Source: an uncultured Bacteroidota bacterium | GTDB lineage: Bacteria > Bacteroidota > Bacteroidia > Chitinophagales > Chitinophagaceae | Direction of reading: 5' to 3' | Length of the DNA stretch: 64,000 bases | Assembly: GCA_963730425.1 (NCBI GenBank) | Contig: CAVSRV010000011.1 | Location: 240,092-304,091, forward strand | Shown: in pieces, positions 1-64,000 of the stretch | Layout: each line of letters opens with the position of its first letter | Numbering within the stretch: position 1 is the first letter of the stretch | Program-made: the position numbers and the translations under genes | The notes under the pieces: model-generated | Told to the model about the DNA's origin: nothing | The model's input: only the letters and a program-made list of their open reading frames with translations | The model's database searches: none

Positions 1-399
1 GGATCTGTCCTTACTATATACGATCATCCATGGCCAGGGCTGACGCCGGACCTGCTCAGTGTGATGCTCGTCGTTGCCACACAGGCAAAAGGAAGTGTAC
101 TCATTCATCAGAAAATGTTTGAGAGCCGACTTTTTTTTGTTGACAAATTACTTGATATGGGCGCACAGATCATTTTATGCGACCCACATCGGGCAGCAGT
201 GATCGGTTTGGGCAGGATGCATAAACTACGTGGGGTTACTATGAGCAGTCCCGATATACGCGCCGGCGTATCCCTGCTGATCGCTGCTATGAGTGCAGAA
301 GGAAAAAGCGTAATACAGAATATCGATCAGATCGACAGGGGTTATCAGTATATTGACGAACGACTCAATCGCCTGGGGGCCTCGATTAAAAGAATATAA
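1..399 (+). CDS. murA: UDP-N-acetylglucosamine 1-carboxyvinyltransferase, 3' part (5'-truncated by window)
   Basis: Frame open from base 1. Contains [35 protein letters not shown] and [12 protein letters not shown], typical of the Bacteroidota MurA C-terminus. Confidence 0.93.
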
Positions 400-408
400 A
401 TATTACTG

Positions 409-999
409 ATGCTGATCATTATTACTGCTCCTTCCGGCGCCGGGAAAACTTCCATTACCAGGTATCTTCTCGAGCATTTCCCTCAACTGGCATTTTCAGT
501 GTCGGCTGCTACAAGAGCCCAGCGTCTGGATGAAGTAAATGGAGTGGATTATTATTTTATGACATTGGAAGAATTTCAGCATAAAATTCAAAACCAGGAA
601 TTTGTAGAATGGGAAATGGTTTATGAAGGCCGGTATTATGGCACATTAAAGTCTGAGCTGAAGAGAATCAGGGCCATTAAAAAGGTTGCGATACTGGACA
701 TTGACGTAAAAGGCGCCATACACGTGCAGGAACAATATCCCAACCAGAGCCTGTCCATTTTTGTCCAGCCTCCTTCAATAGAGGAACTCAAGCGACGGCT
801 CGAATACAGGGCCACCGAATCTCCTGAAGCTTTGCAGGACAGGCTTAATAAAGCTGCTTACGAAATTTCGTTCAGACATCACTTCAACAATATCATCGTA
901 AACGACAGCCTGCAAATAGCCTGCGAGGAAGCGCGGCTTGTGGTTGCGGATTTTCTAAAGAGGCAGGGACTTTTGCCTGTGGAAAGGCTTGGGGAATAA
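409..999 (+). CDS. gmk: Guanylate kinase
   Basis: P-loop APSGAGKT, SVSAATR, EVNGVDYYF and YYGT motifs. Confidence 0.96.
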   Translation: MLIIITAPSGAGKTSITRYLLEHFPQLAFSVSAATRAQRLDEVNGVDYYFMTLEEFQHKIQNQEFVEWEMVYEGRYYGTLKSELKRIRAIKKVAILDIDVKGAIHVQEQYPNQSLSIFVQPPSIEELKRRLEYRATESPEALQDRLNKAAYEISFRHHFNNIIVNDSLQIACEEARLVVADFLKRQGLLPVERLGE

Positions 1000-1123
1000 G
1001 ATATGGGTTATGAGATATGAGTTATGAGATATGAGGGAGATAAGTTTTTGGTTAAAGACAATTAATCGGTTCGTCTAAGATCCATAACCCATATCTCATA
1101 ACTCATATCTCATAACCTATAAC
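1000..1123. repeat. Inverted pair of tandem heptamer arrays (element A; GATATGA/GTTATGA units)
   Basis: Left units gatatgg gttatga gatatga gttatga gatatga (1000-1034); right units ccataac ccatatc tcataac tcatatc tcataac ctataac (1082-1123). Perfect 28-bp inverted repeat 1006-1033 / 1090-1117. Confidence 0.95.
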
Positions 1124-1190
1124 TCCGTCTCGCAAAGTTTTACCCTTTAAGCTTTCGGCATTCGGCCTTTCCACCTAAATTCGTATTTGC

Positions 1191-2468
1191 ATGATCAATA
1201 CCAATACCCTGATCTGGATCATTATAGCGTGGCTGATGATCATCTTTTTTGCGGGCATAGAGATCGCGTTTGCCAATGCGAACCGGTTAACTATTGAAAT
1301 AAGAAAGAAACAGGGACTTAAGCGTAGTATCCTGCTTTCGGGATTTCTGGATACCCCCAGCAAGTTTATCAGCGCACTATTGATTGGATTTAACCTTTTC
1401 CTGGTCATTTTCGGTTTGCTGGTAGGTGAGACGCTCTCGCCTTTATGGGAATTTATTATCAGAAAAACAGTTGTACCTCAGGCCTGGGTTGATATTTTTC
1501 GACTGATGTTTGAGACCCTTACGTCGACACTATTTATACTTTTTTTCGGGGAACTGATACCCAAAGCATTTTTTCGCGCAAAAAGCGATAGTCTGCTTGA
1601 TTTTTTCGCATCTGTGAGTAATTTCTTCTATAACTTATTTTACCCTGTATCTGTTTTTTTTACACGAATTTCAGAATGGATATTGAAGTATGTTTTCAAT
1701 GTGCGTATCGATGAGCGTAAAGATCTGTTTGCGAAGGCAGACCTTAGTAATTTTTTCCAACAGACCGGAGAAACGGATGAATCACAGCCTGAATTAAATA
1801 CGGATCTCTTTGAAGCAGCGCTCTCTTTGCCTAAAGTCAAAGTACGCGAGTGCCTGATACCCCGAAAAGAAATTGAAGGAGTTGATATCCGCATGAATAT
1901 TGATGATGCGCGAAAAAAATTCATGAACAGTAAGCTGAGTAAGCTGGTAGTTTATGATGGCAATATCGATCATGTAATGGGGTATATTCACCAGTTGGAC
2001 TTGTTCAAAGCGCCGGCATTCATCCGGGATATTCTATTGCCAATTCCCGCCGTGCCGGAAAGTATGAGTGCGATTGACCTGATCAGTAAGTTCAGCAGGG
2101 ACAGGAAAAGTATCGCCTGGGTTGTAGATGAATTTGGAGGAACCGCTGGTATCGTAACTATGGAGGATCTGCTCGAAGAGATTTTTGGTGAAATCCGTGA
2201 TGAGTACGATACAGAAGAATTTGAGGAAAAGAAATTATCGAACGAGGAATTTATTTTTGCGGGAAGACTCGAACTGGATTATCTCAATGAGAAATATGAA
2301 ATGGATTTTCCTGAGAATGAGTCAGAAACTCTATCCGGCTTCATTATTAACCGCCATGAAGCTATTCCCCGCTTAAAAGAGCATATCATAATTGACGATT
2401 ATGAATTTGAAATTCTCAGCGTCAGCGATACCCGTATCGAGATGGTAAAAATGAAACTCCTGAAATAA
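1191..2468 (+). CDS. Hemolysin/HlyC-CorC family protein (CNNM + CBS pair + CorC domain)
   Basis: FFAGIEIAF, LFFGELIPK, VVDEFGGTAGIVTMED and ETLSGFI motifs. Confidence 0.92.
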   Translation: MINTNTLIWIIIAWLMIIFFAGIEIAFANANRLTIEIRKKQGLKRSILLSGFLDTPSKFISALLIGFNLFLVIFGLLVGETLSPLWEFIIRKTVVPQAWVDIFRLMFETLTSTLFILFFGELIPKAFFRAKSDSLLDFFASVSNFFYNLFYPVSVFFTRISEWILKYVFNVRIDERKDLFAKADLSNFFQQTGETDESQPELNTDLFEAALSLPKVKVRECLIPRKEIEGVDIRMNIDDARKKFMNSKLSKLVVYDGNIDHVMGYIHQLDLFKAPAFIRDILLPIPAVPESMSAIDLISKFSRDRKSIAWVVDEFGGTAGIVTMEDLLEEIFGEIRDEYDTEEFEEKKLSNEEFIFAGRLELDYLNEKYEMDFPENESETLSGFIINRHEAIPRLKEHIIIDDYEFEILSVSDTRIEMVKMKLLK

Positions 2469-2577
2469 GCCTAAAGCCCAAAGCTTAAGGCCTGTTTAAT
2501 ATTTAATTCTAACTTTTTAAGGTAAGTGGAAATCTAAAAAGAAGTTTTAGGCTTTAGGCTTTAAGCTTTTAGCTTAG
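2469..2577. repeat. Imperfect inverted pair of heptamer arrays (element B; GCCTAAA / TTTAGGC units)
   Basis: gcctaaa gcccaaa gcttaag directly after the stop at 2468; gttttag gctttag gctttaa gctttta gcttagg at 2544-2578. Confidence 0.75.
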
Positions 2578-2597
2578 GTATTAAGTTCAATTCAATT

Positions 2598-2605
2598 TAC
2601 CTTTG
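2598..2605 (+). promoter_or_regulatory. Bacteroidota sigma70 -7 element upstream of tatC
   Basis: TACCTTTG matches TAnnTTTG, 32 nt before the ATG. Confidence 0.6.
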
Positions 2606-2637
2606 CGACTCCCGAACACACGGCAATACCGAGAATT

Positions 2638-3486
2638 ATGGCTTTAAACTTTTTTAAGAGGAACCCGGACCAGGCAGAAATGTCATTTATCGAACATCTT
2701 GAAGCTTTGCGCTGGCATATCGTCCGTTCCGTTCTTGCGATCGTGGTGCTGGCCATATTCGCTTTTATAAAGATTAATTGGATATTTGAAAATATTATCA
2801 TGGGACCACTTAAACAGGATTTCCTGTCTGTTGTGGGACTTTGTAACCTGAGCCATTTTTTGCACATTGGCGACACACTCTGTTTACCTATTACCAAAGT
2901 TCAACTGCAAACAACAGCATTTGGATCCCAGTTTATCTCGAGCATAACTATTGCGTGTGTCTGTGGTTTTATTGTTGCCTTTCCTTATATATTCTGGGAA
3001 TTCTGGCGGTTTGTAAAACCAGCCCTTTCTCCTAAGGAAATTAAAAGTACCCGTGGTTCGATATTTTTTGTAACCCTGTTCTTCATGTTGGGGATTGCTT
3101 TTGGATATTTTCTGCTCGCCCCATTTACATTTAGTTTCCTTAACAACTATAAACTAGACATAAGCGGGATGCTTATTACAAGGCCAACACTGGACGACTA
3201 TCTCGATAATCTGCTGGATATTCTGATTGGGTCAGGAATCGCATTCCAGTTGCCGCTCATTAGTTATGTGCTTACTCATATCGGACTGATTACTCCAAAT
3301 TTTCTTAGGGAATACAGGAAATATGCATATGTCGCCATATTATTTGTTGCCGCAATAATTACTCCATCACCCGATTGGATGAGCCAGACGATAGTAGCTA
3401 CACCGCTGATCATCCTTTACGAAATCAGTATCCGTATTTCCGTTCGTGTTGAAAAACAAATTAAGAAGAGGGATGAGGAATTTTAA
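2638..3486 (+). CDS. tatC: Twin-arginine translocase subunit TatC
   Basis: MSFIEHLEALRWHI, FWRFVKPAL, FQLP and AAIITPSPD motifs. Confidence 0.96.
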   Translation: MALNFFKRNPDQAEMSFIEHLEALRWHIVRSVLAIVVLAIFAFIKINWIFENIIMGPLKQDFLSVVGLCNLSHFLHIGDTLCLPITKVQLQTTAFGSQFISSITIACVCGFIVAFPYIFWEFWRFVKPALSPKEIKSTRGSIFFVTLFFMLGIAFGYFLLAPFTFSFLNNYKLDISGMLITRPTLDDYLDNLLDILIGSGIAFQLPLISYVLTHIGLITPNFLREYRKYAYVAILFVAAIITPSPDWMSQTIVATPLIILYEISIRISVRVEKQIKKRDEEF

Positions 3487-3511
3487 GCAATGCTTAAAAT
3501 TCTAGTATGGG

Positions 3512-3653
3512 GTAAGGCAAGTATGGGAGTATGGGAGTATGGGAGTATGAAAACTATATGATTCGATTTGCTGATCAATTATCAATAATAAAGACTTAAA
3601 GCGTTTGGTAATGATTTCATTCCCATACTCCCATACTCCCATACTTGCCTTAC
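3512..3653. repeat. Inverted pair of tandem 8-mer arrays (element C; GGGAGTAT units) between convergent tatC and adk
   Basis: Perfect 33-bp inverted repeat gtaaggcaagtatgggagtatgggagtatggga, 3512-3544 / 3621-3653, with a 76-bp spacer. The right arm includes the adk stop codon. Confidence 0.95.
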
Positions 3654-4225
3654 TGCCTGCTTTCTATCTCTTCCATAAGTTTACCGAAGATTTCATTGAC
3701 TGATCCTTCGCCGGGGATATAAACTACTTTGTTGTACTTTTTATAGTGATCTGCAACAGCTGCTGTCTTCCGTTCATACTCTTCAATTCTTGACCCGATA
3801 ACCGACTCATTTACATCATCCGTGCGCCCGGAAGTGAGTCCGCGGTTCAATAATCTTTTGATAAGCTCAGATTTTGAAACCTGAAGGGCCAACACAACAT
3901 TTATTGACATATTTTTTTCGGCGAGCAGGGCATCCAGGGCTTCAGCCTGTGCATTCGTGCGGGGAAATCCATCAAAAAGAAATCCATTTACTCCGGGATT
4001 GTCTTCAAGTGCCTTCCGAATCATACCGATTACTACAGCGTCAGGAACAAGCACACCCTGGTCCATCAGATTCTTGGCCTCCAAACCCAGTGCAGTCCCG
4101 TTCCTGATCTCATTTCGGAGAATATCGCCTGTGCTTAAGTGCTTGAACCCATAAAGGGCAATCAGTTTCTCTGATTGGGTTCCTTTCCCACTTCCAGGCG
4201 GACCAAAAAGAATCAGGTTAAACAT
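3650..4225 (-). CDS. adk: Adenylate kinase
   Basis: GPPGSGKGTQ, HLSTGDILR, LFDGFPRT and GRTDD (short LID). Start chosen at MFNLILFG. Confidence 0.96.
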   Translation of the reverse strand: MFNLILFGPPGSGKGTQSEKLIALYGFKHLSTGDILRNEIRNGTALGLEAKNLMDQGVLVPDAVVIGMIRKALEDNPGVNGFLFDGFPRTNAQAEALDALLAEKNMSINVVLALQVSKSELIKRLLNRGLTSGRTDDVNESVIGSRIEEYERKTAAVADHYKKYNKVVYIPGEGSVNEIFGKLMEEIESRQ

Positions 4226-4266
4226 TGCTACCAGGTTAATCATTGTGAACCACCCTTAGGTATTGA

Positions 4267-4274
4267 CAAATATA
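4267..4274 (-). promoter_or_regulatory. -7 promoter element for adk
   Basis: Reverse strand reads TATATTTG. Confidence 0.5.
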
Positions 4275-4412
4275 GTGTACGCTTCTTGTAATTCCTTTAA
4301 CAAATGGGCTAATTGACCTGCCAAAAACGGGGAGATAAATACAAACTTTGTAATAAAATGCAAATTCCCGGAGATGTCAAGGAAATGACAAACTGAACGA
4401 ACCGCAACTGCG

Positions 4413-4420
4413 TAGATTTG
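4413..4420 (+). promoter_or_regulatory. -7 promoter element for msrB
   Basis: TAGATTTG, 16 nt before the ATG. Confidence 0.55.
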
Positions 4421-4436
4421 TTATATAAACCAGGCA

Positions 4437-4982
4437 ATGAACAGATATATTAAAACATCCGGAATATTAATGCTTGCTTTTTTATTTCAGCAATGCTATT
4501 CCCAATCAAATAAAAGTAAAAACACCACTATGGATAAAAACCAGGTTCAGCCAGATTCGTCACTGGTAAACAGGACGGATGAAGAATGGCAGAAAATTCT
4601 TCCAGCAGACGTTTTTTATGTAGCCAGGCAGAAAGGCACCGAAAGACCCTTTACAAGCAAGTTTGAACATTCTAAGGATATAGGAATCTACTATTGTGCA
4701 GTTTGTGGTAATCCTTTATTCCGAAGTGATACCAAATTTGAAAGTGGCTGCGGTTGGCCCAGCTTTTATGAGCCGATAAGCAAGACCAGTATTATTTACC
4801 TGAAGGATAATTCTTTGGGCATGGAAAGAACGGAGGTGGAATGTGGAAGATGCAAATCTCATCTTGGACATGTATTTGATGATGGACCGCCACCAACCGG
4901 TCTTAGATATTGCATAAATGGTGTAGTGCTGGATTTCAAGAAAGCACAGGACGCTCAGAAAAAGTACGAAGCAAATAAATAA
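4437..4982 (+). CDS. msrB: Peptide-methionine (R)-S-oxide reductase MsrB with N-terminal signal peptide
   Basis: GTERPF, CxxC, KFESGCGWPSF, HLGHVFDDGP and RYCIN motifs; hydrophobic N-terminus. Confidence 0.95.
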   Translation: MNRYIKTSGILMLAFLFQQCYSQSNKSKNTTMDKNQVQPDSSLVNRTDEEWQKILPADVFYVARQKGTERPFTSKFEHSKDIGIYYCAVCGNPLFRSDTKFESGCGWPSFYEPISKTSIIYLKDNSLGMERTEVECGRCKSHLGHVFDDGPPPTGLRYCINGVVLDFKKAQDAQKKYEANK

Positions 4983-5003
4983 TAATCCAAAGAACTCCTT
5001 GAA

Positions 5004-5040
5004 AAAGATGCCCTTCGGAAATATTCTGAAGGGCATCTTT
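5004..5040 (+). terminator. Hairpin, probable intrinsic terminator of msrB
   Basis: 13-bp perfect stem aaagatgcccttc / gaagggcatcttt, about 20 nt after the stop. Confidence 0.75.
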
Positions 5041-5314
5041 CTTACCAGTAAGCCTCACGATTTAGGCACCGGTTCTTAAGCTTTAAAAATCCACGTTAAA
5101 CGTAATATCCTCATCTTTACCTACAACCGTTCTATCCTCCTGCCGGTACAGGTCCCAAATTTTTATTTAACAGGTGCTTGTATTATAATGGAGGATGGGC
5201 TATTTTAGTGACTCAATTCATTGAAAATTATAGGGCTAGCCGATTATCCGCAGGAAAATAATGATCAATTCTTAAAATCCTCTTCCAGAAAGTTTAACTA
5301 TACCCTTCAAGATT

Positions 5315-6037
5315 ATGGATTCATTTAAGACGCTTTCCATTATTATTCCTGCTTACAACGAGGCAAAAACAATTCAATTTATACTGGACCGTATCTACGC
5401 GGTGAATTTGATTCATAACTTACAAAAAGAGGTCATTCTGGTAAATGATTGTTCCACTGATGGCACGGAAGAAGTGTTACTAAATTATAGGACCACTCAT
5501 CCTGAAATGAATATACAGTATTATAAACATGAGGTAAATCAGGGCAAGGGCGCCGCAATCCATACAGGAATCAAAAAAGCTAAAGGCGAATACCTCGTTA
5601 TTCAGGATGCGGATCTGGAATATGATCCTGAGGAATTCAATGAACTTCTTAAACCTGTCATAAGGGGTTCCGCCGATGTTGTATTTGGTTCCAGGTTTCT
5701 GGGCGGAAACCCTCATCGGATACTGTTTTACTGGCATTCCATTGGCAACAAGGTTTTAACGAGACTAAGCAATATGCTAACAAATCTTAACCTTTCTGAT
5801 ATGGAGACCTGCTATAAGTTATGTAAGACCCAAATCATTCAAAATATTGAATTAAAAGAAAAACGATTTGGGTTTGAGCCAGAGATCACGGCCAAGCTGG
5901 CGCGTATACCAGAAATCCGCATTTACGAAGTTGGGATTTCATATTATGGCCGAACTTATCAGGAGGGGAAAAAAATAGGTTGGAAAGATGGATTCCGCGC
6001 AATCTATTGCATTCTCAAGTACAATTTATTCCGCTGA
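5315..6037 (+). CDS. GT2 glycosyltransferase, polyprenol-phosphate glycosyltransferase (DPM1-like)
   Basis: IIIPAYNE, VNDCSTDGT, NQGKG, IQDADLEYDP, DMETCYK and RFGFEPE motifs. Confidence 0.92.
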   Translation: MDSFKTLSIIIPAYNEAKTIQFILDRIYAVNLIHNLQKEVILVNDCSTDGTEEVLLNYRTTHPEMNIQYYKHEVNQGKGAAIHTGIKKAKGEYLVIQDADLEYDPEEFNELLKPVIRGSADVVFGSRFLGGNPHRILFYWHSIGNKVLTRLSNMLTNLNLSDMETCYKLCKTQIIQNIELKEKRFGFEPEITAKLARIPEIRIYEVGISYYGRTYQEGKKIGWKDGFRAIYCILKYNLFR

Positions 6038-6768
6038 TGTCACGACATACGCAATCGGATCCCTCCGGTTTCGAAACACTTGAAGCTTTTTCAGAAGCTG
6101 GTGCATTCAATCGCTGGCTTTACCAAAAAATTGTTGGATATGTGCAGGGGAATACACTCGAAACCGGAAGTGGTATTGGTAATATTTCAACGTTTTTATT
6201 AAAAGACCTGAAAGATGTTTCATTAAGTGATCTTCGTCCTGAATATTGCCGCCTGTTACGAAATAAATTCAGTTATAACAATCATCTTAAAGGCGTTTAT
6301 GAACTGGATTTGTCTTTGGAAGATTTTAATTCTAAATATTCTGAGCTGATAGAAAGATTTGATACGGTTATTGCTTTGAATGTGATAGAACATATTACAG
6401 ACGATTTGCTCGCTATTCAAAATGCAAAAGCACTTCTGAGAAAAAACGGCAAACTGGTCATACTTGTTCCGGCAGGCCAGTGGTTATACAATTCTATTGA
6501 CCACGAGCTTGGACACATTAAAAGATATTCAAAATCCGCATTAAATGAATTAATGGAATCAGCAGGACTGGTTGTTGCAGATTGCCGGTATTTTAATGCT
6601 GCTGCTATTTTAGGATGGTGGGTTTCTGGTAGTATTTTGCGGGAGAAATCTATATCCTCTTTCAAATTGAATATTTATAATCGTATGATTCCTTTGTTCA
6701 AAATCATGGATTGGTTTGTTTCGCCGTTTACAGGTATATCTGTTATTTCTGTTGGCCTCAAAAAATAA
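6037..6768 (+). CDS. Class I SAM-dependent methyltransferase
   Basis: LETGSGIG motif I, FDTVIALNVIEH, LVPA and DHELGHIKRY. ATG overlaps the TGA of the GT2 gene. Confidence 0.88.
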   Translation: MSRHTQSDPSGFETLEAFSEAGAFNRWLYQKIVGYVQGNTLETGSGIGNISTFLLKDLKDVSLSDLRPEYCRLLRNKFSYNNHLKGVYELDLSLEDFNSKYSELIERFDTVIALNVIEHITDDLLAIQNAKALLRKNGKLVILVPAGQWLYNSIDHELGHIKRYSKSALNELMESAGLVVADCRYFNAAAILGWWVSGSILREKSISSFKLNIYNRMIPLFKIMDWFVSPFTGISVISVGLKK

Positions 6769-8058
6769 ATGGAGCACATGTTAACGACCACAGCAAATTT
6801 ACTCCCGGGCGAAAAACAGGCACGGTTCCTGAAATGGGCTGTTTATTTTTTGAGCTTTCTGTTTTTTTTAAATTGTTTTACGCCGCTCAGACTTCACTAT
6901 GATATGCTGCGCTATTTTGCTATTAAGGATTGCATTGAATTAAGATGCCCTCCCGGTGCGGATCCAAACGACTACCTTCCTTTCGGTTATACTGCTTTAC
7001 TGTTGCTGCTTTCAAAAATAGGTTTGCTGAAATCTTTTAGTATTGTGTTTGTCAATTGCCTCTATCTACTGGGCGGCTTGTTCTTTGTAAAAAAAATATT
7101 TACTCATGTCCGCTCTCCTTACTTCATTTTTTTCCTCGTGCTGCTCAATTGGACGGTCATCAAATTTGTGACTCATCCATTATCTGAAATGCAATATTTA
7201 TTTTTTTCTATAGCGGCCGTCTTTACATTTTATAAATTCATTTTACATAAAAATATTCGGGATCTCCTGTTAGCTTTTTTATTGGCTGGTCTGGCATTTC
7301 TGACACGATCAGTAGGTATTACATTGATCGCCGCTTTTATAGTTTCCCTTATTTGGGAATTCAGAAAGCAACTTCTCGAAATCATCAGGGGGAAATGGGC
7401 ATTGTTGGTTGCTATCTTGCTCTGTATTGGTCTCGTGCTTTATTTTTCCAGACAACTTGGTTTGAATCACTACACAGGGGTCTTATCAAAACAGTTTAAC
7501 GAGGGCCTTCCATTTTCAAATGTGATAGGATGGCATTTTTCGGAATGGGGAGAAATTTTCCTGAATACTTCCAGATTCAAAGTAATTAGCCACATGCCTT
7601 CAAATCTTGGGGACTTGTTATTTACAATTTTAGGAATTCTCGGAATAGCCGGATTTATTTATATCTGTTTTATAAAGAAAAACAGGATTCCGTTTATCGT
7701 GAAGTCGTATCTTTTTTTCTATATGTTTCTTATGTTTAACTGGCCCTTTCAGGACCCCCGATTCTGGGTGCCGGTTGTACCTCTGATCGCCGCTGTTATT
7801 AGTCAGCATTCATTTTCAAAAAATAGGATAATCTCACTTGCCCTGATTCTATGGTTAATAATTTATTCTACCCTGGGTCTCGTTTCAGTTGGGTATATGA
7901 CATACACCTCGTTTAATAAGGAAGAACTTTCAAAAACGCAGGCAAAGGGTGTATACCGCAACGAATATGAAACCCATTTTTTTGGCAAACCATTATCAGA
8001 TACTGTTACCCGCGTCGATCTTTACCTGGTAGATTTCTTAAACAGATATGACAAGTAG
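6769..8058 (+). CDS. Polytopic membrane protein, probable GT-C fold glycosyltransferase (PMT/ArnT-like)
   Basis: About 11-12 hydrophobic segments; PFGYTALL, LSEMQY, LTRSVG and DPRFWVP motifs; abuts the GT2-methyltransferase pair. Confidence 0.65.
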   Translation: MEHMLTTTANLLPGEKQARFLKWAVYFLSFLFFLNCFTPLRLHYDMLRYFAIKDCIELRCPPGADPNDYLPFGYTALLLLLSKIGLLKSFSIVFVNCLYLLGGLFFVKKIFTHVRSPYFIFFLVLLNWTVIKFVTHPLSEMQYLFFSIAAVFTFYKFILHKNIRDLLLAFLLAGLAFLTRSVGITLIAAFIVSLIWEFRKQLLEIIRGKWALLVAILLCIGLVLYFSRQLGLNHYTGVLSKQFNEGLPFSNVIGWHFSEWGEIFLNTSRFKVISHMPSNLGDLLFTILGILGIAGFIYICFIKKNRIPFIVKSYLFFYMFLMFNWPFQDPRFWVPVVPLIAAVISQHSFSKNRIISLALILWLIIYSTLGLVSVGYMTYTSFNKEELSKTQAKGVYRNEYETHFFGKPLSDTVTRVDLYLVDFLNRYDK

Positions 8059-8565
8059 TTAGTTTTTATTGGCCAGCACCTGTTGCACCTGGGCGTAGGA
8101 CATGGCCTTCAGTTGCTGGGTTGTATAACCGTTTACCTTTCGGTTTGCACTGTTTCCCGCTGCTTTAGAGCCCGGTATGGTAACGTATCGATATTGTAAA
8201 TTGGTCAGGTCCTGAGTTGAAATTATATTTATCTGCCCAATTGAATAATCTTCTGAAATAATATAATTAAGTGAAGAAACAGGTTGAATATGGCTAACAT
8301 TATTTGCATCAGGAAACTGTATATAGGTTAAAATGATGCCACTGTCCAGTATGCCCTCAGTTATGGTTGGCGCTGAAAGAGTATCCTCAAAAAGACTGTC
8401 ATTCGCATTATATGTAAACTGAAGTGCGATCCAGTTCGAATAAACTACACTGTCTGGTCCTGCAGGTCCCTGAGGTCCGGCTGGTCCTGTAGTTCCTTTA
8501 CTACAACTACTCAAACCAATTACTATAATTGTGGCTGCACAAAGGAGACTTCTGAACTGTTTCAT
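8059..8565 (-). CDS. Lipoprotein with short collagen-like (GXY)5 repeat
   Basis: Lipobox LSSC followed by GTT-GPA-GPQ-GPA-GPD and VVYSNW. Confidence 0.75.
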   Translation of the reverse strand: MKQFRSLLCAATIIVIGLSSCSKGTTGPAGPQGPAGPDSVVYSNWIALQFTYNANDSLFEDTLSAPTITEGILDSGIILTYIQFPDANNVSHIQPVSSLNYIISEDYSIGQINIISTQDLTNLQYRYVTIPGSKAAGNSANRKVNGYTTQQLKAMSYAQVQQVLANKN

Positions 8566-8708
8566 CTTAATTTATTTAATATATGAATGAATGAACGGGT
8601 AAAGATGCAATATAATTTATTTCTTTTAATGGGTGCTTCTTTGCAACCCCTTTTCCTGAATACGGAAAACAGGATTAGAGGTTGCTTTTATATTGTTTAG
8701 CCGGTGTA

Positions 8709-9320
8709 TTATGATGTATCCTTATGGTGCCACAAATGCAGGCATGCATATGTCCGGTAGGGGGACCATCTTGCCGAAATCTGCAACATTTCTTCTCTCA
8801 ATTTTTTTTTGTCGGCCTTATTGAGTCTATAAACTTTGATCATTGCCTGTTGTATACCCAAATCATCAGCAGCAAATACATCTTCCCGTCCAAGTGTAAA
8901 CATGAGCAGCATTTCAGCCGTCCACCTTCCGACACCTTTTATCCGGGTCAGATACTCAATGACTTCTTCATTATTCATCTTACCCAATACTTTGTGATCC
9001 AGGCCAGATTCCATAGTGAATCGTGCCACATTATGCATGTAGTTCGCCTTTGCTCCGGAAAGTCCAATGGAGCGGAGCGTTTCATGTGAAGTAGCCAGAA
9101 TCAGCTCCGGACTGGGTTTCCCCTGATATAAATTCAAAAAGCGTTTACGTATTGTGGCCGCAACTTTTGTAGAAAGTTGTTGTCCGAGGATTGAATAACA
9201 TAAATAAAGGGTGATATCACGACGCTTGGAAAGGCTCATGGTTTTCTGACCTTTTAACAATCGTGCAAATTTTTTATCCTTTGAGAGATGTAAAAGATAA
9301 GGTGAATATGTCTGTGACAT
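8709..9320 (-). CDS. alkA: DNA-3-methyladenine glycosylase, AlkA/HhH-GPD family
   Basis: ILGQQLST, IGLSGAK, IKGVGRWTAEM, DDLG and WSPYRTYA motifs. Confidence 0.9.
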   Translation of the reverse strand: MSQTYSPYLLHLSKDKKFARLLKGQKTMSLSKRRDITLYLCYSILGQQLSTKVAATIRKRFLNLYQGKPSPELILATSHETLRSIGLSGAKANYMHNVARFTMESGLDHKVLGKMNNEEVIEYLTRIKGVGRWTAEMLLMFTLGREDVFAADDLGIQQAMIKVYRLNKADKKKLREEMLQISARWSPYRTYACLHLWHHKDTS

Positions 9321-9338
9321 CAGCGCAAATTAATGCGT

Positions 9339-10295
9339 TTAATGTTCCAGCAATCCATCAATTTTAAATAGGACCCCGTTTATCGCCATTTGATTTGCGG
9401 AGATAATATTGGATGTGGTATCGCTCCCGATAACCTGAACGGATGCTTCGATTCCTATAGTATAAAATATCAGTGTGCTGTCGTTAACTGTTCGATAGGT
9501 ACTGCTATCCGCTATGTCATTACTAAATAATCGTTGCGGAATAAGTCCGGACAAAACGATCATGCGGAGGGTATCCGGACTTACCAGGTTCAAGTCAGTA
9601 GGCGAATTATATCCAAGATTTCTGAAGGCATTGTTATTTGGAGCCAATAATGTAAATGGACCGCCTGTCGCAAGAAGATTGGAAAGAGTATCGGGAACAG
9701 GTGTAGCCAGTAGAATGGCCTGATTAAAAAAACTTAAAGATGTGTCTCCCCCTACGATCTGTGCCAGATTTTGCTGAGGGGGAACCAATACATTTTGCAA
9801 GGCGAGCATCGTCCCGTTACTGGCGGTAGCTTCTGAATTAAGAAACTGGTAACCGTTAACGTAGGTCCTGTTTGAATCTCCTGAAACAAATACAGAATCT
9901 CCATTTGCCATGATTAGTTTCTCTGCAGTAAAACCAATGAAGGAATTAAAAGTTAGAGCAGTTCCGGCATAAGTCTGATATAAAACCCAGTTTCTGGCCT
10001 GATCTGCAGTAAATCCATCTATTACAGCCTGGCTGTATCCTGATTGCGTACAGGCAGCATCGTTGGGAACCATCAGTGTAAATATTGACGGGCCACTGAA
10101 TATGGAGTCAAGTCCTGCCTTCACAACGGCAGAATTGAAAATTGTTGTATTCGTTCCTGCAGCTAGTATATATGAGAGTGAAGAAGTCTGGGAATTAATT
10201 CCGGATGGTGTATTCTTATTGCAGGCCCAAAGAGAAAGCAAACTCAGGAGGGTCAACAAAATATATAACCTGGTTCTCTTAAAAAATTTAATCAT
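9339..10295 (-). CDS. Fasciclin (FAS1) domain lipoprotein, two domains
   Basis: Lipobox LWAC; FTLMVPNDAA and FTLLAPNNNAF; C-terminal NGVLFKIDGLL. Confidence 0.85.
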   Translation of the reverse strand: MIKFFKRTRLYILLTLLSLLSLWACNKNTPSGINSQTSSLSYILAAGTNTTIFNSAVVKAGLDSIFSGPSIFTLMVPNDAACTQSGYSQAVIDGFTADQARNWVLYQTYAGTALTFNSFIGFTAEKLIMANGDSVFVSGDSNRTYVNGYQFLNSEATASNGTMLALQNVLVPPQQNLAQIVGGDTSLSFFNQAILLATPVPDTLSNLLATGGPFTLLAPNNNAFRNLGYNSPTDLNLVSPDTLRMIVLSGLIPQRLFSNDIADSSTYRTVNDSTLIFYTIGIEASVQVIGSDTTSNIISANQMAINGVLFKIDGLLEH

Positions 10296-10404
10296 AATCC
10301 GCGCTCAACATAAATTTATAAAAAGTTTCAGGCCTTGGCTTTCAGATTTAGGCTTATGATTGCTATACGTTTAAATTGTCTTTCTGGTATGCGGAACTGT
10401 TAAT

Positions 10405-11896
10405 TTATTCCATGTTAAAGCTGACGCGGCCATCTTTTTCATCCTTCAGTGATATGCCGACTTTCAGTAACTGATTGCGAATCCGATCTGAGGTCTGATA
10501 ATCTTTTTTAGCCTTTGCCTCGCTGCGGATTTCTATGAGCAGATCCATAATACCATTGATTTTATCGGAGCCTGGTTCAGATTCATCCTGAAGTCCCAGT
10601 ACATCCTCCAGATAGGTTTTAAACCGCGTCTGTACAAAAGACAGGGTTTCAGCTGAAAGGGTTGTTTTTTCCAGGTCTCCACTGCGAAAGGAATTGATAT
10701 GATTTACAAGTTGAAACATGTTTGCCAGTACTTTGGCTGTATTAAAATCATCATTCATGAAATCATCCATCTCGCGGCAAAGTGAATTGAATTGGTTTTC
10801 GATTTGTTCATTTAAAGTTTTTGCAGGATCTGTTTTCAACTTCATGAGTTCCCGGTATGCATCCCAAAGTCGCTTCAGACCTTTTTCTGCCGCCTGAAGG
10901 GCTTCATTGCCAAAATCCAGTGTGCTACGGTATTGCGTCTGCAAAATAAAAAACCGTATCGTCATTGGATGATAGGCCTGTGCAAGAAGGGGGCTGTTTC
11001 CTGAAAACATATCTGTCAGGCGGATTACATTATTGTAACTCTTTCCCATTTTTTTACCGTTGATGGTGATCATATTATTATGAATCCAATAACGGGCGGC
11101 TAGATGATGGTTGCAAATCATACTCTGCGCAATTTCACTTTCATGATGTGGAAACAGCAGGTCCATTCCGCCACCATGTATATCAAACTGGGTTCCCAGA
11201 TATTTGGTGCTCATTGCGGAGCATTCAATATGCCACCCAGGAAACCCTTCGCCCCAGGGACTTGTCCATCGCATAATATGTCCGGCAGGTGCTGATTTCC
11301 AAAGGGCAAAATCCTGGCGGTTTCGTTTCTCCTCCTGATTTTCCAGGTCACGGGTGGTTTCCAGCAGGTCATCCAGCTTGCGGCCGCTGAGTTTTCCATA
11401 AGGATATTTTTCAGCATATTTTTTTACGTCGAAATACACTGATCCATTTACGACATAACCATATCCGGCTTTAATAATTTCAAGAATCATATTGATTTGC
11501 TCCACGATATGACCTGTTGCCGTGGGTTCAATAGTAGGATCCAGATTATTAAACTGACGCATGGCCCAATGAAAAAGATTGGTATATTTCTGTACCAACT
11601 CCATGGGTTCGAGTTTTTCGATTACAGCTTTTTTAGAGATCTTGTCTTCTGCCTCCCGGCCTTCTTCTTCAAAATGGCCGGCATCTGTAATGTTGCGTAC
11701 ATAACGCACTTTATATCCCAGGTGAAGCAGGTAACGGTATATGACATCAAAAGTTATAAAACCCCGTGCATGACCGAGATGGCTTTCTCCGCTTACAGTG
11801 GGGCCGCATACATACATGCCTACATGGTTGGGCGGTGATAGGAATAAATTCTTCCTTTTGTCTGGTATAAGAATTATAAACTTTTAACTTGCTCAT
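10405..11896 (-). CDS. cysS: Cysteine--tRNA ligase, with an apparent +1 frameshift near 11830-11833
   Basis: [35 protein letters not shown] and KMGKS. The natural N-terminus [21 protein letters not shown] lies in another frame starting at 11896. Confidence 0.95.
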
Positions 11897-11918
11897 GCCT
11901 TCGCCCAAATATAAACAT

Positions 11919-13045
11919 TTATAGCTTTCTGTCTTGTATTTGCAGATCGGTGAGCACTGCACTATGATCGGAATAAGGAGACTTGAGTTTCATACTTTGT
12001 ACGATGAGAAAATCATTTGATGGGAAAATATAATCGATTCGCAGTGTGGGTGAAATATGGATATAGGTTCTTCCGATTCCGAAATTTTTTGCGATAAATG
12101 CGTCCTGCAGGTTTCCCCGGATATGAAAATATGTATAGGAATTCGGAACGTCGTTGAAGTCGCCGCAAATTATAAGAGGGTAGGGGCTGGCATCCAATTT
12201 CCTTCTGACAGTGTCAGCCTGGTAACCACGTAATCCAAGCGCGTCTTTCAGTTTTTTAGCCAGTGAGCGGGATGCCTGTAAGATACTGTCCTCGGCATTG
12301 CGGACAATTTCAACATTCCTGAAATCTTTTTGTTTAAATAGTACCGATTGAAGATGGGTTGTATATACCCTGATAATTTTTCCATTCACATTTATATCAG
12401 CTGCAATCAGGCTTTCAGTTTTTTGGATGATATCAGATTTGAAGTATGCCTGGGAACTGTCGACGATAGGGTATTTGGAAAAAATAATAACGCCTGTTTC
12501 ATACTTATTTGTATGATTAGTGAAAATCCTTCGAAAAGAAAAAATAAGGAAACTGAAGTTGTTGCTGGATAAATCTGATATTTGATTTTGCAGACATCAG
12601 CAGGTTCGTAAAATTCCTGGAAACAGAGGATATCTGCATTCTGCTTTCGTACCAGTTCCAGCATAGGAAGGCGGTGGTGTGATGCTCCAATTTTTTTCGT
12701 AGTGAATTCATCCCAGCTCCTGACATTCCAGGTCATGATCCGTATACTGGCGGAATCCTTGTGTGTAAAATCGTGACCTGACAGACTAAACCCAAAAAAT
12801 GCGTGAATATTCTTCCAGCCGATCAACAGGCATATCATTGAAATCACTAAATAACGTGGTGATATAAAAGTCCAGAAAATCAAAAAGATTAGTAGTAGTA
12901 TGAGGAACAGGGGGAAAAAAAATGCAAGTAGAGCTATGAGCCACCATCTGTCAGGATGCAGGAATGCGTTACAACAGGAAAGTAGAAATAAGACACCGAC
13001 TATAATATTAAGCAGAATTAAAAAGCGTTTGGTAAATTTCCGCAT
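11919..13045 (-). CDS. Membrane-anchored endonuclease/exonuclease/phosphatase family protein, with two apparent +1 frameshifts (~12595, ~12525)
   Basis: IMTWNV, ILCFQE, IFSKYPI, THLQS, CGDFND, RIDYIF and SDH are spread over three frames that join into one protein. Confidence 0.85.
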
Positions 13046-13072
13046 TGATGTCATTAGGAAGAATCTTTGAAG

Positions 13073-13999
13073 TTACAAATCCTCCTCTTCAGCAGCCCGC
13101 TTAAGGATCTCCTTTTCTTCCATTGTAAGAAAGCGGTATCCCTGCTGATTGATCTTGTCGAGTATTTCGTCGATTCTTTTCTGCGTAATATTTGGAATTT
13201 TTTTATAGGGCTGTGTGCCGGAGACGTTGTAAAAGAATTCGTCTTTTTTATTTTTTGGTTTTTTCTTTTTATCAGGATTGAAGAGGTTCGCGAACCAATC
13301 GAAAAACTGGTTGATCCAAATGCTGCCGTCACGTCCCCTGCGCAGTTGATCTATGAACAGGAATCCGACACCTGCTGCGCCTGCATAAGACAGATAAGTT
13401 GCCATGTCTCCGTTTCGTACACCTGAAAAATTTAAAAGCAGGAAAATAAGCGTTAATATCCAAAGCGGTATGCCCCCGCTGATCATAGGAAAAATCCGGT
13501 AGTCTGGTGATACCACGGTTGTCGCTACGGCCACAGCTGCGATAGAACAATTGGCGGCAGAAAGATAGTCGCTGTCCATCTGAGCCCGCAGACCCGGCAC
13601 CAGTAAGTGAGCCATGACATAAATGACTGCGCCAAAAATGCCTCCATAAAGATATAAGGGAACCAACTTCCGGTTTCCGGTCAGGTCCTGAAGGATATAA
13701 CCAAAACTCCAAAGCCAGAACATATTGGAAATAAAACGAAACAACTGCAGATCGGTAAACATGAAACTAATCAGGGTCCATGGCCGCCATGCAATCTTTT
13801 CCGGATTTGCAGATAAAACAAACCAGTTGTAAACGTGGGACAGGAAGCTTTCATTGGAAGCATTGGTGAGCAGGAAAAATACAAATACAAATTTGAGGAC
13901 AACAAAAATAACCGCATTCAGTATCAGGAGTTCAACTAACGCGTTTCCATCCTGACCAAGGTACATTCGCTTCCGGTAATTGTCTTCTTTTACATTCAT
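13073..13999 (-). CDS. Rhomboid-family membrane protein, probably catalytically inactive, with C-terminal DUF6576-like domain
   Basis: RPWTLISFMF and ISNMFWLWSFG; C-terminal TQKRIDEILDKINQQGY..LT.EEKEIL; no GxSG or catalytic His. Confidence 0.85.
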   Translation of the reverse strand: MNVKEDNYRKRMYLGQDGNALVELLILNAVIFVVLKFVFVFFLLTNASNESFLSHVYNWFVLSANPEKIAWRPWTLISFMFTDLQLFRFISNMFWLWSFGYILQDLTGNRKLVPLYLYGGIFGAVIYVMAHLLVPGLRAQMDSDYLSAANCSIAAVAVATTVVSPDYRIFPMISGGIPLWILTLIFLLLNFSGVRNGDMATYLSYAGAAGVGFLFIDQLRRGRDGSIWINQFFDWFANLFNPDKKKKPKNKKDEFFYNVSGTQPYKKIPNITQKRIDEILDKINQQGYRFLTMEEKEILKRAAEEEDL

Positions 14000-14068
14000 A
14001 TCAAATTTCTTTCTGCGAATCAATGTTGACGTCGTCCTTTTTAGTTAACATACGGAAAGAATCCTGGT

Positions 14069-14774
14069 TCAATAGAAATTGTGACGATCTGTCTTTCTCC
14101 AGTAAAATACCAGCAGGAGTCCAACCAAACCACCACCTAAATGTGCCCAGTGCGCTACATTATCGCCGGCATTACTTTGAACGCCCAAAAATAATTCATA
14201 TATAACATAGGCGAGAACAGCCCACTTTGCTTTTATCGGGATCAGGGCATAAATATAGATCAGGCTGTTTGGAAACAGCAGACCGAAAGCCACCATACAG
14301 CCAAATATAGCACCTGATGCACCGAGAGTAGCTGTATTTAAATTAGTTCCCGGGTCAAATCTGTAAACAGATTGCTCATGAATGGGTAGGCTGTTCAGTT
14401 CTGCCCAGGCTGGCGATAATTCATGATAAAGTACCAGTAAATGCAAGGCGGCAGCTCCGACGCCACAGACCAGGTAAAATGTCAGAAAGCGCTTGGGCCC
14501 CCAATAATTTTCAAGGATCGAACCGAACATCCAAAGAATGAGCATATTCCAGAATATGATGCATGAATCCTCCATGCAGGAACATGTATGTGACTATCTG
14601 ATGAGGTTTGAAATAAAATGACCTGATGTCATGCAGGGCAAAATAATTTTCCATGAATGCAGAGCCACTCTTCTGAAAAGCGAGCTGAAGTAAAAAAACG
14701 ATGACATTAATAATGATCAGGTTTTTAATTACGGGCGGAATCACCTGAGAACGGCCCAGACGGAAATCGGTCAT
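14069..14774 (-). CDS. Rhomboid intramembrane serine protease, with an apparent +1 frameshift near 14558
   Basis: TYMFLHGGFMH joins IFWNMLILWMFG after removing one base; LGASGA and AHWAHLGG are intact. Confidence 0.88.
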
Positions 14775-14801
14775 ATTTCAACAAAAATTACTGGCTGCAA
14801 G

Positions 14802-16208
14802 TTAATGTTTTAGGAAAAGCGCAGTTACATTTTCAATATGAAGTGTATGGGGGAACATATCTACAGGCTGAACGGCAGAAATTTGATATCTTTCTGATAA
14901 AAGATGCAGGTCACGTGCCTGGGTAGCCGGATTACAACTCACATAAACAATTTTTTCCGCAGATATTTCCAGGAGTTTAGCAACCAGTTTATCAGACATT
15001 CCCGCCCGCGGCGGATCAGAAACGATCAAATCTGGTCTGCCATTGGCTTCAAAAAAAGCATCGTTGCAAATCTCAGTTACGTCTCCCTTAAAAAAAGCTG
15101 CATGGTGAACCTGATTTAACAAAGCATTTTCTTTTGCATCTTCGATAGCTTCGGGAATCAGTTCGATCCCAATTACTTTCTTGGCCATATCACTCAGGAA
15201 AATGCCAATACTTCCCGTACCGCAATAGAGATCGTATATTGTTTCAGAACCTTTTAAAGCGGCAAATTCACGTACCGTCTGATATAAACGTTCAGCCTGT
15301 GCCGTATTTGTCTGGAAGAACGATTTTGGTCCGATCTTGAAAGAAAATTTCTCCAGTTTTTCGATTACATAACCCTTTCCATGGAAGGTGACAGGCTGAA
15401 GGTCGTTTAAACTGTCGTTCCATTTTGTATTGATGGTATAAATCAGGGTGGTAATGGAAGGAAATTGATTTTGTAAGTGCTTGAACAACGCGTTCTGTAC
15501 TGCCTCATCCTGGTACCCGAAAACAATATTCACCATGGTTTCTCCTGTCCTGCAAAGTCTGACCTGGACGTTTCTAAGAAAGCCCTCGTGGCGTTGAATA
15601 TCATAAAAAGAAATTCCGTTTTCTATGGCCCAGTATTTCACTTCCTTTCTGATCAGGTTAGTCGGTTCATCCTGAAGATAGCATGTATCCACATCAACCA
15701 CTTTGTCAAAAATTCCCCGCGCATGGAACCCGGCTGCATTCTGCAAAGTGGAAATTTCCGGATCAGCTATTTCTTCCTTTAGGAGATAACGGCGATTGGA
15801 AAATGTGTATTCCAGTTTGTTCCTGTATCCGGTTATTCGGACGGAACCCAGGATGGGCCTTATTTCGGGAAATTCGAGCTTGCCAATGCGTTTCAGACTT
15901 TGTAAAACCTGGTCCTGTTTGTATTCCAGTTGTTTTTCATATGGAAGCATCTGCCACTGGCATCCTCCGCAAATGCCAAAATGTTTACAGAATGGTACAA
16001 TCCTTTCCTCAGAAAAACCTGTAATCTTCATTACATGGCCCTCGGCCCAGTCTTTTTTATTTTTTATCAGCCGGACAGTAACAATATCACCAGGAACAGC
16101 GTTTTCCATGAATATGACTTTGCCTTCGTGTTTCGCCAGGGACTTGCCTTCAGCCGCGTACCCGGTTACCAGCAGGTTCTCCAATACTATATTTTTCTTT
16201 TTTCCCAC
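14802..16208 (-). CDS. rlmD: 23S rRNA (uracil(1939)-C5)-methyltransferase
   Basis: TRAM domain, CKHFGICGGC 4Fe-4S motif, SFFQTN, DLYCGTGSIG, DPPRAG, YVSCNP and DMFPHT. Confidence 0.95.
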   Translation of the reverse strand: MGKKKNIVLENLLVTGYAAEGKSLAKHEGKVIFMENAVPGDIVTVRLIKNKKDWAEGHVMKITGFSEERIVPFCKHFGICGGCQWQMLPYEKQLEYKQDQVLQSLKRIGKLEFPEIRPILGSVRITGYRNKLEYTFSNRRYLLKEEIADPEISTLQNAAGFHARGIFDKVVDVDTCYLQDEPTNLIRKEVKYWAIENGISFYDIQRHEGFLRNVQVRLCRTGETMVNIVFGYQDEAVQNALFKHLQNQFPSITTLIYTINTKWNDSLNDLQPVTFHGKGYVIEKLEKFSFKIGPKSFFQTNTAQAERLYQTVREFAALKGSETIYDLYCGTGSIGIFLSDMAKKVIGIELIPEAIEDAKENALLNQVHHAAFFKGDVTEICNDAFFEANGRPDLIVSDPPRAGMSDKLVAKLLEISAEKIVYVSCNPATQARDLHLLSERYQISAVQPVDMFPHTLHIENVTALFLKH

Positions 16209-16213
16209 GGCGG

Positions 16214-16221
16214 CAAATGTA
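16214..16221 (-). promoter_or_regulatory. -7 promoter element for rlmD in a 37-bp divergent gap
   Basis: Reverse strand reads TACATTTG. Confidence 0.5.
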
Positions 16222-16245
16222 GGATTATCCTAATTTAGCATTCCT

Positions 16246-17697
16246 ATGTTCAACCTTTTATCTAAAAAGACTTTTTTCGCCGCTAGTTTTTTAATGATCT
16301 CCTGTTTCAGTTATTCCCAGGGATACGAAATTCACCTTACATTAAAGCCTTTTACAAACAGTAAGGTTTACCTGGGTTATCACTACGGAAAAGTGAAAGC
16401 TGTGGCCGATTCTGTTATCCTGGACGGCAATTCCAGCGGTACATTTAAGGGCAAGGACAAATTAGCCGGAGGTATTTATTTTATTGTTTCTCCTAAGAAA
16501 GAGATACTTTTTGAATTATTAATCGATCAGCATCAACAGTTTTCCATTTCAGCTGATTCTGCGCACCTGCCAGCGAGTATTACTTTTACAGGTTCGCCCG
16601 AAAACATTTCCTTTCTGGAGTATACGGCTTTTATGAACAGTCACGGGAAATCTCTCGCCAATCTCCAGACTCAGCTTGCACAGACCAAAACAAAAAATGA
16701 TTCAGCCCTCATTCATGAGAAAATTAAAAAGCTCGATGAAGAAGTAAAGACTGAAAGGGATGAGATGGAAAATAAGGATCCCAATTCGCTATTAGCCACA
16801 TTACTCCGGGCGCTGAAAGAGCCCGTAGTTCCACCGACACCGAAACTTCCAAATGGCAGACCCGACAGCACGTTTGCCTACAGATATTATAAAGCGCATT
16901 ACTGGGACAATATTTCTTTTACTGACGATCGTCTGATCAGGACACCAATATTTGAGCCCAAGCTGGAACGGTACTACAAGGATCTTGTTTCACCCGAAGC
17001 CGACTCAATCGATCGGGAAATAGATTACATGCTGCTGTTTTCCCGTACCAACAAGGATATGTTTAAATTTCTGCTGGTTTACTTTACGCAGAAATATGTG
17101 AACCCTGAATTCATGGGTCAGGACGCAGTTTTTATTCACTTATTTGAAAAATATATCAATACCGGTCAGGCAGACTTCTTTACCGAGAAGTACAGGAAAT
17201 TTGTGGATGACCGCGCATATAGTATTATGGCAAACCTTATTGGTCAGCCGGCGCCAAACCTGGAAATGACGGATACTTCCGGGAACATAAGATCCCTTTA
17301 TGAGATCCCAGCCAATTTTATACTTGTTTGCTTCTGGGATCCTACCTGCAGTCATTGTAAAGAGATTATTCCGAAAGTGGATTCCATCTATCAGGCTAAA
17401 TGGAAATACGAAGGGCTACAGGTTTATGCGGTGATGGTAGATGGCGGTCAGGAGAACTGGAGGAATTTTATCAGGGCTCACAATTTGGAGGATTGGGTTA
17501 ACGTTTATCAGACAACGGCCCAGCACGATACCGTCGCAGCTGCCGGCCGCCCGGATTACAGGCAATTATACGATGTTTACCAAACCCCGGTACTCTATTT
17601 GCTGGACAAGGAAAAGCGAATCGTGGCAAAAAAACTTACCTATCAACAGGTGGATGAAGTCATCAACCTTAAACTGAAAAAGGTCAATACTCAGTAA
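16246..17697 (+). CDS. Secreted thioredoxin-like (TlpA/redoxin) protein with DUF5106-type middle domain
   Basis: Signal peptide, HYWDNI..DDRLIRTP, FWDPTCSHC (CxxC) and YDVYQTP. Confidence 0.82.
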   Translation: MFNLLSKKTFFAASFLMISCFSYSQGYEIHLTLKPFTNSKVYLGYHYGKVKAVADSVILDGNSSGTFKGKDKLAGGIYFIVSPKKEILFELLIDQHQQFSISADSAHLPASITFTGSPENISFLEYTAFMNSHGKSLANLQTQLAQTKTKNDSALIHEKIKKLDEEVKTERDEMENKDPNSLLATLLRALKEPVVPPTPKLPNGRPDSTFAYRYYKAHYWDNISFTDDRLIRTPIFEPKLERYYKDLVSPEADSIDREIDYMLLFSRTNKDMFKFLLVYFTQKYVNPEFMGQDAVFIHLFEKYINTGQADFFTEKYRKFVDDRAYSIMANLIGQPAPNLEMTDTSGNIRSLYEIPANFILVCFWDPTCSHCKEIIPKVDSIYQAKWKYEGLQVYAVMVDGGQENWRNFIRAHNLEDWVNVYQTTAQHDTVAAAGRPDYRQLYDVYQTPVLYLLDKEKRIVAKKLTYQQVDEVINLKLKKVNTQ

Positions 17698-17698
17698 T

Positions 17699-19639
17699 AT
17701 GAAAAAAGTAGTACTGATCTTTTGCCTGCTTCTGTTCTCCTGTTCTTTCTTCGGTCAAACGCTCGTTCACTATGGAAATCAATCCATCTCCCGCAAGGAG
17801 TTTCTTACTGCATTCCGTAAAAATAATATTCAGGTCAAAGCAACCGACAAATCGTACCATGATTACCTGGAACTTTATATCAGGTATAGATTGAAAGTGC
17901 AGGCGGCCCTGGATATGAAACTTGATACACTTCCCGGACAGGTCACAGAATTACAAAATTTCAAGAGCCAGATCGTTGATCAGTTTACCAACGACGATAA
18001 CAGTCTCAATCAAATGGCCAGAGAAGCCTTTACACGAAGTCAGCATGATCTCCGCATTTCATATATGTTCGTTGCTTCACCAAAAAATGCATCACCTGCG
18101 GATACGGCCAAAGCCTGGAAAAAAATTCAGGCAGCTTACCGTGATTTGAAAAATGGTAAGGACTTCGGTGAAACTGCGGCACAATATTCAGAAGACCCCT
18201 TCGCGAAAACTAATAAAGGTGATCTGGATTACATAACCGTTTTCGATCTGCCTTATGCCATGGAAACTGTTGCTTACCGCACGGCCAATGGTAAATTCAG
18301 TCCTGCTTTCCGAATTGGAAGTGGTTATGTGATCATAAAGAAAATGGCTGAGAGACCTGCACTTGGTCGCATTCACGCAGCACAAATCCTCGTAGCTTTC
18401 CCTTATCAGGCCAATGATGCGGCCAAAGCAGAAACACAAAAAAGAGCAGATTCTATATACCAGGCTATTAGCCATGGCGCTGATTTTGCAGAGCTAGCAA
18501 GGAAATTTAGCGGTGATAATTTGTCTTACCAGCTTGGAGGTTCATTGCCTGAATTCGGAATCGGTAAATATGAGAAAGGATTTGAGAACACAGCATTTGA
18601 TTTAAAAAAAGACGGAGACATTAGCGTGCCCTATGCTTCAGCATTCGGGTATCATATTATCAAAAGAGTCAAACGGATTCCTGTGCCTCCAGTGGCCAAC
18701 CAGAAATACCTGAATGAATTGAAAGAAAGGATAAAAACGGACCCACGCATAGCTGTTTCCAGAAGTCAGATGCTGCAGACCATTCTTAAAAAAACTCAGT
18801 TTAAGGAATTTATTCCGCCGGGTAATCGTCTGTGGGACTATACTGATAGTGTATTGCAAAATAAAAAGCCCGCTTCGAATTCAGGCATAAATGAAGCAAC
18901 TGTTCTTTTTCAGTTCCCGGATAAAAAATATTCTGTAGGTGACTGGATCGCATACAGAAAAAGTTTAAAATCATCTCCCAATTTAACCAACGGAAAAACT
19001 CCCGCAGAAATATTGGGAGTTTATCGTCAGGTCACCGCTTTTGATTATTATAAACAACATCTTGAAAAATATAATCCGGCTTATGCAGCCCAGGTTAATG
19101 AATTTCGTGAAGGAAATCTCCTGTTTGAAATCATGCAGCGAAAGATTTGGAACCGCTCTACCGCTGATTCGTCCGGCTTGAAAAAGTATTTTGAAAAACA
19201 TGAAGAATCATACTGGTGGAAGCCAGGGGCGGAAGCGATTATTTTTAATGTCCCTAATCAGGCTTCAGCAAATAAACTCGCTGAAGCTATTAAAAAAGAT
19301 GTAAATAATTGGAGAAAGGATGTTGATAGTTTGGGTGGACAGATCCAGGCAGATTCCGGAAGATTTGAACTTAGGCAGATTCCCGGTAATAAACCTGTTG
19401 GACCAGGCAGGCTCACCGAATTTATTTCCACTGCATCTGCAAACAACAAAAATAGTACAGTACAATTTGCATATATAATCCGTGAATATTCATCTTCATC
19501 GCCAAGGACATTCGGGGAAGCCAGAGGATTGGTTATTAACGATTATCAGAATGAATTGGAAAATAAATGGATCGAAGAGCTTAAAAAGAAGTATCCGGTT
19601 ACAATCAACGAGGCTGTTTTTAAATCCTTGCCGAAATAG
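17699..19639 (+). CDS. Parvulin-type peptidyl-prolyl isomerase (SurA/PpiD-like), multiple PPIC domains
   Basis: FGETAAQYSED..GDL, FAELARKFSGD and SAFGYHIIK; signal peptide. Confidence 0.9.
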   Translation: MKKVVLIFCLLLFSCSFFGQTLVHYGNQSISRKEFLTAFRKNNIQVKATDKSYHDYLELYIRYRLKVQAALDMKLDTLPGQVTELQNFKSQIVDQFTNDDNSLNQMAREAFTRSQHDLRISYMFVASPKNASPADTAKAWKKIQAAYRDLKNGKDFGETAAQYSEDPFAKTNKGDLDYITVFDLPYAMETVAYRTANGKFSPAFRIGSGYVIIKKMAERPALGRIHAAQILVAFPYQANDAAKAETQKRADSIYQAISHGADFAELARKFSGDNLSYQLGGSLPEFGIGKYEKGFENTAFDLKKDGDISVPYASAFGYHIIKRVKRIPVPPVANQKYLNELKERIKTDPRIAVSRSQMLQTILKKTQFKEFIPPGNRLWDYTDSVLQNKKPASNSGINEATVLFQFPDKKYSVGDWIAYRKSLKSSPNLTNGKTPAEILGVYRQVTAFDYYKQHLEKYNPAYAAQVNEFREGNLLFEIMQRKIWNRSTADSSGLKKYFEKHEESYWWKPGAEAIIFNVPNQASANKLAEAIKKDVNNWRKDVDSLGGQIQADSGRFELRQIPGNKPVGPGRLTEFISTASANNKNSTVQFAYIIREYSSSSPRTFGEARGLVINDYQNELENKWIEELKKKYPVTINEAVFKSLPK

Positions 19640-19680
19640 GTTAACGCTTTGCTTTAAGGCCAACAGCCAACCGTAATCCG

Positions 19681-20526
19681 TCAACTTATTTTATCAAGCA
19701 TATCAAGAATAACTGAATCTTCTGTCATATCAAATTTTCGCGCAAGAAATTTGTCCGAAGAAAGAAGAAGAGAATAGTCTTCCGCCCGAAGTGTTTTGGG
19801 ATTGGAGCCTCCCCCTGACCAGTCGATGTAGTAAAAATTATTGTTGATAACCTTATGGCTGAAATTTGAATTCATGATCAGTGTGGGTACTATAAATTCA
19901 TCAGGACCCCATGTAAACCGGATAAAACGCCGGAGTTTTTTATTTGATTCTATAAACGAAAGAACGTACCTGGCGCATTCATTGGATAGAGTCATACACA
20001 TGGCTCTTGGTCCTCCAAAAAGTTTATAAGGCAGAGGAAATTTTCTGCGGGGGAGCACAGCATTCAGGAAAAACTGTAACCTGTATCTTCCACGAAAACC
20101 GAAATTGGTGAAATGATATTTGGTTATTCTCGTGATAGCATGGGACCACCATTCTTCATCTTCAACATAACTAATAAAATTCCCACCTGGGTTTCTTTCA
20201 AGTAAATGATAAAAATCCTTTACGGGTTTGATGGGATAATCCTGACCACTCATAATGCTGATAAAATCATAAGGTATCTGGGTACTGAATATTTGTTTTA
20301 GAGAATTAAGGATAGCAACAATATAACTGTAAGAAGCCCAGCGCACCCTTATTCTTTTTGTAATAAAATAAACCTGTGGTAAACGGAGCAGATATTCGAA
20401 TGAAGACTTATCAATTTTCTTATCAACATGTATATAGAAGTCGAAGGGGAGTCCGCTGAATTTTTTTAGGAAACGCTCGATCTGCGGAGGTCCTTTGTGA
20501 GCCATGATAATACACGCTATACGCAT
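19681..20526 (-). CDS. GT14 / Core-2/I-branching beta-1,6-N-acetylglucosaminyltransferase family
   Basis: IMAHK, FYIHVDKK, VRWASYS, MSGQDYPIK, PDE, YYIDW and FLARKFD motifs. Confidence 0.88.
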   Translation of the reverse strand: MRIACIIMAHKGPPQIERFLKKFSGLPFDFYIHVDKKIDKSSFEYLLRLPQVYFITKRIRVRWASYSYIVAILNSLKQIFSTQIPYDFISIMSGQDYPIKPVKDFYHLLERNPGGNFISYVEDEEWWSHAITRITKYHFTNFGFRGRYRLQFFLNAVLPRRKFPLPYKLFGGPRAMCMTLSNECARYVLSFIESNKKLRRFIRFTWGPDEFIVPTLIMNSNFSHKVINNNFYYIDWSGGGSNPKTLRAEDYSLLLSSDKFLARKFDMTEDSVILDMLDKIS

Positions 20527-20552
20527 TGAGTACGAAATTAAAGAGCTAATGC

Positions 20553-21626
20553 TTAAAGCTGTTCAAACAATGACCTCAGTTTTTCCCTTGTCATGATTTT
20601 TTCCCAATCAGCACCTAAAGCATTTTCCCATAAAGGTTTCATTCCCAGTGAAACATTGATCATAGTATCGAACTGCTCATCGGTGAGGCCCCTGGTGATG
20701 TGCTGAGGTATTTCAATTTTATTTTTTTTCACCATCAGTTTGAATTCACGTACTCCGTCAGGATAATATTCTTCAAGTTTATCAAAAACAATACAGTTTC
20801 CTATTCCGTGGCGGGTGCCCAGGAGATAACCTAAACCATAACTTACTGCATGAGCGATCCCAACCTGAGAGTAGGCGATACTCATTCCACCTGCATAAGA
20901 AGCCATCATAAGTTTGTCGTCGTGTTCGTCCCCCCATTCCCCTTCGCTAAGAAATACTTCCTGGCAGAGATTAAGCGCTTTCTCGCCATAGGATTTACTG
21001 AATTCATTTAAGAATGTGCCGGTAAGACTTTCGATACAATGTATATAACAGTCCATCCCCGTATAAAAACGCTGATTCACTGGAACATTCGCCGTGAGTT
21101 CCGGATCGAGTACAATTTGATCAAATGGAGTAAAATCTGAATTCATTCCCAATTTTCGGGTAGGGCCGGTCAATACAGTCGTTCTAGAAACTTCCGCGCC
21201 GGTACCACTTAAAGTAGGTATTCCTGCTTTATAAACACCTGGGTACTTCACAAGATCCCAGCCCTGATAATCTGCTGATGAACCTGGGTTATTCATCATA
21301 AGGGCCACTCCTTTAGCCAGGTCCATAACGGATCCACCACCAATTCCAATGATACCACTAATGCTGCCAAACTGTTGCTTCAACTTATTAGCCAGTTCAT
21401 CTACCTGTTTTGTTTTTGGTTCAAAATTTACATCCGCGAAAATAATTTTGTCTTCAGCATGAAGAGGTATGCGACTCACCAGCTGTTTATTCTCAAAATA
21501 ATGATCCACCAAAAAAATCATAGGTGAATTACCATTTCTTCTGGGTGCTAAAATTTCATCTAACTGGTTGAAACTTCCCCTTCCATAAACCACATAACTG
21601 ACCATTTTGAAATTTCTGAACTTCAT
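20553..21626 (-). CDS. kdnB: Iron-containing alcohol dehydrogenase family, KdnB-like (Kdo 8-oxidase)
   Basis: GRGSFNQL, YQGWDL, SGTGAEVSRT, KLGMNSD, FYTGMDCYIHCIESL, DDKLMMAS, AHAVSYGL and HHGIGNC-like motif match my recollection of Shewanella KdnB. kdsB is two genes upstream. Confidence 0.8.
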   Translation of the reverse strand: MKFRNFKMVSYVVYGRGSFNQLDEILAPRRNGNSPMIFLVDHYFENKQLVSRIPLHAEDKIIFADVNFEPKTKQVDELANKLKQQFGSISGIIGIGGGSVMDLAKGVALMMNNPGSSADYQGWDLVKYPGVYKAGIPTLSGTGAEVSRTTVLTGPTRKLGMNSDFTPFDQIVLDPELTANVPVNQRFYTGMDCYIHCIESLTGTFLNEFSKSYGEKALNLCQEVFLSEGEWGDEHDDKLMMASYAGGMSIAYSQVGIAHAVSYGLGYLLGTRHGIGNCIVFDKLEEYYPDGVREFKLMVKKNKIEIPQHITRGLTDEQFDTMINVSLGMKPLWENALGADWEKIMTREKLRSLFEQL

Positions 21627-21634
21627 ATTGTTAA

Positions 21635-21664
21635 GCTTAAAGCTTAAAGCGCAAGGCTAAAGGC
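21635..21664. repeat. Solo heptamer array (GCTTAAA-type)
   Basis: gcttaaa gcttaaa gcgcaag gctaaag gc, between the ROK stop and kdnB start; same unit family as element B. Confidence 0.6.
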
Positions 21665-21674
21665 TTTTTGTGAA

Positions 21675-22586
21675 TTAATGATTCTGGGTTAATGCCGCAG
21701 CACCAAAAACACCCGCACTATCTCCTAATTCGGGGCGAATAACAGGCACCGTGCAATAATTATTAAATATAAAATGTTTCAGGCTTTTTACGCCATCAGT
21801 ATAAATTTCATCAATATTTCCCACACCTCCTCCCACAACAATGATATCCGGATCAAGCATATTCGTAATAGACGAAACTGCTTTTCCAAAAAAATGATTT
21901 AGTCGGTCGAGCGTATGACGAGCATATGGATCTTTATCTTTTTGCATTACGATTTCCTTAAGTGATTTCTTAGCGCCAGCTATGGATTCGTAAAATTTCT
22001 GCAGCGACGGTCCTGATATTATTTTTTCAACACATCCCGTTTTACCACAATAACAGGGTCCACCTGATTCATCCAGAAAATTATGACCCCACTCTCCGGC
22101 AATTCCATGATGACCTTCCCAAATTTTACCATCTATTACGAGTCCGCCCCCAACGCCAGTCCCCATGATGATTCCAAATACTATCCTTGCCCGTGGAGAA
22201 GTTTTTCTGACACCGCCCCAGGTTGCTTCTGCAAGGGCGAAACAGTTTGCGTCGTTAGCGAGGACAATGGGTAATTGCAAACGCTCTTCAAGATCTTTTT
22301 TTAAGGGCTTATGATTTAAAATGGTTGTATTTGAATTTTTTAAATTCTGTGAAATGGGATCCAGGATTCCAGGAGTTCCGAATCCGATCGTGGTGGGAGT
22401 AATTCCTGATTCCGTTTTCATCTTATTTACCAGCTTTTCTATCTGGCCAATCACATGGTCATAGCCCTGGGCTGCTTCTGTATCAACACGGGTCCTGACC
22501 AGGGTCTCAGGATCCTTATCGCCCCGAAGAATGATGCCTTCAACCTTGGTGCCGCCAAGATCGATGCCCCACATTATTTCTTTCAT
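21675..22586 (-). CDS. ROK family sugar kinase (Mak-like)
   Basis: GIDLGGTK, ANDANCFALAE, GTGVGGG, GEWGH and CYCGKTGCVE motifs. Confidence 0.92.
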   Translation of the reverse strand: MKEIMWGIDLGGTKVEGIILRGDKDPETLVRTRVDTEAAQGYDHVIGQIEKLVNKMKTESGITPTTIGFGTPGILDPISQNLKNSNTTILNHKPLKKDLEERLQLPIVLANDANCFALAEATWGGVRKTSPRARIVFGIIMGTGVGGGLVIDGKIWEGHHGIAGEWGHNFLDESGGPCYCGKTGCVEKIISGPSLQKFYESIAGAKKSLKEIVMQKDKDPYARHTLDRLNHFFGKAVSSITNMLDPDIIVVGGGVGNIDEIYTDGVKSLKHFIFNNYCTVPVIRPELGDSAGVFGAAALTQNH

Positions 22587-22616
22587 ATATTGATCGTTAA
22601 ATAATTTTCATGAAAT

Positions 22617-23360
22617 TCAAAGCAACCTTTGTTTTGCAAGTAACAAATCCTCTGGTGTATCAATTTCAACTCCCATATATTCGGTTAGCACCATTTTTAA
22701 AGGTATACCATGCTCCAGATATCGAAGACATTCAATTTTCTCCGAAGCTTCTAATGTTGTTACAGGCCATTTTGTAAAATTCATCAAAGCCTGTTTTCTG
22801 AATGCATAAACACCAATATGTTCATAATAAGTAACATTCAGTGAAGGATCCCTGGGATGAGGAATTACACTCCGGCTAAAAAAAAGCGCATTCATCTCCT
22901 GGTCCACTACAACTTTCACATAGTTCGGGTCTTCAACATTTTTTTTATCTTTCATTACCTGCATAAGGGATGCTACCTGAATTTCCTCTGCATCATCATT
23001 ATGAAAAATATCCAGCAACTTTTTTAAGGGTTCTTTTTGAACAAAAGGTTCGTCTCCCTGAACATTAATTACGAGATCGGCATCGATGTTTTCCATGGCT
23101 TCTGCAATACGGTCGCTTCCGCTTTCATGGGGTCTGCTGCTCATCAAAACATTGCCGCCATTCTTTTTTATTTCATCATAAATGATCTGACTATCCGTCA
23201 CGACTATTACTTTATCAAAAAGCCCGGTTTTAACAGTATTATCATAGGTATGTCGTATGACAGTTTTATTACCCAGCAATTGCATCAGCTTACCGGGAAA
23301 ACGGGTTGACGCATACCTCGCAGGAATCATCGCAATACAATTCATGAATTCTTTTTTCAA
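22617..23360 (-). CDS. kdsB: 3-deoxy-manno-octulosonate cytidylyltransferase
   Basis: IPARYASTRFPGK, HESGSDR, INVQGDEP, FSRS, HIGVYAF and EKIECLR motifs. Confidence 0.95.
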   Translation of the reverse strand: MKKEFMNCIAMIPARYASTRFPGKLMQLLGNKTVIRHTYDNTVKTGLFDKVIVVTDSQIIYDEIKKNGGNVLMSSRPHESGSDRIAEAMENIDADLVINVQGDEPFVQKEPLKKLLDIFHNDDAEEIQVASLMQVMKDKKNVEDPNYVKVVVDQEMNALFFSRSVIPHPRDPSLNVTYYEHIGVYAFRKQALMNFTKWPVTTLEASEKIECLRYLEHGIPLKMVLTEYMGVEIDTPEDLLLAKQRLL

Positions 23361-23404
23361 AAATAATTTTTTGCACTTAGATCCGGCGTGGATTTCCGCT
23401 AAAC

Positions 23405-24421
23405 TTACATTTTTCGGTTTTGGTGATCATCTTCGTTCATGATTGACCAGAGCAGGTCCTTTAGTTCCTGAATCCCTTTCTGGGTGACGGAAGAAATAAA
23501 AATATTCGGGATATCCGGCGGAAGTTCCTTCCTTATATCAGCCATCAATTCCTCATCCAGTAAGTCAGATTTACTTATTGCAATTACAAATCGCTTATCA
23601 AGAAGTTCCGGGTTATATTGTTCCAGTTCATTTCTGAGAATTGTGTATTCCCTGAGATGATCAGGGCTGTCTGCAGGAATCATAAATAATAGTGCAACAT
23701 TTCTTTCGATATGCCGCAAAAAACGATGACCAAGACCTTTCCCTTCGGCCGCTCCTTCGATGATACCTGGAAGATCAGCAATACAGAAACTCTTTCCGTC
23801 TCGATATTCCACCATACCCAGCTGGGGCACGAGGGTTGTAAACGCGTAGTCTGCAATTTTCGGGGTAGCGGCAGTCATTACTGAAAGCAAAGTCGATTTA
23901 CCTGCATTCGGAAAACCGACGAGACCAACATCTGCGAGTACTTTTAATTCCAGCACTTTCCAGCCTTCCACGCCTGGCTCTCCGGGCTGGGAATGTTCGG
24001 GTGCCTGGTTAGTTGGTGTAGCGAAGCGGGCATTCCCAAGACCACCGCGGCCACCTTTTAACAAGATGATTTCCTGGCCATCTTCCAGAATCTCTGCTTC
24101 TTTCAAACCGCTTATTTCATCTCTTGCAATTGTGCCCAGTGGTACATCTATATATATATCTTTTCCGAACCGGCCCGTGCAATTGTTTCCGCTGCCGGCT
24201 TCACCGTTCTCTGCTAAAACATTTTTATAATAACGTAGTGGCAGAAGAGTCCAGGTGTTCTTATTGCCGCGAAGAATAATATGACCACCTCTTCCACCAT
24301 CTCCTCCGTCCGGTCCTGCCAGAGCATTATATTTCGTACGCATAAAATGTTTACTTCCGGCTCCACCATGGCCGCTTTTGCAGAATACACGAATCTGGTC
24401 TACGAAATTGCTTTTTTCCAT
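23405..24421 (-). CDS. obgE: GTPase ObgE/CgtA
   Basis: Gly-rich Obg fold, [19 protein letters not shown] and SKSD motifs. Confidence 0.97.
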
Positions 24422-24435
24422 TTTTAATCGGGCAG

Positions 24436-24443
24436 CAAAGATA
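24436..24443 (-). promoter_or_regulatory. -7 promoter element for obgE
   Basis: Reverse strand reads TATCTTTG, 14 nt before the ATG. Confidence 0.55.
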
Positions 24444-24457
24444 ACTGATTAAAACAG

Positions 24458-27064
24458 CTATCTGCACATCAACAGCCGCGCGACAAGGCCAGTCCAGCCT
24501 GTCTGGTGCGACGCACCCAGGCCCTTTCCTGTGTCGCCATGGAAATATTCAAAAAACAAGGTATAGTCTTTGAAATAAGGATCTTTTTGGAACAGGGTCT
24601 GATCGCCGTAAATGGGACGATTTCCATCAGCATTTTTTGTGAACAAAGAAATTAACCTGTCTGCAAGTTTTTCTGAAATTTCTTTCAGAGAAAAAAGGTT
24701 GCCTGAATGGGTTGGATATTCAATTCGGAAATCATCGCCGTAATATTCGTGGAATTTTAACAGGGATTCTATAAGCATAAAATTCAAGGGCATCCAAACC
24801 GGACCCCTCCAGTTTGAGTTTCCACCAAAAAGTGCAGTATCCGATTCGCCGGGTGTATAATGAATCGAAAACCAGTTGTTGTCTATTTGTAGAATAAAAG
24901 GATTGTCTTTGTGAAATTTAGATAATGCCCGTAACCCATGATCGCTTAGAAATTCGTTTTCATCCAGCATGCGGTATAATATCCTTTTCATGCGATGACC
25001 ACGCAATAGAGAAAGGAGATGTTTTTCATCTTTCCCTTTTTCACCCCATTTTGAAACCAGACTTGACAGATCAGGCCGGTTATTAAGAAACCAGTATAAA
25101 CGATCAGTAAATTCTTTCTGACTGAAAAGAAGTTCATCGTCCAGAACCTCTACAGCCAGCAAAGGAATCAGCCCAACCATAGATCGTATCTTCAACTTAT
25201 CATTAGTCCCATTTGATTTTTGAATTGCATCATAATAAAATTCATCTTCATTATCCCAAAGTCCGGTTCCCTGATCGCCATCAGCAAACATGGCGCCTGC
25301 TATATATAAAAAGTGTTCAAAGAACTTAGTCGCCATGTCCTGATAGACATCATTTGTGAGAGAGAGCTCCAGTGAAATGCGCATCATGTTGAGGGAATAC
25401 ATGCACATCCAGCTGGTAGAATCCGATTGTTCAAGAATGGATCCATCCGGCAAAGGTGAATTCCGGTCAAAGAGCCCGATATTGTCCATACCCAGGAATC
25501 CGCCTTCAAAAATATTATTCCCCTGTTCATCTTTTCTGTTTACCCACCAGGTGAAATTCAGTAGAAGTTTCAGAAAAATAGTTTCAAGGAATTTGAAATC
25601 GCCGACACCTTTTGCAATTTTATCTATTTTATAAACGGCCCATGTAGCCCATGCCTGTACAGGAGGATTTACATCTGAAAAGGCCCATTCGTATGCCGGA
25701 AGTTGTCCGCTCGGATGCATATACCATTCATGGTTGAGTAATGTGAGCTGATTCTTGGCGAATTCAGGATCAATATCAGCAAAACAGATGGAATGAAACG
25801 CAAGATCCCATGCTGCAAACCATGGATATTCCCAACTGTCGGGCATTGAAATAATATCGGAGCTGTTTAGGTGACGCCAATTATGATTTCTTCCTTTTTT
25901 TCTTTGTTCGGGTGCAGGAGGGCAACCCGGATCACCATTGATCCATTTATTTACATTATAATAATAATACTGTTTACACCAGATCATTCCTGCATAAGCC
26001 TGTCGCTGAATAGTTTTTAATTCATCGTTGGGAACACGGGTCTGTATATCCGCATAAAAAGTATCGGCTTCTCTGATACGGGATTCAAATATTCTTTCAA
26101 AATCTTCGAAAGGTTTTTCTAATGGATCCGGACCCATGCGTATCCGGAATGTTTCTGATTTTCCCGGATCAATTGTTTTATTGAAATGTATAGCAGCTTT
26201 AGTGCCGTTTTGTGATGGATTCACCGTATTTGCACCACGAATGATATGATCATTGATTCCATCTTTAAAATAGCCATCTGATTTATTGGGTAATATCGAA
26301 TAGAGCTTCCCACTATTACTTTCATTCTCGCAAAAAAGTAACTGCCCCGGGTTTTCTGCATATAGCCATCGTTTTCCAAGGGTCTTGTGTTGAATGATGA
26401 TGCTATTATCAGTTTCCCTTTCCATGGAAGGTTTGTCGGAAGAATAACCCCATTCCCAGGTGTTCCGAAACCAAACATTGGGCAGAACGTGCAACGGCGC
26501 GGCTTCAGTACTCCGATTAATAACAGTGATCTTCCACAAGATGTCCTCCGGAGAATATTTTGCATATTCAATAAAAACATCGAAATATTTATTTTCATTG
26601 AAGATGCCAGTATCCTGGATTTCATATTCCGGATCCAACTTGCCTCTGCGACCATTTTCCATTATAATCTGATCGTATGGGAATTCCCCCTGGGGGTATT
26701 TATACAGCATTTTCAGATAAGAATGTGTAGGCGTTGCATCCAGGAAATAATATAATTCCTTTACATCTTCTCCATGATTTCCTTCATTTCCGCTTAGCCC
26801 AAAATACCGTTCTTTGAGGATGGGATCCCGTGTGTTCCATAAACTAACGGAGAGGCATAGTTGTAAATTAATATCGCTCAATCCGCCCAAACCATCTTCT
26901 CCCCATCGCCAGGCTTTGCTGCGCGCTACTTCATGTGTAGAGAATTCCCAGGCTGAACCATCTTCGCTATAGTCCTCGCGAACGGTTCCCCATTGTCTGT
27001 CACTCAGGAAAGGCCCCCAGTTCTTCCAGGCAGGATCTTTTAGTCTTTTGTTTTCTTCATTCAT
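24458..27064 (-). CDS. GH63/MGH1-like glucosidase
   Basis: WGPFLSDRQWGTVREDYS, NHGEDVKE, MPDSWEYPWFAAWDLAFH, NWRGPVW and GASHQTGWTGLVA motifs. Confidence 0.9.
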   Translation of the reverse strand: MNEENKRLKDPAWKNWGPFLSDRQWGTVREDYSEDGSAWEFSTHEVARSKAWRWGEDGLGGLSDINLQLCLSVSLWNTRDPILKERYFGLSGNEGNHGEDVKELYYFLDATPTHSYLKMLYKYPQGEFPYDQIIMENGRRGKLDPEYEIQDTGIFNENKYFDVFIEYAKYSPEDILWKITVINRSTEAAPLHVLPNVWFRNTWEWGYSSDKPSMERETDNSIIIQHKTLGKRWLYAENPGQLLFCENESNSGKLYSILPNKSDGYFKDGINDHIIRGANTVNPSQNGTKAAIHFNKTIDPGKSETFRIRMGPDPLEKPFEDFERIFESRIREADTFYADIQTRVPNDELKTIQRQAYAGMIWCKQYYYYNVNKWINGDPGCPPAPEQRKKGRNHNWRHLNSSDIISMPDSWEYPWFAAWDLAFHSICFADIDPEFAKNQLTLLNHEWYMHPSGQLPAYEWAFSDVNPPVQAWATWAVYKIDKIAKGVGDFKFLETIFLKLLLNFTWWVNRKDEQGNNIFEGGFLGMDNIGLFDRNSPLPDGSILEQSDSTSWMCMYSLNMMRISLELSLTNDVYQDMATKFFEHFLYIAGAMFADGDQGTGLWDNEDEFYYDAIQKSNGTNDKLKIRSMVGLIPLLAVEVLDDELLFSQKEFTDRLYWFLNNRPDLSSLVSKWGEKGKDEKHLLSLLRGHRMKRILYRMLDENEFLSDHGLRALSKFHKDNPFILQIDNNWFSIHYTPGESDTALFGGNSNWRGPVWMPLNFMLIESLLKFHEYYGDDFRIEYPTHSGNLFSLKEISEKLADRLISLFTKNADGNRPIYGDQTLFQKDPYFKDYTLFFEYFHGDTGKGLGASHQTGWTGLVARLLMCR

Positions 27065-27090
27065 AAATTCGAATTGAAAAGAAACGGAGG

Positions 27091-28878
27091 TCAGTTGTAG
27101 ATCTTGTCTATGTAGGACTTGTATTTATCGAGAATTATTTTTCTACGGATACTTAGTTTTGGAGTGAGTTCACCTCCTTCAACACTCCAATCCACGGGTA
27201 ATAATTCAAATTTTTTTATCTGTTCTACATGGTTGAACTGCTGGTTATATTCATCCACGATTCCCCTGTAAAATTTTATTACAGCTGGATTTTGAATCAT
27301 GGAAAGGTTTGAACTTTTATCATAACCTTGTTGCCCACACCATTCCGCGAGTTGAGAAAATGCCGGGACAATCAGCGCCCCGACAAACTTCATTTCAGAT
27401 CCGACTACGATAATCTGTTCTATAAAACGGGATTCCTTTAGCTTATTCTCAATGGCTGCGGGGGCCACATATTTTCCACCACTGGTCTTAAATAATTCCT
27501 TTTTGCGATCTGTGATGCGCAGAAATTTGCCATCCTCCAACTCACCTATGTCCCCTGTATGTAACCATCCGTCAATAACGGTTTCAGCTGTCAGATCAGG
27601 GCGCTTGTAATATCCTTTCATGACACTTGGACCTTTGACACAAATTTCTCCGTCAGCTTCCAGACGTAATTCCACACCGTTAATTACGGGACCGACTGTT
27701 CCAAAGCGGCAAAGACCTTTGCCTCTGCGGTTTACCGCAATAACGGGAGAATTCTCTGTCGGGCCATAACCCTCATAGATAGGAATACCCGCGCCGGTAA
27801 ATATGCGCAGGAGCCTTATCTGACATGCAGCTCCACCGACTACAACATATTTGATATTATTTCCGAGTGCCTCGCGCCATTTATTGAATATAATTTTATT
27901 GGCAAGTGAAAGTTGAATTGAATACCATATTCCCTGACTCCGGTTATTGTCATATTTTTTCCCCAGCTCTACGGCCCAGAAAAAAAGGACTCTCTGAATA
28001 CCTTTCAGGGATGCGCCTTTGGCCATGATTTTCTCAAATACCTTTTCCAGGATTCTTGGAACCGTGGCAAAGAGATGGGGTTTTATTTCAACAAGATTGG
28101 CGCCAATGGTGTCGAAACTTTCTGCATAATAAATGCTGATGCCGCTAAACATATTTATATAGCTAACCATTCTTTCAAGGATGTGGTTCAGGGGCAAAAA
28201 ACTGAGCGCCCTGAAATCAGGTCTGTCCTCAAAAGGAAAACTTTCTTTCGACATCATGACATTACTCAGGATATTACGATGGGTCAGCATCACACCTTTT
28301 GGCGTGCCCGTTGTTCCGGATGTATATATTATTGTGGCGAGATGTTCGGGTCGAATGGTTTCGCTGATAAATTGCAGTTCCTGTTTTTTTGCGTCTGAAA
28401 TATTTTGCTGCAAAGATGACCAGTGATCAACCCCCTTTATATGATCAAAAGTATAGACGTTTTGAATAGTAGGAATATTGGGACGTACCTGTTGTATTTT
28501 TTCATATAATTCAGCGCTGCTTACAAATACATATTTCACGGAAGCATCCCTGAAAATAAATTCTATCTCATGATTGCTCGTAGTAGGATATATCGGAACG
28601 AGTACTGCTCCTAATTTTTGAACAGCTAAATCTGTAATCAGCCATTCCGGCCGGTTGTTTGATATGATAGCAATTTTGTCCTGTCCTTCAACCGTAAGAT
28701 CATTCCCGGATACACCGATGGCAGATAGGCCACAGGCCAATATGTCAACGGTTTCTGAAATTTCTTTTGTACTGTATTTTCTCCAAATACCATTTTCTTT
28801 GGCTGCCAGCATATCAGGCTTAGGAAATTTCTCCGTCTGGAAAGCAATGCAATCAAAGAGTCGTTCAGGTTTACTCAT
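27091..28878 (-). CDS. Long-chain fatty acid--CoA ligase (AMP-dependent synthetase)
   Basis: IYTSGTTGTPKG, EGYGPTE, WLHTGDIG, DRKKELFKTSGGKY and LTPKL motifs. Confidence 0.92.
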   Translation of the reverse strand: MSKPERLFDCIAFQTEKFPKPDMLAAKENGIWRKYSTKEISETVDILACGLSAIGVSGNDLTVEGQDKIAIISNNRPEWLITDLAVQKLGAVLVPIYPTTSNHEIEFIFRDASVKYVFVSSAELYEKIQQVRPNIPTIQNVYTFDHIKGVDHWSSLQQNISDAKKQELQFISETIRPEHLATIIYTSGTTGTPKGVMLTHRNILSNVMMSKESFPFEDRPDFRALSFLPLNHILERMVSYINMFSGISIYYAESFDTIGANLVEIKPHLFATVPRILEKVFEKIMAKGASLKGIQRVLFFWAVELGKKYDNNRSQGIWYSIQLSLANKIIFNKWREALGNNIKYVVVGGAACQIRLLRIFTGAGIPIYEGYGPTENSPVIAVNRRGKGLCRFGTVGPVINGVELRLEADGEICVKGPSVMKGYYKRPDLTAETVIDGWLHTGDIGELEDGKFLRITDRKKELFKTSGGKYVAPAAIENKLKESRFIEQIIVVGSEMKFVGALIVPAFSQLAEWCGQQGYDKSSNLSMIQNPAVIKFYRGIVDEYNQQFNHVEQIKKFELLPVDWSVEGGELTPKLSIRRKIILDKYKSYIDKIYN

Positions 28879-28883
28879 ATTGA

Positions 28884-29915
28884 TTATTTGGAATTCAGGT
28901 TGCGATAATTCTGACCCGCAGGTACCTTAAAAACACGACCCTTCTGGAAATTAATAAACCGGTTGTACTCATCTGCGTGTTGTGAAGTCCAGTTTTGAAA
29001 AGAAGCAAGTGTCATGGAAGCGCCAAATGCCCATTGGTCATATGCGTCAAACATGCCTTCCTTCAGGAGTTGCCGTTGATATTCAAAAAGCCTGAAAGGA
29101 TATTTATCTCCATATTTTTCAAACCATTCTAAAATAAATTTACTCCTTAAAATATTAAGTGATTCCTGTGTAACGCCCAGATTGACGGTCTGCGCAAGAT
29201 CGGTCATTACAGAAAGATAGGCTGCCGCAAAAATGTTTTTATTAACCTGATTTTTGGGCAGTTTGATTTCGGTGAATAATTTTTTATAACCCTCTGCCAG
29301 GAGCAGTTTGATCTCGGGTGTACGCCGGCTGTAACTTTCGAGGTTAATAAACATTTCACCATAAATAAGACTCCAGACTTTGTCATAAGTAAAGTAATAA
29401 AACTTGCAGGCATTATAATAATTGGAGGAATAATTGGGATCGACTTCAATTCCCTTCTCCCAAAAACGAATGGCTTCTGCATCCTTGTTCGCCCAAAGCA
29501 TTTCACCATATTCATTGTAAAGTTCTCCGCTGCTGGGAAATTTCTTTATTCCCTGTTTGTACATTTTGTCTGCCTGTTTACTCTCATCAATGGCTTTGTA
29601 TGCCATACCCAGAATTTGATAACATTGTTCGTCTGCATCATTGCGGGCAATCAGTTTTCTTCCTGATTCAACGGAAGCGCTATAATTTCTTTGGAGATAG
29701 TAAGTAAACGCCAGATCTTTTTGTATTTCCAGATTTTCCGGATCCGTCTTTAAAGCATTACTCAGAACAATTATCGCATTGGGATAATCCCCTGTGCGCA
29801 TGAATTGCCTGGCAATCTTGTGAAGAGAATCCGCATGTTGGGCAAGACAGGTAAAACCTGATAAAAATATGCTTATGGCAAACAGAAATTTTTTCATGAA
29901 TTGAATATAAGCCAC
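28884..29915 (-). CDS. Secreted tetratricopeptide-repeat protein
   Basis: Signal peptide; several TPR-like helical repeats (LAFTYY, LGMAYK, YGEMLW). Confidence 0.8.
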   Translation of the reverse strand: MAYIQFMKKFLFAISIFLSGFTCLAQHADSLHKIARQFMRTGDYPNAIIVLSNALKTDPENLEIQKDLAFTYYLQRNYSASVESGRKLIARNDADEQCYQILGMAYKAIDESKQADKMYKQGIKKFPSSGELYNEYGEMLWANKDAEAIRFWEKGIEVDPNYSSNYYNACKFYYFTYDKVWSLIYGEMFINLESYSRRTPEIKLLLAEGYKKLFTEIKLPKNQVNKNIFAAAYLSVMTDLAQTVNLGVTQESLNILRSKFILEWFEKYGDKYPFRLFEYQRQLLKEGMFDAYDQWAFGASMTLASFQNWTSQHADEYNRFINFQKGRVFKVPAGQNYRNLNSK

Positions 29916-29966
29916 CTTTAGGAAACGACCTGTGGCCCGGATAATTGTTCAGAACAAATTTACCGT

Positions 29967-31196
29967 TTATCTGATCAGATGAGTCAAAAGGCCGTCCCGT
30001 AATTTAGGTTCAAACCAGGTACTTTTCGGGGGCATGATCTGACCACTGTCGGCAATAGCAAAAAGCTGGTCCATACTTACGGGGTAAAGACTGAAGGCCA
30101 GTTTCATCGCGCCACTATCCACTCTTTTTTGCAGTTCATCCATTCCCCGGATACCTCCCACAAAGTCAATCCTGTCATCAGTTCTGACATCCCGGATGTT
30201 AAGGATTGGTGAAAGAATATTTTCCTGCAGAATACTAACATCCAGAACTCCGATTGGGTCATTGGGGAAGCTATTTTCCCTGGCTTCCAAATGGTACCAG
30301 TTTCCATCAAGGTACATACCGAAATGATGCAGCCGGTCAGGAGAATAAGTGCCACTCATTTTTTCTACCTTGAAATTTTTGTTGAGGGTTTCAAGAAAAC
30401 TATTTGTATTCAACCCATTCAAATCTTTCACCACCCGGTTATAATCCATGATGTGTAGCTCGTCTGAAGGGAATAACGTGGTTAAAAAATATTCCGCCTC
30501 AGCCGGAGCATTGTCACCGAGTGCTTTTTTCACCTTGGCGGCAGATGCTGCACGATGATGACCGTCTGCGATATATGTAAATGGAATCTGCTTTTGAAAA
30601 ATCATGGTGATTTCGGAGATGGTTTGTGGATCGTGTACGATCCAGACTCTGTGGCCAATTCCATCGTCAGCAATAAAATCATATACAGGTTCGTGCGACT
30701 TTTTCCAGAAATTGATTAACAAACTCAGGGTAACATTCGCTTTATAAGCGAGAAACACATTTCCCGTTTGTGCCCCCGTTATCTGGATATGGTTGATCCG
30801 GTCCAGTTCTTTTTCAGGACGGGTCAGTTCATGTTTCTTGATAATATTGTTTTCATAATCCGCTATTGAACTTATACAAACAAGACCCGTTTGTTTTCTT
30901 TTACCCATGCTCAGCTCATATATATAATATGCAGGTTGCTCATCAAGAATCAGAATTTTATTGTCCCGAAAGATGAAGAGATTGTCTGCGGCCTTATTGT
31001 ATACTTTATTACTGTGAACATCGGTTCCTTCCGGAAGATCAATCTCCGATTTGGTAATATGTAAAAATGAATAAGGATTATTCCCGGCAACAATTCTGGC
31101 TTCGGCGCTGTTCAGCACATCATAAGGAAGTGATGCGACCCGGGGAGCCAGGTCTTTTGCTGGTCTGAGTGCCCGGAATGCGGAAATTATTGCCAT
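29967..31196 (-). CDS. DUF1015 family protein
   Basis: SLPYDV, NPYSFLH, IKKHELT, YIADGHHR and MPPKSTWFEPKLRDGL motifs. Confidence 0.92.
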   Translation of the reverse strand: MAIISAFRALRPAKDLAPRVASLPYDVLNSAEARIVAGNNPYSFLHITKSEIDLPEGTDVHSNKVYNKAADNLFIFRDNKILILDEQPAYYIYELSMGKRKQTGLVCISSIADYENNIIKKHELTRPEKELDRINHIQITGAQTGNVFLAYKANVTLSLLINFWKKSHEPVYDFIADDGIGHRVWIVHDPQTISEITMIFQKQIPFTYIADGHHRAASAAKVKKALGDNAPAEAEYFLTTLFPSDELHIMDYNRVVKDLNGLNTNSFLETLNKNFKVEKMSGTYSPDRLHHFGMYLDGNWYHLEARENSFPNDPIGVLDVSILQENILSPILNIRDVRTDDRIDFVGGIRGMDELQKRVDSGAMKLAFSLYPVSMDQLFAIADSGQIMPPKSTWFEPKLRDGLLTHLIR

Positions 31197-31205
31197 CTAA
31201 TTAAA

Positions 31206-32258
31206 TTAAAGTTGATTGATGAGATTTGTGAGGGCTTTTACACTTTCGAGAGGTAGGGCATTATATAACGAAACCCTATAGCCGCCTACGCTTCTGTGTC
31301 CTTTTACACCAATCACATTTTGGTCTTTGCAGGCTTCCAGGAACTTTTTTTCCAATTGGGAGTCTTTAATCAGGAAAACCACATTCATGCGGCTGCGGTC
31401 TTCCTTTGATACAGTTGGTTCAAATCCTTCCTTTGCATCCAGGGTTTTGTAAAGCAGATCGGCCTTTGCCTTGTTAATTTTTTCAATTGCTGAAACACCA
31501 CCCTGTTTTTTTAACCAGCGAAGGGTAAGCATACAAACATAAATGGCAAAAACCGGTGGTGTGTTAAGCATGGATCCTGCCTCGATATGCTGGCGATAAT
31601 CCATCATGCCGGGAAGTTTGCGGTTCACTTTTCCCAGAATATCCTTTCTTATAACAACCATGTTTACACCTGCTGCGCCAATATTTTTCTGGGCGCCTGC
31701 ATAGATCAGCGCAAATCGGTTAAAATCTGTTTCATAACTCAGGATATCACTGCTCATGTCGGCCACCAGCGGGATATTCGTTTCAGGGATGGAAAACATT
31801 TCCGTTCCTTCAATGGTGTTGTTGGTAGTATAATGAAAGTAAGCGGCGTCTGGCGGGATTTTAAATTCTTTAGGGATATAGGTATAATTTTTATCTTTTG
31901 ATGAAGCAACCACTTCTACATTGCCAAACAATCGGGCTTCTTTGATGGCTTTAGAGCCCCAGACTCCGCAATCGAGATAAGCAGCTGTTTGATTTTCGTT
32001 GAGAAGATTCATTGGTACCTGAAAAAACTGTGTGGTTGCGCCTCCATGAAGAAATAATACATCATGGTCTGCATCCAGTTTCATAAGTTCCTTTGCAAGC
32101 AGTACGGTTTCATCCATCACCGATTGAAACAACGCGGTCCTGTGTCCGATTTCAAGAATGGAAAGTCCTGTATCTCTAAAATTCAAAATACCCTTAGCAG
32201 CTTCTTCAAAAACTTCTTTTGGTAAAATACTGGGCCCTGCGTTGAAATTGTGTATCAT
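31206..32258 (-). CDS. serC: Phosphoserine aminotransferase
   Basis: HNFNAGPS, NNTIEGT, DMSS, YAGAQKNIG, NTPP and GHRSVGG motifs. Confidence 0.96.
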   Translation of the reverse strand: MIHNFNAGPSILPKEVFEEAAKGILNFRDTGLSILEIGHRTALFQSVMDETVLLAKELMKLDADHDVLFLHGGATTQFFQVPMNLLNENQTAAYLDCGVWGSKAIKEARLFGNVEVVASSKDKNYTYIPKEFKIPPDAAYFHYTTNNTIEGTEMFSIPETNIPLVADMSSDILSYETDFNRFALIYAGAQKNIGAAGVNMVVIRKDILGKVNRKLPGMMDYRQHIEAGSMLNTPPVFAIYVCMLTLRWLKKQGGVSAIEKINKAKADLLYKTLDAKEGFEPTVSKEDRSRMNVVFLIKDSQLEKKFLEACKDQNVIGVKGHRSVGGYRVSLYNALPLESVKALTNLINQL

Positions 32259-32313
32259 CTATTTCTATCTTGGAGACGCAATTTACGACAATTCGTTGGC
32301 TGTCGGCGTTATT

Positions 32314-32775
32314 TGGTTTATGGTTGATGGTGAATGGTAGATGGTTTTTGATTTAAATAATTAATAAATCCCGTTATCAATTTAATATTTGATTCCAATA
32401 TCTTACTTAAACTATTGTAAGAACCCTGATCGATAATATTAGTCATAAGTGCTACACTCAATAATGTTTCCAATTCATAGGCCGAACCCCTGGAAATATA
32501 TAAAAATTGCAATGAGTCTTTTTTATGGTTTCTTCCAAGACCTTCCGCAAAGTTGCTTGGAATTGATACGGCAGCTCGTCTAGTTTGTGATATTAAACCA
32601 AATCTTTCTTCAGGAGGGTATGATTTCGTTAATAAATAGATTTGTTTCACAGTTTCCATAGAAAAAATCCAAACTTCTAATTTTTTATAACTTATCATAA
32701 TGATATCCTATTTTATAGTTTTTCTCATAAACCATAAACCATAAACCATCTGCCATACACCATATGCCATAAACC
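32314..32775. mobile_element. Candidate cassette: four-helix-bundle gene between inverted heptamer arrays (element G)
   Basis: Left arm tggttta tggttga tggtgaa tggtaga tggtttt (32314-32348); right arm tcataaa ccataaa ccataaa ccatctg ccataca ccatatg ccataaa (32725-32773). The right arm ends 2 nt from the stop codon of the upstream gene. Mobility is inferred, not shown. Confidence 0.5.
32318..32698 (-). CDS. Four helix bundle protein (23S rRNA-IVP / Avd-like family)
   Basis: YKKLEVW, FGLISQTRRAAVSIPSNFAEG, FLYISRGSAYELET. The last codons (PSTIHHQP) are read through the repeat arm. Confidence 0.93.
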   Translation of the reverse strand: MISYKKLEVWIFSMETVKQIYLLTKSYPPEERFGLISQTRRAAVSIPSNFAEGLGRNHKKDSLQFLYISRGSAYELETLLSVALMTNIIDQGSYNSLSKILESNIKLITGFINYLNQKPSTIHHQP

Positions 32776-33741
32776 TCAATCACAATCCCTCCCCAAAATC
32801 TTCCCATTCATCCATTCGAGATTTAATCTCTGATATTCCTTTTGTTCAGAAATTGAAAGGCTGTCGTTTGCAAGATGATCAAGTGCGGGTTGCCCGGCAT
32901 TCACCCATGCTGTATACCAGCAGGATGCCACAGCAAAAATTGACTGGCGCATGCGGCGCTCAATCATATGATTTAATTTTCTTTCATAGAGAGTTGCATA
33001 AGAGGTAGAATATTGTTTCAGGATTTTTCCCTTGCGCTCCTCAAATGCATATTTCTGATCGGGTCTGAAAAGACTGCTGATTTCTTTTTCACAACGTAGC
33101 ACTGTGTCTGCAGCAGCCGCACTCTCCAGGATCCTATCCCAGATAAATGAAGAAAGATCCGGGATATAAACTGCCTTACCAATAAAAAAATTCCAATCTG
33201 TTTCCGCCAATAATTCAGGAATCCTGGATTCCCAGAATGCGTGTATGCCTTCCTGATGTGTCATCTGGCCATTGTGATTGGAACATACATGCAGCGGAAC
33301 ATGCGCATCGGCCACATAGTGACCCAATTCAGCGGCATTTTTGAGGATGGCCTGTTTGTCTTTTTCACGGAAAGCCTTTGTGAGCCGACTCATCATAATC
33401 TGGATCCACCAAGGAACGATTCCGTAATGCTGTAAACTGTCGGCCGAATATTTCTGAATGGCCGATTTATAATCTCTGGGAATAGCAGGGAAGGGGTAAA
33501 CTCCATAATGGTCAATATCCAGAAAATGATGTGCACCCTCGCTGGCTACCATATACCTTCTTTTATCCGGATCCACCGCGTGTTCGGAAAGGAAACTTAT
33601 AGAAGGCTTGAAAAGAATCATCATCTGCGGCGGCAGAAGAAAAACAGCATAGTAATTTATTTTTTCATGCATGTAAAAACCCCAGCAGTAGGAACGGTGC
33701 GATAAAAGTATCAGGATGATGATGTAGCAGAGCTCCTTCAT
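32776..33741 (-). CDS. S1/P1 nuclease / zinc-dependent phospholipase C family protein
   Basis: Mature N-terminus WGFYMH, AVDPDKRR, LGHYVADAHVPLH and IHAFWES motifs. Confidence 0.88.
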   Translation of the reverse strand: MKELCYIIILILLSHRSYCWGFYMHEKINYYAVFLLPPQMMILFKPSISFLSEHAVDPDKRRYMVASEGAHHFLDIDHYGVYPFPAIPRDYKSAIQKYSADSLQHYGIVPWWIQIMMSRLTKAFREKDKQAILKNAAELGHYVADAHVPLHVCSNHNGQMTHQEGIHAFWESRIPELLAETDWNFFIGKAVYIPDLSSFIWDRILESAAAADTVLRCEKEISSLFRPDQKYAFEERKGKILKQYSTSYATLYERKLNHMIERRMRQSIFAVASCWYTAWVNAGQPALDHLANDSLSISEQKEYQRLNLEWMNGKILGRDCD

Positions 33742-33762
33742 AAAAGAGAGTTATCTACTAAT

Positions 33763-33894
33763 CGTTGGCTGTTGGTCGTTGGCGGTTGGCTGACTTCAAT
33801 AAAACATCCAAAATAAATTTATGTTTCTAATATACCAATACCACTTATAGTGTTTTAATATTTACGGCCAACTGCCAACGGCCAACCGCCAACG
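33763..33894. repeat. Inverted pair of heptamer arrays (element H; NGTTGGC / GCCAACN)
   Basis: cgttggc tgttggt cgttggc ggttggc (33763-33790) and gccaact gccaacg gccaacc gccaacg (33867-33894); 76-bp AT-rich spacer. Confidence 0.9.
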
Positions 33895-33899
33895 AATAC

Positions 33900-34520
33900 T
33901 CATTCATCAATATTCGTGACCCCGCCGGAGATGGCGAATTTCATTGCCTCTGTCGAAGAGATATCGGTGATCAGACGGACTCTTTCTTTTTTTACAAAAA
34001 ACAAATGGCCCGCAAAAGCATAAGATTGTGGTACATATACTGAAATATATTCCTGCAAACCGAATTCTGCCAGCTCTTCATGAGTTATGAATCCAATCCG
34101 CCAGATATCCGTTGATTCAATACTAACCAGAACTGCCCGGTCGAATTTGCGCTTGTTGCCGGCAAAAGCTTCAAAAAAATCTTTGATAGTACTATAAATT
34201 ATTTTAATGCCTGGTGTCTTCTCCAGTATATTATCGAAAAGTTCTACCAGCTTGCTTACTATAAAGGATGAAGAAACATAACCTACTATCAGAACAATGA
34301 CGATAACAAGGATAAATCCAATTCCGGGGATATGCCTGGGGTTCCCGCTTTCGTCCAGGGCCAGCTTTGGAAAAAGGCTGTGAATGAAATTAGGCAGTAT
34401 ACTGTCCACCCAGTTAAATAAGGAAAGTACTGTCCATAATGTGATCGTGATAGGTGCCAGGATGATCAGCCCCTGCAAAAAATACCTGAACAGTTTGCTG
34501 AATAGGGTCTTCAATTTCAT
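33900..34520 (-). CDS. DUF502 domain membrane protein
   Basis: YFLQGL..LAP, TPGIKIIYSTIKD, GFIT, VYVPQSY and EAMKF..SGG motifs. Confidence 0.9.
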   Translation of the reverse strand: MKLKTLFSKLFRYFLQGLIILAPITITLWTVLSLFNWVDSILPNFIHSLFPKLALDESGNPRHIPGIGFILVIVIVLIVGYVSSSFIVSKLVELFDNILEKTPGIKIIYSTIKDFFEAFAGNKRKFDRAVLVSIESTDIWRIGFITHEELAEFGLQEYISVYVPQSYAFAGHLFFVKKERVRLITDISSTEAMKFAISGGVTNIDE

Positions 34521-34569
34521 AAACAGTGGTTTATAACCAAAAATCGGCGAAATCACCGAAAATATCGGT

Positions 34570-34606
34570 GGAAACTTTGGTTACATAAATAGTTTCCGTA
34601 GTTTTG
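34570..34606 (+). promoter_or_regulatory. Complete Bacteroidota promoter (TTTG-N19-TAGTTTTG) overlapped by a palindrome, probable TetR operator
   Basis: TTTG 34576-34579 and TAGTTTTG 34599-34606; inverted repeat GGAAACT (34570-34576) / AGTTTCC (34591-34597). Confidence 0.65.
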
Positions 34607-34627
34607 CACTTCTCTGGAGGATATAAA

Positions 34628-35266
34628 ATGGAAAATAAAGACAGAATACTTGAGAAAGCGACCGACCTGTTCATGCGTTACGGGATCCGGTCCATTACCA
34701 TGGATGAAATCGCGGCACAGCTTGGCATCAGCAAGAAGACGATCTATCAGTTTTTTACCGATAAAGACGCCATGGTTGAGGCTGTTGTGAGTGCTGAAAC
34801 CAGCCGGAACGAAGAGGGTTGCAGGGGCTTCAGCCTGACGGCAGAAAATGCGGTTCATGAAATTTTCCTGGCACTGGACTCTTTTCAGGAAATGCTGAAA
34901 GCAATGAATCCTCAGTTAGTCTACGACCTGGAAAAGCATCATCCTGTGGCATTCAAACGGCTGAAACAATATAAACACCAATTTCTCTACACAATTATTA
35001 AAGAGAATCTGGAAAGGGGTGCGCGGGAGGATTTATACCGCACGGATCTGAATATCGATCTGACAACCAGGCACCGGATAGAATCGGCATTTATGCCTTT
35101 TAATCAGGAGGCTTTTCCCCTAAACAAATATCCGATGAACCAGACCTGCAAGGAACTGGCCATTCTTTTTTTGCATAGCATCTGCAATCAAAATGGGAAA
35201 AAACTGATTGAAAAATATTTGAATGAAAGACAAAAAACCTTCTCAAATGAACAAAAGATTTCATAA
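34628..35266 (+). CDS. TetR/AcrR family transcriptional regulator
   Basis: HTH region LFMRYGIRSITMDEIAAQLGISKKTIYQFF. Confidence 0.95.
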   Translation: MENKDRILEKATDLFMRYGIRSITMDEIAAQLGISKKTIYQFFTDKDAMVEAVVSAETSRNEEGCRGFSLTAENAVHEIFLALDSFQEMLKAMNPQLVYDLEKHHPVAFKRLKQYKHQFLYTIIKENLERGAREDLYRTDLNIDLTTRHRIESAFMPFNQEAFPLNKYPMNQTCKELAILFLHSICNQNGKKLIEKYLNERQKTFSNEQKIS

Positions 35267-36596
35267 CCGATTATCTCTGACGATAATCCTGACCTTCTTC
35301 GGGATGGCTTTTTCAGAAGCTCAATCCATCCATAATCTGACCATCCAGGATGCATTGGAACTGGCGAAGAAAAATAATATACAGGTGAAAACAGCAATTG
35401 CCAACCTGGAGGTTCAGGAACAAACGAATAAACAATTAACTGCCGACGCCCTGCCTCTCATTTCTGCTACCGGTACTTCAACAAATTATTTTCAGATTCC
35501 GGTGATCGTGTTGGCAGCGAATTCATTCGGACCAAATTTTCCGCCGACCAGTCAGGCATTCTCTCTGAATCAGAAATATAACCTCACAGCAGGCGTACAA
35601 TTGACTCAGAAACTATTTGACGGAGCAGTTTTTGTCGGCCTGAAAGCAAGAAGCAGTGCATTGGACTATTATAAAAAGAATATCGACCTCACCATTGAGA
35701 GCCTATCGGTGAATGTTTATAAAACTTACTATTCACTTGTCGTAAGTAAAACCCAGCTTGAATTACTTGACGCGAATATTGCACGGGCGGCGAAATTTCT
35801 GCATGATACCAAAGTGATGAATGAAAACGGATTTGCAGAGAAACTGGATGTAAACAAAGCCGTTGTGCAATTGGCGAATCTCCAAACTTCCAGAGAAAAT
35901 ACGGAAACGAATATTGTTAATGGTTACCTCACACTTAAGTTTTTAATCGGCCTCCCAGCGGCTGATTCAGTACAGCTGACTACAAGTTTCGATGAAGCAC
36001 AATTGAAAGGTGGTATTCCGATGGATCTGCAGTACCGGTATGAAGACAGATATGATTTTCAAACCCTGCAGATTTCAAAACAATTGAGTGAGTTTGATGT
36101 AAAAAGATACCAGGCCGTTTACTATCCTACACTCAGTTTGAATGGTTCTTATTCGAAGAACGCGCTCAACAATACATTCGATCTTTTTAGCAATTCAAGT
36201 ACCTGGTACAGTACCTCTTATTTCGGATTCACTTTGAATGTTCCCATATTCAGTGGTTTTTCAAAGGATGCTAATCTTAAAAAGGCAAGAGTACAATCAA
36301 ACCTTATCAGTGATCAGTTGGAAAATCTGAAGCAGAATATTGATGTTGAAGTCCGCACCGCCAGAAACAATTTTATTAACGCCATCAGCAATATGGATAA
36401 CCAGAAGGAAAATACCAGCCTGGCGGAATCTGTATATGATCAGACCAAGAAAAAATATGAGTCGGGTCTTGCATCATCAACAGATCTGACCAATGCCCAG
36501 ACTGACCTGATCCAGGCACAATCCAATTATATAAACGCACTTTATAATGCAGTGGTAGCCAAAGTGGATTACCTCAAAGCCATCGGTAAAATTTAA
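35247..36596 (+). CDS. TolC family outer-membrane efflux protein
   Basis: Signal peptide; ADALPLISA, YYPTLSL, LNVPIFSG and YESGLAS..DL motifs. Confidence 0.92.
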   Translation: MNKRFHNRLSLTIILTFFGMAFSEAQSIHNLTIQDALELAKKNNIQVKTAIANLEVQEQTNKQLTADALPLISATGTSTNYFQIPVIVLAANSFGPNFPPTSQAFSLNQKYNLTAGVQLTQKLFDGAVFVGLKARSSALDYYKKNIDLTIESLSVNVYKTYYSLVVSKTQLELLDANIARAAKFLHDTKVMNENGFAEKLDVNKAVVQLANLQTSRENTETNIVNGYLTLKFLIGLPAADSVQLTTSFDEAQLKGGIPMDLQYRYEDRYDFQTLQISKQLSEFDVKRYQAVYYPTLSLNGSYSKNALNNTFDLFSNSSTWYSTSYFGFTLNVPIFSGFSKDANLKKARVQSNLISDQLENLKQNIDVEVRTARNNFINAISNMDNQKENTSLAESVYDQTKKKYESGLASSTDLTNAQTDLIQAQSNYINALYNAVVAKVDYLKAIGKI

Positions 36597-36617
36597 TAAC
36601 GCCAAACAAACCAGATT

Positions 36618-37766
36618 ATGAATAAGATACTTTTATCTACCCTGTTTACCGGAACCATATTGTTCATGTCATGTGGACAAACGGTCGATCCTGTCGCAAA
36701 GAAAAAAGCAGAACTGCAGAGTTTGAAAGATCAGCAGGTGGCACTGGTGACAAAAATCCAGAAAACAGAAAAGGAGTTGGCTGATATAGATACTTCCGCT
36801 GTAAAAAAAGAGAAGACAAAATTGGTAGCTATCAAGCCCGTAACGCCAGTTGACTTCACCCATTACATTGAATTACAGGGTAGGATAGATGCATTGAATA
36901 TTGCCTATGTAACACCCAGAAATGGTAGTGGCGGACAGGTAAAAAATATTTATGTTAAGCAGGGTGATATGGTGAAGAAGGGACAATTATTACTTAAACT
37001 CGACGATGCCTTGTTAATTCAACAGCTGGCGACAGCTAAGCAACAACTCTCCTTTGCACAGGATTTATATAACAGGAGGAAAAATCTCTGGGCACAACAG
37101 ATTGGTTCTGAAGTTGAATTAGTCACATCTAAAAATCAGGTTGACCAGATGCAAAGACAGGTTGATTTTATTAATAAACAGATTGAGCTTACTAATGTGT
37201 ACGCAGATATCAGCGGTGTTGCTGATAATGTAAACGTGCGTCTTGGTGAGTTTTTCAATGGTAATAATCAGATCCGCATTGTAAATACTAATGAACTTAA
37301 AGCCGTCGCGCAGGTACCTGAAAATTATTTAGGGAAAGTGAACGTAGGCAGCAATGTAAAAGTGGTGATTCCGGAACTCAAAAATAAAACCATCGATACA
37401 AAGATTTCCGTAACCGGTAAAACGATCGACGCTACAAACAGGAGTTTTTATGTGGAATCCAAACTTTCTTACGAAAAGGATCTCTATCCGAACCAGATAG
37501 CACTGATTAAAATACAGGACTATGCTGCGTCTAATGCTATCACCATCCCTGTGAACAGTCTCCAAAATGATGAAAACGGAAAGTATGTAATGGTGGCAGT
37601 GAAAGATGGTGATCGTCTGGTTGCGAGTAAAAAGCCCATTACCATAGGAATGATGTATGGTGACAAAATCGAAGTTTTGAAAGGCATCCAGGCAGGTGAT
37701 GAAATTATTACAGAAGGATATCAGGGCCTGTATGATCAACAACCTATAACAACACAGGTACAATGA
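36618..37766 (+). CDS. RND efflux periplasmic adaptor (lipoprotein)
   Basis: Lipobox FMSC; VKQGDMVKKGQLL, VYADISG and GIQAGDEII motifs. Confidence 0.92.
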   Translation: MNKILLSTLFTGTILFMSCGQTVDPVAKKKAELQSLKDQQVALVTKIQKTEKELADIDTSAVKKEKTKLVAIKPVTPVDFTHYIELQGRIDALNIAYVTPRNGSGGQVKNIYVKQGDMVKKGQLLLKLDDALLIQQLATAKQQLSFAQDLYNRRKNLWAQQIGSEVELVTSKNQVDQMQRQVDFINKQIELTNVYADISGVADNVNVRLGEFFNGNNQIRIVNTNELKAVAQVPENYLGKVNVGSNVKVVIPELKNKTIDTKISVTGKTIDATNRSFYVESKLSYEKDLYPNQIALIKIQDYAASNAITIPVNSLQNDENGKYVMVAVKDGDRLVASKKPITIGMMYGDKIEVLKGIQAGDEIITEGYQGLYDQQPITTQVQ

Positions 37767-37803
37767 ATCAGCGAGTTATCTATAACCATTCCAATTCATT
37801 TTT

Positions 37804-40800
37804 ATGAGCGCACTGGAAAATTTTAAACAGAAATTTAAGGAGTTTAAACCCACAAGCTGGGCTATCGACAATAAAACTTCTATTTACCTCCTGTTCATAT
37901 TTGTGACCATCCTGGGTGTAAACAAATTTGTTACAACTCCCAAGGAACAGTTTCCCGATATTGTAATACCGACAATATATGTGCAGACAACCTACGTGGG
38001 GAATTCTCCAAAGGATATTGAAAATCTCGTAACCCGTCCAATCGAAAAACAAATCAAGGGAATAACGGGAGCCAAGATCAATAAACTGACAAGTACTTCG
38101 GTCCAGGATTTTTCTGCTATCATTGTGGAATTCGAAACGGATGTTCAGACGGATGTGGCCCTTCAGAAGGTAAAAGACGCTGTAGATAAATCAAAACCAG
38201 ATTTGCCGACGGATCTGACCGTACAACCGAACGTGATGGAAGTGAGTATATCGGATGTGCCAATAATGTATGTGAATGTGAGCGGTAATTACGATGGGCA
38301 ACATCTTAAAAAATTTGCCGACGACCTGAAGGATAAATTGGAAGAAGTTTCTCAGATCAACCGTGTTGATGAAGTGGGTGCGCCAGAACGTGAGTTTCAG
38401 ATCAACGTGGACAATTACAAAATGCAGAGTTCGAACATCACGTTTAATGACATAGCAAATGCTGTGGCCAATGAAAACATGGATATTTCCGGCGGTTTAC
38501 TTGATGTAGGCACCATGAAACGGACCCTTCAGCTCAAGGGGCAATTTAAATCTGCTGCCGATATCGCACAGATTGTCATACGAAATACTTCTGCCGCTCC
38601 GATTTATCTTAAAGACATTGCTACTATCGTCGACACAGTTAAGCAAAGTGAAAGTTATTCCCGGCTGAACGGCAAAAACGTCGTGACCCTGAATATTATC
38701 AAGCGCAGCGGTGAGAATTTAATTGAAACATCAGACGAAGTAAAACGCATTGTGGCCGAAATGAAGGAAACACAGTTTCCCAAAGATCTGGCTATAGTAG
38801 TTACCGGCGATCAAAGCAGAACGACCCGCACTTCATTTAACGACCTCGTAAATTCCATCGTTATTGGATTTGTACTTGTGCTGGTGATTCTGATGTTTTT
38901 TATGGGTGTCACGAATGCCTTTTTCGTAGCGCTTTCAGTGCCTCTCAGCATGTTTGTAGCTTTTATGTTTTTGCCCGCAGCTGATATCATCATAGGTGGA
39001 CATGTCACGCTGAATTTTATTGTACTTTTTGCATTGCTCTTCGGTCTGGGGATCATAGTGGACGATGCGATTGTGGTAATTGAAAATACGCATCGGATTT
39101 TTACTGAGGGGAAGGGAAAAGTAACTTCCATTATCGCAGCTAAAGTAGCGGCAGGTGAAATTTTTATACCGGTTCTGGTCGGCACATTAACTACTCTTGC
39201 ACCATTTTTCCCTTTATTATTCTGGCCGGGACTGATTGGAAAGTTTATGATCTACCTGCCCGTGATGTTGATTTTTACACTTTCTGCATCCCTGATAGTG
39301 GCTTTCATCATGAACCCGATTTTTGCGGTTGACTTTATGAACCATGAGGAAGAGGGGCATGCTTTAAGAAGATCAAGAGTATTCAGAAATCCGCTTTTCT
39401 ATACATTCCTTGTTCTTGGAATATTTTGCGACTTGTATCATTTTACTTTCGCGGGGAATTTGCTGATCTTCTTCAGTATACTAATGTTCCTGAATGCCTA
39501 TCTGTTTACGGGCATGATACATACATTCCAGAATCGCAGTCTTCCCTGGATCATGAGTCATTATGAAAAAGGCTTAAGATGGGCTTTGAAAGGGTGGAGA
39601 CCGGTGTGGTTACTTTTTAGCACCTTCCTGTTATTAGTATTCTCCTTTGTATTTCTTGGTATCAGAAAAGTGCCGGTTGTATTCTTTCCAAAGGGCGACC
39701 CGAATTTTATATATGTGTACCTCAAACTGCCAGTAGGAACCAATGTAGATTATACCGATTCTGTAACACATCAGTTAGAGACCAGGGTAGATAAAGTATT
39801 GGGAATGGAAGATGGAAAATTAAATCCTCTCGTCGAAAGCGTGATTTCAAATGTGGCGATCGGGGCAGGTGATCCTCAGAGTGGGGATCGCAGTACAAGA
39901 CCTGAATTGGGACGTGTGCAGGTTTCTTTTGTTGAATTTGAAAAACGTCATGGAAAAGCAACCACACCAATTCTGGATTCAATCAGGGCAGCATTAAAAG
40001 GAATCCCGGGAGCAGAGATTTCAGTTGATCAGGAGCAGAATGGTCCGCCTACTGATCCGCCGATTAATATCGAAATTGCCAGTGATAATTTCGAAAACCT
40101 CACTACCACGGCTTCTGCTTTGAAAAATTATCTCGATTCTATTCAAATACCGGGAGTAGAAGAATTGAAAATGGATGTGGATCTGACAAATCCTGAAATA
40201 ACACTCACGATCGACAGACAGCGCGCCATGATTGAAGGCGTTAGCACAGCACAGATTGGCCAGCAAATTCGTACGGCTTTGTTCGGCAGGGAACTTTCCA
40301 AAATCAAGGATAATAAAGAAGAATATAAAATACAATTACGCAATACAGAAGTTCAGCGCAAAAATTTGACGGACCTGCTTAATATGAAGATTTTTTTCCG
40401 TGAACCGACAGGGGCTATTAAATCGATTCCCATAACAAACCTGGTTAAAATCGATTTCACCAGTACATATGGAAGTATCAAACGTAAGTCATTAAAAAGA
40501 GTTATAACGCTTAACTCAAATGTACTTACGGGGTACACGCCGCCTGCAGTAAATGCCGAGCTGAAAGATGCGATAGATAATTTCCAGAATAAGGCGGATG
40601 ATGTAACTATTACGCAGACGGGGGAAGGAAAACAACAACAGGAAACAGTTTCATTCCTGGGTTCAGCCCTTCTCTGGGCATTGATGCTGATACTTTTTTT
40701 CCTGGTGTTGCAGTTTAATTCTATCAGCAAGCCCGTAATTATTCTCACTGAAATAATATTTAGTATTATCGGAGTTTTACTGGGATTTGCTTTTACAGGC

Positions 40801-41379
40801 ATGACAATTTCGGCAGTTATGACCGGACTCGGTATTGTCGGTCTCGCGGGTATAGTTGTGAAGAACGGAATTCTTGTTATTGAATTTGCTGATGTACTTC
40901 GTGAGCGTGGAATGAAAACCAGGGAAGCACTGATCCAAGCGGGCAAAACCAGGATCATACCGGTATTACTTACAGCACTGGCAGCAATCCTGGCCCTGAT
41001 TCCACTGGCCATTGGATTCAACATTGATTTTGTAAAATTATTTGCTGAACTGAATCCACATATATTTTTCGGAGGTGATAGTGCTGTTTTCTGGAAGCCA
41101 TTATCCTGGACCATTATCTTCGGTCTTGCATTCGCTTTCTTTATGACACTCTTCATTCTTCCCAGCATGTATCTGATTGCTGAGAGACTGAAACGTCCTA
41201 TGCGCAGGTATTTCGGTGGAAAATGGATATCCATGATGGGTATACCGCCATTAACTTTAATATTCCTGTTCCTTTTGATACCTATTACCCTGATCAGGCA
41301 TTCGATGGAAATTTCCAAAAGAAGGAGAAAGCTTTCAGGCAAGGGGTTAGGCGAAAATTGGATTGGATCCTGGTTTTGA
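37804..41379 (+). CDS. RND efflux permease (AcrB/AcrD/AcrF family)
   Basis: PKEQFPDI, IVDDAIVVIEN, GIVVKNGILVIEF, RIIPVLLTA and extended C-terminus. Confidence 0.95.
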   Translation: MSALENFKQKFKEFKPTSWAIDNKTSIYLLFIFVTILGVNKFVTTPKEQFPDIVIPTIYVQTTYVGNSPKDIENLVTRPIEKQIKGITGAKINKLTSTSVQDFSAIIVEFETDVQTDVALQKVKDAVDKSKPDLPTDLTVQPNVMEVSISDVPIMYVNVSGNYDGQHLKKFADDLKDKLEEVSQINRVDEVGAPEREFQINVDNYKMQSSNITFNDIANAVANENMDISGGLLDVGTMKRTLQLKGQFKSAADIAQIVIRNTSAAPIYLKDIATIVDTVKQSESYSRLNGKNVVTLNIIKRSGENLIETSDEVKRIVAEMKETQFPKDLAIVVTGDQSRTTRTSFNDLVNSIVIGFVLVLVILMFFMGVTNAFFVALSVPLSMFVAFMFLPAADIIIGGHVTLNFIVLFALLFGLGIIVDDAIVVIENTHRIFTEGKGKVTSIIAAKVAAGEIFIPVLVGTLTTLAPFFPLLFWPGLIGKFMIYLPVMLIFTLSASLIVAFIMNPIFAVDFMNHEEEGHALRRSRVFRNPLFYTFLVLGIFCDLYHFTFAGNLLIFFSILMFLNAYLFTGMIHTFQNRSLPWIMSHYEKGLRWALKGWRPVWLLFSTFLLLVFSFVFLGIRKVPVVFFPKGDPNFIYVYLKLPVGTNVDYTDSVTHQLETRVDKVLGMEDGKLNPLVESVISNVAIGAGDPQSGDRSTRPELGRVQVSFVEFEKRHGKATTPILDSIRAALKGIPGAEISVDQEQNGPPTDPPINIEIASDNFENLTTTASALKNYLDSIQIPGVEELKMDVDLTNPEITLTIDRQRAMIEGVSTAQIGQQIRTALFGRELSKIKDNKEEYKIQLRNTEVQRKNLTDLLNMKIFFREPTGAIKSIPITNLVKIDFTSTYGSIKRKSLKRVITLNSNVLTGYTPPAVNAELKDAIDNFQNKADDVTITQTGEGKQQQETVSFLGSALLWALMLILFFLVLQFNSISKPVIILTEIIFSIIGVLLGFAFTGMTISAVMTGLGIVGLAGIVVKNGILVIEFADVLRERGMKTREALIQAGKTRIIPVLLTALAAILALIPLAIGFNIDFVKLFAELNPHIFFGGDSAVFWKPLSWTIIFGLAFAFFMTLFILPSMYLIAERLKRPMRRYFGGKWISMMGIPPLTLIFLFLLIPITLIRHSMEISKRRRKLSGKGLGENWIGSWF

Positions 41380-41544
41380 ACAGGACTAAGTTCATTATAC
41401 TGCCGGTTGATTCCCGAGAATCAAAGTGCGCTTTATGTTAGGTATATAAGTTATTTATAAGCCTGTTGTTATAGACTTTTGTTACCGGGAAAATAACTGC
41501 TGAGCTGTTAAGAAATAAAAACCTGTTTTTTACGTTGCTCCCGT

Positions 41545-42177
41545 ATGGCAGTAAAAAAAGGCGATACTGTTTTTATTGGTAATGCAGGCGGAATATGTGG
41601 ATACATGTCTCATGGCATCAACATAATCCGCAAGTCTACTTCGTTGACTGGCAAACGGATAGAGAAGGATCCTGCGTTTATAGGCTTCCGAAAAAGTTGC
41701 AACAGGATGAAGGAAGCTTCTCCCATCGCTGCATCTCTGTATAAGCTATTGCCTAAAGAAGAAAAAGTATATTCTCTCTATCGCACCCTGACAGGCGAAG
41801 CTTTGAAGATGTTAAAAGAAGGATTGGGAAAAGATGTCGTTGTTGCAAGTCTCAGTAAAAAGTATATCGATCCGGTAATAGAAAAACCCGAGCCCGCGCA
41901 GCAGACTCAGGTTATTCGAATAGTTACTAAACGGTCAGGTAACGTTAGAAATTATATTATCTACGATTTGCCAGTTTTGAAAGCAGGCGTAAGATTTCAA
42001 GATAAAGCCATACGATCGTTACCAGTAATCCAAAAGCGCCGTACCATTCCATATATTTCGGAGCACCGGCAGCTACTCCTTTCTCTATCATATCAAAATC
42101 CAGAAGGAGATTCAATGCAGCAATTGCCACTACAAACAAAGAGAATCCAATTCCAAGCATGGAACCTTCGTGGATAA
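41545..42177 (+). CDS. Hypothetical protein (basic N-terminal domain); 3' end overlaps the convergent YccA gene
   Basis: STSLTGKRIEKDPAF..ASPIAASLY..LYRTLTGEA resembles a family I recall in Chitinophagaceae; the C-terminal ~70 aa is antisense overlap. Confidence 0.55.
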   Translation: MAVKKGDTVFIGNAGGICGYMSHGINIIRKSTSLTGKRIEKDPAFIGFRKSCNRMKEASPIAASLYKLLPKEEKVYSLYRTLTGEALKMLKEGLGKDVVVASLSKKYIDPVIEKPEPAQQTQVIRIVTKRSGNVRNYIIYDLPVLKAGVRFQDKAIRSLPVIQKRRTIPYISEHRQLLLSLSYQNPEGDSMQQLPLQTKRIQFQAWNLRG

Positions 42178-42706
42178 AAGCAATATCCACATGAAAAATA
42201 CGCAATACCATTGCAAGCAGATAAAAAATAGCGATGCCGGCAGTGGCGATAAAAATGATAGATCTGAATTGTTCAGTCACTTTAATAATCCTGAAACGAT
42301 ATAAGAGATACATTGCAATCACGGCGCCGAAAGTTAACAACACAGCCTGGGTTACAATGCCCGGAGCCGATTTTGCAAATACATTATTATATACCGCAGA
42401 AATGCCTCCCAGGAAAACACCTTCGAACAAAGCGTATACTGGTGTCAGGTAGGCAGCCCATTCTTTTTTAAAAATTACTATCAGCGCTGTAATAAAGCCC
42501 AGCAGGGCAGCTCCCATCATATAAGGCATTACGTTTACGCCATCATAAAATGCTTTCCATGTAAGGGAAGAAGACGCCATGACGAGTAAAAACAACAGGA
42601 AAAACTTATTGAGTGTTCCCCTTTCAGTCATTGTACCTGAACCGGGCAGTGTAACTGTATTTTCGAAAACATTTAACGCAGGATTACCAGATTTGAAAAT
42701 AGCCAT
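41957..42706 (-). CDS. Bax inhibitor-1/YccA family membrane protein
   Basis: KSGNPAL, LYALFEG, LLDFD and WYGAFGLLVTIVWLYLEILRLL motifs. Confidence 0.92.
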   Translation of the reverse strand: MAIFKSGNPALNVFENTVTLPGSGTMTERGTLNKFFLLFLLVMASSSLTWKAFYDGVNVMPYMMGAALLGFITALIVIFKKEWAAYLTPVYALFEGVFLGGISAVYNNVFAKSAPGIVTQAVLLTFGAVIAMYLLYRFRIIKVTEQFRSIIFIATAGIAIFYLLAMVLRIFHVDIAFIHEGSMLGIGFSLFVVAIAALNLLLDFDMIEKGVAAGAPKYMEWYGAFGLLVTIVWLYLEILRLLSKLANRR

Positions 42707-42781
42707 AGTTTAATTTGTTTAGGACTTGCAATTTACTAAAAAGAAAATGTATTGTAAAGAGCCCGGAATGGGTTTCTACAC

Positions 42782-43636
42782 TTAATACAATTTTAACAGT
42801 ACAGAGCGGATTTCAGTGAACTTTGTCCAGGGAATGAAGTGGTTCGCGCCGGGAATCAGGGTTTCCTCCACCTTTGGAGAGTTAATGAGCAATTTTTTTC
42901 CATAATCTACATTGCCGGGCGGTACCCACGTATCTTTTGCACCATGTATGAAGTAGACAGGACAGGTTATTTTGGAGAAATCTTTTTTGAGATACACCAG
43001 GTCCGTTTTTAAATACCACAATTCTTCATTGGAAGGACGCATGGCGCCAGGAACAAAATAATTTAATGGAGTATTAAAAAGCCATGGTCTCCATTTCTCC
43101 GGATTTTCTTCCGCCGGATCAATGGATCCTGAAATCACTACAATTCCGGAAAATATTTGTGGATTATCCGCTGCCAGTTTAATAACCAATGGCCCGCCCA
43201 AAGAATGACCGGCAAGGAACATGGGTTTATTGTTAGCGAGTAGGTGAAAAAGCCGGCTGATCCAAAGCGATTGCACATCCAGATGTTGCGGCTGGCCATA
43301 GTCGCTAAAACCAAAGCCAGGACGGTCAATGGAAACCATTCTGAATTTTTTCAGTAATAGAGAGTCCTTCATATATTCCGCGAAGGCGGTCCAGCTTCCC
43401 GGAGATCCATGAATAAAAAAAATGGTTGGAAGTGAATCACTGCCGGTAAGTGCATAATGCAGATGTCTTCCTTCCACTTTTATTGTGGCGGTGCGTAATT
43501 CAACCCGATCTTTTGCAAATTCTTTTTTTTCGTCTGCGTCTGATTTGCGGAAACTCATACAGCTTTGCGCGAGGAGAAGCCAGCCCAACAGGAATAAACC
43601 TGAAAGCAGGAACATTTTCTTCTTAAAGCCTTTCAT
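42782..43636 (-). CDS. Alpha/beta hydrolase, exported
   Basis: FIHGSPG, IDRPGFG, GHSLGG nucleophile, IHGAKD and ANHFIPW motifs. Confidence 0.9.
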   Translation of the reverse strand: MKGFKKKMFLLSGLFLLGWLLLAQSCMSFRKSDADEKKEFAKDRVELRTATIKVEGRHLHYALTGSDSLPTIFFIHGSPGSWTAFAEYMKDSLLLKKFRMVSIDRPGFGFSDYGQPQHLDVQSLWISRLFHLLANNKPMFLAGHSLGGPLVIKLAADNPQIFSGIVVISGSIDPAEENPEKWRPWLFNTPLNYFVPGAMRPSNEELWYLKTDLVYLKKDFSKITCPVYFIHGAKDTWVPPGNVDYGKKLLINSPKVEETLIPGANHFIPWTKFTEIRSVLLKLY

Positions 43637-43642
43637 TAAAAA

Positions 43643-44860
43643 TTATTTCTTTCTTGGCGGCCCCTGAGGAGGTCTGTTGTCAGGCCTGTTATTTGGTCTG
43701 TTATTAGGCTTGTTATCGCTTCTGCGTTGTTGCGGAGGTCCTGGCCGGTGATTCTGCTTTTTTTTGCGGTCAGCACTATCCAGCGTTTTCAAACTGAATT
43801 GTCCCGTAAGATCAACATTCACCAGTTCTTCCTTCGGTTTACCATTCACTTCAACAGCACCCAGATCGTCCGGGATTATATTCTGCTGATTGAGTTTTTT
43901 TATCTGTTTAACTCTGTCAATCAAAAGAGGGTATTGTTTGCTGCTGTCAGGCAATACATACCACATCAGGTTTTTAAAAATGTCTTTTTTAATCAGCAGG
44001 GCTGTTCCCTTGGCTACCTGCAGTGTATCTGCATTATCAGGAAATTGCTGCAGCGCATCCAGGTAAGTATCAAGTTCGTAATTCAGGCAGCATTTTAAAC
44101 GGCCGCACTGACCGCTCAGTTTACTCTGATTGATGGAAAGATTCTGATAGCGGGCAGCAGTAGTGTTAACTGATTTGAAATCTGTGAGCCATGTAGAGCA
44201 ACAAAGTTCACGTCCGCAGCTGCCAATACCTCCAACTTTTCCTGCTTCCTGACGTGCGCCGATCTGGCGCATTTCAACTTTTACGCGGAATTCAGAAGCG
44301 AATATTTTAATGAGCTCCCGGAAATCAACACGGTCGTCTGCTATATAATAGAATGTAGCTTTACGGCCGTCTGCCTGAATTTCCACCTGCGACACTTTCA
44401 TGTCAAGCTTAAGTTGACGCGAAATGGCGCGCGAACGAATCACGGCTTCCTTTTCGCGGGCTTTGTTTTGTTTTAATAGATCCAGGTCACGGTCTGAAGA
44501 GCGGCGAAGTATCTTTTTCATGTCTGGATGAAATTCATCCACACTTTTCTTCTTCATTTGTATCCTGACCAGCTCGCCCGTTAAGCTTACCGTACCAACA
44601 TCAAAACCACTAACACCCTCCACGCTCACTATTTCTCCTTTTTCGAAGATCTGTGTTGTTGTATTACGATAAAAATCCTTACGGCTACCCTGACTAAAAC
44701 TTATCTCCATCACCCTGCATTCCGAAGCAGGGTCGTGAATCGGTAGATTTGAGAGCCAGTCATACACATTCATTCTGTTGCAACTTCCTGTACCACAGCT
44801 TCCATGACTCTGGCATCCACCTGGCTTGCCGCCGGCAGTGCCACAATTAGAACATCCCAT
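43643..44860 (-). CDS. ricT: PSP1/RicT (YaaT) family Fe-S protein
   Basis: Cys-rich N-terminus, RVDFREL, EMRQIGARQEA, CGRELCC and SGQCGRLKCCLNYE; downstream of holB. Confidence 0.88.
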   Translation of the reverse strand: MGCSNCGTAGGKPGGCQSHGSCGTGSCNRMNVYDWLSNLPIHDPASECRVMEISFSQGSRKDFYRNTTTQIFEKGEIVSVEGVSGFDVGTVSLTGELVRIQMKKKSVDEFHPDMKKILRRSSDRDLDLLKQNKAREKEAVIRSRAISRQLKLDMKVSQVEIQADGRKATFYYIADDRVDFRELIKIFASEFRVKVEMRQIGARQEAGKVGGIGSCGRELCCSTWLTDFKSVNTTAARYQNLSINQSKLSGQCGRLKCCLNYELDTYLDALQQFPDNADTLQVAKGTALLIKKDIFKNLMWYVLPDSSKQYPLLIDRVKQIKKLNQQNIIPDDLGAVEVNGKPKEELVNVDLTGQFSLKTLDSADRKKKQNHRPGPPQQRRSDNKPNNRPNNRPDNRPPQGPPRKK

Positions 44861-44905
44861 ATTTATTTATAAGTTAACAAGCAAGTTGACAAATATACTA
44901 AGTTC

Positions 44906-46066
44906 CTAGGTCACTACAGCTTCTTCCCGAGTAGCCAGGATATGATAAAGCCGGATCGTCAGCGCATGAAACAATATTTTAGCATTTGCGTTGCGTTCAA
45001 TATAATAAATCGATTTATTGAGTTCTTCCACGATGGCCTGTTGGATGGACAGATCTGCGATTTTATTCAGTCTCAGGGCAAAATCTTTCTCTGAATCAGG
45101 CAGATCTTTAATGGCTTCCTCAGACATGCGAAGTCTTATTGCCTGTTCAAGCAGATGACCGAAATACTGTAAAAACTGTTTCTGTCTTTCGCGACCTGAT
45201 TTGCTGATTTCTTCAACCCATTTTACCTGCGCAATCGGACCTGTTTTCAAAACTGCGTTCAACCATTCCCGTAATAATCCCTGCCAGTCATCCTGACCGT
45301 GTTGAAGCTGTCTCAGGGATTCACGGTAATTCTGTTCACTGACAGCAGCAAGTTGTCTCGCCTGCTCAGGAGCTACCCCGGCGCGTTCTACCAGCGCGTC
45401 CTGAATTTCCTGAATGGATGGCTTCGGCAGTCGTATGATCTGAACCCTTGAAAGTATGGTTGGAAGAATCAGTGTTTCATTTTCGGTAACCAGTATGAAC
45501 AGGGTATCTGGTGGCGGTTCTTCAATAAGCTTCAATAATTTATTTCCTTCATTGCCAAGATATTCCGGCATCCACATGATCAGGATTTTATATCCGCTTT
45601 CGAAACTCTTCAGGCTAAGTTTGCGGTTGATCTCATTACATTCATGAGCTGAAATATTTCCCTGTTTGTTATCTGCTTCAATAAACTGCAGCCAGTCAAA
45701 AATAGTTCCGTAAGGAAACTGGGAAATGAATTCACGCCACTCAGATATAAAATCTGCACTCACCGGTTTATCGCCAGGTTTGCGCGAAATCACCGGATAT
45801 ACATAATGGATATCGGGATGCATCATCTTAGCTGCTTTGACACAGGAGGGGCATACATTACAGCTTTCAACCGGAAAATTAGATTTTGAAATTTCTTCTG
45901 AAACCCGGTCGCACATGATGAATTGCGAAAAAGCCAATGCCAATGGCAACCCACCCGCACCTTCAGGCGCATTGATGAGCAACGCATGGCTCAACCTGTT
46001 GTGCTCAACGAGGTTGCGAAGCTTTACCTTGATTTCCTGCTGACCAATAACCTGACTAAATAACAT
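44906..46066 (-). CDS. holB: DNA polymerase III delta' subunit
   Basis: RLSHALL, CxxC..C, HPDIH, NKLLKLIEEPP and LPTILSR motifs. Confidence 0.9.
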   Translation of the reverse strand: MLFSQVIGQQEIKVKLRNLVEHNRLSHALLINAPEGAGGLPLALAFSQFIMCDRVSEEISKSNFPVESCNVCPSCVKAAKMMHPDIHYVYPVISRKPGDKPVSADFISEWREFISQFPYGTIFDWLQFIEADNKQGNISAHECNEINRKLSLKSFESGYKILIMWMPEYLGNEGNKLLKLIEEPPPDTLFILVTENETLILPTILSRVQIIRLPKPSIQEIQDALVERAGVAPEQARQLAAVSEQNYRESLRQLQHGQDDWQGLLREWLNAVLKTGPIAQVKWVEEISKSGRERQKQFLQYFGHLLEQAIRLRMSEEAIKDLPDSEKDFALRLNKIADLSIQQAIVEELNKSIYYIERNANAKILFHALTIRLYHILATREEAVVT

Positions 46067-46080
46067 CCGGCTGGTCAGTA

Positions 46081-46602
46081 TTAATTAAGATGAGACGTAA
46101 TCTGATCACTCATCGGAGTAACCTTACTATCAAAAACAGCAATAAGTTTTCCATTTTCATCAATCAGAAATTTTGTAAAATTCCATTTGATGACGGGAGC
46201 TGGTGTACCAAGCTTTATTGCTTCTTCAGTAAGGTATTTAAACAATGGGGATGTATTCTCTCCGACTACATCAGATTTCGCAGCCAATGGGAATGTTACG
46301 CCATAATTTTTCTGACAAAATTCTTTTATTTCTGAATTTGTACCAGGTTCCTGTGCACCGAAATCATTGGCGGGAAAACCGACGATAGTAAGTTTGTCTT
46401 TGTATTTTTCGTACAGTTTTTCCAGATCTGCATATTGCGGTGTAAATCCACATTTTGAAGCTGTGTTTACGATCAATAGTTTTTTCCCTTTGTAGGCAGA
46501 CAAATCAATCGTTCCACCATCAAGCGACGGCACTTTGAAGTCGTACACATTAACACTGCTATTTATCATAAATAAAATTGGAATGAGCAATAGTCTTAAC
46601 AT
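46081..46602 (-). CDS. Glutathione peroxidase family protein
   Basis: IVNTASKCGFTPQY, GFPANDF and KWNFTKFLID motifs. Confidence 0.95.
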   Translation of the reverse strand: MLRLLLIPILFMINSSVNVYDFKVPSLDGGTIDLSAYKGKKLLIVNTASKCGFTPQYADLEKLYEKYKDKLTIVGFPANDFGAQEPGTNSEIKEFCQKNYGVTFPLAAKSDVVGENTSPLFKYLTEEAIKLGTPAPVIKWNFTKFLIDENGKLIAVFDSKVTPMSDQITSHLN

Positions 46603-46665
46603 AAAATATATTTTTATTTTAGAATCAATGTTCCACTATCAAAGCTAGCAAGAATTGTGCGGGAA

Positions 46666-48051
46666 TCACTGCCGTTCATAACAACCTAGGTCGGGAAGAT
46701 TTACCGGCCTAGGATTGCCATCAAGGTCAATAAGAATACCCAGGATAGAGCCATGATCCACTCCAGGCGAACTGGCCTGCAGGTGAAAATCGAATGTACT
46801 TGCGGGAAACCCCGTAGCAATAAATTGAGGATCTGTATTTAGCCATAAAGAACTGCTGTCAATATTTGCAGGATAATTTTGCTGCTTCAGAATTACGTGA
46901 TCAAATAAAACATTGAAAATAGTATTTCCCTGTTTTGAAATCAATGCTTCATCTGATTGACTTTCACCACCCCAGAAAATACAATCCAGAAAACTGGCAT
47001 TCAGATCTCCCGTCAGGGTGCCATCTGAACTGGCATTGGAAATGCTGAGAACCGGCTGTTGATGTGAAAGAAGGTTAGTGGAATACGATGCTACTGTACA
47101 ATACTCAAACTGATAAACGCCACCCTGGTTAATAACAATATTCTGTCCGCAATTGCTAACTAGACAATTGATAGCTGTTATACTGGATTCAATTCCCAGC
47201 AGGCCCTCTGCAAGAGAATTGTTAACTATACACTGATTTAATGAAAGCTTTGGATTCATGTCAGTGCTGGGTCCTTCTGCGACGAGGCTATGATACCCAT
47301 TCTGAAAAACAGTATAATTAAGCACATTGTCCCTGCTAGCATCCCTGAAATATATTCCTGGCCACGAACCCGGATAATTGACATATGGCTGGTCCAGCCT
47401 GTCACCTGTAAAATATACCCGTTGATTTTCAGCGGTATCTCCCAACACTTTGAGGCTGCCGTCTATATAGATAGGTGCGTCTGCATGCATATATATATGA
47501 GTACCGGGCTGAATAGTAAGGGTTGCATTGCTATCGATAGTAAGACCACCGTATATCACATAGGGCAAATCATTTGGCCAGTTGGTATTTGACTGAATTA
47601 CAAAGTTCTTTAGAAAATGGGCATTCTGACCCCAGGCGTTCAGTTGTATATATTGCTCGACACCATTGTAACTTAATCGTATGCTGTCCTGCAGCAAAAA
47701 GGGGGTCGGTTTCACTCCCGATGGAATCAGCACGGTAACAAAAATGTAAAGGCTGTCATTCGCCTGTATATTGAGATTGGAAGCATTGGGTCCGGGAGTT
47801 CCGTCTATATTAATAACAAACGGAGAACCTGTTCCGCCAGCCAGGCTGATGGAAGAAATCCCAACACTCCGGTTATTATTGTTAATCAGCTTAACCTGTT
47901 GAGTAATAGAGCCTGTTGTGGTAAAAACGGTGTCAAAACTCAATGTATCTGCAGATAAAGTAAGAAGAGCACTTCCGTTCATATTCGCCTGTTTTTGGCA
48001 GGAAACAAGCACAAAAGCAGTAAAGATGCAGGAAAACAGGTTTTTATACAT
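46666..48051 (-). CDS. Lipoprotein with Ig-like and right-handed beta-helix domains (hypothetical)
   Basis: Lipobox LVSC; DTLSFDTVF, FTGDRLD and DLDGNPR..PDLGCYE (choice-of-anchor-like tail). Confidence 0.75.
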   Translation of the reverse strand: MYKNLFSCIFTAFVLVSCQKQANMNGSALLTLSADTLSFDTVFTTTGSITQQVKLINNNNRSVGISSISLAGGTGSPFVINIDGTPGPNASNLNIQANDSLYIFVTVLIPSGVKPTPFLLQDSIRLSYNGVEQYIQLNAWGQNAHFLKNFVIQSNTNWPNDLPYVIYGGLTIDSNATLTIQPGTHIYMHADAPIYIDGSLKVLGDTAENQRVYFTGDRLDQPYVNYPGSWPGIYFRDASRDNVLNYTVFQNGYHSLVAEGPSTDMNPKLSLNQCIVNNSLAEGLLGIESSITAINCLVSNCGQNIVINQGGVYQFEYCTVASYSTNLLSHQQPVLSISNASSDGTLTGDLNASFLDCIFWGGESQSDEALISKQGNTIFNVLFDHVILKQQNYPANIDSSSLWLNTDPQFIATGFPASTFDFHLQASSPGVDHGSILGILIDLDGNPRPVNLPDLGCYERQ

Positions 48052-48082
48052 CCCGACAAAAATACGTTTTAGGACATTTAAT

Positions 48083-48168
48083 TGGTATAAGGTATATGGT
48101 GCATGGTCTATGGATTGGTTTTATTATTTAAATGAGCTACCATATTCTATTTACCATATACCATAGAC
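48083..48168. repeat. Degenerate inverted pair of heptamer arrays (element I; TGGTATA / TACCATA)
   Basis: tggtata aggtata tggtgca tggtcta tgg (48083-48113) and taccata ttctatt taccata taccata gac (48138-48168), abutting the comF stop. Confidence 0.75.
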
Positions 48169-48873
48169 TTAGGCCGAGACAGTGTGCGCCAGACATGCAA
48201 TACTTATCTTAACTCCCGGAACATTTTGCAAAACACGGGCACAGGCTTCAAGCGTGGCTCCCGTTGTGACGACATCGTCTACCAACAGCACATGTTTCCC
48301 TATAATTCTTAACGGCTCCCTTATTTCAAAAGTTGATTCCATATTTTTCCAGCGTTGAATTCTGCTTTTGTGAGTTTGAGTTGCTGTTTTTTTTACCCGT
48401 ATGATCACGTCTTCCACAACAGGAATTTTTAATTGCAGAGACAATCCTATTGCGATCTGGGTTGCCTGATTATAACCTCTTTTTTTTTCTCTTTCCGCAT
48501 ACAATGGCAATGGAATAATCATTTCGCATTCAGAGAACCGACATGATTGAATCAATGCTGCACTCATGCACTTGCCGAAATAATTACCGATTTCTTTTTT
48601 CCCTTTGTATTTAAGGAGGTGAAGACTGCGTTGAACTGAGGATCCTGCAGTAAAATATAAATGCGCCGAAGCTGCCTCTACTTCTACGCGGCCCCAAAAT
48701 ATTTTCTCAATTGGATTCAAAGGAAAAAATTCAAAGCATGTTACGGGCATTGAAGCCTGACAATAAATACAAAATAAAATATTCTCAGAAAGCAGATCTG
48801 TTCCGCATCCACAACAGGTGTTTGGGAAAAAAAGATGTAAAAGAGAATGAAAAATGGAAATCCGCGATTTCAT
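48169..48873 (-). CDS. comF: ComF family amidophosphoribosyltransferase-like protein
   Basis: N-terminal CxxC..CxxC, LKYKG, RGYNQA and LLVDDVVTTGATL motifs. Confidence 0.92.
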   Translation of the reverse strand: MKSRISIFHSLLHLFFPNTCCGCGTDLLSENILFCIYCQASMPVTCFEFFPLNPIEKIFWGRVEVEAASAHLYFTAGSSVQRSLHLLKYKGKKEIGNYFGKCMSAALIQSCRFSECEMIIPLPLYAEREKKRGYNQATQIAIGLSLQLKIPVVEDVIIRVKKTATQTHKSRIQRWKNMESTFEIREPLRIIGKHVLLVDDVVTTGATLEACARVLQNVPGVKISIACLAHTVSA

Positions 48874-48900
48874 CTGAATATGTAGCCCAATCGCAGAACC

Positions 48901-50292
48901 TTAAAATAAATATTTATAAACTTCTTCAACTTTTCCCATCAATTTTATTTCAATCTGATGAGAATGATTTTTTAATCCTTTCTGATTATATTTGGAAACC
49001 AGGATTTTGCTGAAACCTAATTTTTCCGCTTCGGCAATTCTCTGACCGATTCTGTTTACTGCACGTATCTCGCCATTCAATCCCACCTCTCCGGCAAAAC
49101 ATGTGTCTGCCGCGAGTGGAACATCTTCTAAAGAACTTAACAACGCACACAGTACGGCAAGATCAATGGAAGGATCTTCAACTTTCAGGCCTCCTGCAAT
49201 ATTTAAAAAAACATCTTTCACTCCAAAGTGAAAACCCCCTCTTTTTTCCAGAACTGCCAGAAGAAGCTGAAGTCGTCGCAGGTCGAAACCGCTAACAGTT
49301 CTTTGTGGTGTTCCATATACAGAAGCCGTGACGAGGGCCTGAACCTCAATCAGCAGGGGCCTTTGCCCTTCTATACTTGCAGCGATAGCACTCCCACTGA
49401 GAAATTCCTCTTTTTGTGTAATCAGGATTTCGCTTGGGTTGCTTACTTCCTGCATTCCTTCATCTGTCATTTCATAAATTCCCAATTCTGATGTACTGCC
49501 AAATCGATTTTTTAGAGTGCGAAGGATCCGATAAGTGTGATGACGATCGCCTTCAAATTGCAATACAGTATCCACCATATGCTCGAGTATTTTTGGCCCT
49601 GCGATGTTTCCATCTTTGGTAATATGTCCTATAAGAAAAACTGGTGTACCGGTTTCTTTTGCGAACCGTTGAAATTCTGATGCGCACTCACGAATTTGAG
49701 AAATGGTTCCCGGAGTAGAATCAATATAAGAAGATTGCAAGGTTTGAATAGAGTCTACAATAACTACCTGCGGTTTTAATTTTTTTATTTCCTGAAATAT
49801 GGCCTGAGTAGAAGTTTCGGTCAGCAGAAAAAAATTGTCGTGGGTAGTAATGAGTTGATGGTTCTTTACTTTTAACCTGTCAGCCCTCATTCGGATTTGC
49901 TGTTCGCTTTCTTCGCCACTGATATAAAGTGTAACGATATTCTTTAACATCAACCCTATCTGGAGAAATAATGTACTTTTTCCGATCCCGGGTTCTCCGG
50001 CAACAAGAATTAAACTTCCTGAAACAATTCCTCCACCCAATACCCTGTTAAGTTCTGCATCAGGAGTAACAATTCTTTTTTCTTCACCACTGATAACCTC
50101 ATGAATTGAAATCGTTTTGATTTCTTTTTTATCGGAGATATTTTTCCATCCGGATTCTCCCAGTCTGTCGTCTTTATTGATAACTTCTTCAGTGAAAGTA
50201 TTCCATTGCTCGCACGAGGGACATTTACCAAGCCATTTTGCACTTTCATAACCGCAATTATTGCAGAAGAAAGCGGTTTTGATTTTACTCAT
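48901..50292 (-). CDS. radA: DNA repair protein RadA/Sms
   Basis: CNNCG..KWLGKCPSC zinc finger, GEPGIGKST, KNRFG and GEVGLNGE motifs. Start placed at MSKIK. Confidence 0.97.
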   Translation of the reverse strand: MSKIKTAFFCNNCGYESAKWLGKCPSCEQWNTFTEEVINKDDRLGESGWKNISDKKEIKTISIHEVISGEEKRIVTPDAELNRVLGGGIVSGSLILVAGEPGIGKSTLFLQIGLMLKNIVTLYISGEESEQQIRMRADRLKVKNHQLITTHDNFFLLTETSTQAIFQEIKKLKPQVVIVDSIQTLQSSYIDSTPGTISQIRECASEFQRFAKETGTPVFLIGHITKDGNIAGPKILEHMVDTVLQFEGDRHHTYRILRTLKNRFGSTSELGIYEMTDEGMQEVSNPSEILITQKEEFLSGSAIAASIEGQRPLLIEVQALVTASVYGTPQRTVSGFDLRRLQLLLAVLEKRGGFHFGVKDVFLNIAGGLKVEDPSIDLAVLCALLSSLEDVPLAADTCFAGEVGLNGEIRAVNRIGQRIAEAEKLGFSKILVSKYNQKGLKNHSHQIEIKLMGKVEEVYKYLF

Positions 50293-50668
50293 CATTAAAG
50301 ATAATAGCTCTGATGGCAGAAAAGTAAAAAGGCCAGCTACTAGAGCCGACCTTTTACTTACTAACCCATTAAATTCTTCCACTAAATTACAAAATCAGGT
50401 CACATAACAAAATAAATTTTTCTTCCTGTGAATAACTTTAATAATAAAAATGAAACTTGTATTTATTTGATAATTGGTTCATAATACATTGAATAATAAT
50501 TACTTAACACGGTATTTTTTCTTGAGATTTTCGGATAAAGTACTGAAAATGAATCTTCGAAATCTTTAGGAATACTCCCTTTTCGCATAGGTGGAAACAC
50601 TTACGCAGAATACATGATATTAGCGTAATTAGTAATGTGTTTTTACTTAAAAAAAGGGTAAAAAGGGG

Positions 50669-52222
50669 TTATAATTTGATCTCTTCTTCCTGTTTGTCGA
50701 AGAAATGGAACTCCGTCATATGATAGCTATTATTAGCCTTAACCCGAATGGCTCGTTTATATTTTTTGCGCCATTTCCATTTTTTGCTGAAGAACCAGCC
50801 ACCCTTGGTGAGGTAAGCATACATAATGGGGTGTACCATGAGGATCAGGTCCTTATGTTGATGATTCAGAAGATAGCTCAGATTTTTCTCAATTTCATCC
50901 TCCAGTATCAGGGCCGAAGAGATTTTGCCTGTACCGTTACAGGTAGGGCAGATTTCCTGCGTATTAATAGTTATTTCGGGCTTCATACGCTGCCTGGTGA
51001 TTTGCATCAGGCCGAATTTGGAGATTGGCAGAACTGCGTGTTTTGCCCTGTCGGTCCTCATAAAAGACTCCATTGCTTCAACCAGCTTGCGCTTGTTATC
51101 CGGGAACTTCATGTCAATAAAATCGGCGACAATGATGCCTCCCAGGTCTCGGAGCCTTAACTGCCGGGCTATTTCTTCTGCTGCTTCCAGATTTGTTTCC
51201 AGTGCGTTTTGTTCCTGATTATTACTTACACTTTTATAACCACTGTTTACATCAATCACGTGCAGTGCTTCTGTATGCTCGACGATCAGATAGGCACCAC
51301 TCGGAAGATTAACAGTCTTGCCAAAGGCCGCTTTAACTTGTTTGGTTATGCCGAAATGATCAAAAATCGGAGAACCATTATTATAATAAGAAACAATATC
51401 TATTTTATCTGCAGCAATTCGCTGAATATATGTTTTGGTGTCGTTGAAAAGATTACGGTCATTTACTACAATTTTATTAAAATCTTCATTCAGAAGATCC
51501 CGTAACATACTCGTCGTCTTAGTTTGTTCACTTAAAATTTTTGCCGGAGCAACTGCACCAATCAGATTATGCTGAATCAGCTTCCAGGTAGCAACCAGGT
51601 CGGTCAGGTCCTCGTGAAGTTCCGCAGTATTTTTTCCTTCAGCTGCAGTTCGCACTATCACGCCAAAATTTTTTGGTTTTATAGCTTCTACAATTTTCTG
51701 AAGTCTTTTTCTTTCGTCTGATGAATGAATTTTTCGTGAAACTGCAACAATATCATTGAATGGGGTAATCACCACGAAACGTCCTGGCAGTGAGATCTCG
51801 CAACTCAGGCGAGGGCCTTTGGCTGCGATCGGTTCTTTTAAAATCTGAACGAGGATATTGGGCTTGCCACTGAGAACCTCATTGATTTTCCCGGTTTTTA
51901 TAATTTCCGGTTCAACCAGAAAAGATCCAAAATCAAATTCGCTGTCTTTTGCCGCCTGAATACTTTGTTGTGTAAATTTTAAAAGAGAACGCGCGTAAGG
52001 ACTGAGATCTGTATAATGAAGGAATGCGTCTTTCTCGAATCCGACGTCGACGAATGCAGCATTTAATCCAGGAATTAACTTTTTTACTTTTCCCAGGTAT
52101 AAATCTCCCACTGCAAAACTGGCATCAGTTTTTTCATGGTGCAATTCCACCAGCTTTTTGTCTTCCAGCAGGGCTATTTCAACTCCCTGAGGGGCTGCAT
52201 TAATGATCAGTTCCTTGTTCAA
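50669..52222 (-). CDS. rne: Ribonuclease E/G (Rne/Rng family)
   Basis: S1 domain, AAFVDVG, KGPRL, VIDVNSG, RLRDLGGII..DFIDM and CPTCNGTG. TTG start at (L)NKELIIN. Confidence 0.95.
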   Translation of the reverse strand: MNKELIINAAPQGVEIALLEDKKLVELHHEKTDASFAVGDLYLGKVKKLIPGLNAAFVDVGFEKDAFLHYTDLSPYARSLLKFTQQSIQAAKDSEFDFGSFLVEPEIIKTGKINEVLSGKPNILVQILKEPIAAKGPRLSCEISLPGRFVVITPFNDIVAVSRKIHSSDERKRLQKIVEAIKPKNFGVIVRTAAEGKNTAELHEDLTDLVATWKLIQHNLIGAVAPAKILSEQTKTTSMLRDLLNEDFNKIVVNDRNLFNDTKTYIQRIAADKIDIVSYYNNGSPIFDHFGITKQVKAAFGKTVNLPSGAYLIVEHTEALHVIDVNSGYKSVSNNQEQNALETNLEAAEEIARQLRLRDLGGIIVADFIDMKFPDNKRKLVEAMESFMRTDRAKHAVLPISKFGLMQITRQRMKPEITINTQEICPTCNGTGKISSALILEDEIEKNLSYLLNHQHKDLILMVHPIMYAYLTKGGWFFSKKWKWRKKYKRAIRVKANNSYHMTEFHFFDKQEEEIKL

Positions 52223-52381
52223 TGTAGAGTAACATTTACTGCCTGGCGGTACAAACAAGAAGGAATCGAAATGCTGAAGAGGATTTAGTTAACCGCCTCA
52301 CGGATGCAAGCAAGCGGTAAGCGTTAGTATATAAATGTTTTCAGCAGAACAGGGCCGGAAGACTATCCGGCCGTAGTGCGT

Positions 52382-52477
52382 TTATTTGTTCTTTTTCTTA
52401 TGACGATTCTTACGCAATCTTTTCTTTCTTTTATGGGTTGCAATTTTATGTCGCTTCCTTTTTTTACCACAAGGCAT
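52382..52477 (-). CDS. Small basic protein, bS22/AURKAIP1-COX24-like ribosomal protein (31 aa; below the ORF-track cutoff)
   Basis: Read directly: MPCGKKRKRHKIATHKRKKRLRKNRHKKKNK*. Confidence 0.85.
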   Translation of the reverse strand: MPCGKKRKRHKIATHKRKKRLRKNRHKKKNK

Positions 52478-52529
52478 CGATAATTCCTTTTTAGTTAACT
52501 AATAATTTCTGTCTTGCTCCTGCGAGCTT

Positions 52530-53381
52530 TTATTTTAATGATCCTAACCTTTCGTCGATCGCTGTGATCAATTCATGATTATTCGTCAGTTTTTTCGCTG
52601 CTGTATACCAGGTCTTTGCCGAAGCATTGTTGCCTGCCCTTTCATACGCTTCACCAAGACTGAGTACGGCTTCCAGATTTCCCGGATCGTAATGAACAAC
52701 TTTTAAAAGCCGTTGAATCGCCTTGTCATATTGTCCCGATTCGATGCCGCCCAATCCTAACATGAGCTGGGCGTACATATTAAGGGAGTCTCTGCGGGTC
52801 ACTTCCAGAATTGTTTGAATTCCCTTCATCACATCCGCCGGTTTTTCACCAGTACTTCCAAAAATATAAGTGGCTCCCAATCCGATTTTTGTAGAATCAT
52901 TGTCAGGGTTCAGTTTCCCGGCCCTTACAAAGAGGTCCCGGCTTTCATTTGCCATCCAGCTTTTTAGCGCCGGATTATCCTGACCCCGCAGGTTGTTCAA
53001 AAATAATTGGGCTGCAAAAGTGAGACTTTTTTCAGAATTTTCCAATTTTGCAGCCTCCGCAGTATAATAAGAATAGGGTAGAAAGCCGTTTCCAACGGAA
53101 TCTCTCCAGAAACTGGCGAGCTGGTGGTCAATCGCAATTTGTTGATCTTTAACGTCTCCGCGAACTACCGCATTTTCCAGTCTGTTCACAAATGCAAGAC
53201 GGGCAGGACTGAGTTTTGCCTTATTTGCATCGAGAATTACCTTGATATCAAGCGATTGCCCTTCATTTTCTGAAGTGGCAGTGATAGATTTCTTTAAGGG
53301 GGGAACTGTATTTCCAAAAAAATACAATATTACAAGAATAATTATTCCGGATGCGGCTACAATGGCTTGCTGTTTCTTCAC
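52530..53381 (-). CDS. Membrane-anchored tetratricopeptide-repeat protein
   Basis: N-terminal TM helix; TPR-like repeats (LGATY, LGLGGIESGQYDKA, LGEAYE). Confidence 0.82.
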   Translation of the reverse strand: MKKQQAIVAASGIIILVILYFFGNTVPPLKKSITATSENEGQSLDIKVILDANKAKLSPARLAFVNRLENAVVRGDVKDQQIAIDHQLASFWRDSVGNGFLPYSYYTAEAAKLENSEKSLTFAAQLFLNNLRGQDNPALKSWMANESRDLFVRAGKLNPDNDSTKIGLGATYIFGSTGEKPADVMKGIQTILEVTRRDSLNMYAQLMLGLGGIESGQYDKAIQRLLKVVHYDPGNLEAVLSLGEAYERAGNNASAKTWYTAAKKLTNNHELITAIDERLGSLK

Positions 53382-53403
53382 GTAGGGCTTTTATCCGGCA
53401 AAA

Positions 53404-53724
53404 TTACATCTCTTCATCAGGGTTTGGCTGATTATCCTGAATCGACTGAAGTTTTTTGACCTCTGCAACAAACTCTTTGGCTGGTTTGAATGACGGAATA
53501 AAATGTTCAGGTATGTGGACAGCAATATTTTTTTTGATATTACGTCCGATTTTGGCAGCTCTTTTTTTTGTTATAAAACTGCCAAAACCACGTATGTAAA
53601 TATTTTCACCTTTCGCAAGAGTATCCTTTACTTCTTTAAACATGGTTTCTAATGTAACTAGTACGTCTACCTTAGGTATACCTGTTTTATCGGAAATTTG
53701 ATTAACGAGGTCTGCCTTTCTCAT
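53404..53724 (-). CDS. HU/IHF family DNA-binding protein
   Basis: KADLVNQIS, IRGFGSF, KIGRNI and PSFKPAKEF motifs. Confidence 0.95.
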   Translation of the reverse strand: MRKADLVNQISDKTGIPKVDVLVTLETMFKEVKDTLAKGENIYIRGFGSFITKKRAAKIGRNIKKNIAVHIPEHFIPSFKPAKEFVAEVKKLQSIQDNQPNPDEEM

Positions 53725-53910
53725 GACGGAATTGTTTTATAAGTTTCTGATTTTAAATATATAACAAAATAATTAATCCGCAACAAATTGTAAAAAATTG
53801 AATACTTTGATTTCTAAGTTAATTTCTAATCCATTGCATTTCAAGTAATTATAAAATACTGATTACCAATGATATAATTAATGAACGGACAAGCTTTATT
53901 TTGGATTTTT

Positions 53911-54969
53911 ATGCAGACAGATTTTACAAAAAAATTACTGAACTGGAACAGGAATGAGAACAGGAGGGTTATGCCATGGAAAGGTGAATCTGATCCATAC
54001 AAAATTTGGCTCAGCGAGATAATTCTGCAGCAGACCAGAGTTGAGCAGGGAACAGCTTACTACACAAAATTTATTTCCATTTTTCCCGGTATTCTGGACC
54101 TTGCAAATGCCCCTGAAAAAGAAATTTTCAAACTTTGGGAAGGTTTGGGTTATTATAGCAGGTGCAGGAACCTGATTGCCACGGCTAAAAAAATTGCTTT
54201 AATAAATGACGGCCGTTTCCCGTCTTCCTATCAGGAAATACTTTCTCTTCCTGGTATCGGTCCCTATACTGCGGCTGCGATTGCTTCTTTTGCTTTTGGC
54301 TTGCCCTATGCTGTAGTCGATGGAAATGTTGAGAGAGTAATATCAAGATATTTTGGAATAAGAATTCCGATTGGTTCAATACAGGGAAAGAAGAAATATA
54401 ATGAGATAGCCACCCGTCTTTTAGACGAAAAAAATCCTGGCGTTTACAACCAGGCTATTATGGATTTTGGGGCAACTATTTGTAAACCACAAAATCCTCT
54501 GTGTTCCGGATGCGTTCAGTCAAAAAGCTGTTATGCATTTCAAAATGGAATTACTGATAAGTTGCCACTCAGAAAGACGGCCATTCAACGGAAGAAAAGA
54601 TGGTTGTATTATTTTATAGTAGATGCAGGAAAAGATAAAATATGGATTCGGGAGAGAACCGAAAAAGACATTTGGCAGAATCTCTACGAATTTGTTTTAT
54701 GGGAAACTGGGAAAAAAATGCCACAGCATAAAATTCAGCAGAGCTCTTTTTATAAACACAATTTTGGGAATCAGGGTTTAGGGATTCGGCACATTTCCTT
54801 AGCCTACAACCAAACACTTACTCATCAATCCATTACAGGTTATTTTGTGCATTTAAATAAGTCCCTCGTTAAGTTTGCCGGTTATCAGGCTGTTTCCAGA
54901 AAGGAACTTGGCGAATTTCCATTTCCTAAAATTATAACAGAGTACATTAAAATTTCACCCGGTCTCTGA
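53911..54969 (+). CDS. mutY: A/G-specific adenine glycosylase
   Basis: WLSEIILQQTRV, WEGLGYYSR, LPGIGPYTA, VVDGNV and CKPQNPLCSGC Fe-S motif. Confidence 0.96.
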   Translation: MQTDFTKKLLNWNRNENRRVMPWKGESDPYKIWLSEIILQQTRVEQGTAYYTKFISIFPGILDLANAPEKEIFKLWEGLGYYSRCRNLIATAKKIALINDGRFPSSYQEILSLPGIGPYTAAAIASFAFGLPYAVVDGNVERVISRYFGIRIPIGSIQGKKKYNEIATRLLDEKNPGVYNQAIMDFGATICKPQNPLCSGCVQSKSCYAFQNGITDKLPLRKTAIQRKKRWLYYFIVDAGKDKIWIRERTEKDIWQNLYEFVLWETGKKMPQHKIQQSSFYKHNFGNQGLGIRHISLAYNQTLTHQSITGYFVHLNKSLVKFAGYQAVSRKELGEFPFPKIITEYIKISPGL

Positions 54970-55060
54970 TCTGTGGTAAAGCTTTTGATATGATAGTAGC
55001 AGAATTGCAAGGGCCGAAATGATGCCCTTGAGCGGATTATTAACATCATAATTGGCGATC

Positions 55061-55495
55061 ATGAGGGGCGTTAACAGAGTCATGCTTATTGGTAATTTGG
55101 GCAAAGACCCGGATGTACAATACCTGGAAGGAAATATCGGCGTTGCAAAATTTTCACTTGCTACTACAGAAACTTTTAAAGACCGGACTGGGAAACTGAT
55201 TTCTCAAACCGAATGGCATACTGTGGTCTTATGGAGAGGTCTGGCGGAACTGGCACAGAAATACCTTCACAAAGGAAGCCTCGTTTACATTGAAGGCAGG
55301 CTGCGTACCCGGAGTTGGGAAGATAAGGATGGAAATAAAAAATTTGCTACCGAAGTGGTAGGAGATAATCTCATCATGCTGGATAAAAAAATGGAAGGGA
55401 ATCATTCCACTCTTCCTCCCCATGAGGGACTGGAAGGTCTTAACAGTGCTGATACCACAACTGTAAATGAACCTTCTCCTGATTTACCATTTTAA
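55061..55495 (+). CDS. ssb: Single-stranded DNA-binding protein
   Basis: GVNRVMLIGNLGKDP, TEWH, VYIEGRLRTRSW and C-terminal DLPF. Confidence 0.96.
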   Translation: MRGVNRVMLIGNLGKDPDVQYLEGNIGVAKFSLATTETFKDRTGKLISQTEWHTVVLWRGLAELAQKYLHKGSLVYIEGRLRTRSWEDKDGNKKFATEVVGDNLIMLDKKMEGNHSTLPPHEGLEGLNSADTTTVNEPSPDLPF

Positions 55496-55594
55496 AAGCG
55501 GTATAGCCAAGATTTATTAAATTTACAATCCTATACAAAGAAGCACGGTAGCTTTTCAAGCAGGAATAAAGGATTTTTAACGAAATCATCTATT

Positions 55595-56914
55595 TTGGAT
55601 CACCCTTTTAACATGTCATCGGGCCGGGGGAATTATGGCCTTCTCTTATTTATTAATGTGCAGGCTACAACCATCCTGGTTATACTCATACTTTTTTTTC
55701 TGGTCATGTCATTTATAGTATCCGGTTCACGGATAGCTTTTTTTTCCCTGAGCGACAAGGAAATAAATATCCTGAAAACTAAACAGGATAGTTCCTGGAG
55801 AAGGATTGTCAATTTGCTGGAGGAACCAAAAGCACTCCTTGCGTCCCTCTTAATCGCCAACATACTGCTTAATATTGCAATCATCATACTCTCAAATTTT
55901 TTGATCGATCAGGTTATTTCTTTTAAACAGGATTACTGGTTTTTTGAATTCATGATGAAAGTAGTAATGGTGAGTTTTGTGCTCATTCTTTTTGGCGAAG
56001 TGATGCCAAAAGTATGGGCAAGTCAAAATACATTACAGTTTGCATTTTATACATCCGGAGTAACCGAAGTCATTCACCTTTTATTCAGGCGTCTTGGCAT
56101 TCTGCTTGCGAATCAGTCAGAAAAACTGGAACGGCTTTTTGGAAGTCAGCGTTCAGCAGCGAACAGTCTTGAGGAACTCGACCATGCCATTGACAACGAT
56201 ACCACCGAAGAAGAAAAAAATATTCTGAAAGGAATTATCAAGTTCGGGAATATCACCGTCAAACAGATCATGAAAACCCGCCTCGATGTGAGCGGCATAG
56301 AAGATCATCTGAATTTCGGTCAGTTAAAACATAAAATTGAAGAACTGCACTATTCACGTTTGCCGGTTTACAAAAAAAGTCTGGATGATATTACTGGCAT
56401 GATTCACACAAAGGACCTGATGCCTTACCTGAATGAGCCAGATGAATTTGAATGGCATAGCCAGCTTCGTTCACCCCACTTTGTGCACGAACATAAAATG
56501 ATCAAAGACCTCTTGCAGGAATTTCAGACAAGCCGTATTCATTTTGCTATTGTGGTCGATGAATTTGGCGGCACCAGCGGCATCGTTACCCTGGAAGATA
56601 TAATGGAAGAAGTCATAGGGGACATCAAGGATGAATTTGATGAAGATGAAGGATCAGCAGCAAAACAGGACGATGGATCTTATATATTTGAGGGCCGGAC
56701 AATGATTAACGATATGTGTAAAACCCTGAACCTCCCGGTTGATACATTTGATAATGTAAAGGGAGATTCTGATTCTCTTGCCGGTCTTATCCTGGAACTT
56801 GCAGGTGAGATCCCGAAAGTAAATGATATTATCCCTTGCGGCGATTTTGAATTTAGTATTCTGGATGCTGATAGTAGCCGGATTAAAAAAGTGAAGGTCA
56901 GAATCAAACAATAA
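55595..56914 (+). CDS. gldE: Gliding motility-associated protein GldE (CNNM/CBS/CorC)
   Basis: LLASLLIAN, FGEVMPK, YSRLPVY and VDEFGGTSG; located between ssb and gldD. Confidence 0.88.
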   Translation: MDHPFNMSSGRGNYGLLLFINVQATTILVILILFFLVMSFIVSGSRIAFFSLSDKEINILKTKQDSSWRRIVNLLEEPKALLASLLIANILLNIAIIILSNFLIDQVISFKQDYWFFEFMMKVVMVSFVLILFGEVMPKVWASQNTLQFAFYTSGVTEVIHLLFRRLGILLANQSEKLERLFGSQRSAANSLEELDHAIDNDTTEEEKNILKGIIKFGNITVKQIMKTRLDVSGIEDHLNFGQLKHKIEELHYSRLPVYKKSLDDITGMIHTKDLMPYLNEPDEFEWHSQLRSPHFVHEHKMIKDLLQEFQTSRIHFAIVVDEFGGTSGIVTLEDIMEEVIGDIKDEFDEDEGSAAKQDDGSYIFEGRTMINDMCKTLNLPVDTFDNVKGDSDSLAGLILELAGEIPKVNDIIPCGDFEFSILDADSSRIKKVKVRIKQ

Positions 56915-56925
56915 AAACACAAATC

Positions 56926-57519
56926 TTGTACTGTATAAATACTAAGTTTTTTTCTTTTTTCTTTTTACTATTTACTTTATCAGCTTGTAACAGTGTTTAT
57001 TCTCCGAAGCCCCGTGGTTATTTTCGGATCGACTTTCCTCCACATTCCTATCAGGCTTTTGATCGTCCGGATTTTCCTTACTCTTTTGAATACCCTGTAT
57101 ATGGAAATATCATCAGGGATACGGCTTTCTTTGGGGACAAACCAGAAAATCCTTACTGGATAAATGTGGATTTTCCCAGGTTCCATGCAAGAATATATAT
57201 TAGCTATAAAGTGGTAAACGGTAATTATGACAAACTCCGGGAGGATGCTTATAAGATGACTTACAAACATACTTATAAGGCGAGCTCCATTGAAGACTCC
57301 CTGATTAGCACACCTTTGGGAGTACATGGTATTTTTTTTAATGTAGGAGGAAACGCTGCAACGGCCAAACAGTTTTTCGTAAGCGATTCAACCCGACATT
57401 TCCTGCGTGGGGCCCTTTACTTCGACACAACACCCAATTCTGATTCTTTAGGAATTGTTAATGCTTTTCTCCAGATTGATATGTATCATCTTATCAATAC
57501 ATTGAAGTGGAAAAACTGA
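56926..57519 (+). CDS. gldD: Gliding motility lipoprotein GldD
   Basis: Lipobox LSAC, PKPRGYFRIDFP, GNAATAKQFFVSDSTRHFLRGALYF. Confidence 0.93.
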   Translation: MYCINTKFFSFFFLLFTLSACNSVYSPKPRGYFRIDFPPHSYQAFDRPDFPYSFEYPVYGNIIRDTAFFGDKPENPYWINVDFPRFHARIYISYKVVNGNYDKLREDAYKMTYKHTYKASSIEDSLISTPLGVHGIFFNVGGNAATAKQFFVSDSTRHFLRGALYFDTTPNSDSLGIVNAFLQIDMYHLINTLKWKN

Positions 57520-57570
57520 TGAGGAATCCTTCCTGATATACTATCTTAGCCTGATTTTCAAACACTACAT

Positions 57571-58158
57571 TTGATTGCAATTGATAACATACTCGTTAGT
57601 GATGAAGTGATTTCAGAACAATTCGTCTGCGATCTGAATAAATGTAAGGGCGGCTGTTGTGAAGACGGAGACTCAGGTGCACCTCTTTCGAATGAAGAAC
57701 TTGAATTCCTGAGAGATTTTATTGAAGATATAAAGCCATATATCAGCCCTGAAGGGTTGAAAGTGTTGGAAAAGGAAGGACTTTACAGATATGACCAGGA
57801 ATTCGGATGGGTGACGCCTACAATCGGCGGCCGTATGTGCGCTTATGGATTTAAGGACCAACTGGGGATCATAAAATGCGGAATTGAACAGGCTTATCTC
57901 AATCAAAAAATTTCCTGGAGAAAACCCATTAGTTGTCATTTATTTCCTGTTAAAATTACCAGGAGTAAAAGACGGGATCAGGAATACGTGAATTATGAAC
58001 CAAGAGAGGATCTGTGTAAAGCAGCATGTAAACTCGGCAGGCAATTAAAAGTTCCTGTCTATGTATTTTTAAGAGATGCCCTGATCAGAAAATACGGGAA
58101 GGATTTTTATTCTACATTGGAGGCTGCAGCTATTCATATGAAAAATGATAAAGCCTGA
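57571..58158 (+). CDS. DUF3109 family Cys-rich protein
   Basis: FVCDLNKCKGGCC.DGD.GAPL, CGIE, KPISCHLFP and FLRDALIRKYG motifs. Confidence 0.9.
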   Translation: MIAIDNILVSDEVISEQFVCDLNKCKGGCCEDGDSGAPLSNEELEFLRDFIEDIKPYISPEGLKVLEKEGLYRYDQEFGWVTPTIGGRMCAYGFKDQLGIIKCGIEQAYLNQKISWRKPISCHLFPVKITRSKRRDQEYVNYEPREDLCKAACKLGRQLKVPVYVFLRDALIRKYGKDFYSTLEAAAIHMKNDKA

Positions 58159-58166
58159 CCTATTCT

Positions 58167-59324
58167 ATGAAAATCCCATTCCTGACAGTCTTATTACCAG
58201 TTCTTTTTTTTTGCGCACAGTCTGCACTCGCACAGGATTCCACACATAATAATCTGCCTGCTCCAAAAAAAACCTCAAAGCACAGACATGTGGCAAAAGA
58301 TTCTGCTGTCCATATGATAAGTGATTCTGCAGGCAATAATTTGCCGGGCTCTCATGATAGTTCAGCCCTTAGTCCATCTGTTTCCCAAACAGATTCAAAA
58401 ACCGGATCGATGTCACAGGATTCATCAGTAGCTACGATTCCCCATAGAGGGAAATCAAATAAACATCAAGGCGTTATTAATGATTCTACAGATTTCGTGG
58501 CGAAGTTATTTTATAACAATGTGGTACGGGTAATAAGATTACCGAGAAGAAAAATAAAACTTAGTGTTTTGCCAATTGATTCTGTTATCGACAATGATTT
58601 TATCGTTGATTCAGCCAGAGCTGCAATATTAGATTCGATAAAATTTGTTATCAAGGATTCTCTTTTCACCGCGGATTCATTAAAAGCCATTGCAACAGCA
58701 TACACAGACTCGGTATATTCCGATTCCGTTAGCCGCCATTGGATCGGATGGAAAAAATACCAGGTTAAACCAGATCAATCCTTTGCGATGTTTTCCAAAA
58801 AGGTGTTGAAGGGCAAGAGCAAGGCTGAGCTTCAATACAATATTGCGGATTTTTATCTGTACCTGAATGGACAACTTGTTATGCCGCCTATAAAAGGATA
58901 TGGTTTTTTTGCAGCGGGCTGCCTCTGTTTTAAGTACGATGATACCCTGCTGCTTAACAGTGGTCTGGGTTTCAAAGTAGGTGTAGGAGTGGGGATTAAG
59001 ATAATTCAGGGCAGATTTACCAGTGCTCTTCATGCGAACACACATAACAAGGAAGTATATAAGCTGTCAAAGGATGATACTGTTTATTTGAGAAGCGTTA
59101 TGTCAGAACCAGCAACGCAGTCCTTGAAATTACAGAACGAACCTGGCTATGTCGACAAGGAAATTATTATAGGTGAATATCGCGCAACCTATAAAAAATT
59201 CTATCAAAAGAATAAAGATGACGAGGATGAAGGGCGGCAATATATGGTGAGAATTATTTTCAGGTGTCGTGTAAGCGGAGGTATCGACAGTATGAAATCT
59301 CTTAATGTTACTGTCGGTAAATAA
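58167..59324 (+). CDS. Secreted hypothetical protein rich in D-S/T-x motifs
   Basis: Signal peptide (..SALA-Q); low-complexity S/D-rich N-terminal half. Confidence 0.75.
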   Translation: MKIPFLTVLLPVLFFCAQSALAQDSTHNNLPAPKKTSKHRHVAKDSAVHMISDSAGNNLPGSHDSSALSPSVSQTDSKTGSMSQDSSVATIPHRGKSNKHQGVINDSTDFVAKLFYNNVVRVIRLPRRKIKLSVLPIDSVIDNDFIVDSARAAILDSIKFVIKDSLFTADSLKAIATAYTDSVYSDSVSRHWIGWKKYQVKPDQSFAMFSKKVLKGKSKAELQYNIADFYLYLNGQLVMPPIKGYGFFAAGCLCFKYDDTLLLNSGLGFKVGVGVGIKIIQGRFTSALHANTHNKEVYKLSKDDTVYLRSVMSEPATQSLKLQNEPGYVDKEIIIGEYRATYKKFYQKNKDDEDEGRQYMVRIIFRCRVSGGIDSMKSLNVTVGK

Positions 59325-59358
59325 GCCGGCAACTTATTTTATTGATTAACTTCATTGT

Positions 59359-60741
59359 ATGACCAATAGGGATCAGGCATCAACTTTTTTTGATAAGAGC
59401 GGCACCAAGGCTGCTGATCTGGATCATCGGAATAAAATCAATTATAATATTGGTAAATACAATGCTGTGGTCCCTCAGGGCAAACAGCAATACGATAATA
59501 TCAATCTGGCCCGCGAAAGAGCCAAAAACATTAAATGGCGTTCCCTGGAAACACTCGATCAGCAGTTGGAAAGATTCGAGCAGGCTTTTACAAAGCGTGG
59601 AGGTAAACTGATTTGGGCCGAAGATAGTGCTGAAGCCCTCAGGGAGATCCTGACTATTTGTAAAGCAAAGCAATGCAGGGCTATTGTGAAAAGTAAAAGT
59701 ATGGTAACCGAGGAAATTCATTTGAATGTATTTCTTTCTGAAAATAATATCGAGAGCCTCGAAACGGATCTTGGAGAATATATACAGCAACTGGACGGCG
59801 AACCACCATACCATATCGTTACACCTGCCATGCATAAAAGCAAGGAAGATATTGCCAGGTTATTTCATGAAAAATTAAACACGGCACCGGGGCTTTCACC
59901 TTCAGAACTAACGCTTATTGCGAGGCAGAATATGCGACAGAAATATCTGGAAGCGGAAATAGGAATTACCGGTGCTAATTTTATAATTGCAGACACAGGA
60001 AGTATTGCGATATCAGAAAATGAAGGCAATGCCAGGTTATGTTCCTCATATCCAAAAACGCATATCGTTATAACAGGAATAGAAAAAGTGATTCCGTCGC
60101 TCAATGATCTTGCACTGTTCTGGCCACTGCTGGCTACGTTTGGAACAGGTCAGCGCGTGACGAGTTATAATTCCATCATTTCTGGTCCCAGGCAAGCAGG
60201 AGAATACGATGGACCCGATGAAATGTATGTTATATTACTTGACAACGGCCGTTCCAATATGCTTGCAAATACCAAGCTTAGAGAGAGTCTTTATTGTATC
60301 CGTTGTGGGGCCTGTTTAAATGCCTGTCCGGTATATAAAAATATTGGAGGGCATAGTTATGGAACAACGTATAGTGGCCCGATCGGGGCGGTAATCACAC
60401 CACATCTTAAGAATATTGGAGAATGGAAACACCTGAGTTATGCATCTTCGTTATGCGGTAACTGCACAGAAGTATGCGCCGTGAAAATAAACCTGCACGA
60501 ATTACTTTTAGAAAACAGGCATGAAGCTGTTCAGGAAGGAGCAGCCGGCTGGATGGAAAAATTGGCGTGGAAAGGATGGAAGCAGGCAAGCCTGCATAGG
60601 AAATGGATGAATATGGGCAACTCAAAAATAAAGAACTGGTTTATCAATCGGGTATTCCGTGGATGGAACAGGCAAAGAGCCGACCTGCATTTCCCTGAAA
60701 AGAGTTTTAATCAGCGTTGGACTGAAAAGCATAAACTCTGA
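59359..60741 (+). CDS. lutB: LutB/LldF family lactate-utilisation Fe-S protein
   Basis: KSKSMVTEEI, ETDLGEYI, HIVTPAMH, CIRCGACLNACP and SSLCGNCTEVC motifs. Confidence 0.92.
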   Translation: MTNRDQASTFFDKSGTKAADLDHRNKINYNIGKYNAVVPQGKQQYDNINLARERAKNIKWRSLETLDQQLERFEQAFTKRGGKLIWAEDSAEALREILTICKAKQCRAIVKSKSMVTEEIHLNVFLSENNIESLETDLGEYIQQLDGEPPYHIVTPAMHKSKEDIARLFHEKLNTAPGLSPSELTLIARQNMRQKYLEAEIGITGANFIIADTGSIAISENEGNARLCSSYPKTHIVITGIEKVIPSLNDLALFWPLLATFGTGQRVTSYNSIISGPRQAGEYDGPDEMYVILLDNGRSNMLANTKLRESLYCIRCGACLNACPVYKNIGGHSYGTTYSGPIGAVITPHLKNIGEWKHLSYASSLCGNCTEVCAVKINLHELLLENRHEAVQEGAAGWMEKLAWKGWKQASLHRKWMNMGNSKIKNWFINRVFRGWNRQRADLHFPEKSFNQRWTEKHKL

Positions 60742-60743
60742 AC

Positions 60744-62054
60744 ATGCTTTTTTACAGTGATTATAGCAGTCCGAGACTGAAATATATTTTGGGCCTGATC
60801 AGTGATGAAATCTTAAACGAATCATTTACACTGACCCTGGATAAAGAGGCATTCAAAACTTATGTGGGAGCAAAGCTTAATTATTCAGATGCCAGGTTAT
60901 CGGAAAACGAATTTTTTATTGAGCATCATAGTTTACTTAGGGAAACAGGTATATGCGAACAGCAAATTAACAGGACGGATATTTCAGGTAGACCCGCTTT
61001 TTTTCAAACTTCGGGAGATTTCCCTTTCGATATTTTTGCGGCTTCTTTTTTTCTCGTTAGCAGATATGAGGAATATCTTTCTTTTCAACCCGATAAATTT
61101 GGTCGCTTTCCACACACAGCTTCCCTCGCTTTCAAAGAAAATTTTCTTGATTTCCCTTTGATAAATTACTGGCTGGAAGATTTCAAAGTCGCGCTCCGTC
61201 AGAAATTTCCGGACCTGATCTTTCGAATGAAGGATTTTAAATTTATTCCGACATACGACATTGATATAGCATATTCTTATAAATATAAAGGTCTGAAACG
61301 CAATCTGGGCGGATTTTTCAGATCTGTCATCACAGGTCAGTGGGCCTATCTGCTGGATCGCTGGGATGTATTATTTAATAAGAAAAAGGATCCATTTGAT
61401 TCATACGAATGGCTGGATTCGCTGCATCTTTATTGCAGGACCCGGGCATATTATTTTTTTCTGCTGGCAAAAAAACAAATGGGCGTCGATAAGAATATTT
61501 CTCCCGACAATCCGGCATTGCAGTCTCTGATTGCTTATCATGCAAGCGGCTATACAGTGGGAATTCATCCATCATGGCAAAGCGGCGATGAGCAGGCCGT
61601 TTTGATGGAAGAAGTGGATGAGCTGGAAAATATAATAAAGTCACCTGTTAAATATAGCCGTCAGCATTATATCCGCATGTCGCTTCCCACAACCTATACC
61701 AGGCTGATCGACGTAGGTATCGAGAAAGATTTTTCCATGGGATACGGCTCGTCTAACGGATTTCGCGCATCTATTGCCTCCTCTTTTTATTGGTATGATC
61801 TCAAGGCGGAAAAAAAGACCAGTCTTATGGTATTTCCGTTTTGTTTTATGGATTCGAATTCTTTTTATCAAAGTAAATCGAGTCCGAAGGAAGCATTTAC
61901 TGAACTGATGAAATATTACCGGAAAATTAAACAGATCAACGGGCTAATGGTCACTGCCTGGCACAATAATTTTTTTGGCTCAGATCCGATGTTTTCAGGC
62001 TGGAAAGAAGTGTATGAGGTGTTTCTGAAAGATCAGATTTACTGGGATATGTGA
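60744..62054 (+). CDS. Polysaccharide deacetylase-like protein (DUF7033-type)
   Basis: DIFAASFFLVSRYEEY, TYDIDIAY, GIHPSW, SRQHYIR and TAWHN motifs. Confidence 0.8.
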   Translation: MLFYSDYSSPRLKYILGLISDEILNESFTLTLDKEAFKTYVGAKLNYSDARLSENEFFIEHHSLLRETGICEQQINRTDISGRPAFFQTSGDFPFDIFAASFFLVSRYEEYLSFQPDKFGRFPHTASLAFKENFLDFPLINYWLEDFKVALRQKFPDLIFRMKDFKFIPTYDIDIAYSYKYKGLKRNLGGFFRSVITGQWAYLLDRWDVLFNKKKDPFDSYEWLDSLHLYCRTRAYYFFLLAKKQMGVDKNISPDNPALQSLIAYHASGYTVGIHPSWQSGDEQAVLMEEVDELENIIKSPVKYSRQHYIRMSLPTTYTRLIDVGIEKDFSMGYGSSNGFRASIASSFYWYDLKAEKKTSLMVFPFCFMDSNSFYQSKSSPKEAFTELMKYYRKIKQINGLMVTAWHNNFFGSDPMFSGWKEVYEVFLKDQIYWDM

Positions 62055-62065
62055 ATTGTATTTGT

Positions 62066-63571
62066 CTAGTGCTTAAAATGTCGCATTCCGGTAATTACCA
62101 TGACAAGTCCATTCTGTTTACAAAATTCTATACTATCCTTATCGCGAATGGAGCCGCCAGGTTGAATAAAACTTGTAATTCCTTCTGCGGCTGCAATGTG
62201 AACACAATCGTCGAACGGGAAGAAAGCATCAGAAGCCAGGGAAGCACCTTTCAGGCTGAACTTAAACTGATGCGCTTTTTCTATGGCCTGCCTTAGGGAA
62301 TCTATACGGCTGGTCTGGCCACAGCCTTTTCCAATAAGCTGTTTATCTTTTATCAGTGCAATCGCATTTGATTTCAGGTGTTTACATACGAGATTACCAA
62401 AGATTAAATCCCCTTTTTCTTTATCAGTACTTTCTCTTCCACCAGATTCTTCCCATTTCAGATAATTTCCCTTATCTGCATCCTGCACCAGAACACCATT
62501 GAGCAGAGATTTTTTTATCAATGCTTCCACAGGACGGTTAGACAATTGAAGCAGAATACGGTTCTTTTTTGACTTTAAGATTTCCAACGCATCATTTGTA
62601 AATGATGGTGCGATGAGAACTTCAAAAAATAATTCGCGCATGGCTTCTGCGGTGGCTGAATCAATTTCATTGTTACATACTAACACACCGCCGAATGCAC
62701 TCTCCGGGTCTCCCGACAATGCATGATCCCATGCGTCTTTTGTTGAATGCCGTGCAGCTATACCACAAACGTTAGTATGTTTGATGATTGCAAAAACAGT
62801 CTTCTCTTCAAATTCATTTATGAGTTGAATAGCTGCGTCTATATCTACAAGGTTGTTGTATGAAATTTCCTTTCCATGCAACTGTTGAAAAATGTTTTCC
62901 CAGTCTCCTTCGAAATAAGCCTGCTGGTGTGGATTTTCCCCATAACGCAGGTGTTTAATGGGTCTGAAGCCTCCAACAGGTTTGCCAGGATTAAAATATT
63001 CATGAATGGCAAGATCGTATCCGGCAACCACGTCAAAAGCTTTTGCAGCAAGCTCTTTCCTTTGTTCGAGGGTCAGTTCTCCCTGTTGGTCAGTCAATAA
63101 CTTTTCAAGGTGAGAATAATCTTTTTTATCTGCGATGACAGCTACATGTGAGAAATTTTTTGCTGCTGCACGAATCATCGAGGGCCCTCCTATATCAATC
63201 TTTTCGATGATTGCTTTTTCCTCCCTGGTATTGGCTACCGTTTCCTGAAAAGGATACAGATCTACAATAACCAGATCGATTTCGGGAATCTTGAATTGTT
63301 TCATTTCCTCCATGTCCTTCGTTTCTTCCCTTCTGCCCAGTATACCACCAAATATAGAAGGATGTAGAGTTTTGACACGGCCTCCCAGTATTGACGGGTA
63401 GCTCGTAAGTTCTTCTGCTGCCGTACAGGATATACCTAATCCTTCAATAAATGATTTTGTCCCACCAGTCGAAATTATTCTCACACCCAGTTTATTCAGT
63501 TGCCTGACAATGGGTTCAAGACCATCCTTATAGAAAACAGATATAAGTGCGGATTGTATTTTTTTTATCAT
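62066..63571 (-). CDS. purH: Bifunctional AICAR formyltransferase/IMP cyclohydrolase
   Basis: ALISVF.K, STGGT, GRVKTLHP, IDIGGPSM, LRYGENPHQ and SDAFFPF motifs. Confidence 0.97.
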   Translation of the reverse strand: MIKKIQSALISVFYKDGLEPIVRQLNKLGVRIISTGGTKSFIEGLGISCTAAEELTSYPSILGGRVKTLHPSIFGGILGRREETKDMEEMKQFKIPEIDLVIVDLYPFQETVANTREEKAIIEKIDIGGPSMIRAAAKNFSHVAVIADKKDYSHLEKLLTDQQGELTLEQRKELAAKAFDVVAGYDLAIHEYFNPGKPVGGFRPIKHLRYGENPHQQAYFEGDWENIFQQLHGKEISYNNLVDIDAAIQLINEFEEKTVFAIIKHTNVCGIAARHSTKDAWDHALSGDPESAFGGVLVCNNEIDSATAEAMRELFFEVLIAPSFTNDALEILKSKKNRILLQLSNRPVEALIKKSLLNGVLVQDADKGNYLKWEESGGRESTDKEKGDLIFGNLVCKHLKSNAIALIKDKQLIGKGCGQTSRIDSLRQAIEKAHQFKFSLKGASLASDAFFPFDDCVHIAAAEGITSFIQPGGSIRDKDSIEFCKQNGLVMVITGMRHFKH

Positions 63572-63608
63572 AGATAAACTTTAAACAGGCAAAAACAATG
63601 AGGGAGCG

Positions 63609-63616
63609 CAAATTTA
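63609..63616 (-). promoter_or_regulatory. -7 promoter element for purH
   Basis: Reverse strand reads TAAATTTG. Confidence 0.5.
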
Positions 63617-63645
63617 CAGTAATCGGTTTTCCCTGCAAAGTCAGG

Positions 63646-64000
63646 TTAATGAATCATCCGCATAATTTGAAATAATGAGATGTTTAAGAGACCTGCAATC
63701 AGCCACAGTTTTTGTTTTAGATGCAGAAACTGGTAAAAACAAAATATGACAATATATACCAGTGTAAGTTGAGGCAGGGTTAATGTCAACTGAGAAATAA
63801 CTGCTCCTGGTAAATTCGAAATATAAATTATGAATTCATTCAGGAAATATATCACTAAACCCAACAGCCATCCAAGGAACTGACCCAAAGGTTGGAAAAA
63901 CGAACATGTACATAACAAAATTCCTCCTATCAGGACCCCGCTTGACAAAGGAACTGCGAGAAGGTTGGCAAACAGGAAATAACTCGGAAATCTGTGGAAA
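63646..64000 (-). CDS. comEC: ComEC/Rec2 competence protein, 3' part (5'-truncated by window)
   Basis: Frame open from the window end: FHRFPSYFLFANLLAVPLSS..YISNLPGAVI, typical of the ComEC membrane domain. Confidence 0.78.
   Translation of the reverse strand, partial: FHRFPSYFLFANLLAVPLSSGVLIGGILLCTCSFFQPLGQFLGWLLGLVIYFLNEFIIYISNLPGAVISQLTLTLPQLTLVYIVIFCFYQFLHLKQKLWLIAGLLNISLFQIMRMIH

Follow-up and report, generated by a model that had tools for sequence, protein, structure and literature searches.

Rehm et al. (2015, PLoS One, PMC4692102) described G-rich heptamer repeats in Xanthomonas (GGGAATC) and Nostoc (GGGGAYT). In both organisms, the G-rich strand lies in sense orientation within 50 bp of a stop codon or overlapping the end of an ORF, and in antisense orientation upstream of ORFs; 70–75 convergent inverted pairs occur per genome, whereas the heptamers are under-represented between divergent genes, and most are transcribed (PMC4692102). 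Transcripts of Xanthomonas start or stop at heptamers more often than at control repeats; each genome has one G4-capable unit, and a G-quadruplex role was proposed (PMC4692102). Related arrays are the cyanobacterial STRR and long simple sequence repeats (Mazel et al. 1990; Mrazek et al. 2007; cited in PMC4679880 and PMC4692102). The excess of heptamers in many bacterial genomes has been noted since at least 2007, and STRR since 1990, with no accepted explanation; G-quadruplexes were put forward by the only detailed study. The flush heptamer layout is already known for Xanthomonas and Nostoc and still unexplained.

Two further systems resemble the elements studied here. REP/BIME (REPIN) sequences have a unit of 20–40 bp with a GTAG/CGTC head and are associated with RAYT transposases. 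In ORF-bearing IVS of 23S rRNA, a PF05635 (S23p) ORF lies in a stem-loop that is excised by RNase III.

The window, a stretch of 64,000 nt, belongs to the genome (4.47 Mb, 91.5% complete) of a Puia-like soil bacterium of the Chitinophagaceae. The original prediction held that six inverted repeat pairs in it adjoin stop codons, and inspection of the coordinates pair by pair confirmed all six junctions. The features are as follows.

999..1033, plus strand: 5' arm of pair A, GATATGA/GTTATGA family, flush with the gmk stop
1090..1124, plus strand: 3' arm of pair A, CATAACY/CATATCT
1125..1175, plus strand: decayed 3' arm (aagctttcggcattcggcctttc) left by an older hairpin of the GCCTAAA family, situated between pair A and the CNNM leader
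2469..2491, plus strand: 5' arm of pair B, GCCTAAA family, immediately 3' of the CNNM stop TAA (2466–2468)
2542..2575, plus strand: 3' arm of pair B, TTTAGGC, followed by a conserved TAccTTTG -7 box
3512..3552, plus strand: 5' arm of pair C, octamer GTATGGGA family, with CAAG end motif
3615..3653, plus strand: 3' arm of pair C, containing the adk stop (3650–3652, minus strand)
21633..21666, plus strand: unpaired GCTTAAA-family array, occupying most of a 48-nt spacer
32293..32312, plus strand: remnant CGTTGGC-family array, adjoining the aminotransferase leader
32315..32355, plus strand: 5' arm of pair G, TGGTNNN
32318..32698, minus strand: PF05635 gene (23S rRNA IVS protein/four-helix bundle) in the loop of pair G, E = 3e-33
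32735..32775, plus strand: 3' arm of pair G, CCATNNN, flush with the nuclease-gene stop (32776–32778)
33759..33790, plus strand: 5' arm of pair H, CGTTGGC family
33867..33898, plus strand: 3' arm of pair H, aligned stem to 33898
48085..48113, plus strand: 5' arm of pair I, TGGTATA-type, degenerate
48140..48168, plus strand: 3' arm of pair I, flush with the comF-like stop (48169–48171)

The gmk stop TAA occupies 997–999 and the arm of pair A begins at 999/1000; in pair H, the period-7 array proper ends at 33894, 5 nt from the DUF502 stop (33900–33902). The canonical strand of the unpaired array at 21633..21666 runs inward from a gene start at 21626. Predicted RNA folds were strong for pairs A (-58 kcal/mol, z = -10.3), C (about -76 kcal/mol [-75.8], z = -11.0) and H (-54 kcal/mol, z = -6.8), and weak for pairs B and I (z about -2.5). 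Pair G was the sole pair in the window with a PF05635 gene in its loop, the other five being gene-less.

Polar tandem arrays of this kind occur throughout the genome, and the six pairs are its local examples. Across the whole 4.47 Mb, we found at least 148 hairpins with period-7/8 array arms and about 330 unpaired arrays, and the non-overlapping inverted pairs numbered 161. Period 7 was in excess (769 TRF rows vs 89 for period 6 and 248 for period 9), as were multiples of 7. Pairs with loops longer than 600 nt were excluded as arms of neighbouring same-family hairpins that flank ordinary housekeeping genes; the median loop of the hairpins was 59 nt. With genes taken from a crude ORF call (minimum 90 aa, longest start), the hairpin base lay a median of 4 nt from the gene on the stop side (n = 195; 56% within ±10 nt) and 33 nt on the start side (n = 101; Mann–Whitney p = 1e-7 between the sides), whereas random placement gave a median of about 160 nt with 5% within 10 nt. 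There were 67 tandem and 17 divergent sites, and 64 convergent sites against 25 expected (200 simulations, maximum 35). Even among sites with at least 100 nt of free spacer, the stop was no more than 15 nt away at 8 of 17 tandem ones (1.1 expected), and one stop was directly abutted at 14 of 18 convergent ones. Convergent spacers with a hairpin retained 16 nt of residual sequence, compared with a typical 82–85 nt. Hence the genome-wide scan against stop distance proposed in the original prediction revealed proximity to stops far beyond chance, and an artefact of short spacers was rejected by the random-placement and free-spacer tests.

Unit sequences had been thought to differ from site to site; instead, about six families recur across loci and species. 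The C-poor strand of each array runs from the neighbouring gene into the spacer, and two facing arrays make a hairpin. Pair B, previously read as an exception to this polarity, obeys it when judged by family orientation. Adjacent array pairs faced inward in 152 of 172 cases and outward in 2, and 42 of the inward pairs combined different families that are incapable of base-pairing. The sense-canonical orientation prevailed 103:18 among unpaired arrays no more than 15 nt from a stop, and arrays adjoining start codons ran inward 24:10. The octamer family has a common CAAG/GAAAG end motif, and only the AAAAAGT family has A/T-tract arms. Repeated G3 tracts are lacking in the units GATATGA, GTTATGG, GCCTAAA, AAAAAGT, CGTTGAC and GTGTGAGA, and GGG occurs only in GTATGGGA. 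Because the same geometry is seen here with units incapable of forming quadruplexes, it is independent of quadruplex chemistry.

The arrays share with those of Xanthomonas and Nostoc the intergenic period-7 excess, the sense/antisense polarity and the convergent inverted pairs, but differ in comprising about six families, most of them G4-incapable (GATATGA, GCCTAAA, AAAAAGT); the octamers, the all-frame stop content, the tRNA adjacency and the PF05635 link were not reported in PMC4692102. STRR and long simple sequence repeats, as far as their descriptions in the citing papers go, likewise show an intergenic period-7 tandem excess and several unit families per genome. Those descriptions are of direct arrays and do not include strict inward polarity, hairpin pairing or flush 3'-end contact. 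The TAACTGA repeats of Beggiatoaceae lie just upstream of start codons, unlike the present arrays.

The original prediction had also suggested looking for presence and absence in sister genomes, and the elements were indeed polymorphic among sister species. Occupancy was read from printed spacers, as an automated six-genome matrix lacked the sensitivity that degenerate arrays require. Sites B, C, H and I were occupied in all syntenic close relatives compared, with changes of unit family, and site B was absent from a more distant clade. Between species sharing about 90% amino-acid identity, site A and several others varied in presence. One and the same orthologous site carried different families in different species. 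The decayed GCCTAAA-family hairpin at 1125..1175 has an intact form in relative L017, and intact CGTTGGC-family arms stand at the site of the 32293..32312 remnant in relatives G001 and G011; such old 3' arms persist only where they adjoin the leader of the next gene. Array copy number varied widely between species, and the two arms co-varied, for example GTATGGGA/TCCCATAC versus GTGTGAGA/TCTCACAC. Two findings had been named as counting against the original prediction, namely arrays no closer to stops than short spacers imply and pairs that are fixed, ancient terminators; neither applies, because placement is non-random and the elements are polymorphic among sister species. Its interpretation is partly supported, as regards non-random placement beyond a short-spacer effect, whereas neither of its mechanisms, targeting to stop sites or selected 3'-UTR hairpins, was supported as stated.

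Inverted arms enclose each of the six PF05635 genes of the genome, and five of the six arm sets are period-7/8 arrays. Most of 30 PF05635 genes sampled in seven relatives are likewise enclosed. The protein clade tracks the arm family: the tree needs 10 changes, whereas shuffled labels need 19.3, and none of 200 shuffles went as low. Our literature search found no published description of PF05635 genes framed by heptamer arrays. The long stem around a PF05635 gene (pair G and five other genome copies) and the gene-less hairpins of the pair families in the rRNA spacer recall the 23S rRNA IVS. The present elements differ in that they stand between genes and not in rRNA helices, and are mostly gene-less.

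A whole element of about 210 nt, arms and loop included, was found 96% identical at two unrelated loci, each copy flush with a TAG stop and oriented alike with respect to its gene. The copy could be due not to movement but to gene conversion between hairpins that already existed, and no target-site duplication was seen at it. Other BLAST matches of loops were segmental duplications or leftover array units. In the 91.5%-complete genome there was no match to PF01797 (Y1/RAYT transposase), although controls responded, and no PF00078 (reverse transcriptase); REP/RAYT and retroelement (DGR-like) mechanisms were rejected accordingly. As in REP/BIME systems, hundreds of extragenic palindromes follow gene 3' ends or lie between convergent genes, are rare between divergent genes, form family sets per genome and show partly conserved site occupancy. 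Unlike them, the elements lack a Y1/RAYT gene and have tandem-array arms, and the associated gene encodes a small four-helix-bundle protein. The fixed inside/outside polarity (152 inward vs 2 outward) resembles that of terminal inverted repeats in MITEs, with which the comparison comprises the lack of a duplication at the two-locus copy and a transposase search covering Y1 and reverse transcriptase.

The inward-running strand holds TAA, TGA and TAG, and the 7/8-nt period shifts these triplets through all three frames. A stop codon lay inside the aligned arm in about one third of junctions. At about 60 junctions the arm overlapped the stop codon or entered the CDS, and in many of these the stop was visibly a triplet of the array unit (gcc TAA agcc TAA agcc; ggt TGA cggt TGA cgg). 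Arrays also stood 0–12 nt 3' of 4 of 40 tRNAs. Flush contact with tRNA 3' ends includes two in the rRNA spacer; the spacer between tRNA-Ile and tRNA-Ala in the rRNA operon is filled by one hairpin that leaves 3 and 4 nt. This flush geometry at tRNA 3' ends indicates that translation stops are not what is sensed. The proposed targeting to translation stop sites fails, as worded, on the flush contact with tRNA CCA ends and the tRNA–tRNA spacer, and on a stop codon usage at junctions close to that of the genome.

We tentatively favour, with a probability of roughly 45%, the explanation that the arrays are repeat elements, dispersed and self-renewing, that are akin to PF05635 gene cassettes, stay in place at the 3' boundaries of genes and may also act as putative transcript-end hairpins. 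They would have the same build as the arms enclosing PF05635 four-helix-bundle genes, and would renew themselves through slippage and through copying, both from arm to arm and from locus to locus. Their persistence at the 3' end of genes, whether for protein or for tRNA, would follow from that part of a compact spacer holding no promoter or leader. Arrays could adjoin or replace a stop because the stop triplets of the inward strand rotate through three frames. The distance of 0–5 nt would then reflect element structure and loss of unprotected spacer, with no stop-codon-sensing mechanism. Presumably, transcription includes them as 3' trailers, and they may act as putative non-canonical transcript-end or processing hairpins. 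In favour of this explanation are the period-7 excess, the recurrence of a few families across loci and species, the near-absolute polarity, the all-frame stops of entering arms, the tRNA contacts, the survival of old 3' arms next to leaders, the association of PF05635 clade with arm family, and the whole-element copy. Against this explanation, contact with the stop despite at least 100 nt of apparently free spacer does not obviously follow from tolerance and spacer loss; such spacers would have to be functional or hide unannotated genes. Loops, with their median of 59 nt, escape trimming. The absence of a mobilising enzyme (Y1/RAYT, reverse transcriptase) and of target-site duplication weighs against it as well. 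The occupancy of sites B, C, H and I with a change of family is as compatible with a site-specific requirement as with a hot spot.

In a rival explanation, which we regard as possible but doubtful, selection would keep the elements just 3' of the gene as RNA hairpins whose stems end, process (RNase III, rRNA-IVS-like) or stabilise the transcript, the repeat sequence being interchangeable. It accords with the family swaps at those four sites, the replacement of the usual spacer and the stop contact where free spacer exists elsewhere. This genome has few canonical terminators (in 32% of array-free convergent spacers vs 12% of shuffled ones), the tRNA-flanking hairpins of the rRNA spacer resemble processing stems, an exact TAnnTTTG -7 box follows the 3' arm at 8 of 43 tandem sites (3.1 expected), and Xanthomonas transcripts start or stop at the repeats above control level (PMC4692102). 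However, the 42 non-complementary pairs and about 120 unpaired arrays at stops keep the same position and orientation, and the claim of selected 3'-UTR hairpins is therefore unsupported in the form first given. Stems showed no sense-strand excess of G:U over A:C (57 vs 62 in tandem contexts), a weak test because most mismatches are unit variants. A T-run of at least 4 within 12 nt 3' of the hairpin followed just 9%, and a rule-based scan rejected canonical Rho-independent terminators for want of a U-tract. At site C, relatives L004–L006 and L017 carry a canonical bidirectional terminator in the loop, which would leave one arm per mRNA. The presence or absence of site A and others at about 90% amino-acid identity also argues against this rival.

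An unlikely but far-reaching reading is that the arrays are ordered, transposon-end-like binding sites for PF05635 proteins, with a separate 7/8-nt unit recognised by each clade. Proteins and arrays would then make up a hairpin element system that is guided by protein, has no transposase, installs itself at the 3' boundary of any gene and brings a frame-independent stop module, and the hundreds of gene-less hairpins and unpaired arrays would be non-autonomous copies and relics. If true, the long-noted abundance of heptamers in bacterial genomes and the role of the 23S-IVS protein family would both be accounted for.

Very improbable, in our judgement, is a translation-coupled element, in which a stem no more than about 15 nt from the stop makes the terminating ribosome stall, or the array acts as an all-frame fail-safe stop. 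For REP sequences of E. coli that lie no more than 15 nt from a stop, such stalling was reportedly described by Liang, Rudd and Deutscher in 2015. In the present genome, the 56% of stop-side junctions within 10 nt and the stop-rich sense orientation of unpaired arrays are in line with such coupling, and all-frame stops were enriched in entering arms (45% vs 11% of random intergenic DNA and 21% of shuffled arms). The other 55% of entering arms nevertheless leave the three frames unclosed, and C-poor composition alone lifts the stop content (shuffled arms 21% vs 4%). Arrays adjoining start codons also run inward, and the untranslated tRNA ends and tRNA–tRNA spacer are contacted as closely. Local birth, by slippage from a stop-containing heptamer with the inverted partner made by fold-back copying, would suit the in-phase stops, the wide copy-number differences and the co-varying arms, but it is scarcely credible and already largely refuted by family structure, as about six families account for hundreds of loci, turn up again in other species and alternate at a single site. 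Against it also stand the complete element, loop included, that two unrelated loci share and the end motif common to the octamers.

To the published layout, our analysis adds testable rules: near-absolute inward polarity even of arrays that do not pair, stops in three frames, flushness at tRNAs, and a unit family that co-varies with PF05635 clade. They restrict the range of mechanisms and point to a very common protein family of unknown function, PF05635.

All six junctions between the window's inverted array pairs (hairpins of two facing arms, each arm a tandem array of period 7 or 8) and gene stops were as originally predicted when the sequence was re-read, and the identities of the flanking genes were confirmed by Pfam.

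Pair A: starts directly 3' of the gmk TAA
Pair B: starts directly 3' of the CNNM TAA
Pair C: adk stop lies inside the right arm
Pair G: last base directly precedes the stop of a nuclease gene
Pair H: array ends 5 nt ahead of the DUF502 stop
Pair I: last base directly precedes the stop of a comF-like gene

The predicted folds were very strong for pairs A, C and H (z -6.8 to -11) and weak for pairs B and I (z about -2.5). The source genome (4.47 Mb, 40% GC, 12 contigs) contains the window at C11:240092-304091. It showed a large excess of period-7 repeats (769 TRF rows, to which periods 14 and 21 add 261 and 95) and 336 rows of period 8. Arrays with an inverted partner formed 188 pairs, 161 of them non-overlapping, with a median arm of 33 nt and a median loop of 59 nt. 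Pairs with loops longer than 600 nt were dropped because they represented arms of neighbouring hairpins around housekeeping genes, leaving 148 hairpins. Measured on a crude gene set (4,035 ORFs, each 90 aa or longer; 87% coding), the median distance was 4 nt on the stop side (n=195, IQR -2 to 16) and 33 nt on the start side (n=101; Mann-Whitney p = 1e-7), whereas random placement in any spacer that fits gave a median of about 160 nt with 5% within 10 nt; arrays were thus much closer to stops than random placement across the genome. In tandem spacers, 52 of 65 hairpins lay closer to the stop than to the other end, and 64 hairpins lay between convergent genes (25 expected). Where at least 100 nt of spacer was free, 8 of 17 tandem sites still had the stop no more than 15 nt away (1.1 expected), and one stop was abutted at 14 of 18 convergent sites; short spacers therefore do not account for the bias.

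The polarity of the arrays was near-absolute. Of 172 adjacent array pairs, 152 had the C-poor strand running inward, away from the flanking gene, and two had the opposite arrangement; defined in this way, the polarity of pair B, at first regarded as an exception, conforms. Pairs of unlike families, unable to base-pair, made up 42 of the 152 inward pairs, and the same-family share of adjacent pairs was 72%, compared with about 24% under random matching. About 330 arrays in the whole genome had no detectable partner. Among those with a stop-side neighbour, 108 of 244 were at -25 to +10 nt from the stop; for arrays no more than 15 nt from a stop, the C-poor strand was the sense strand in 103 cases vs 18, and next to starts it ran inward at 24:10. 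Because unpaired arrays follow the same rules, position and orientation are properties of the arrays and not of pairing.

A search with the CNNM protein retrieved relatives that were Puia-like Chitinophagaceae MAGs, and we compared eighty loci around the CNNM gene and, for five relatives, the 64 kb syntenic with the window. All syntenic close relatives compared had sites B, C, H and I filled, although the unit family may change, as follows (G numbers are relatives' genomes).

Site I: TGGT-type in the window, G011 and G006
Site I: CGTTGGC in G001
Site I: CGATGAC in G002
Site I: GCNTAAA in G005
Site H: CGTTGGC in five genomes
Site H: TGGT-type in G006

In a more distant clade (loci L010-L015 and L023), site B was empty and site C held AAAAAGT or CGTTGAC hairpins. 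Site A was present, decayed or absent among species at about 85-95% protein identity, and some sites empty in the window were filled in relatives: the spacer at window 62054/62066, only 11 nt long here, measured 161 nt in G011 and 252 nt in G006, and the convergent spacer at 19639/19681 was in G006 wholly one direct array of 11 units. Every array present at these sites in relatives begins at the stop. Unit copy number varied widely across species, the two arms co-varied (GTATGGGA/TCCCATAC, GTGTGAGA/TCTCACAC, GTACAGGA), and sites A and G retained relic 3' arms of older families between the present hairpin and the next gene's leader. Neither of the two explanations that the original prediction set against itself, closeness through short spacers and fixed, non-polymorphic terminators, held. 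The end of ORF 43643-44860 carries a period-12/24 repeat (GGTCTGTTATCAGGCCTGTTATTT; window 43670-43716), and the orthologous region differs in length in G005 and G006. The G002 orthologue of the comF-like gene (window 48169-48873) is probably truncated or decaying, since its alignment is limited to residues 1-131 and its spacer is 396 nt.

The conserved occupancy in relatives and the stop bias where the spacer seems free leave room for a functional role of the hairpins at transcript ends, a reading that we consider rather unlikely although it is compatible with dispersed elements. Judged by sequence, the array hairpins are not canonical terminators: a T-run followed the stem in 9%, and 11% of loops had a terminator-like structure. 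Canonical terminators were uncommon overall, occurring in 32% of array-free convergent spacers vs 12% after shuffling. The AAAAAGT family resembles a GC stem enclosed by a lengthened A/T tract, and some relatives have a canonical bidirectional terminator flanked by octamer arms, so that each mRNA would carry one arm only. No sense-strand excess of G:U over A:C was found in the stems (57 vs 62). The Bacteroidetes -7 box TAnnTTTG peaked 10-40 nt upstream of starts genome-wide, implying short leaders; it followed the 3' arm at 8 of 43 tandem sites vs 3.1 expected, which bears out in part the promoter proposed after the second arm. A small stem-loop at window 3484-3502 (TAAGCAATGCTTA, then AAAATTC) includes the tatC stop codon and was kept in relatives with compensatory changes (TAGGCTATGCCTA, TAGGCGAAGCCTA, TAAGCGTAGCTTA); after tRNA-Tyr, an octamer array has a similar stem, CCGCAATGCGG, ahead of it (contig C3:1305742).

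The inward strand of the units contains stop triplets (GTTA-TGA, GCC-TAA-A, GTG-TGA-GA, GTA-TAG-GA, CGT-TGA-C, AAAG-TAA), which a period of 7 or 8 rotates through the reading frames. Arms entered from the gene closed all three frames in 45% of cases (random intergenic DNA, 11%; shuffled arms, 21%) and at least two in 81%, and 31% of leaving arms had no stop. At about 60 of 195 junctions the arm overlapped the stop or entered the CDS, and in many overlaps the gene's stop was visibly a triplet of the array unit; stop codon usage at array junctions was close to that of the genome. A translation-coupled role of the arrays or hairpins is nevertheless improbable, because arrays also adjoin tRNAs. 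In the rRNA operon spacer (C3:1368187-1368520, minus strand), one GCNTAAC-family hairpin fills the interval between tRNA-Ile and tRNA-Ala, from 3 nt past the former to 4 nt before the latter. Another of this family begins at the base that follows the CCA of tRNA-Ala, with the 23S rRNA gene further downstream, so that heptamer hairpins are part of the pre-rRNA transcript. Genome-wide, 4 of 40 tRNAs had an array no more than 15 nt from their 3' end, a frequency similar to that for protein genes. The array geometry is not tied to translation. Inverted heptamer arrays were also read through as peptide repeats in long ORFs (C7:21114-21903 and C1:363229-364683), HPSTVIRQPSTINHQPSTIDHQPSTINQ in a homocysteine-methyltransferase-like ORF and ALSVEPSALGPEKALSLERSALSVERSAL in another; either the arrays were inserted in frame or the ORF calls are fused.

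The units had been described as differing from site to site; we found instead a few families common to many loci. Single-linkage clustering chained the units into few superfamilies, and motif-based classification gave six families.

NNTATGR/TGGTNNN
octamers GTATGGGA, GTATAAGA, GTGTGAGA, GTGTGGTA
GCCTAAA/GCTTAAC
CGTTGRC/CGATGAC
AAAAAGT
AATTGTY

This structure makes local birth of arrays from a stop-containing heptamer highly improbable. One whole element, arms and loop, was 96% identical over about 210 nt at two unrelated loci.

C10:72746-72944 and C3:312497-312743: nested element with GTTATGG outer arms, TGGTNNN inner arms and a common loop

Both copies were flush with a TAG stop in identical orientation to the gene and followed similar gene ends (aagcgttt TAG and aagcgaattt TAG); their flanks were unrelated, and no target duplication was found at them. 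The two copies show copying between loci, either because the element moved or because one existing hairpin converted another. A genome search found no RAYT or reverse transcriptase genes.

Pair G encloses a PF05635 gene (23S rRNA IVS protein/four-helix-bundle family; 32318-32698, minus strand; Pfam). All six PF05635 genes in the genome lay between inverted arms, five with period-7/8 arrays and the sixth with a non-periodic 64-nt inverted repeat; one cassette with AAAAGTA arms (C3:1364423-1364895) comes immediately after the terminator of a 5S rRNA gene. Of 30 PF05635 genes sampled from seven relatives, most were likewise framed, and arm family tracked PF05635 clade (10 label changes on the tree vs 19.3 shuffled; 0 of 200 shuffles as low). 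Among G006, G001, G011 and G002, the best match to the site G protein (77%) came from G006, a more distant species with the arm family in common; the match to the nearest relative G011 was lower (60%), which suggests exchange of the cassette between lineages. A literature search found no published link between heptamer-type arrays and PF05635 genes.

Dispersed elements with defined ends fit better than local origin or upkeep for pairing alone, because of the fixed inside/outside polarity, the few shared families, family replacement at one site, relic arms, the cargo gene and the element present at two loci. In compact spacers, only the part on the 3' side of a gene would be unconstrained. The inward array strand could replace the stop codon whatever the frame, which would make deletions or insertions reaching the stop harmless. 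If arrays renew themselves and unprotected spacer is lost, flush contact with gene ends would follow. We tentatively give this combined reading a probability of about 45%.

The array geometry is already in print: Rehm et al. 2015 (PMC4692102) described GGGAATC repeats in Xanthomonas and GGGGAYT repeats in Nostoc, with the G-rich strand sense close to or overlapping stops and antisense upstream of ORFs; each genome had 70-75 convergent inverted pairs, and most repeats were transcribed. Their G-quadruplex interpretation, however, cannot apply to most families here. The TAACTGA repeats of MacGregor 2015 (PMC4679880) lie just upstream of start codons, a placement different from that of these gene-end arrays. 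The geometry is thus real, strong and partly described before; what is new is the lineage and the added rules.

Follow-up and report, generated by a model that had tools for sequence, protein, structure and literature searches.

The PF05635 gene studied here lies in a window of 64,000 nucleotides (C11:240092-304091 of the studied genome, G000; the whole stretch of DNA that was analysed), and probably forms a cassette of the intervening sequence (IVS) type outside rRNA, placed behind the stop codon of a co-directional gene and bounded by arms of clade-specific 7-nt units. The array-enclosed gene noticed at 32314-32775 is real, and the cassette spans a 465-bp unit (32311-32775). The preliminary description of the locus holds apart from its wording on strand: the gene runs on the minus strand, and its arms are named here in gene orientation. 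The locus consists of the following parts.

32776-33741, minus strand: S1/P1-nuclease-like gene, upstream and co-directional, with a weak Pfam match; next to serC in 19 other genera
32725-32775, unstranded: 5′ arm, ~7 units of GGYNTAT, CCATAAA-type on the plus strand (TRF, inverted repeat, sequence)
32699-32724, minus strand: leader of 26 nt between the 5′ arm and the ATG, without a TAnnTTTG box
32318-32698, minus strand: 126-aa PF05635 four-helix-bundle gene of clade A1 (PF05635, PDB 2GSC, alignments, dN/dS)
32311-32348, unstranded: 3′ arm, ~5 units of TGGTNNA on the plus strand, ACCATNN in gene orientation (TRF, inverted repeats, RNA fold)
32259-32310, minus strand: spacer of 52 nt from the 3′ arm to serC (locus alignment with the sister and empty alleles)
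31206-32258, minus strand: serC-like gene (phosphoserine aminotransferase; Pfam match, Aminotran_5), downstream

The 5′ arm adjoins the TGA (32776-32778) of the S1/P1-like gene, and the 3′ arm contains the final nine codons and the TAA stop of the PF05635 gene, whose last codons had correctly been said to run through an arm. TRF detected 7.1 units of CATAAAC with a period of 7 on the 5′ side (32726-32775) and 4.7 units of TGGTTGA on the 3′ side (32314-32346). The arm units form inverted arrays of GGTnnAT heptamers, and an inverted repeat (32315-32355 / 32735-32775) has arms of 41 nt that are 83% complementary. The arm score of the window cassette is 20, compared to a 99th percentile of 13.5 in a null of 1048 similar-size genes from the same genome. 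In the predicted RNA fold of a 495-nt region, the arms pair in both the MFE and the centroid structures (z = -2.5). The neighbour had been called an S1/P1 nuclease gene, but the Pfam match (E = 1e-5, 26 bits) falls under the 29.5-bit cut-off. Soil metagenome contigs (run X1) confirm the existence of the cassette, and contain neither joints nor empty alleles. A search for RNA runs containing the window or a cassette of a goat-rumen Clostridia genome returned none.

No TAnnTTTG box is present within 200 nt upstream of the start of the window gene, in agreement with the preliminary description, and the strict box was found in 0 of 15 cassettes; since only 10% of genes carry the box within 100 nt, its absence is weak evidence. 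The spacer contains a GTAAATTGCG box (plus strand, ~32277-32286) that is common to the sister species (L007 versus L008) and aligns with the TAnnTTTGC boxes of the empty alleles (L009-L036). This box is probably serC's own promoter.

The PF05635 family, known from the early 1990s onwards, includes solved structures, while to our knowledge it has no established function outside retroelements. The window protein matches PF05635 (23S_rRNA_IVP; E = 3e-33, 114.7 bits with a cut-off of 33.8) over residues 5-109 of 126, and PDB 2GSC (XCC0516; E = 2.7e-20) over residues 4-112. The core motif RxxxSxxxNxxE described for the family (PMC3936711) is present, with R41, S45, N49 and E52 invariant in clade A. 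XCC0516 is referred to as a homopentameric toroid in a passage of PMC4990558 that cites Lin 2006. The family is homologous to Avd (PMC10053308), and its genes also occur inside cas operons (PMC3936711). The dN/dS of the window gene is 0.08 against the sister ortholog, and values of 0.03-0.12 were obtained for cassette proteins where dS was estimable, indicating that the protein is under purifying selection.

Examination of the flanks of PF05635 genes for inverted 7-mer arrays, as the preliminary description had proposed, revealed that the gene nearly always sits within inverted arrays of its clade-specific heptamer. All six PF05635 genes of the studied genome are enclosed, with arm units GGTTTAT, TATGrGw, GTGTGAGA, AAAGTAAAAAT, GTGTGGTA and an AATGTGG-type imperfect repeat, as are 9/9 in the sister species G057 (record OY969813.1). 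Of 29 loci taken from further species of the genus, 26 scored above the 99th percentile of the 1048-gene null; among the three 'failures', L072 does have arms, which a miscalled start had hidden. The survey was extended to loci from Bacteroidota, Acidobacteriota, Nitrospirota, Planctomycetota, Verrucomicrobiota, Proteobacteria, Clostridia, Chloroflexi, Patescibacteria and Melainabacteria, among which 62 of 76 usable loci exceeded the 99th percentile of displaced-window controls. The period in these cassettes is 7 (48 loci) or 8 (8 loci), and stays at 7-8 nt regardless of unit sequence or GC content. In 53 of the 62 cassettes, the gene upstream has the same orientation, and the median distance from the stop of the upstream gene to the outer edge of the 5′ arm that follows it is 6 nt. 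The presence of stop codons in all frames was considered as a cause of period 7/8 and dropped, as GGTTTAT and TCTCACAC hold no stop.

The arm unit follows the protein clade. In a tree of 43 proteins, only 3 changes of arm family are required, the minimum possible for four arm-family states, compared to at least 12 in 500 shuffles. The units are GGTTnAY in clade A1 (that of the window), AAGCnT/AACGC in clade A2, TATGrG in clade B1, and the 8-mers AGTrTrrG in clade B2. Between orthologous cassettes, both arms have changed all of their units in parallel, for example from GTGTGAGA to AGTATAAG.

That arm-gene-arm is a discrete cassette, as had been suggested, is borne out by a comparison of the S1/P1-serC interval in relatives, also proposed in the preliminary description. 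The interval is without a PF05635 gene in 19 other genera, where 38-274 nt separate the two genes; these empty intervals are mostly without any array, and most show a box that resembles a serC promoter. Besides the window, the interval is filled only in two members of the same genus, G057 and G134. The arms are GGTnnAT in G134, as in the window, and CGTTGGC/GGTTTGC in G057, and the sequence directly outside the 3′ arm is conserved.

The two sister genomes were then compared by site. Three cassettes are present in both. In three further cases, the counterpart of a filled site is a gene-less hairpin built from the same unit family, its loop being 3-8 nt long (L041 with C3:605310-605460, L042 with C10:41498-41572, and, for cassette #2, G057 at ~109.8 kb), so that gene-less pairs do occupy orthologous sites of filled cassettes. 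The counterpart is a short related hairpin in one case and an array of another unit family in two. Apart from the window locus, five sites have the gene in one sister genome and only an array hairpin in the other, the three same-family sites among them. The unit family differs at the orthologous sites of the window cassette (GGTTTAT versus CGTTGGC in G057), of L039 and of cassette #4. A related cassette (77% nucleotide identity) occupies different loci in the two species, the cassette most similar to #2 of G000 is ~20 kb from the orthologous position in G057, and window-type proteins (65-75% identical) are found in other contexts in other species. Cassette identity, and gain and loss, are well supported. 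No target-site duplication was found at the filled/empty junctions compared, in two genomes that have diverged to synonymous saturation; because of this saturation, the junctions are blurred and the direction of each gain or loss is unreadable.

Five intergenic sites with the same architecture and no gene inside had been noticed in the window. These were all recovered by TRF.

999-1035 / 1083-1125, unstranded: gene-less hairpin, TATGrGw family
~2467-2494 / 2542-2575, unstranded: gene-less hairpin, AAGCyTw family, beginning at a stop codon
3504-3549 / 3621-3645, unstranded: gene-less hairpin of 8-mers, AGTATGGG
33762-33790 / 33864-33894, unstranded: gene-less hairpin, CGTTGGC family, just upstream of the S1/P1-like gene
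48083-48113 / 48138-48165, unstranded: gene-less hairpin, GGTATAn / TACCATA, same family as the window cassette arms

The CGTTGGC family of the hairpin at 33762-33894 also makes up the arms of the sister species' orthologous cassette. Across the genome, period-7 arrays are ~8 times commoner than in Markov-simulated DNA (344 versus 42 TRF rows per 2 Mb), and 803 of 1117 period-7/8 arrays fall in the non-coding 13%. Inverted array pairs with gaps of up to 500 nt, mostly 0-150 nt, number 164, giving ~160 gene-less hairpins. Their neighbours are convergent in 70 cases, tandem in 81 and divergent in 13, and they begin a median of 3 nt from a stop compared to 37 nt from a start. The unit families are TATGrGw (54), AAGCyTw (42), AGTrTGrG (32), GGTnnAT (14), AAAGTAAAAA (8) and others.

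Empty pairs had been proposed to be non-autonomous derivatives of the cassette, a view for which we found one truncated intermediate, L040 of the sister genome, in which a truncated gene is fused to its own 3′ arm. With this exception, the interpretation of empty hairpins as decayed cassettes is in general unsupported: a tblastn search of the loops of 87 empty hairpins with 15 proteins for PF05635 remnants gave 2 matches at E ≤ 0.1, compared to 1 in the reversed loops. Most of these loops are unique and only a handful resemble one another, although a few hairpins are near-copies of one another, loops included. A candidate for a seventh cassette (C3:372075-372555, with a 391-nt loop) was rejected, as it has stops in all frames and is without homology.

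Hairpins and gene are linked at the level of genomes. Six genomes without a PF05635 gene (three of the genus and three of other genera, GC 0.40-0.54) have 36-76 period-7/8 arrays per Mb and 0 inverted pairs in 1.18 Mb, whereas seven genomes with the gene (GC 0.37-0.47) have 150-460 arrays per Mb, and 8-52 inverted pairs per Mb in six of them with 0 in 140 kb of G117. Arrays per Mb separate the two groups completely (exact rank test, 6 versus 7, p ~0.001, calculated by hand), in a co-occurrence that covers few lineages which are not fully independent. Simulated DNA yields ~50 TRF rows of period 7-8 per Mb, and the gene-free genomes therefore have arrays at chance level, without hairpins.

These data bear on the idea that the hairpins are host features, such as slippage-prone 3′-end stabilisers or terminators whose origin is unconnected to the gene, with the PF05635 genes as passengers that either persist best within these hairpins or insert there by preference. 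The preference for gene 3′ ends (70 convergent versus 13 divergent, a median of 3 nt from a stop), the large excess of hairpins over genes (about 160 versus 6), the absence of gene remnants from empty hairpins, and the attribution of the bacterial heptamer excess to polymerase slippage, in a 2007 survey as cited in PMC4692102, would all fit such an origin. We nevertheless consider it improbable, since the six gene-free genomes, GC-matched ones included, have no hairpins and only chance-level arrays, the unit family tracks the protein clade, the layout is the same in more than 10 phyla with unrelated units, and empty S1/P1-serC intervals elsewhere are mostly without an array.

The complementarity of the arms holds for the unit family, not for position: it is 0.83 in register and 0.826 after a shift by one unit. 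The possibility that the arms are exact mirror copies was rejected, since in-register pairing is no better than pairing one unit out of register, and for the same reason complementarity could be a by-product of oppositely oriented binding arrays. The hairpins have a polarity, with G exceeding C in the 5′ arm of 127 of 162 hairpins in the studied genome (versus 35) and in 56 of 60 cross-phylum cassettes (versus 4). Arms on the 5′ side are purine-rich whichever strand is read.

A reading in which the arms are TIR-like protein-binding sites in opposite orientation, with incidental complementarity, is the main rival for the mechanism. Each protein clade would bind the purine-rich strand of its own heptamer array. 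The protein would then seed, expand or spread the arrays, and the ~160 empty hairpins would be dispersed sites, as in REPIN/RAYT systems. The mapping of clades to units, complementarity at the level of the unit family only with no in-register advantage, the fixed polarity, and the universal 7-8 nt period whatever the sequence or GC content are all consistent with it, as are the chance-level arrays of PF05635-free genomes, the few empty hairpins that are near-copies with their loops, and the homopentameric toroid reported for XCC0516 (in the part of PMC4990558 that cites Lin 2006). This reading is possible but somewhat doubtful: nucleic-acid binding and catalysis are putative for this subfamily, the protein is a 13-kDa helical bundle without a known nuclease or recombinase fold, the 42 AAGCyTw hairpins persist without a cognate clade-A2 gene in the assembly, and the Coxiella element does form its stem, which RNase III cuts (PMC4990558).

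For the IVS-type cassette, we hypothesize a route through the transcript. The gene would lack a promoter of its own and be transcribed by read-through from the S1/P1-like gene. In this transcript, the purine-rich 5′ arm would pair with the pyrimidine-rich 3′ arm in an imperfect stem of ~40 bp, which a double-strand-specific RNase (RNase III) may cut as it does for the homologous Coxiella 23S IVS, and so would free the cassette RNA from the host message. A parsimonious account of gain and loss is that the gene moves between hairpins of the same family by recombination or gene conversion, with the arms serving as homology, a route that would need no transposase or reverse transcriptase. Since some orthologous sites carry other unit families, recombination through arm homology would not be sufficient alone. 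Each subunit of the pentameric ring protein probably recognises one unit of the cognate heptamer array, and such reading is proposed as the reason for the clade-to-unit mapping and the fixed period of 7-8 nt. More tentatively, PF05635 ring proteins in general could be sequence-specific readers of tandem 7-nt words, each subunit taking one word, that create, maintain or spread their cognate arrays.

RNase III was not found in the 91.5%-complete assembly (PF14622, TIGR02191). It is present in four genomes of the genus, and the gene next to RNase III in the sister loci likewise has no high-identity match in the studied assembly, which makes an assembly gap the likely cause. The preliminary description had envisaged spread through an RNA intermediate with a reverse transcriptase or recombinase acting in trans and had suggested a genome search for reverse transcriptases. 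Neither a reverse transcriptase (PF00078) nor a Y1 HUH transposase (PF01797) was matched in the 91.5%-complete genome, so that retro-mobility is unsupported and REP/RAYT-type mobilisation was rejected. A retro-mobile cassette with an RNA intermediate and a reverse transcriptase in trans, or a DGR remnant with its Avd homolog, could draw on the homology of the family to Avd (PMC10053308) and on the predicted placement of a promoterless gene in a structured transcript. It is very improbable, given that the genome has no PF00078 match, that a template/variable repeat pair is absent, with no direct repeat longer than 22 nt in 32200-32900, and that cassettes are abundant in many phyla irrespective of retroelements. 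Avd of DGRs resembles the window protein in its homologous four-helix-bundle fold, and is pentameric, basic and works with nucleic acid; the window gene, unlike avd, stands alone between arrays, with neither an adjacent reverse transcriptase nor template/variable repeats.

ORF-bearing 23S IVS that encode S23p/IVP are known from Leptospira, Coxiella burnetii, Xanthomonas and Brucella. The IVS of C. burnetii is 428 nt long, carries the S23p ORF in the loop of a stem, and is excised by RNase III (PMC4990558). Two or three tandem GACAGAT heptamers lie upstream of its ORF, with the 5′ cut of RNase III at the first repeat, and their copy number varies between Coxiella strains (PMC4990558). GACAGAT is also the arm unit of the Chitinophagaceae cassettes L164-L166. 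The window cassette shares with these IVS a PF05635 protein, an ORF in a stem loop, inverted flanks, heptamers on the 5′ side, a length of ~430-490 nt, and a sporadic distribution consistent with horizontal acquisition. It differs in lying between protein-coding genes instead of in helix 9/25/45 of 23S rRNA, in the ~160 gene-less hairpins of the same unit families in its genome, and in a protein under purifying selection, in contrast to the decaying, probably untranslated ORF of Coxiella. Excision by RNase III is shown for Coxiella and is suggested here by homology. The family had been called undescribed: it is of the same kind as the ORF-bearing 23S IVS, whose heptamers were noted in Coxiella (PMC4990558), but we found no paper that links PF05635 genes outside rRNA to heptamer arrays.

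Other heptameric arrays include GGGGA(T/C)T and STRR of Nostoc/Calothrix and TAACTGA of Beggiatoaceae. Together with those of Xanthomonas, they resemble the arrays described here in being tandem 7-nt units, intergenic, and present in hundreds per genome; the papers on them treat them as G-quadruplex or regulatory elements, without a PF05635 link, and the units of the window genome are mostly not G4-forming. Rehm et al. described 186 GGGAATC arrays in Xanthomonas campestris, 70 of them as inverted pairs; Xanthomonas has 70-75 convergent inverted pairs, with lengths that vary between close relatives (PMC4692102). In the supplement of that paper, GGGAATC array #15 is placed 6 nt past bccP and over the start of XCC0516, the family member whose pentameric crystal structure is 2GSC. 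The excess of heptamers in bacteria is ascribed there to polymerase slippage, where a 2007 survey is cited (PMC4692102).

REPIN-RAYT systems are similar in that a gene in one or few copies, with inverted copies of a short repeat, is accompanied by tens to hundreds of dispersed intergenic hairpin doublets, mostly just past stop codons, with a cognate repeat family for each gene clade. They differ in that the window gene is a 13-kDa four-helix bundle and not a Y1 HUH (IS200/IS605-like) transposase, and in that the repeats here are tandem 7-8-mers of variable number, mostly around unique loops, compared to a fixed palindrome of 20-40 nt. MITEs and foldback elements are likewise short, non-coding, dispersed hairpins, the latter with arms of tandem short repeats; here, in contrast, the filled/empty junctions show no target-site duplication, no transposase is identifiable, and copies differ in loop and unit number instead of being near-identical.

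The window locus and its relatives link the PF05635 family to heptameric arrays of hitherto unknown cause, and on this view an rRNA intervening sequence appears as one particular instance, a cassette that landed in rRNA. The link is relevant to annotation, because arrays can pass for CRISPR-like repeats and cassettes split operons. If the ring protein does read heptamers, one partnership would explain the ORF-bearing rRNA IVS, the bacterial heptamer excess (e.g. Xanthomonas GGGAATC and cyanobacterial STRR) and what Avd-like proteins do outside retroelements, and would represent a minimal class of mobile or semi-autonomous element without a transposase.

The hairpins of this genome, formed by inverted arrays of short units, share a common arm polarity. 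Over the whole genome and on both strands, the 5' arm is purine-rich with G in excess of C in 127 hairpins, versus 35 with the opposite arrangement, and the same 5'-arm polarity (purine-rich, G>C) is seen in gene-bearing cassettes across phyla (56 versus 4). The arm purine fraction is 0.64 versus 0.36. The window hairpins included in this observation are:

999-1125, hairpin
2467-2575, hairpin
3504-3645, hairpin
33762-33894, hairpin
48083-48165, hairpin

The longest arms observed by far, ~200 nt of GTGAGTG/GTGAATG heptamers, belong to a cassette of Vreelandella sedimenti (L211, NZ_JACCGK010000017.1). The window also carries a 12-nt tandem repeat, AGGCCTGTTATT (43670-43716, 3.9 copies), which has no relation to the 7/8-mer hairpins.

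The genome as a whole contains 42 hairpins of the AAGCyTw family. The clade-A2 gene, their cognate type, is absent from the assembly, from which 8.5% of the genome is missing, and is found in the sister species at two loci (L038/L039). Either the gene lies within the missing 8.5%, or the hairpins outlive their own gene. At a further locus of the sister species (L040, G057:C1:3094565-3094837), a window-type gene breaks off at residue 88, where a CCGTCAAC-type 3' arm is fused straight onto it; the arrangement has the look of a filled cassette caught part-way through decaying into an empty hairpin. Since loops are shared among a few of the gene-less hairpins, some empty elements have been copied as whole units. 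Three AGTATGGG elements have a common loop of ~87 nt (74-77% alike), and one pair is 96% alike. The loop-sharing hairpins are:

C9:39794-39948, gene-less hairpin
C10:81356-81493, gene-less hairpin
C3:547942-548086, gene-less hairpin
C10:72746-72970, gene-less hairpin
C3:312470-312738, gene-less hairpin

RNase III (TIGR02191, PF14622) was not found in the assembly and is present in four other genomes of the genus; a match to its usual neighbour gene at high identity is missing too, which makes an assembly gap likely.

The protein encoded at 32776-33741, whose 'S1/P1 nuclease' label is a sub-threshold Pfam match (26 bits versus 29.5), is conserved in 81 of 121 family genomes, usually with serC next downstream. 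In a few 'empty' alleles of this interval from other genera (L016, L019, L028), other short arrays or hairpins lie directly 3' of the nuclease stop (GATGATA units in L016), which suggests that the position immediately 3' of this stop codon has been repeatedly colonised. Another cassette (L004, C3:1364426-1364891) directly adjoins an rRNA operon at its 5S end; the corresponding spot in the sister species is gene-free and occupied by solo arrays from two other families.

Cassettes at different loci in the two sister species (L002, C3:585192; L041, G057:C1:92550) differ by a dS of 0.93, a noisy estimate from a small gene, whereas dS is saturated (above 1.8) for flanking genes and other orthologous cassettes. 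This difference hints at a more recent transfer or movement of the L002/L041 pair.
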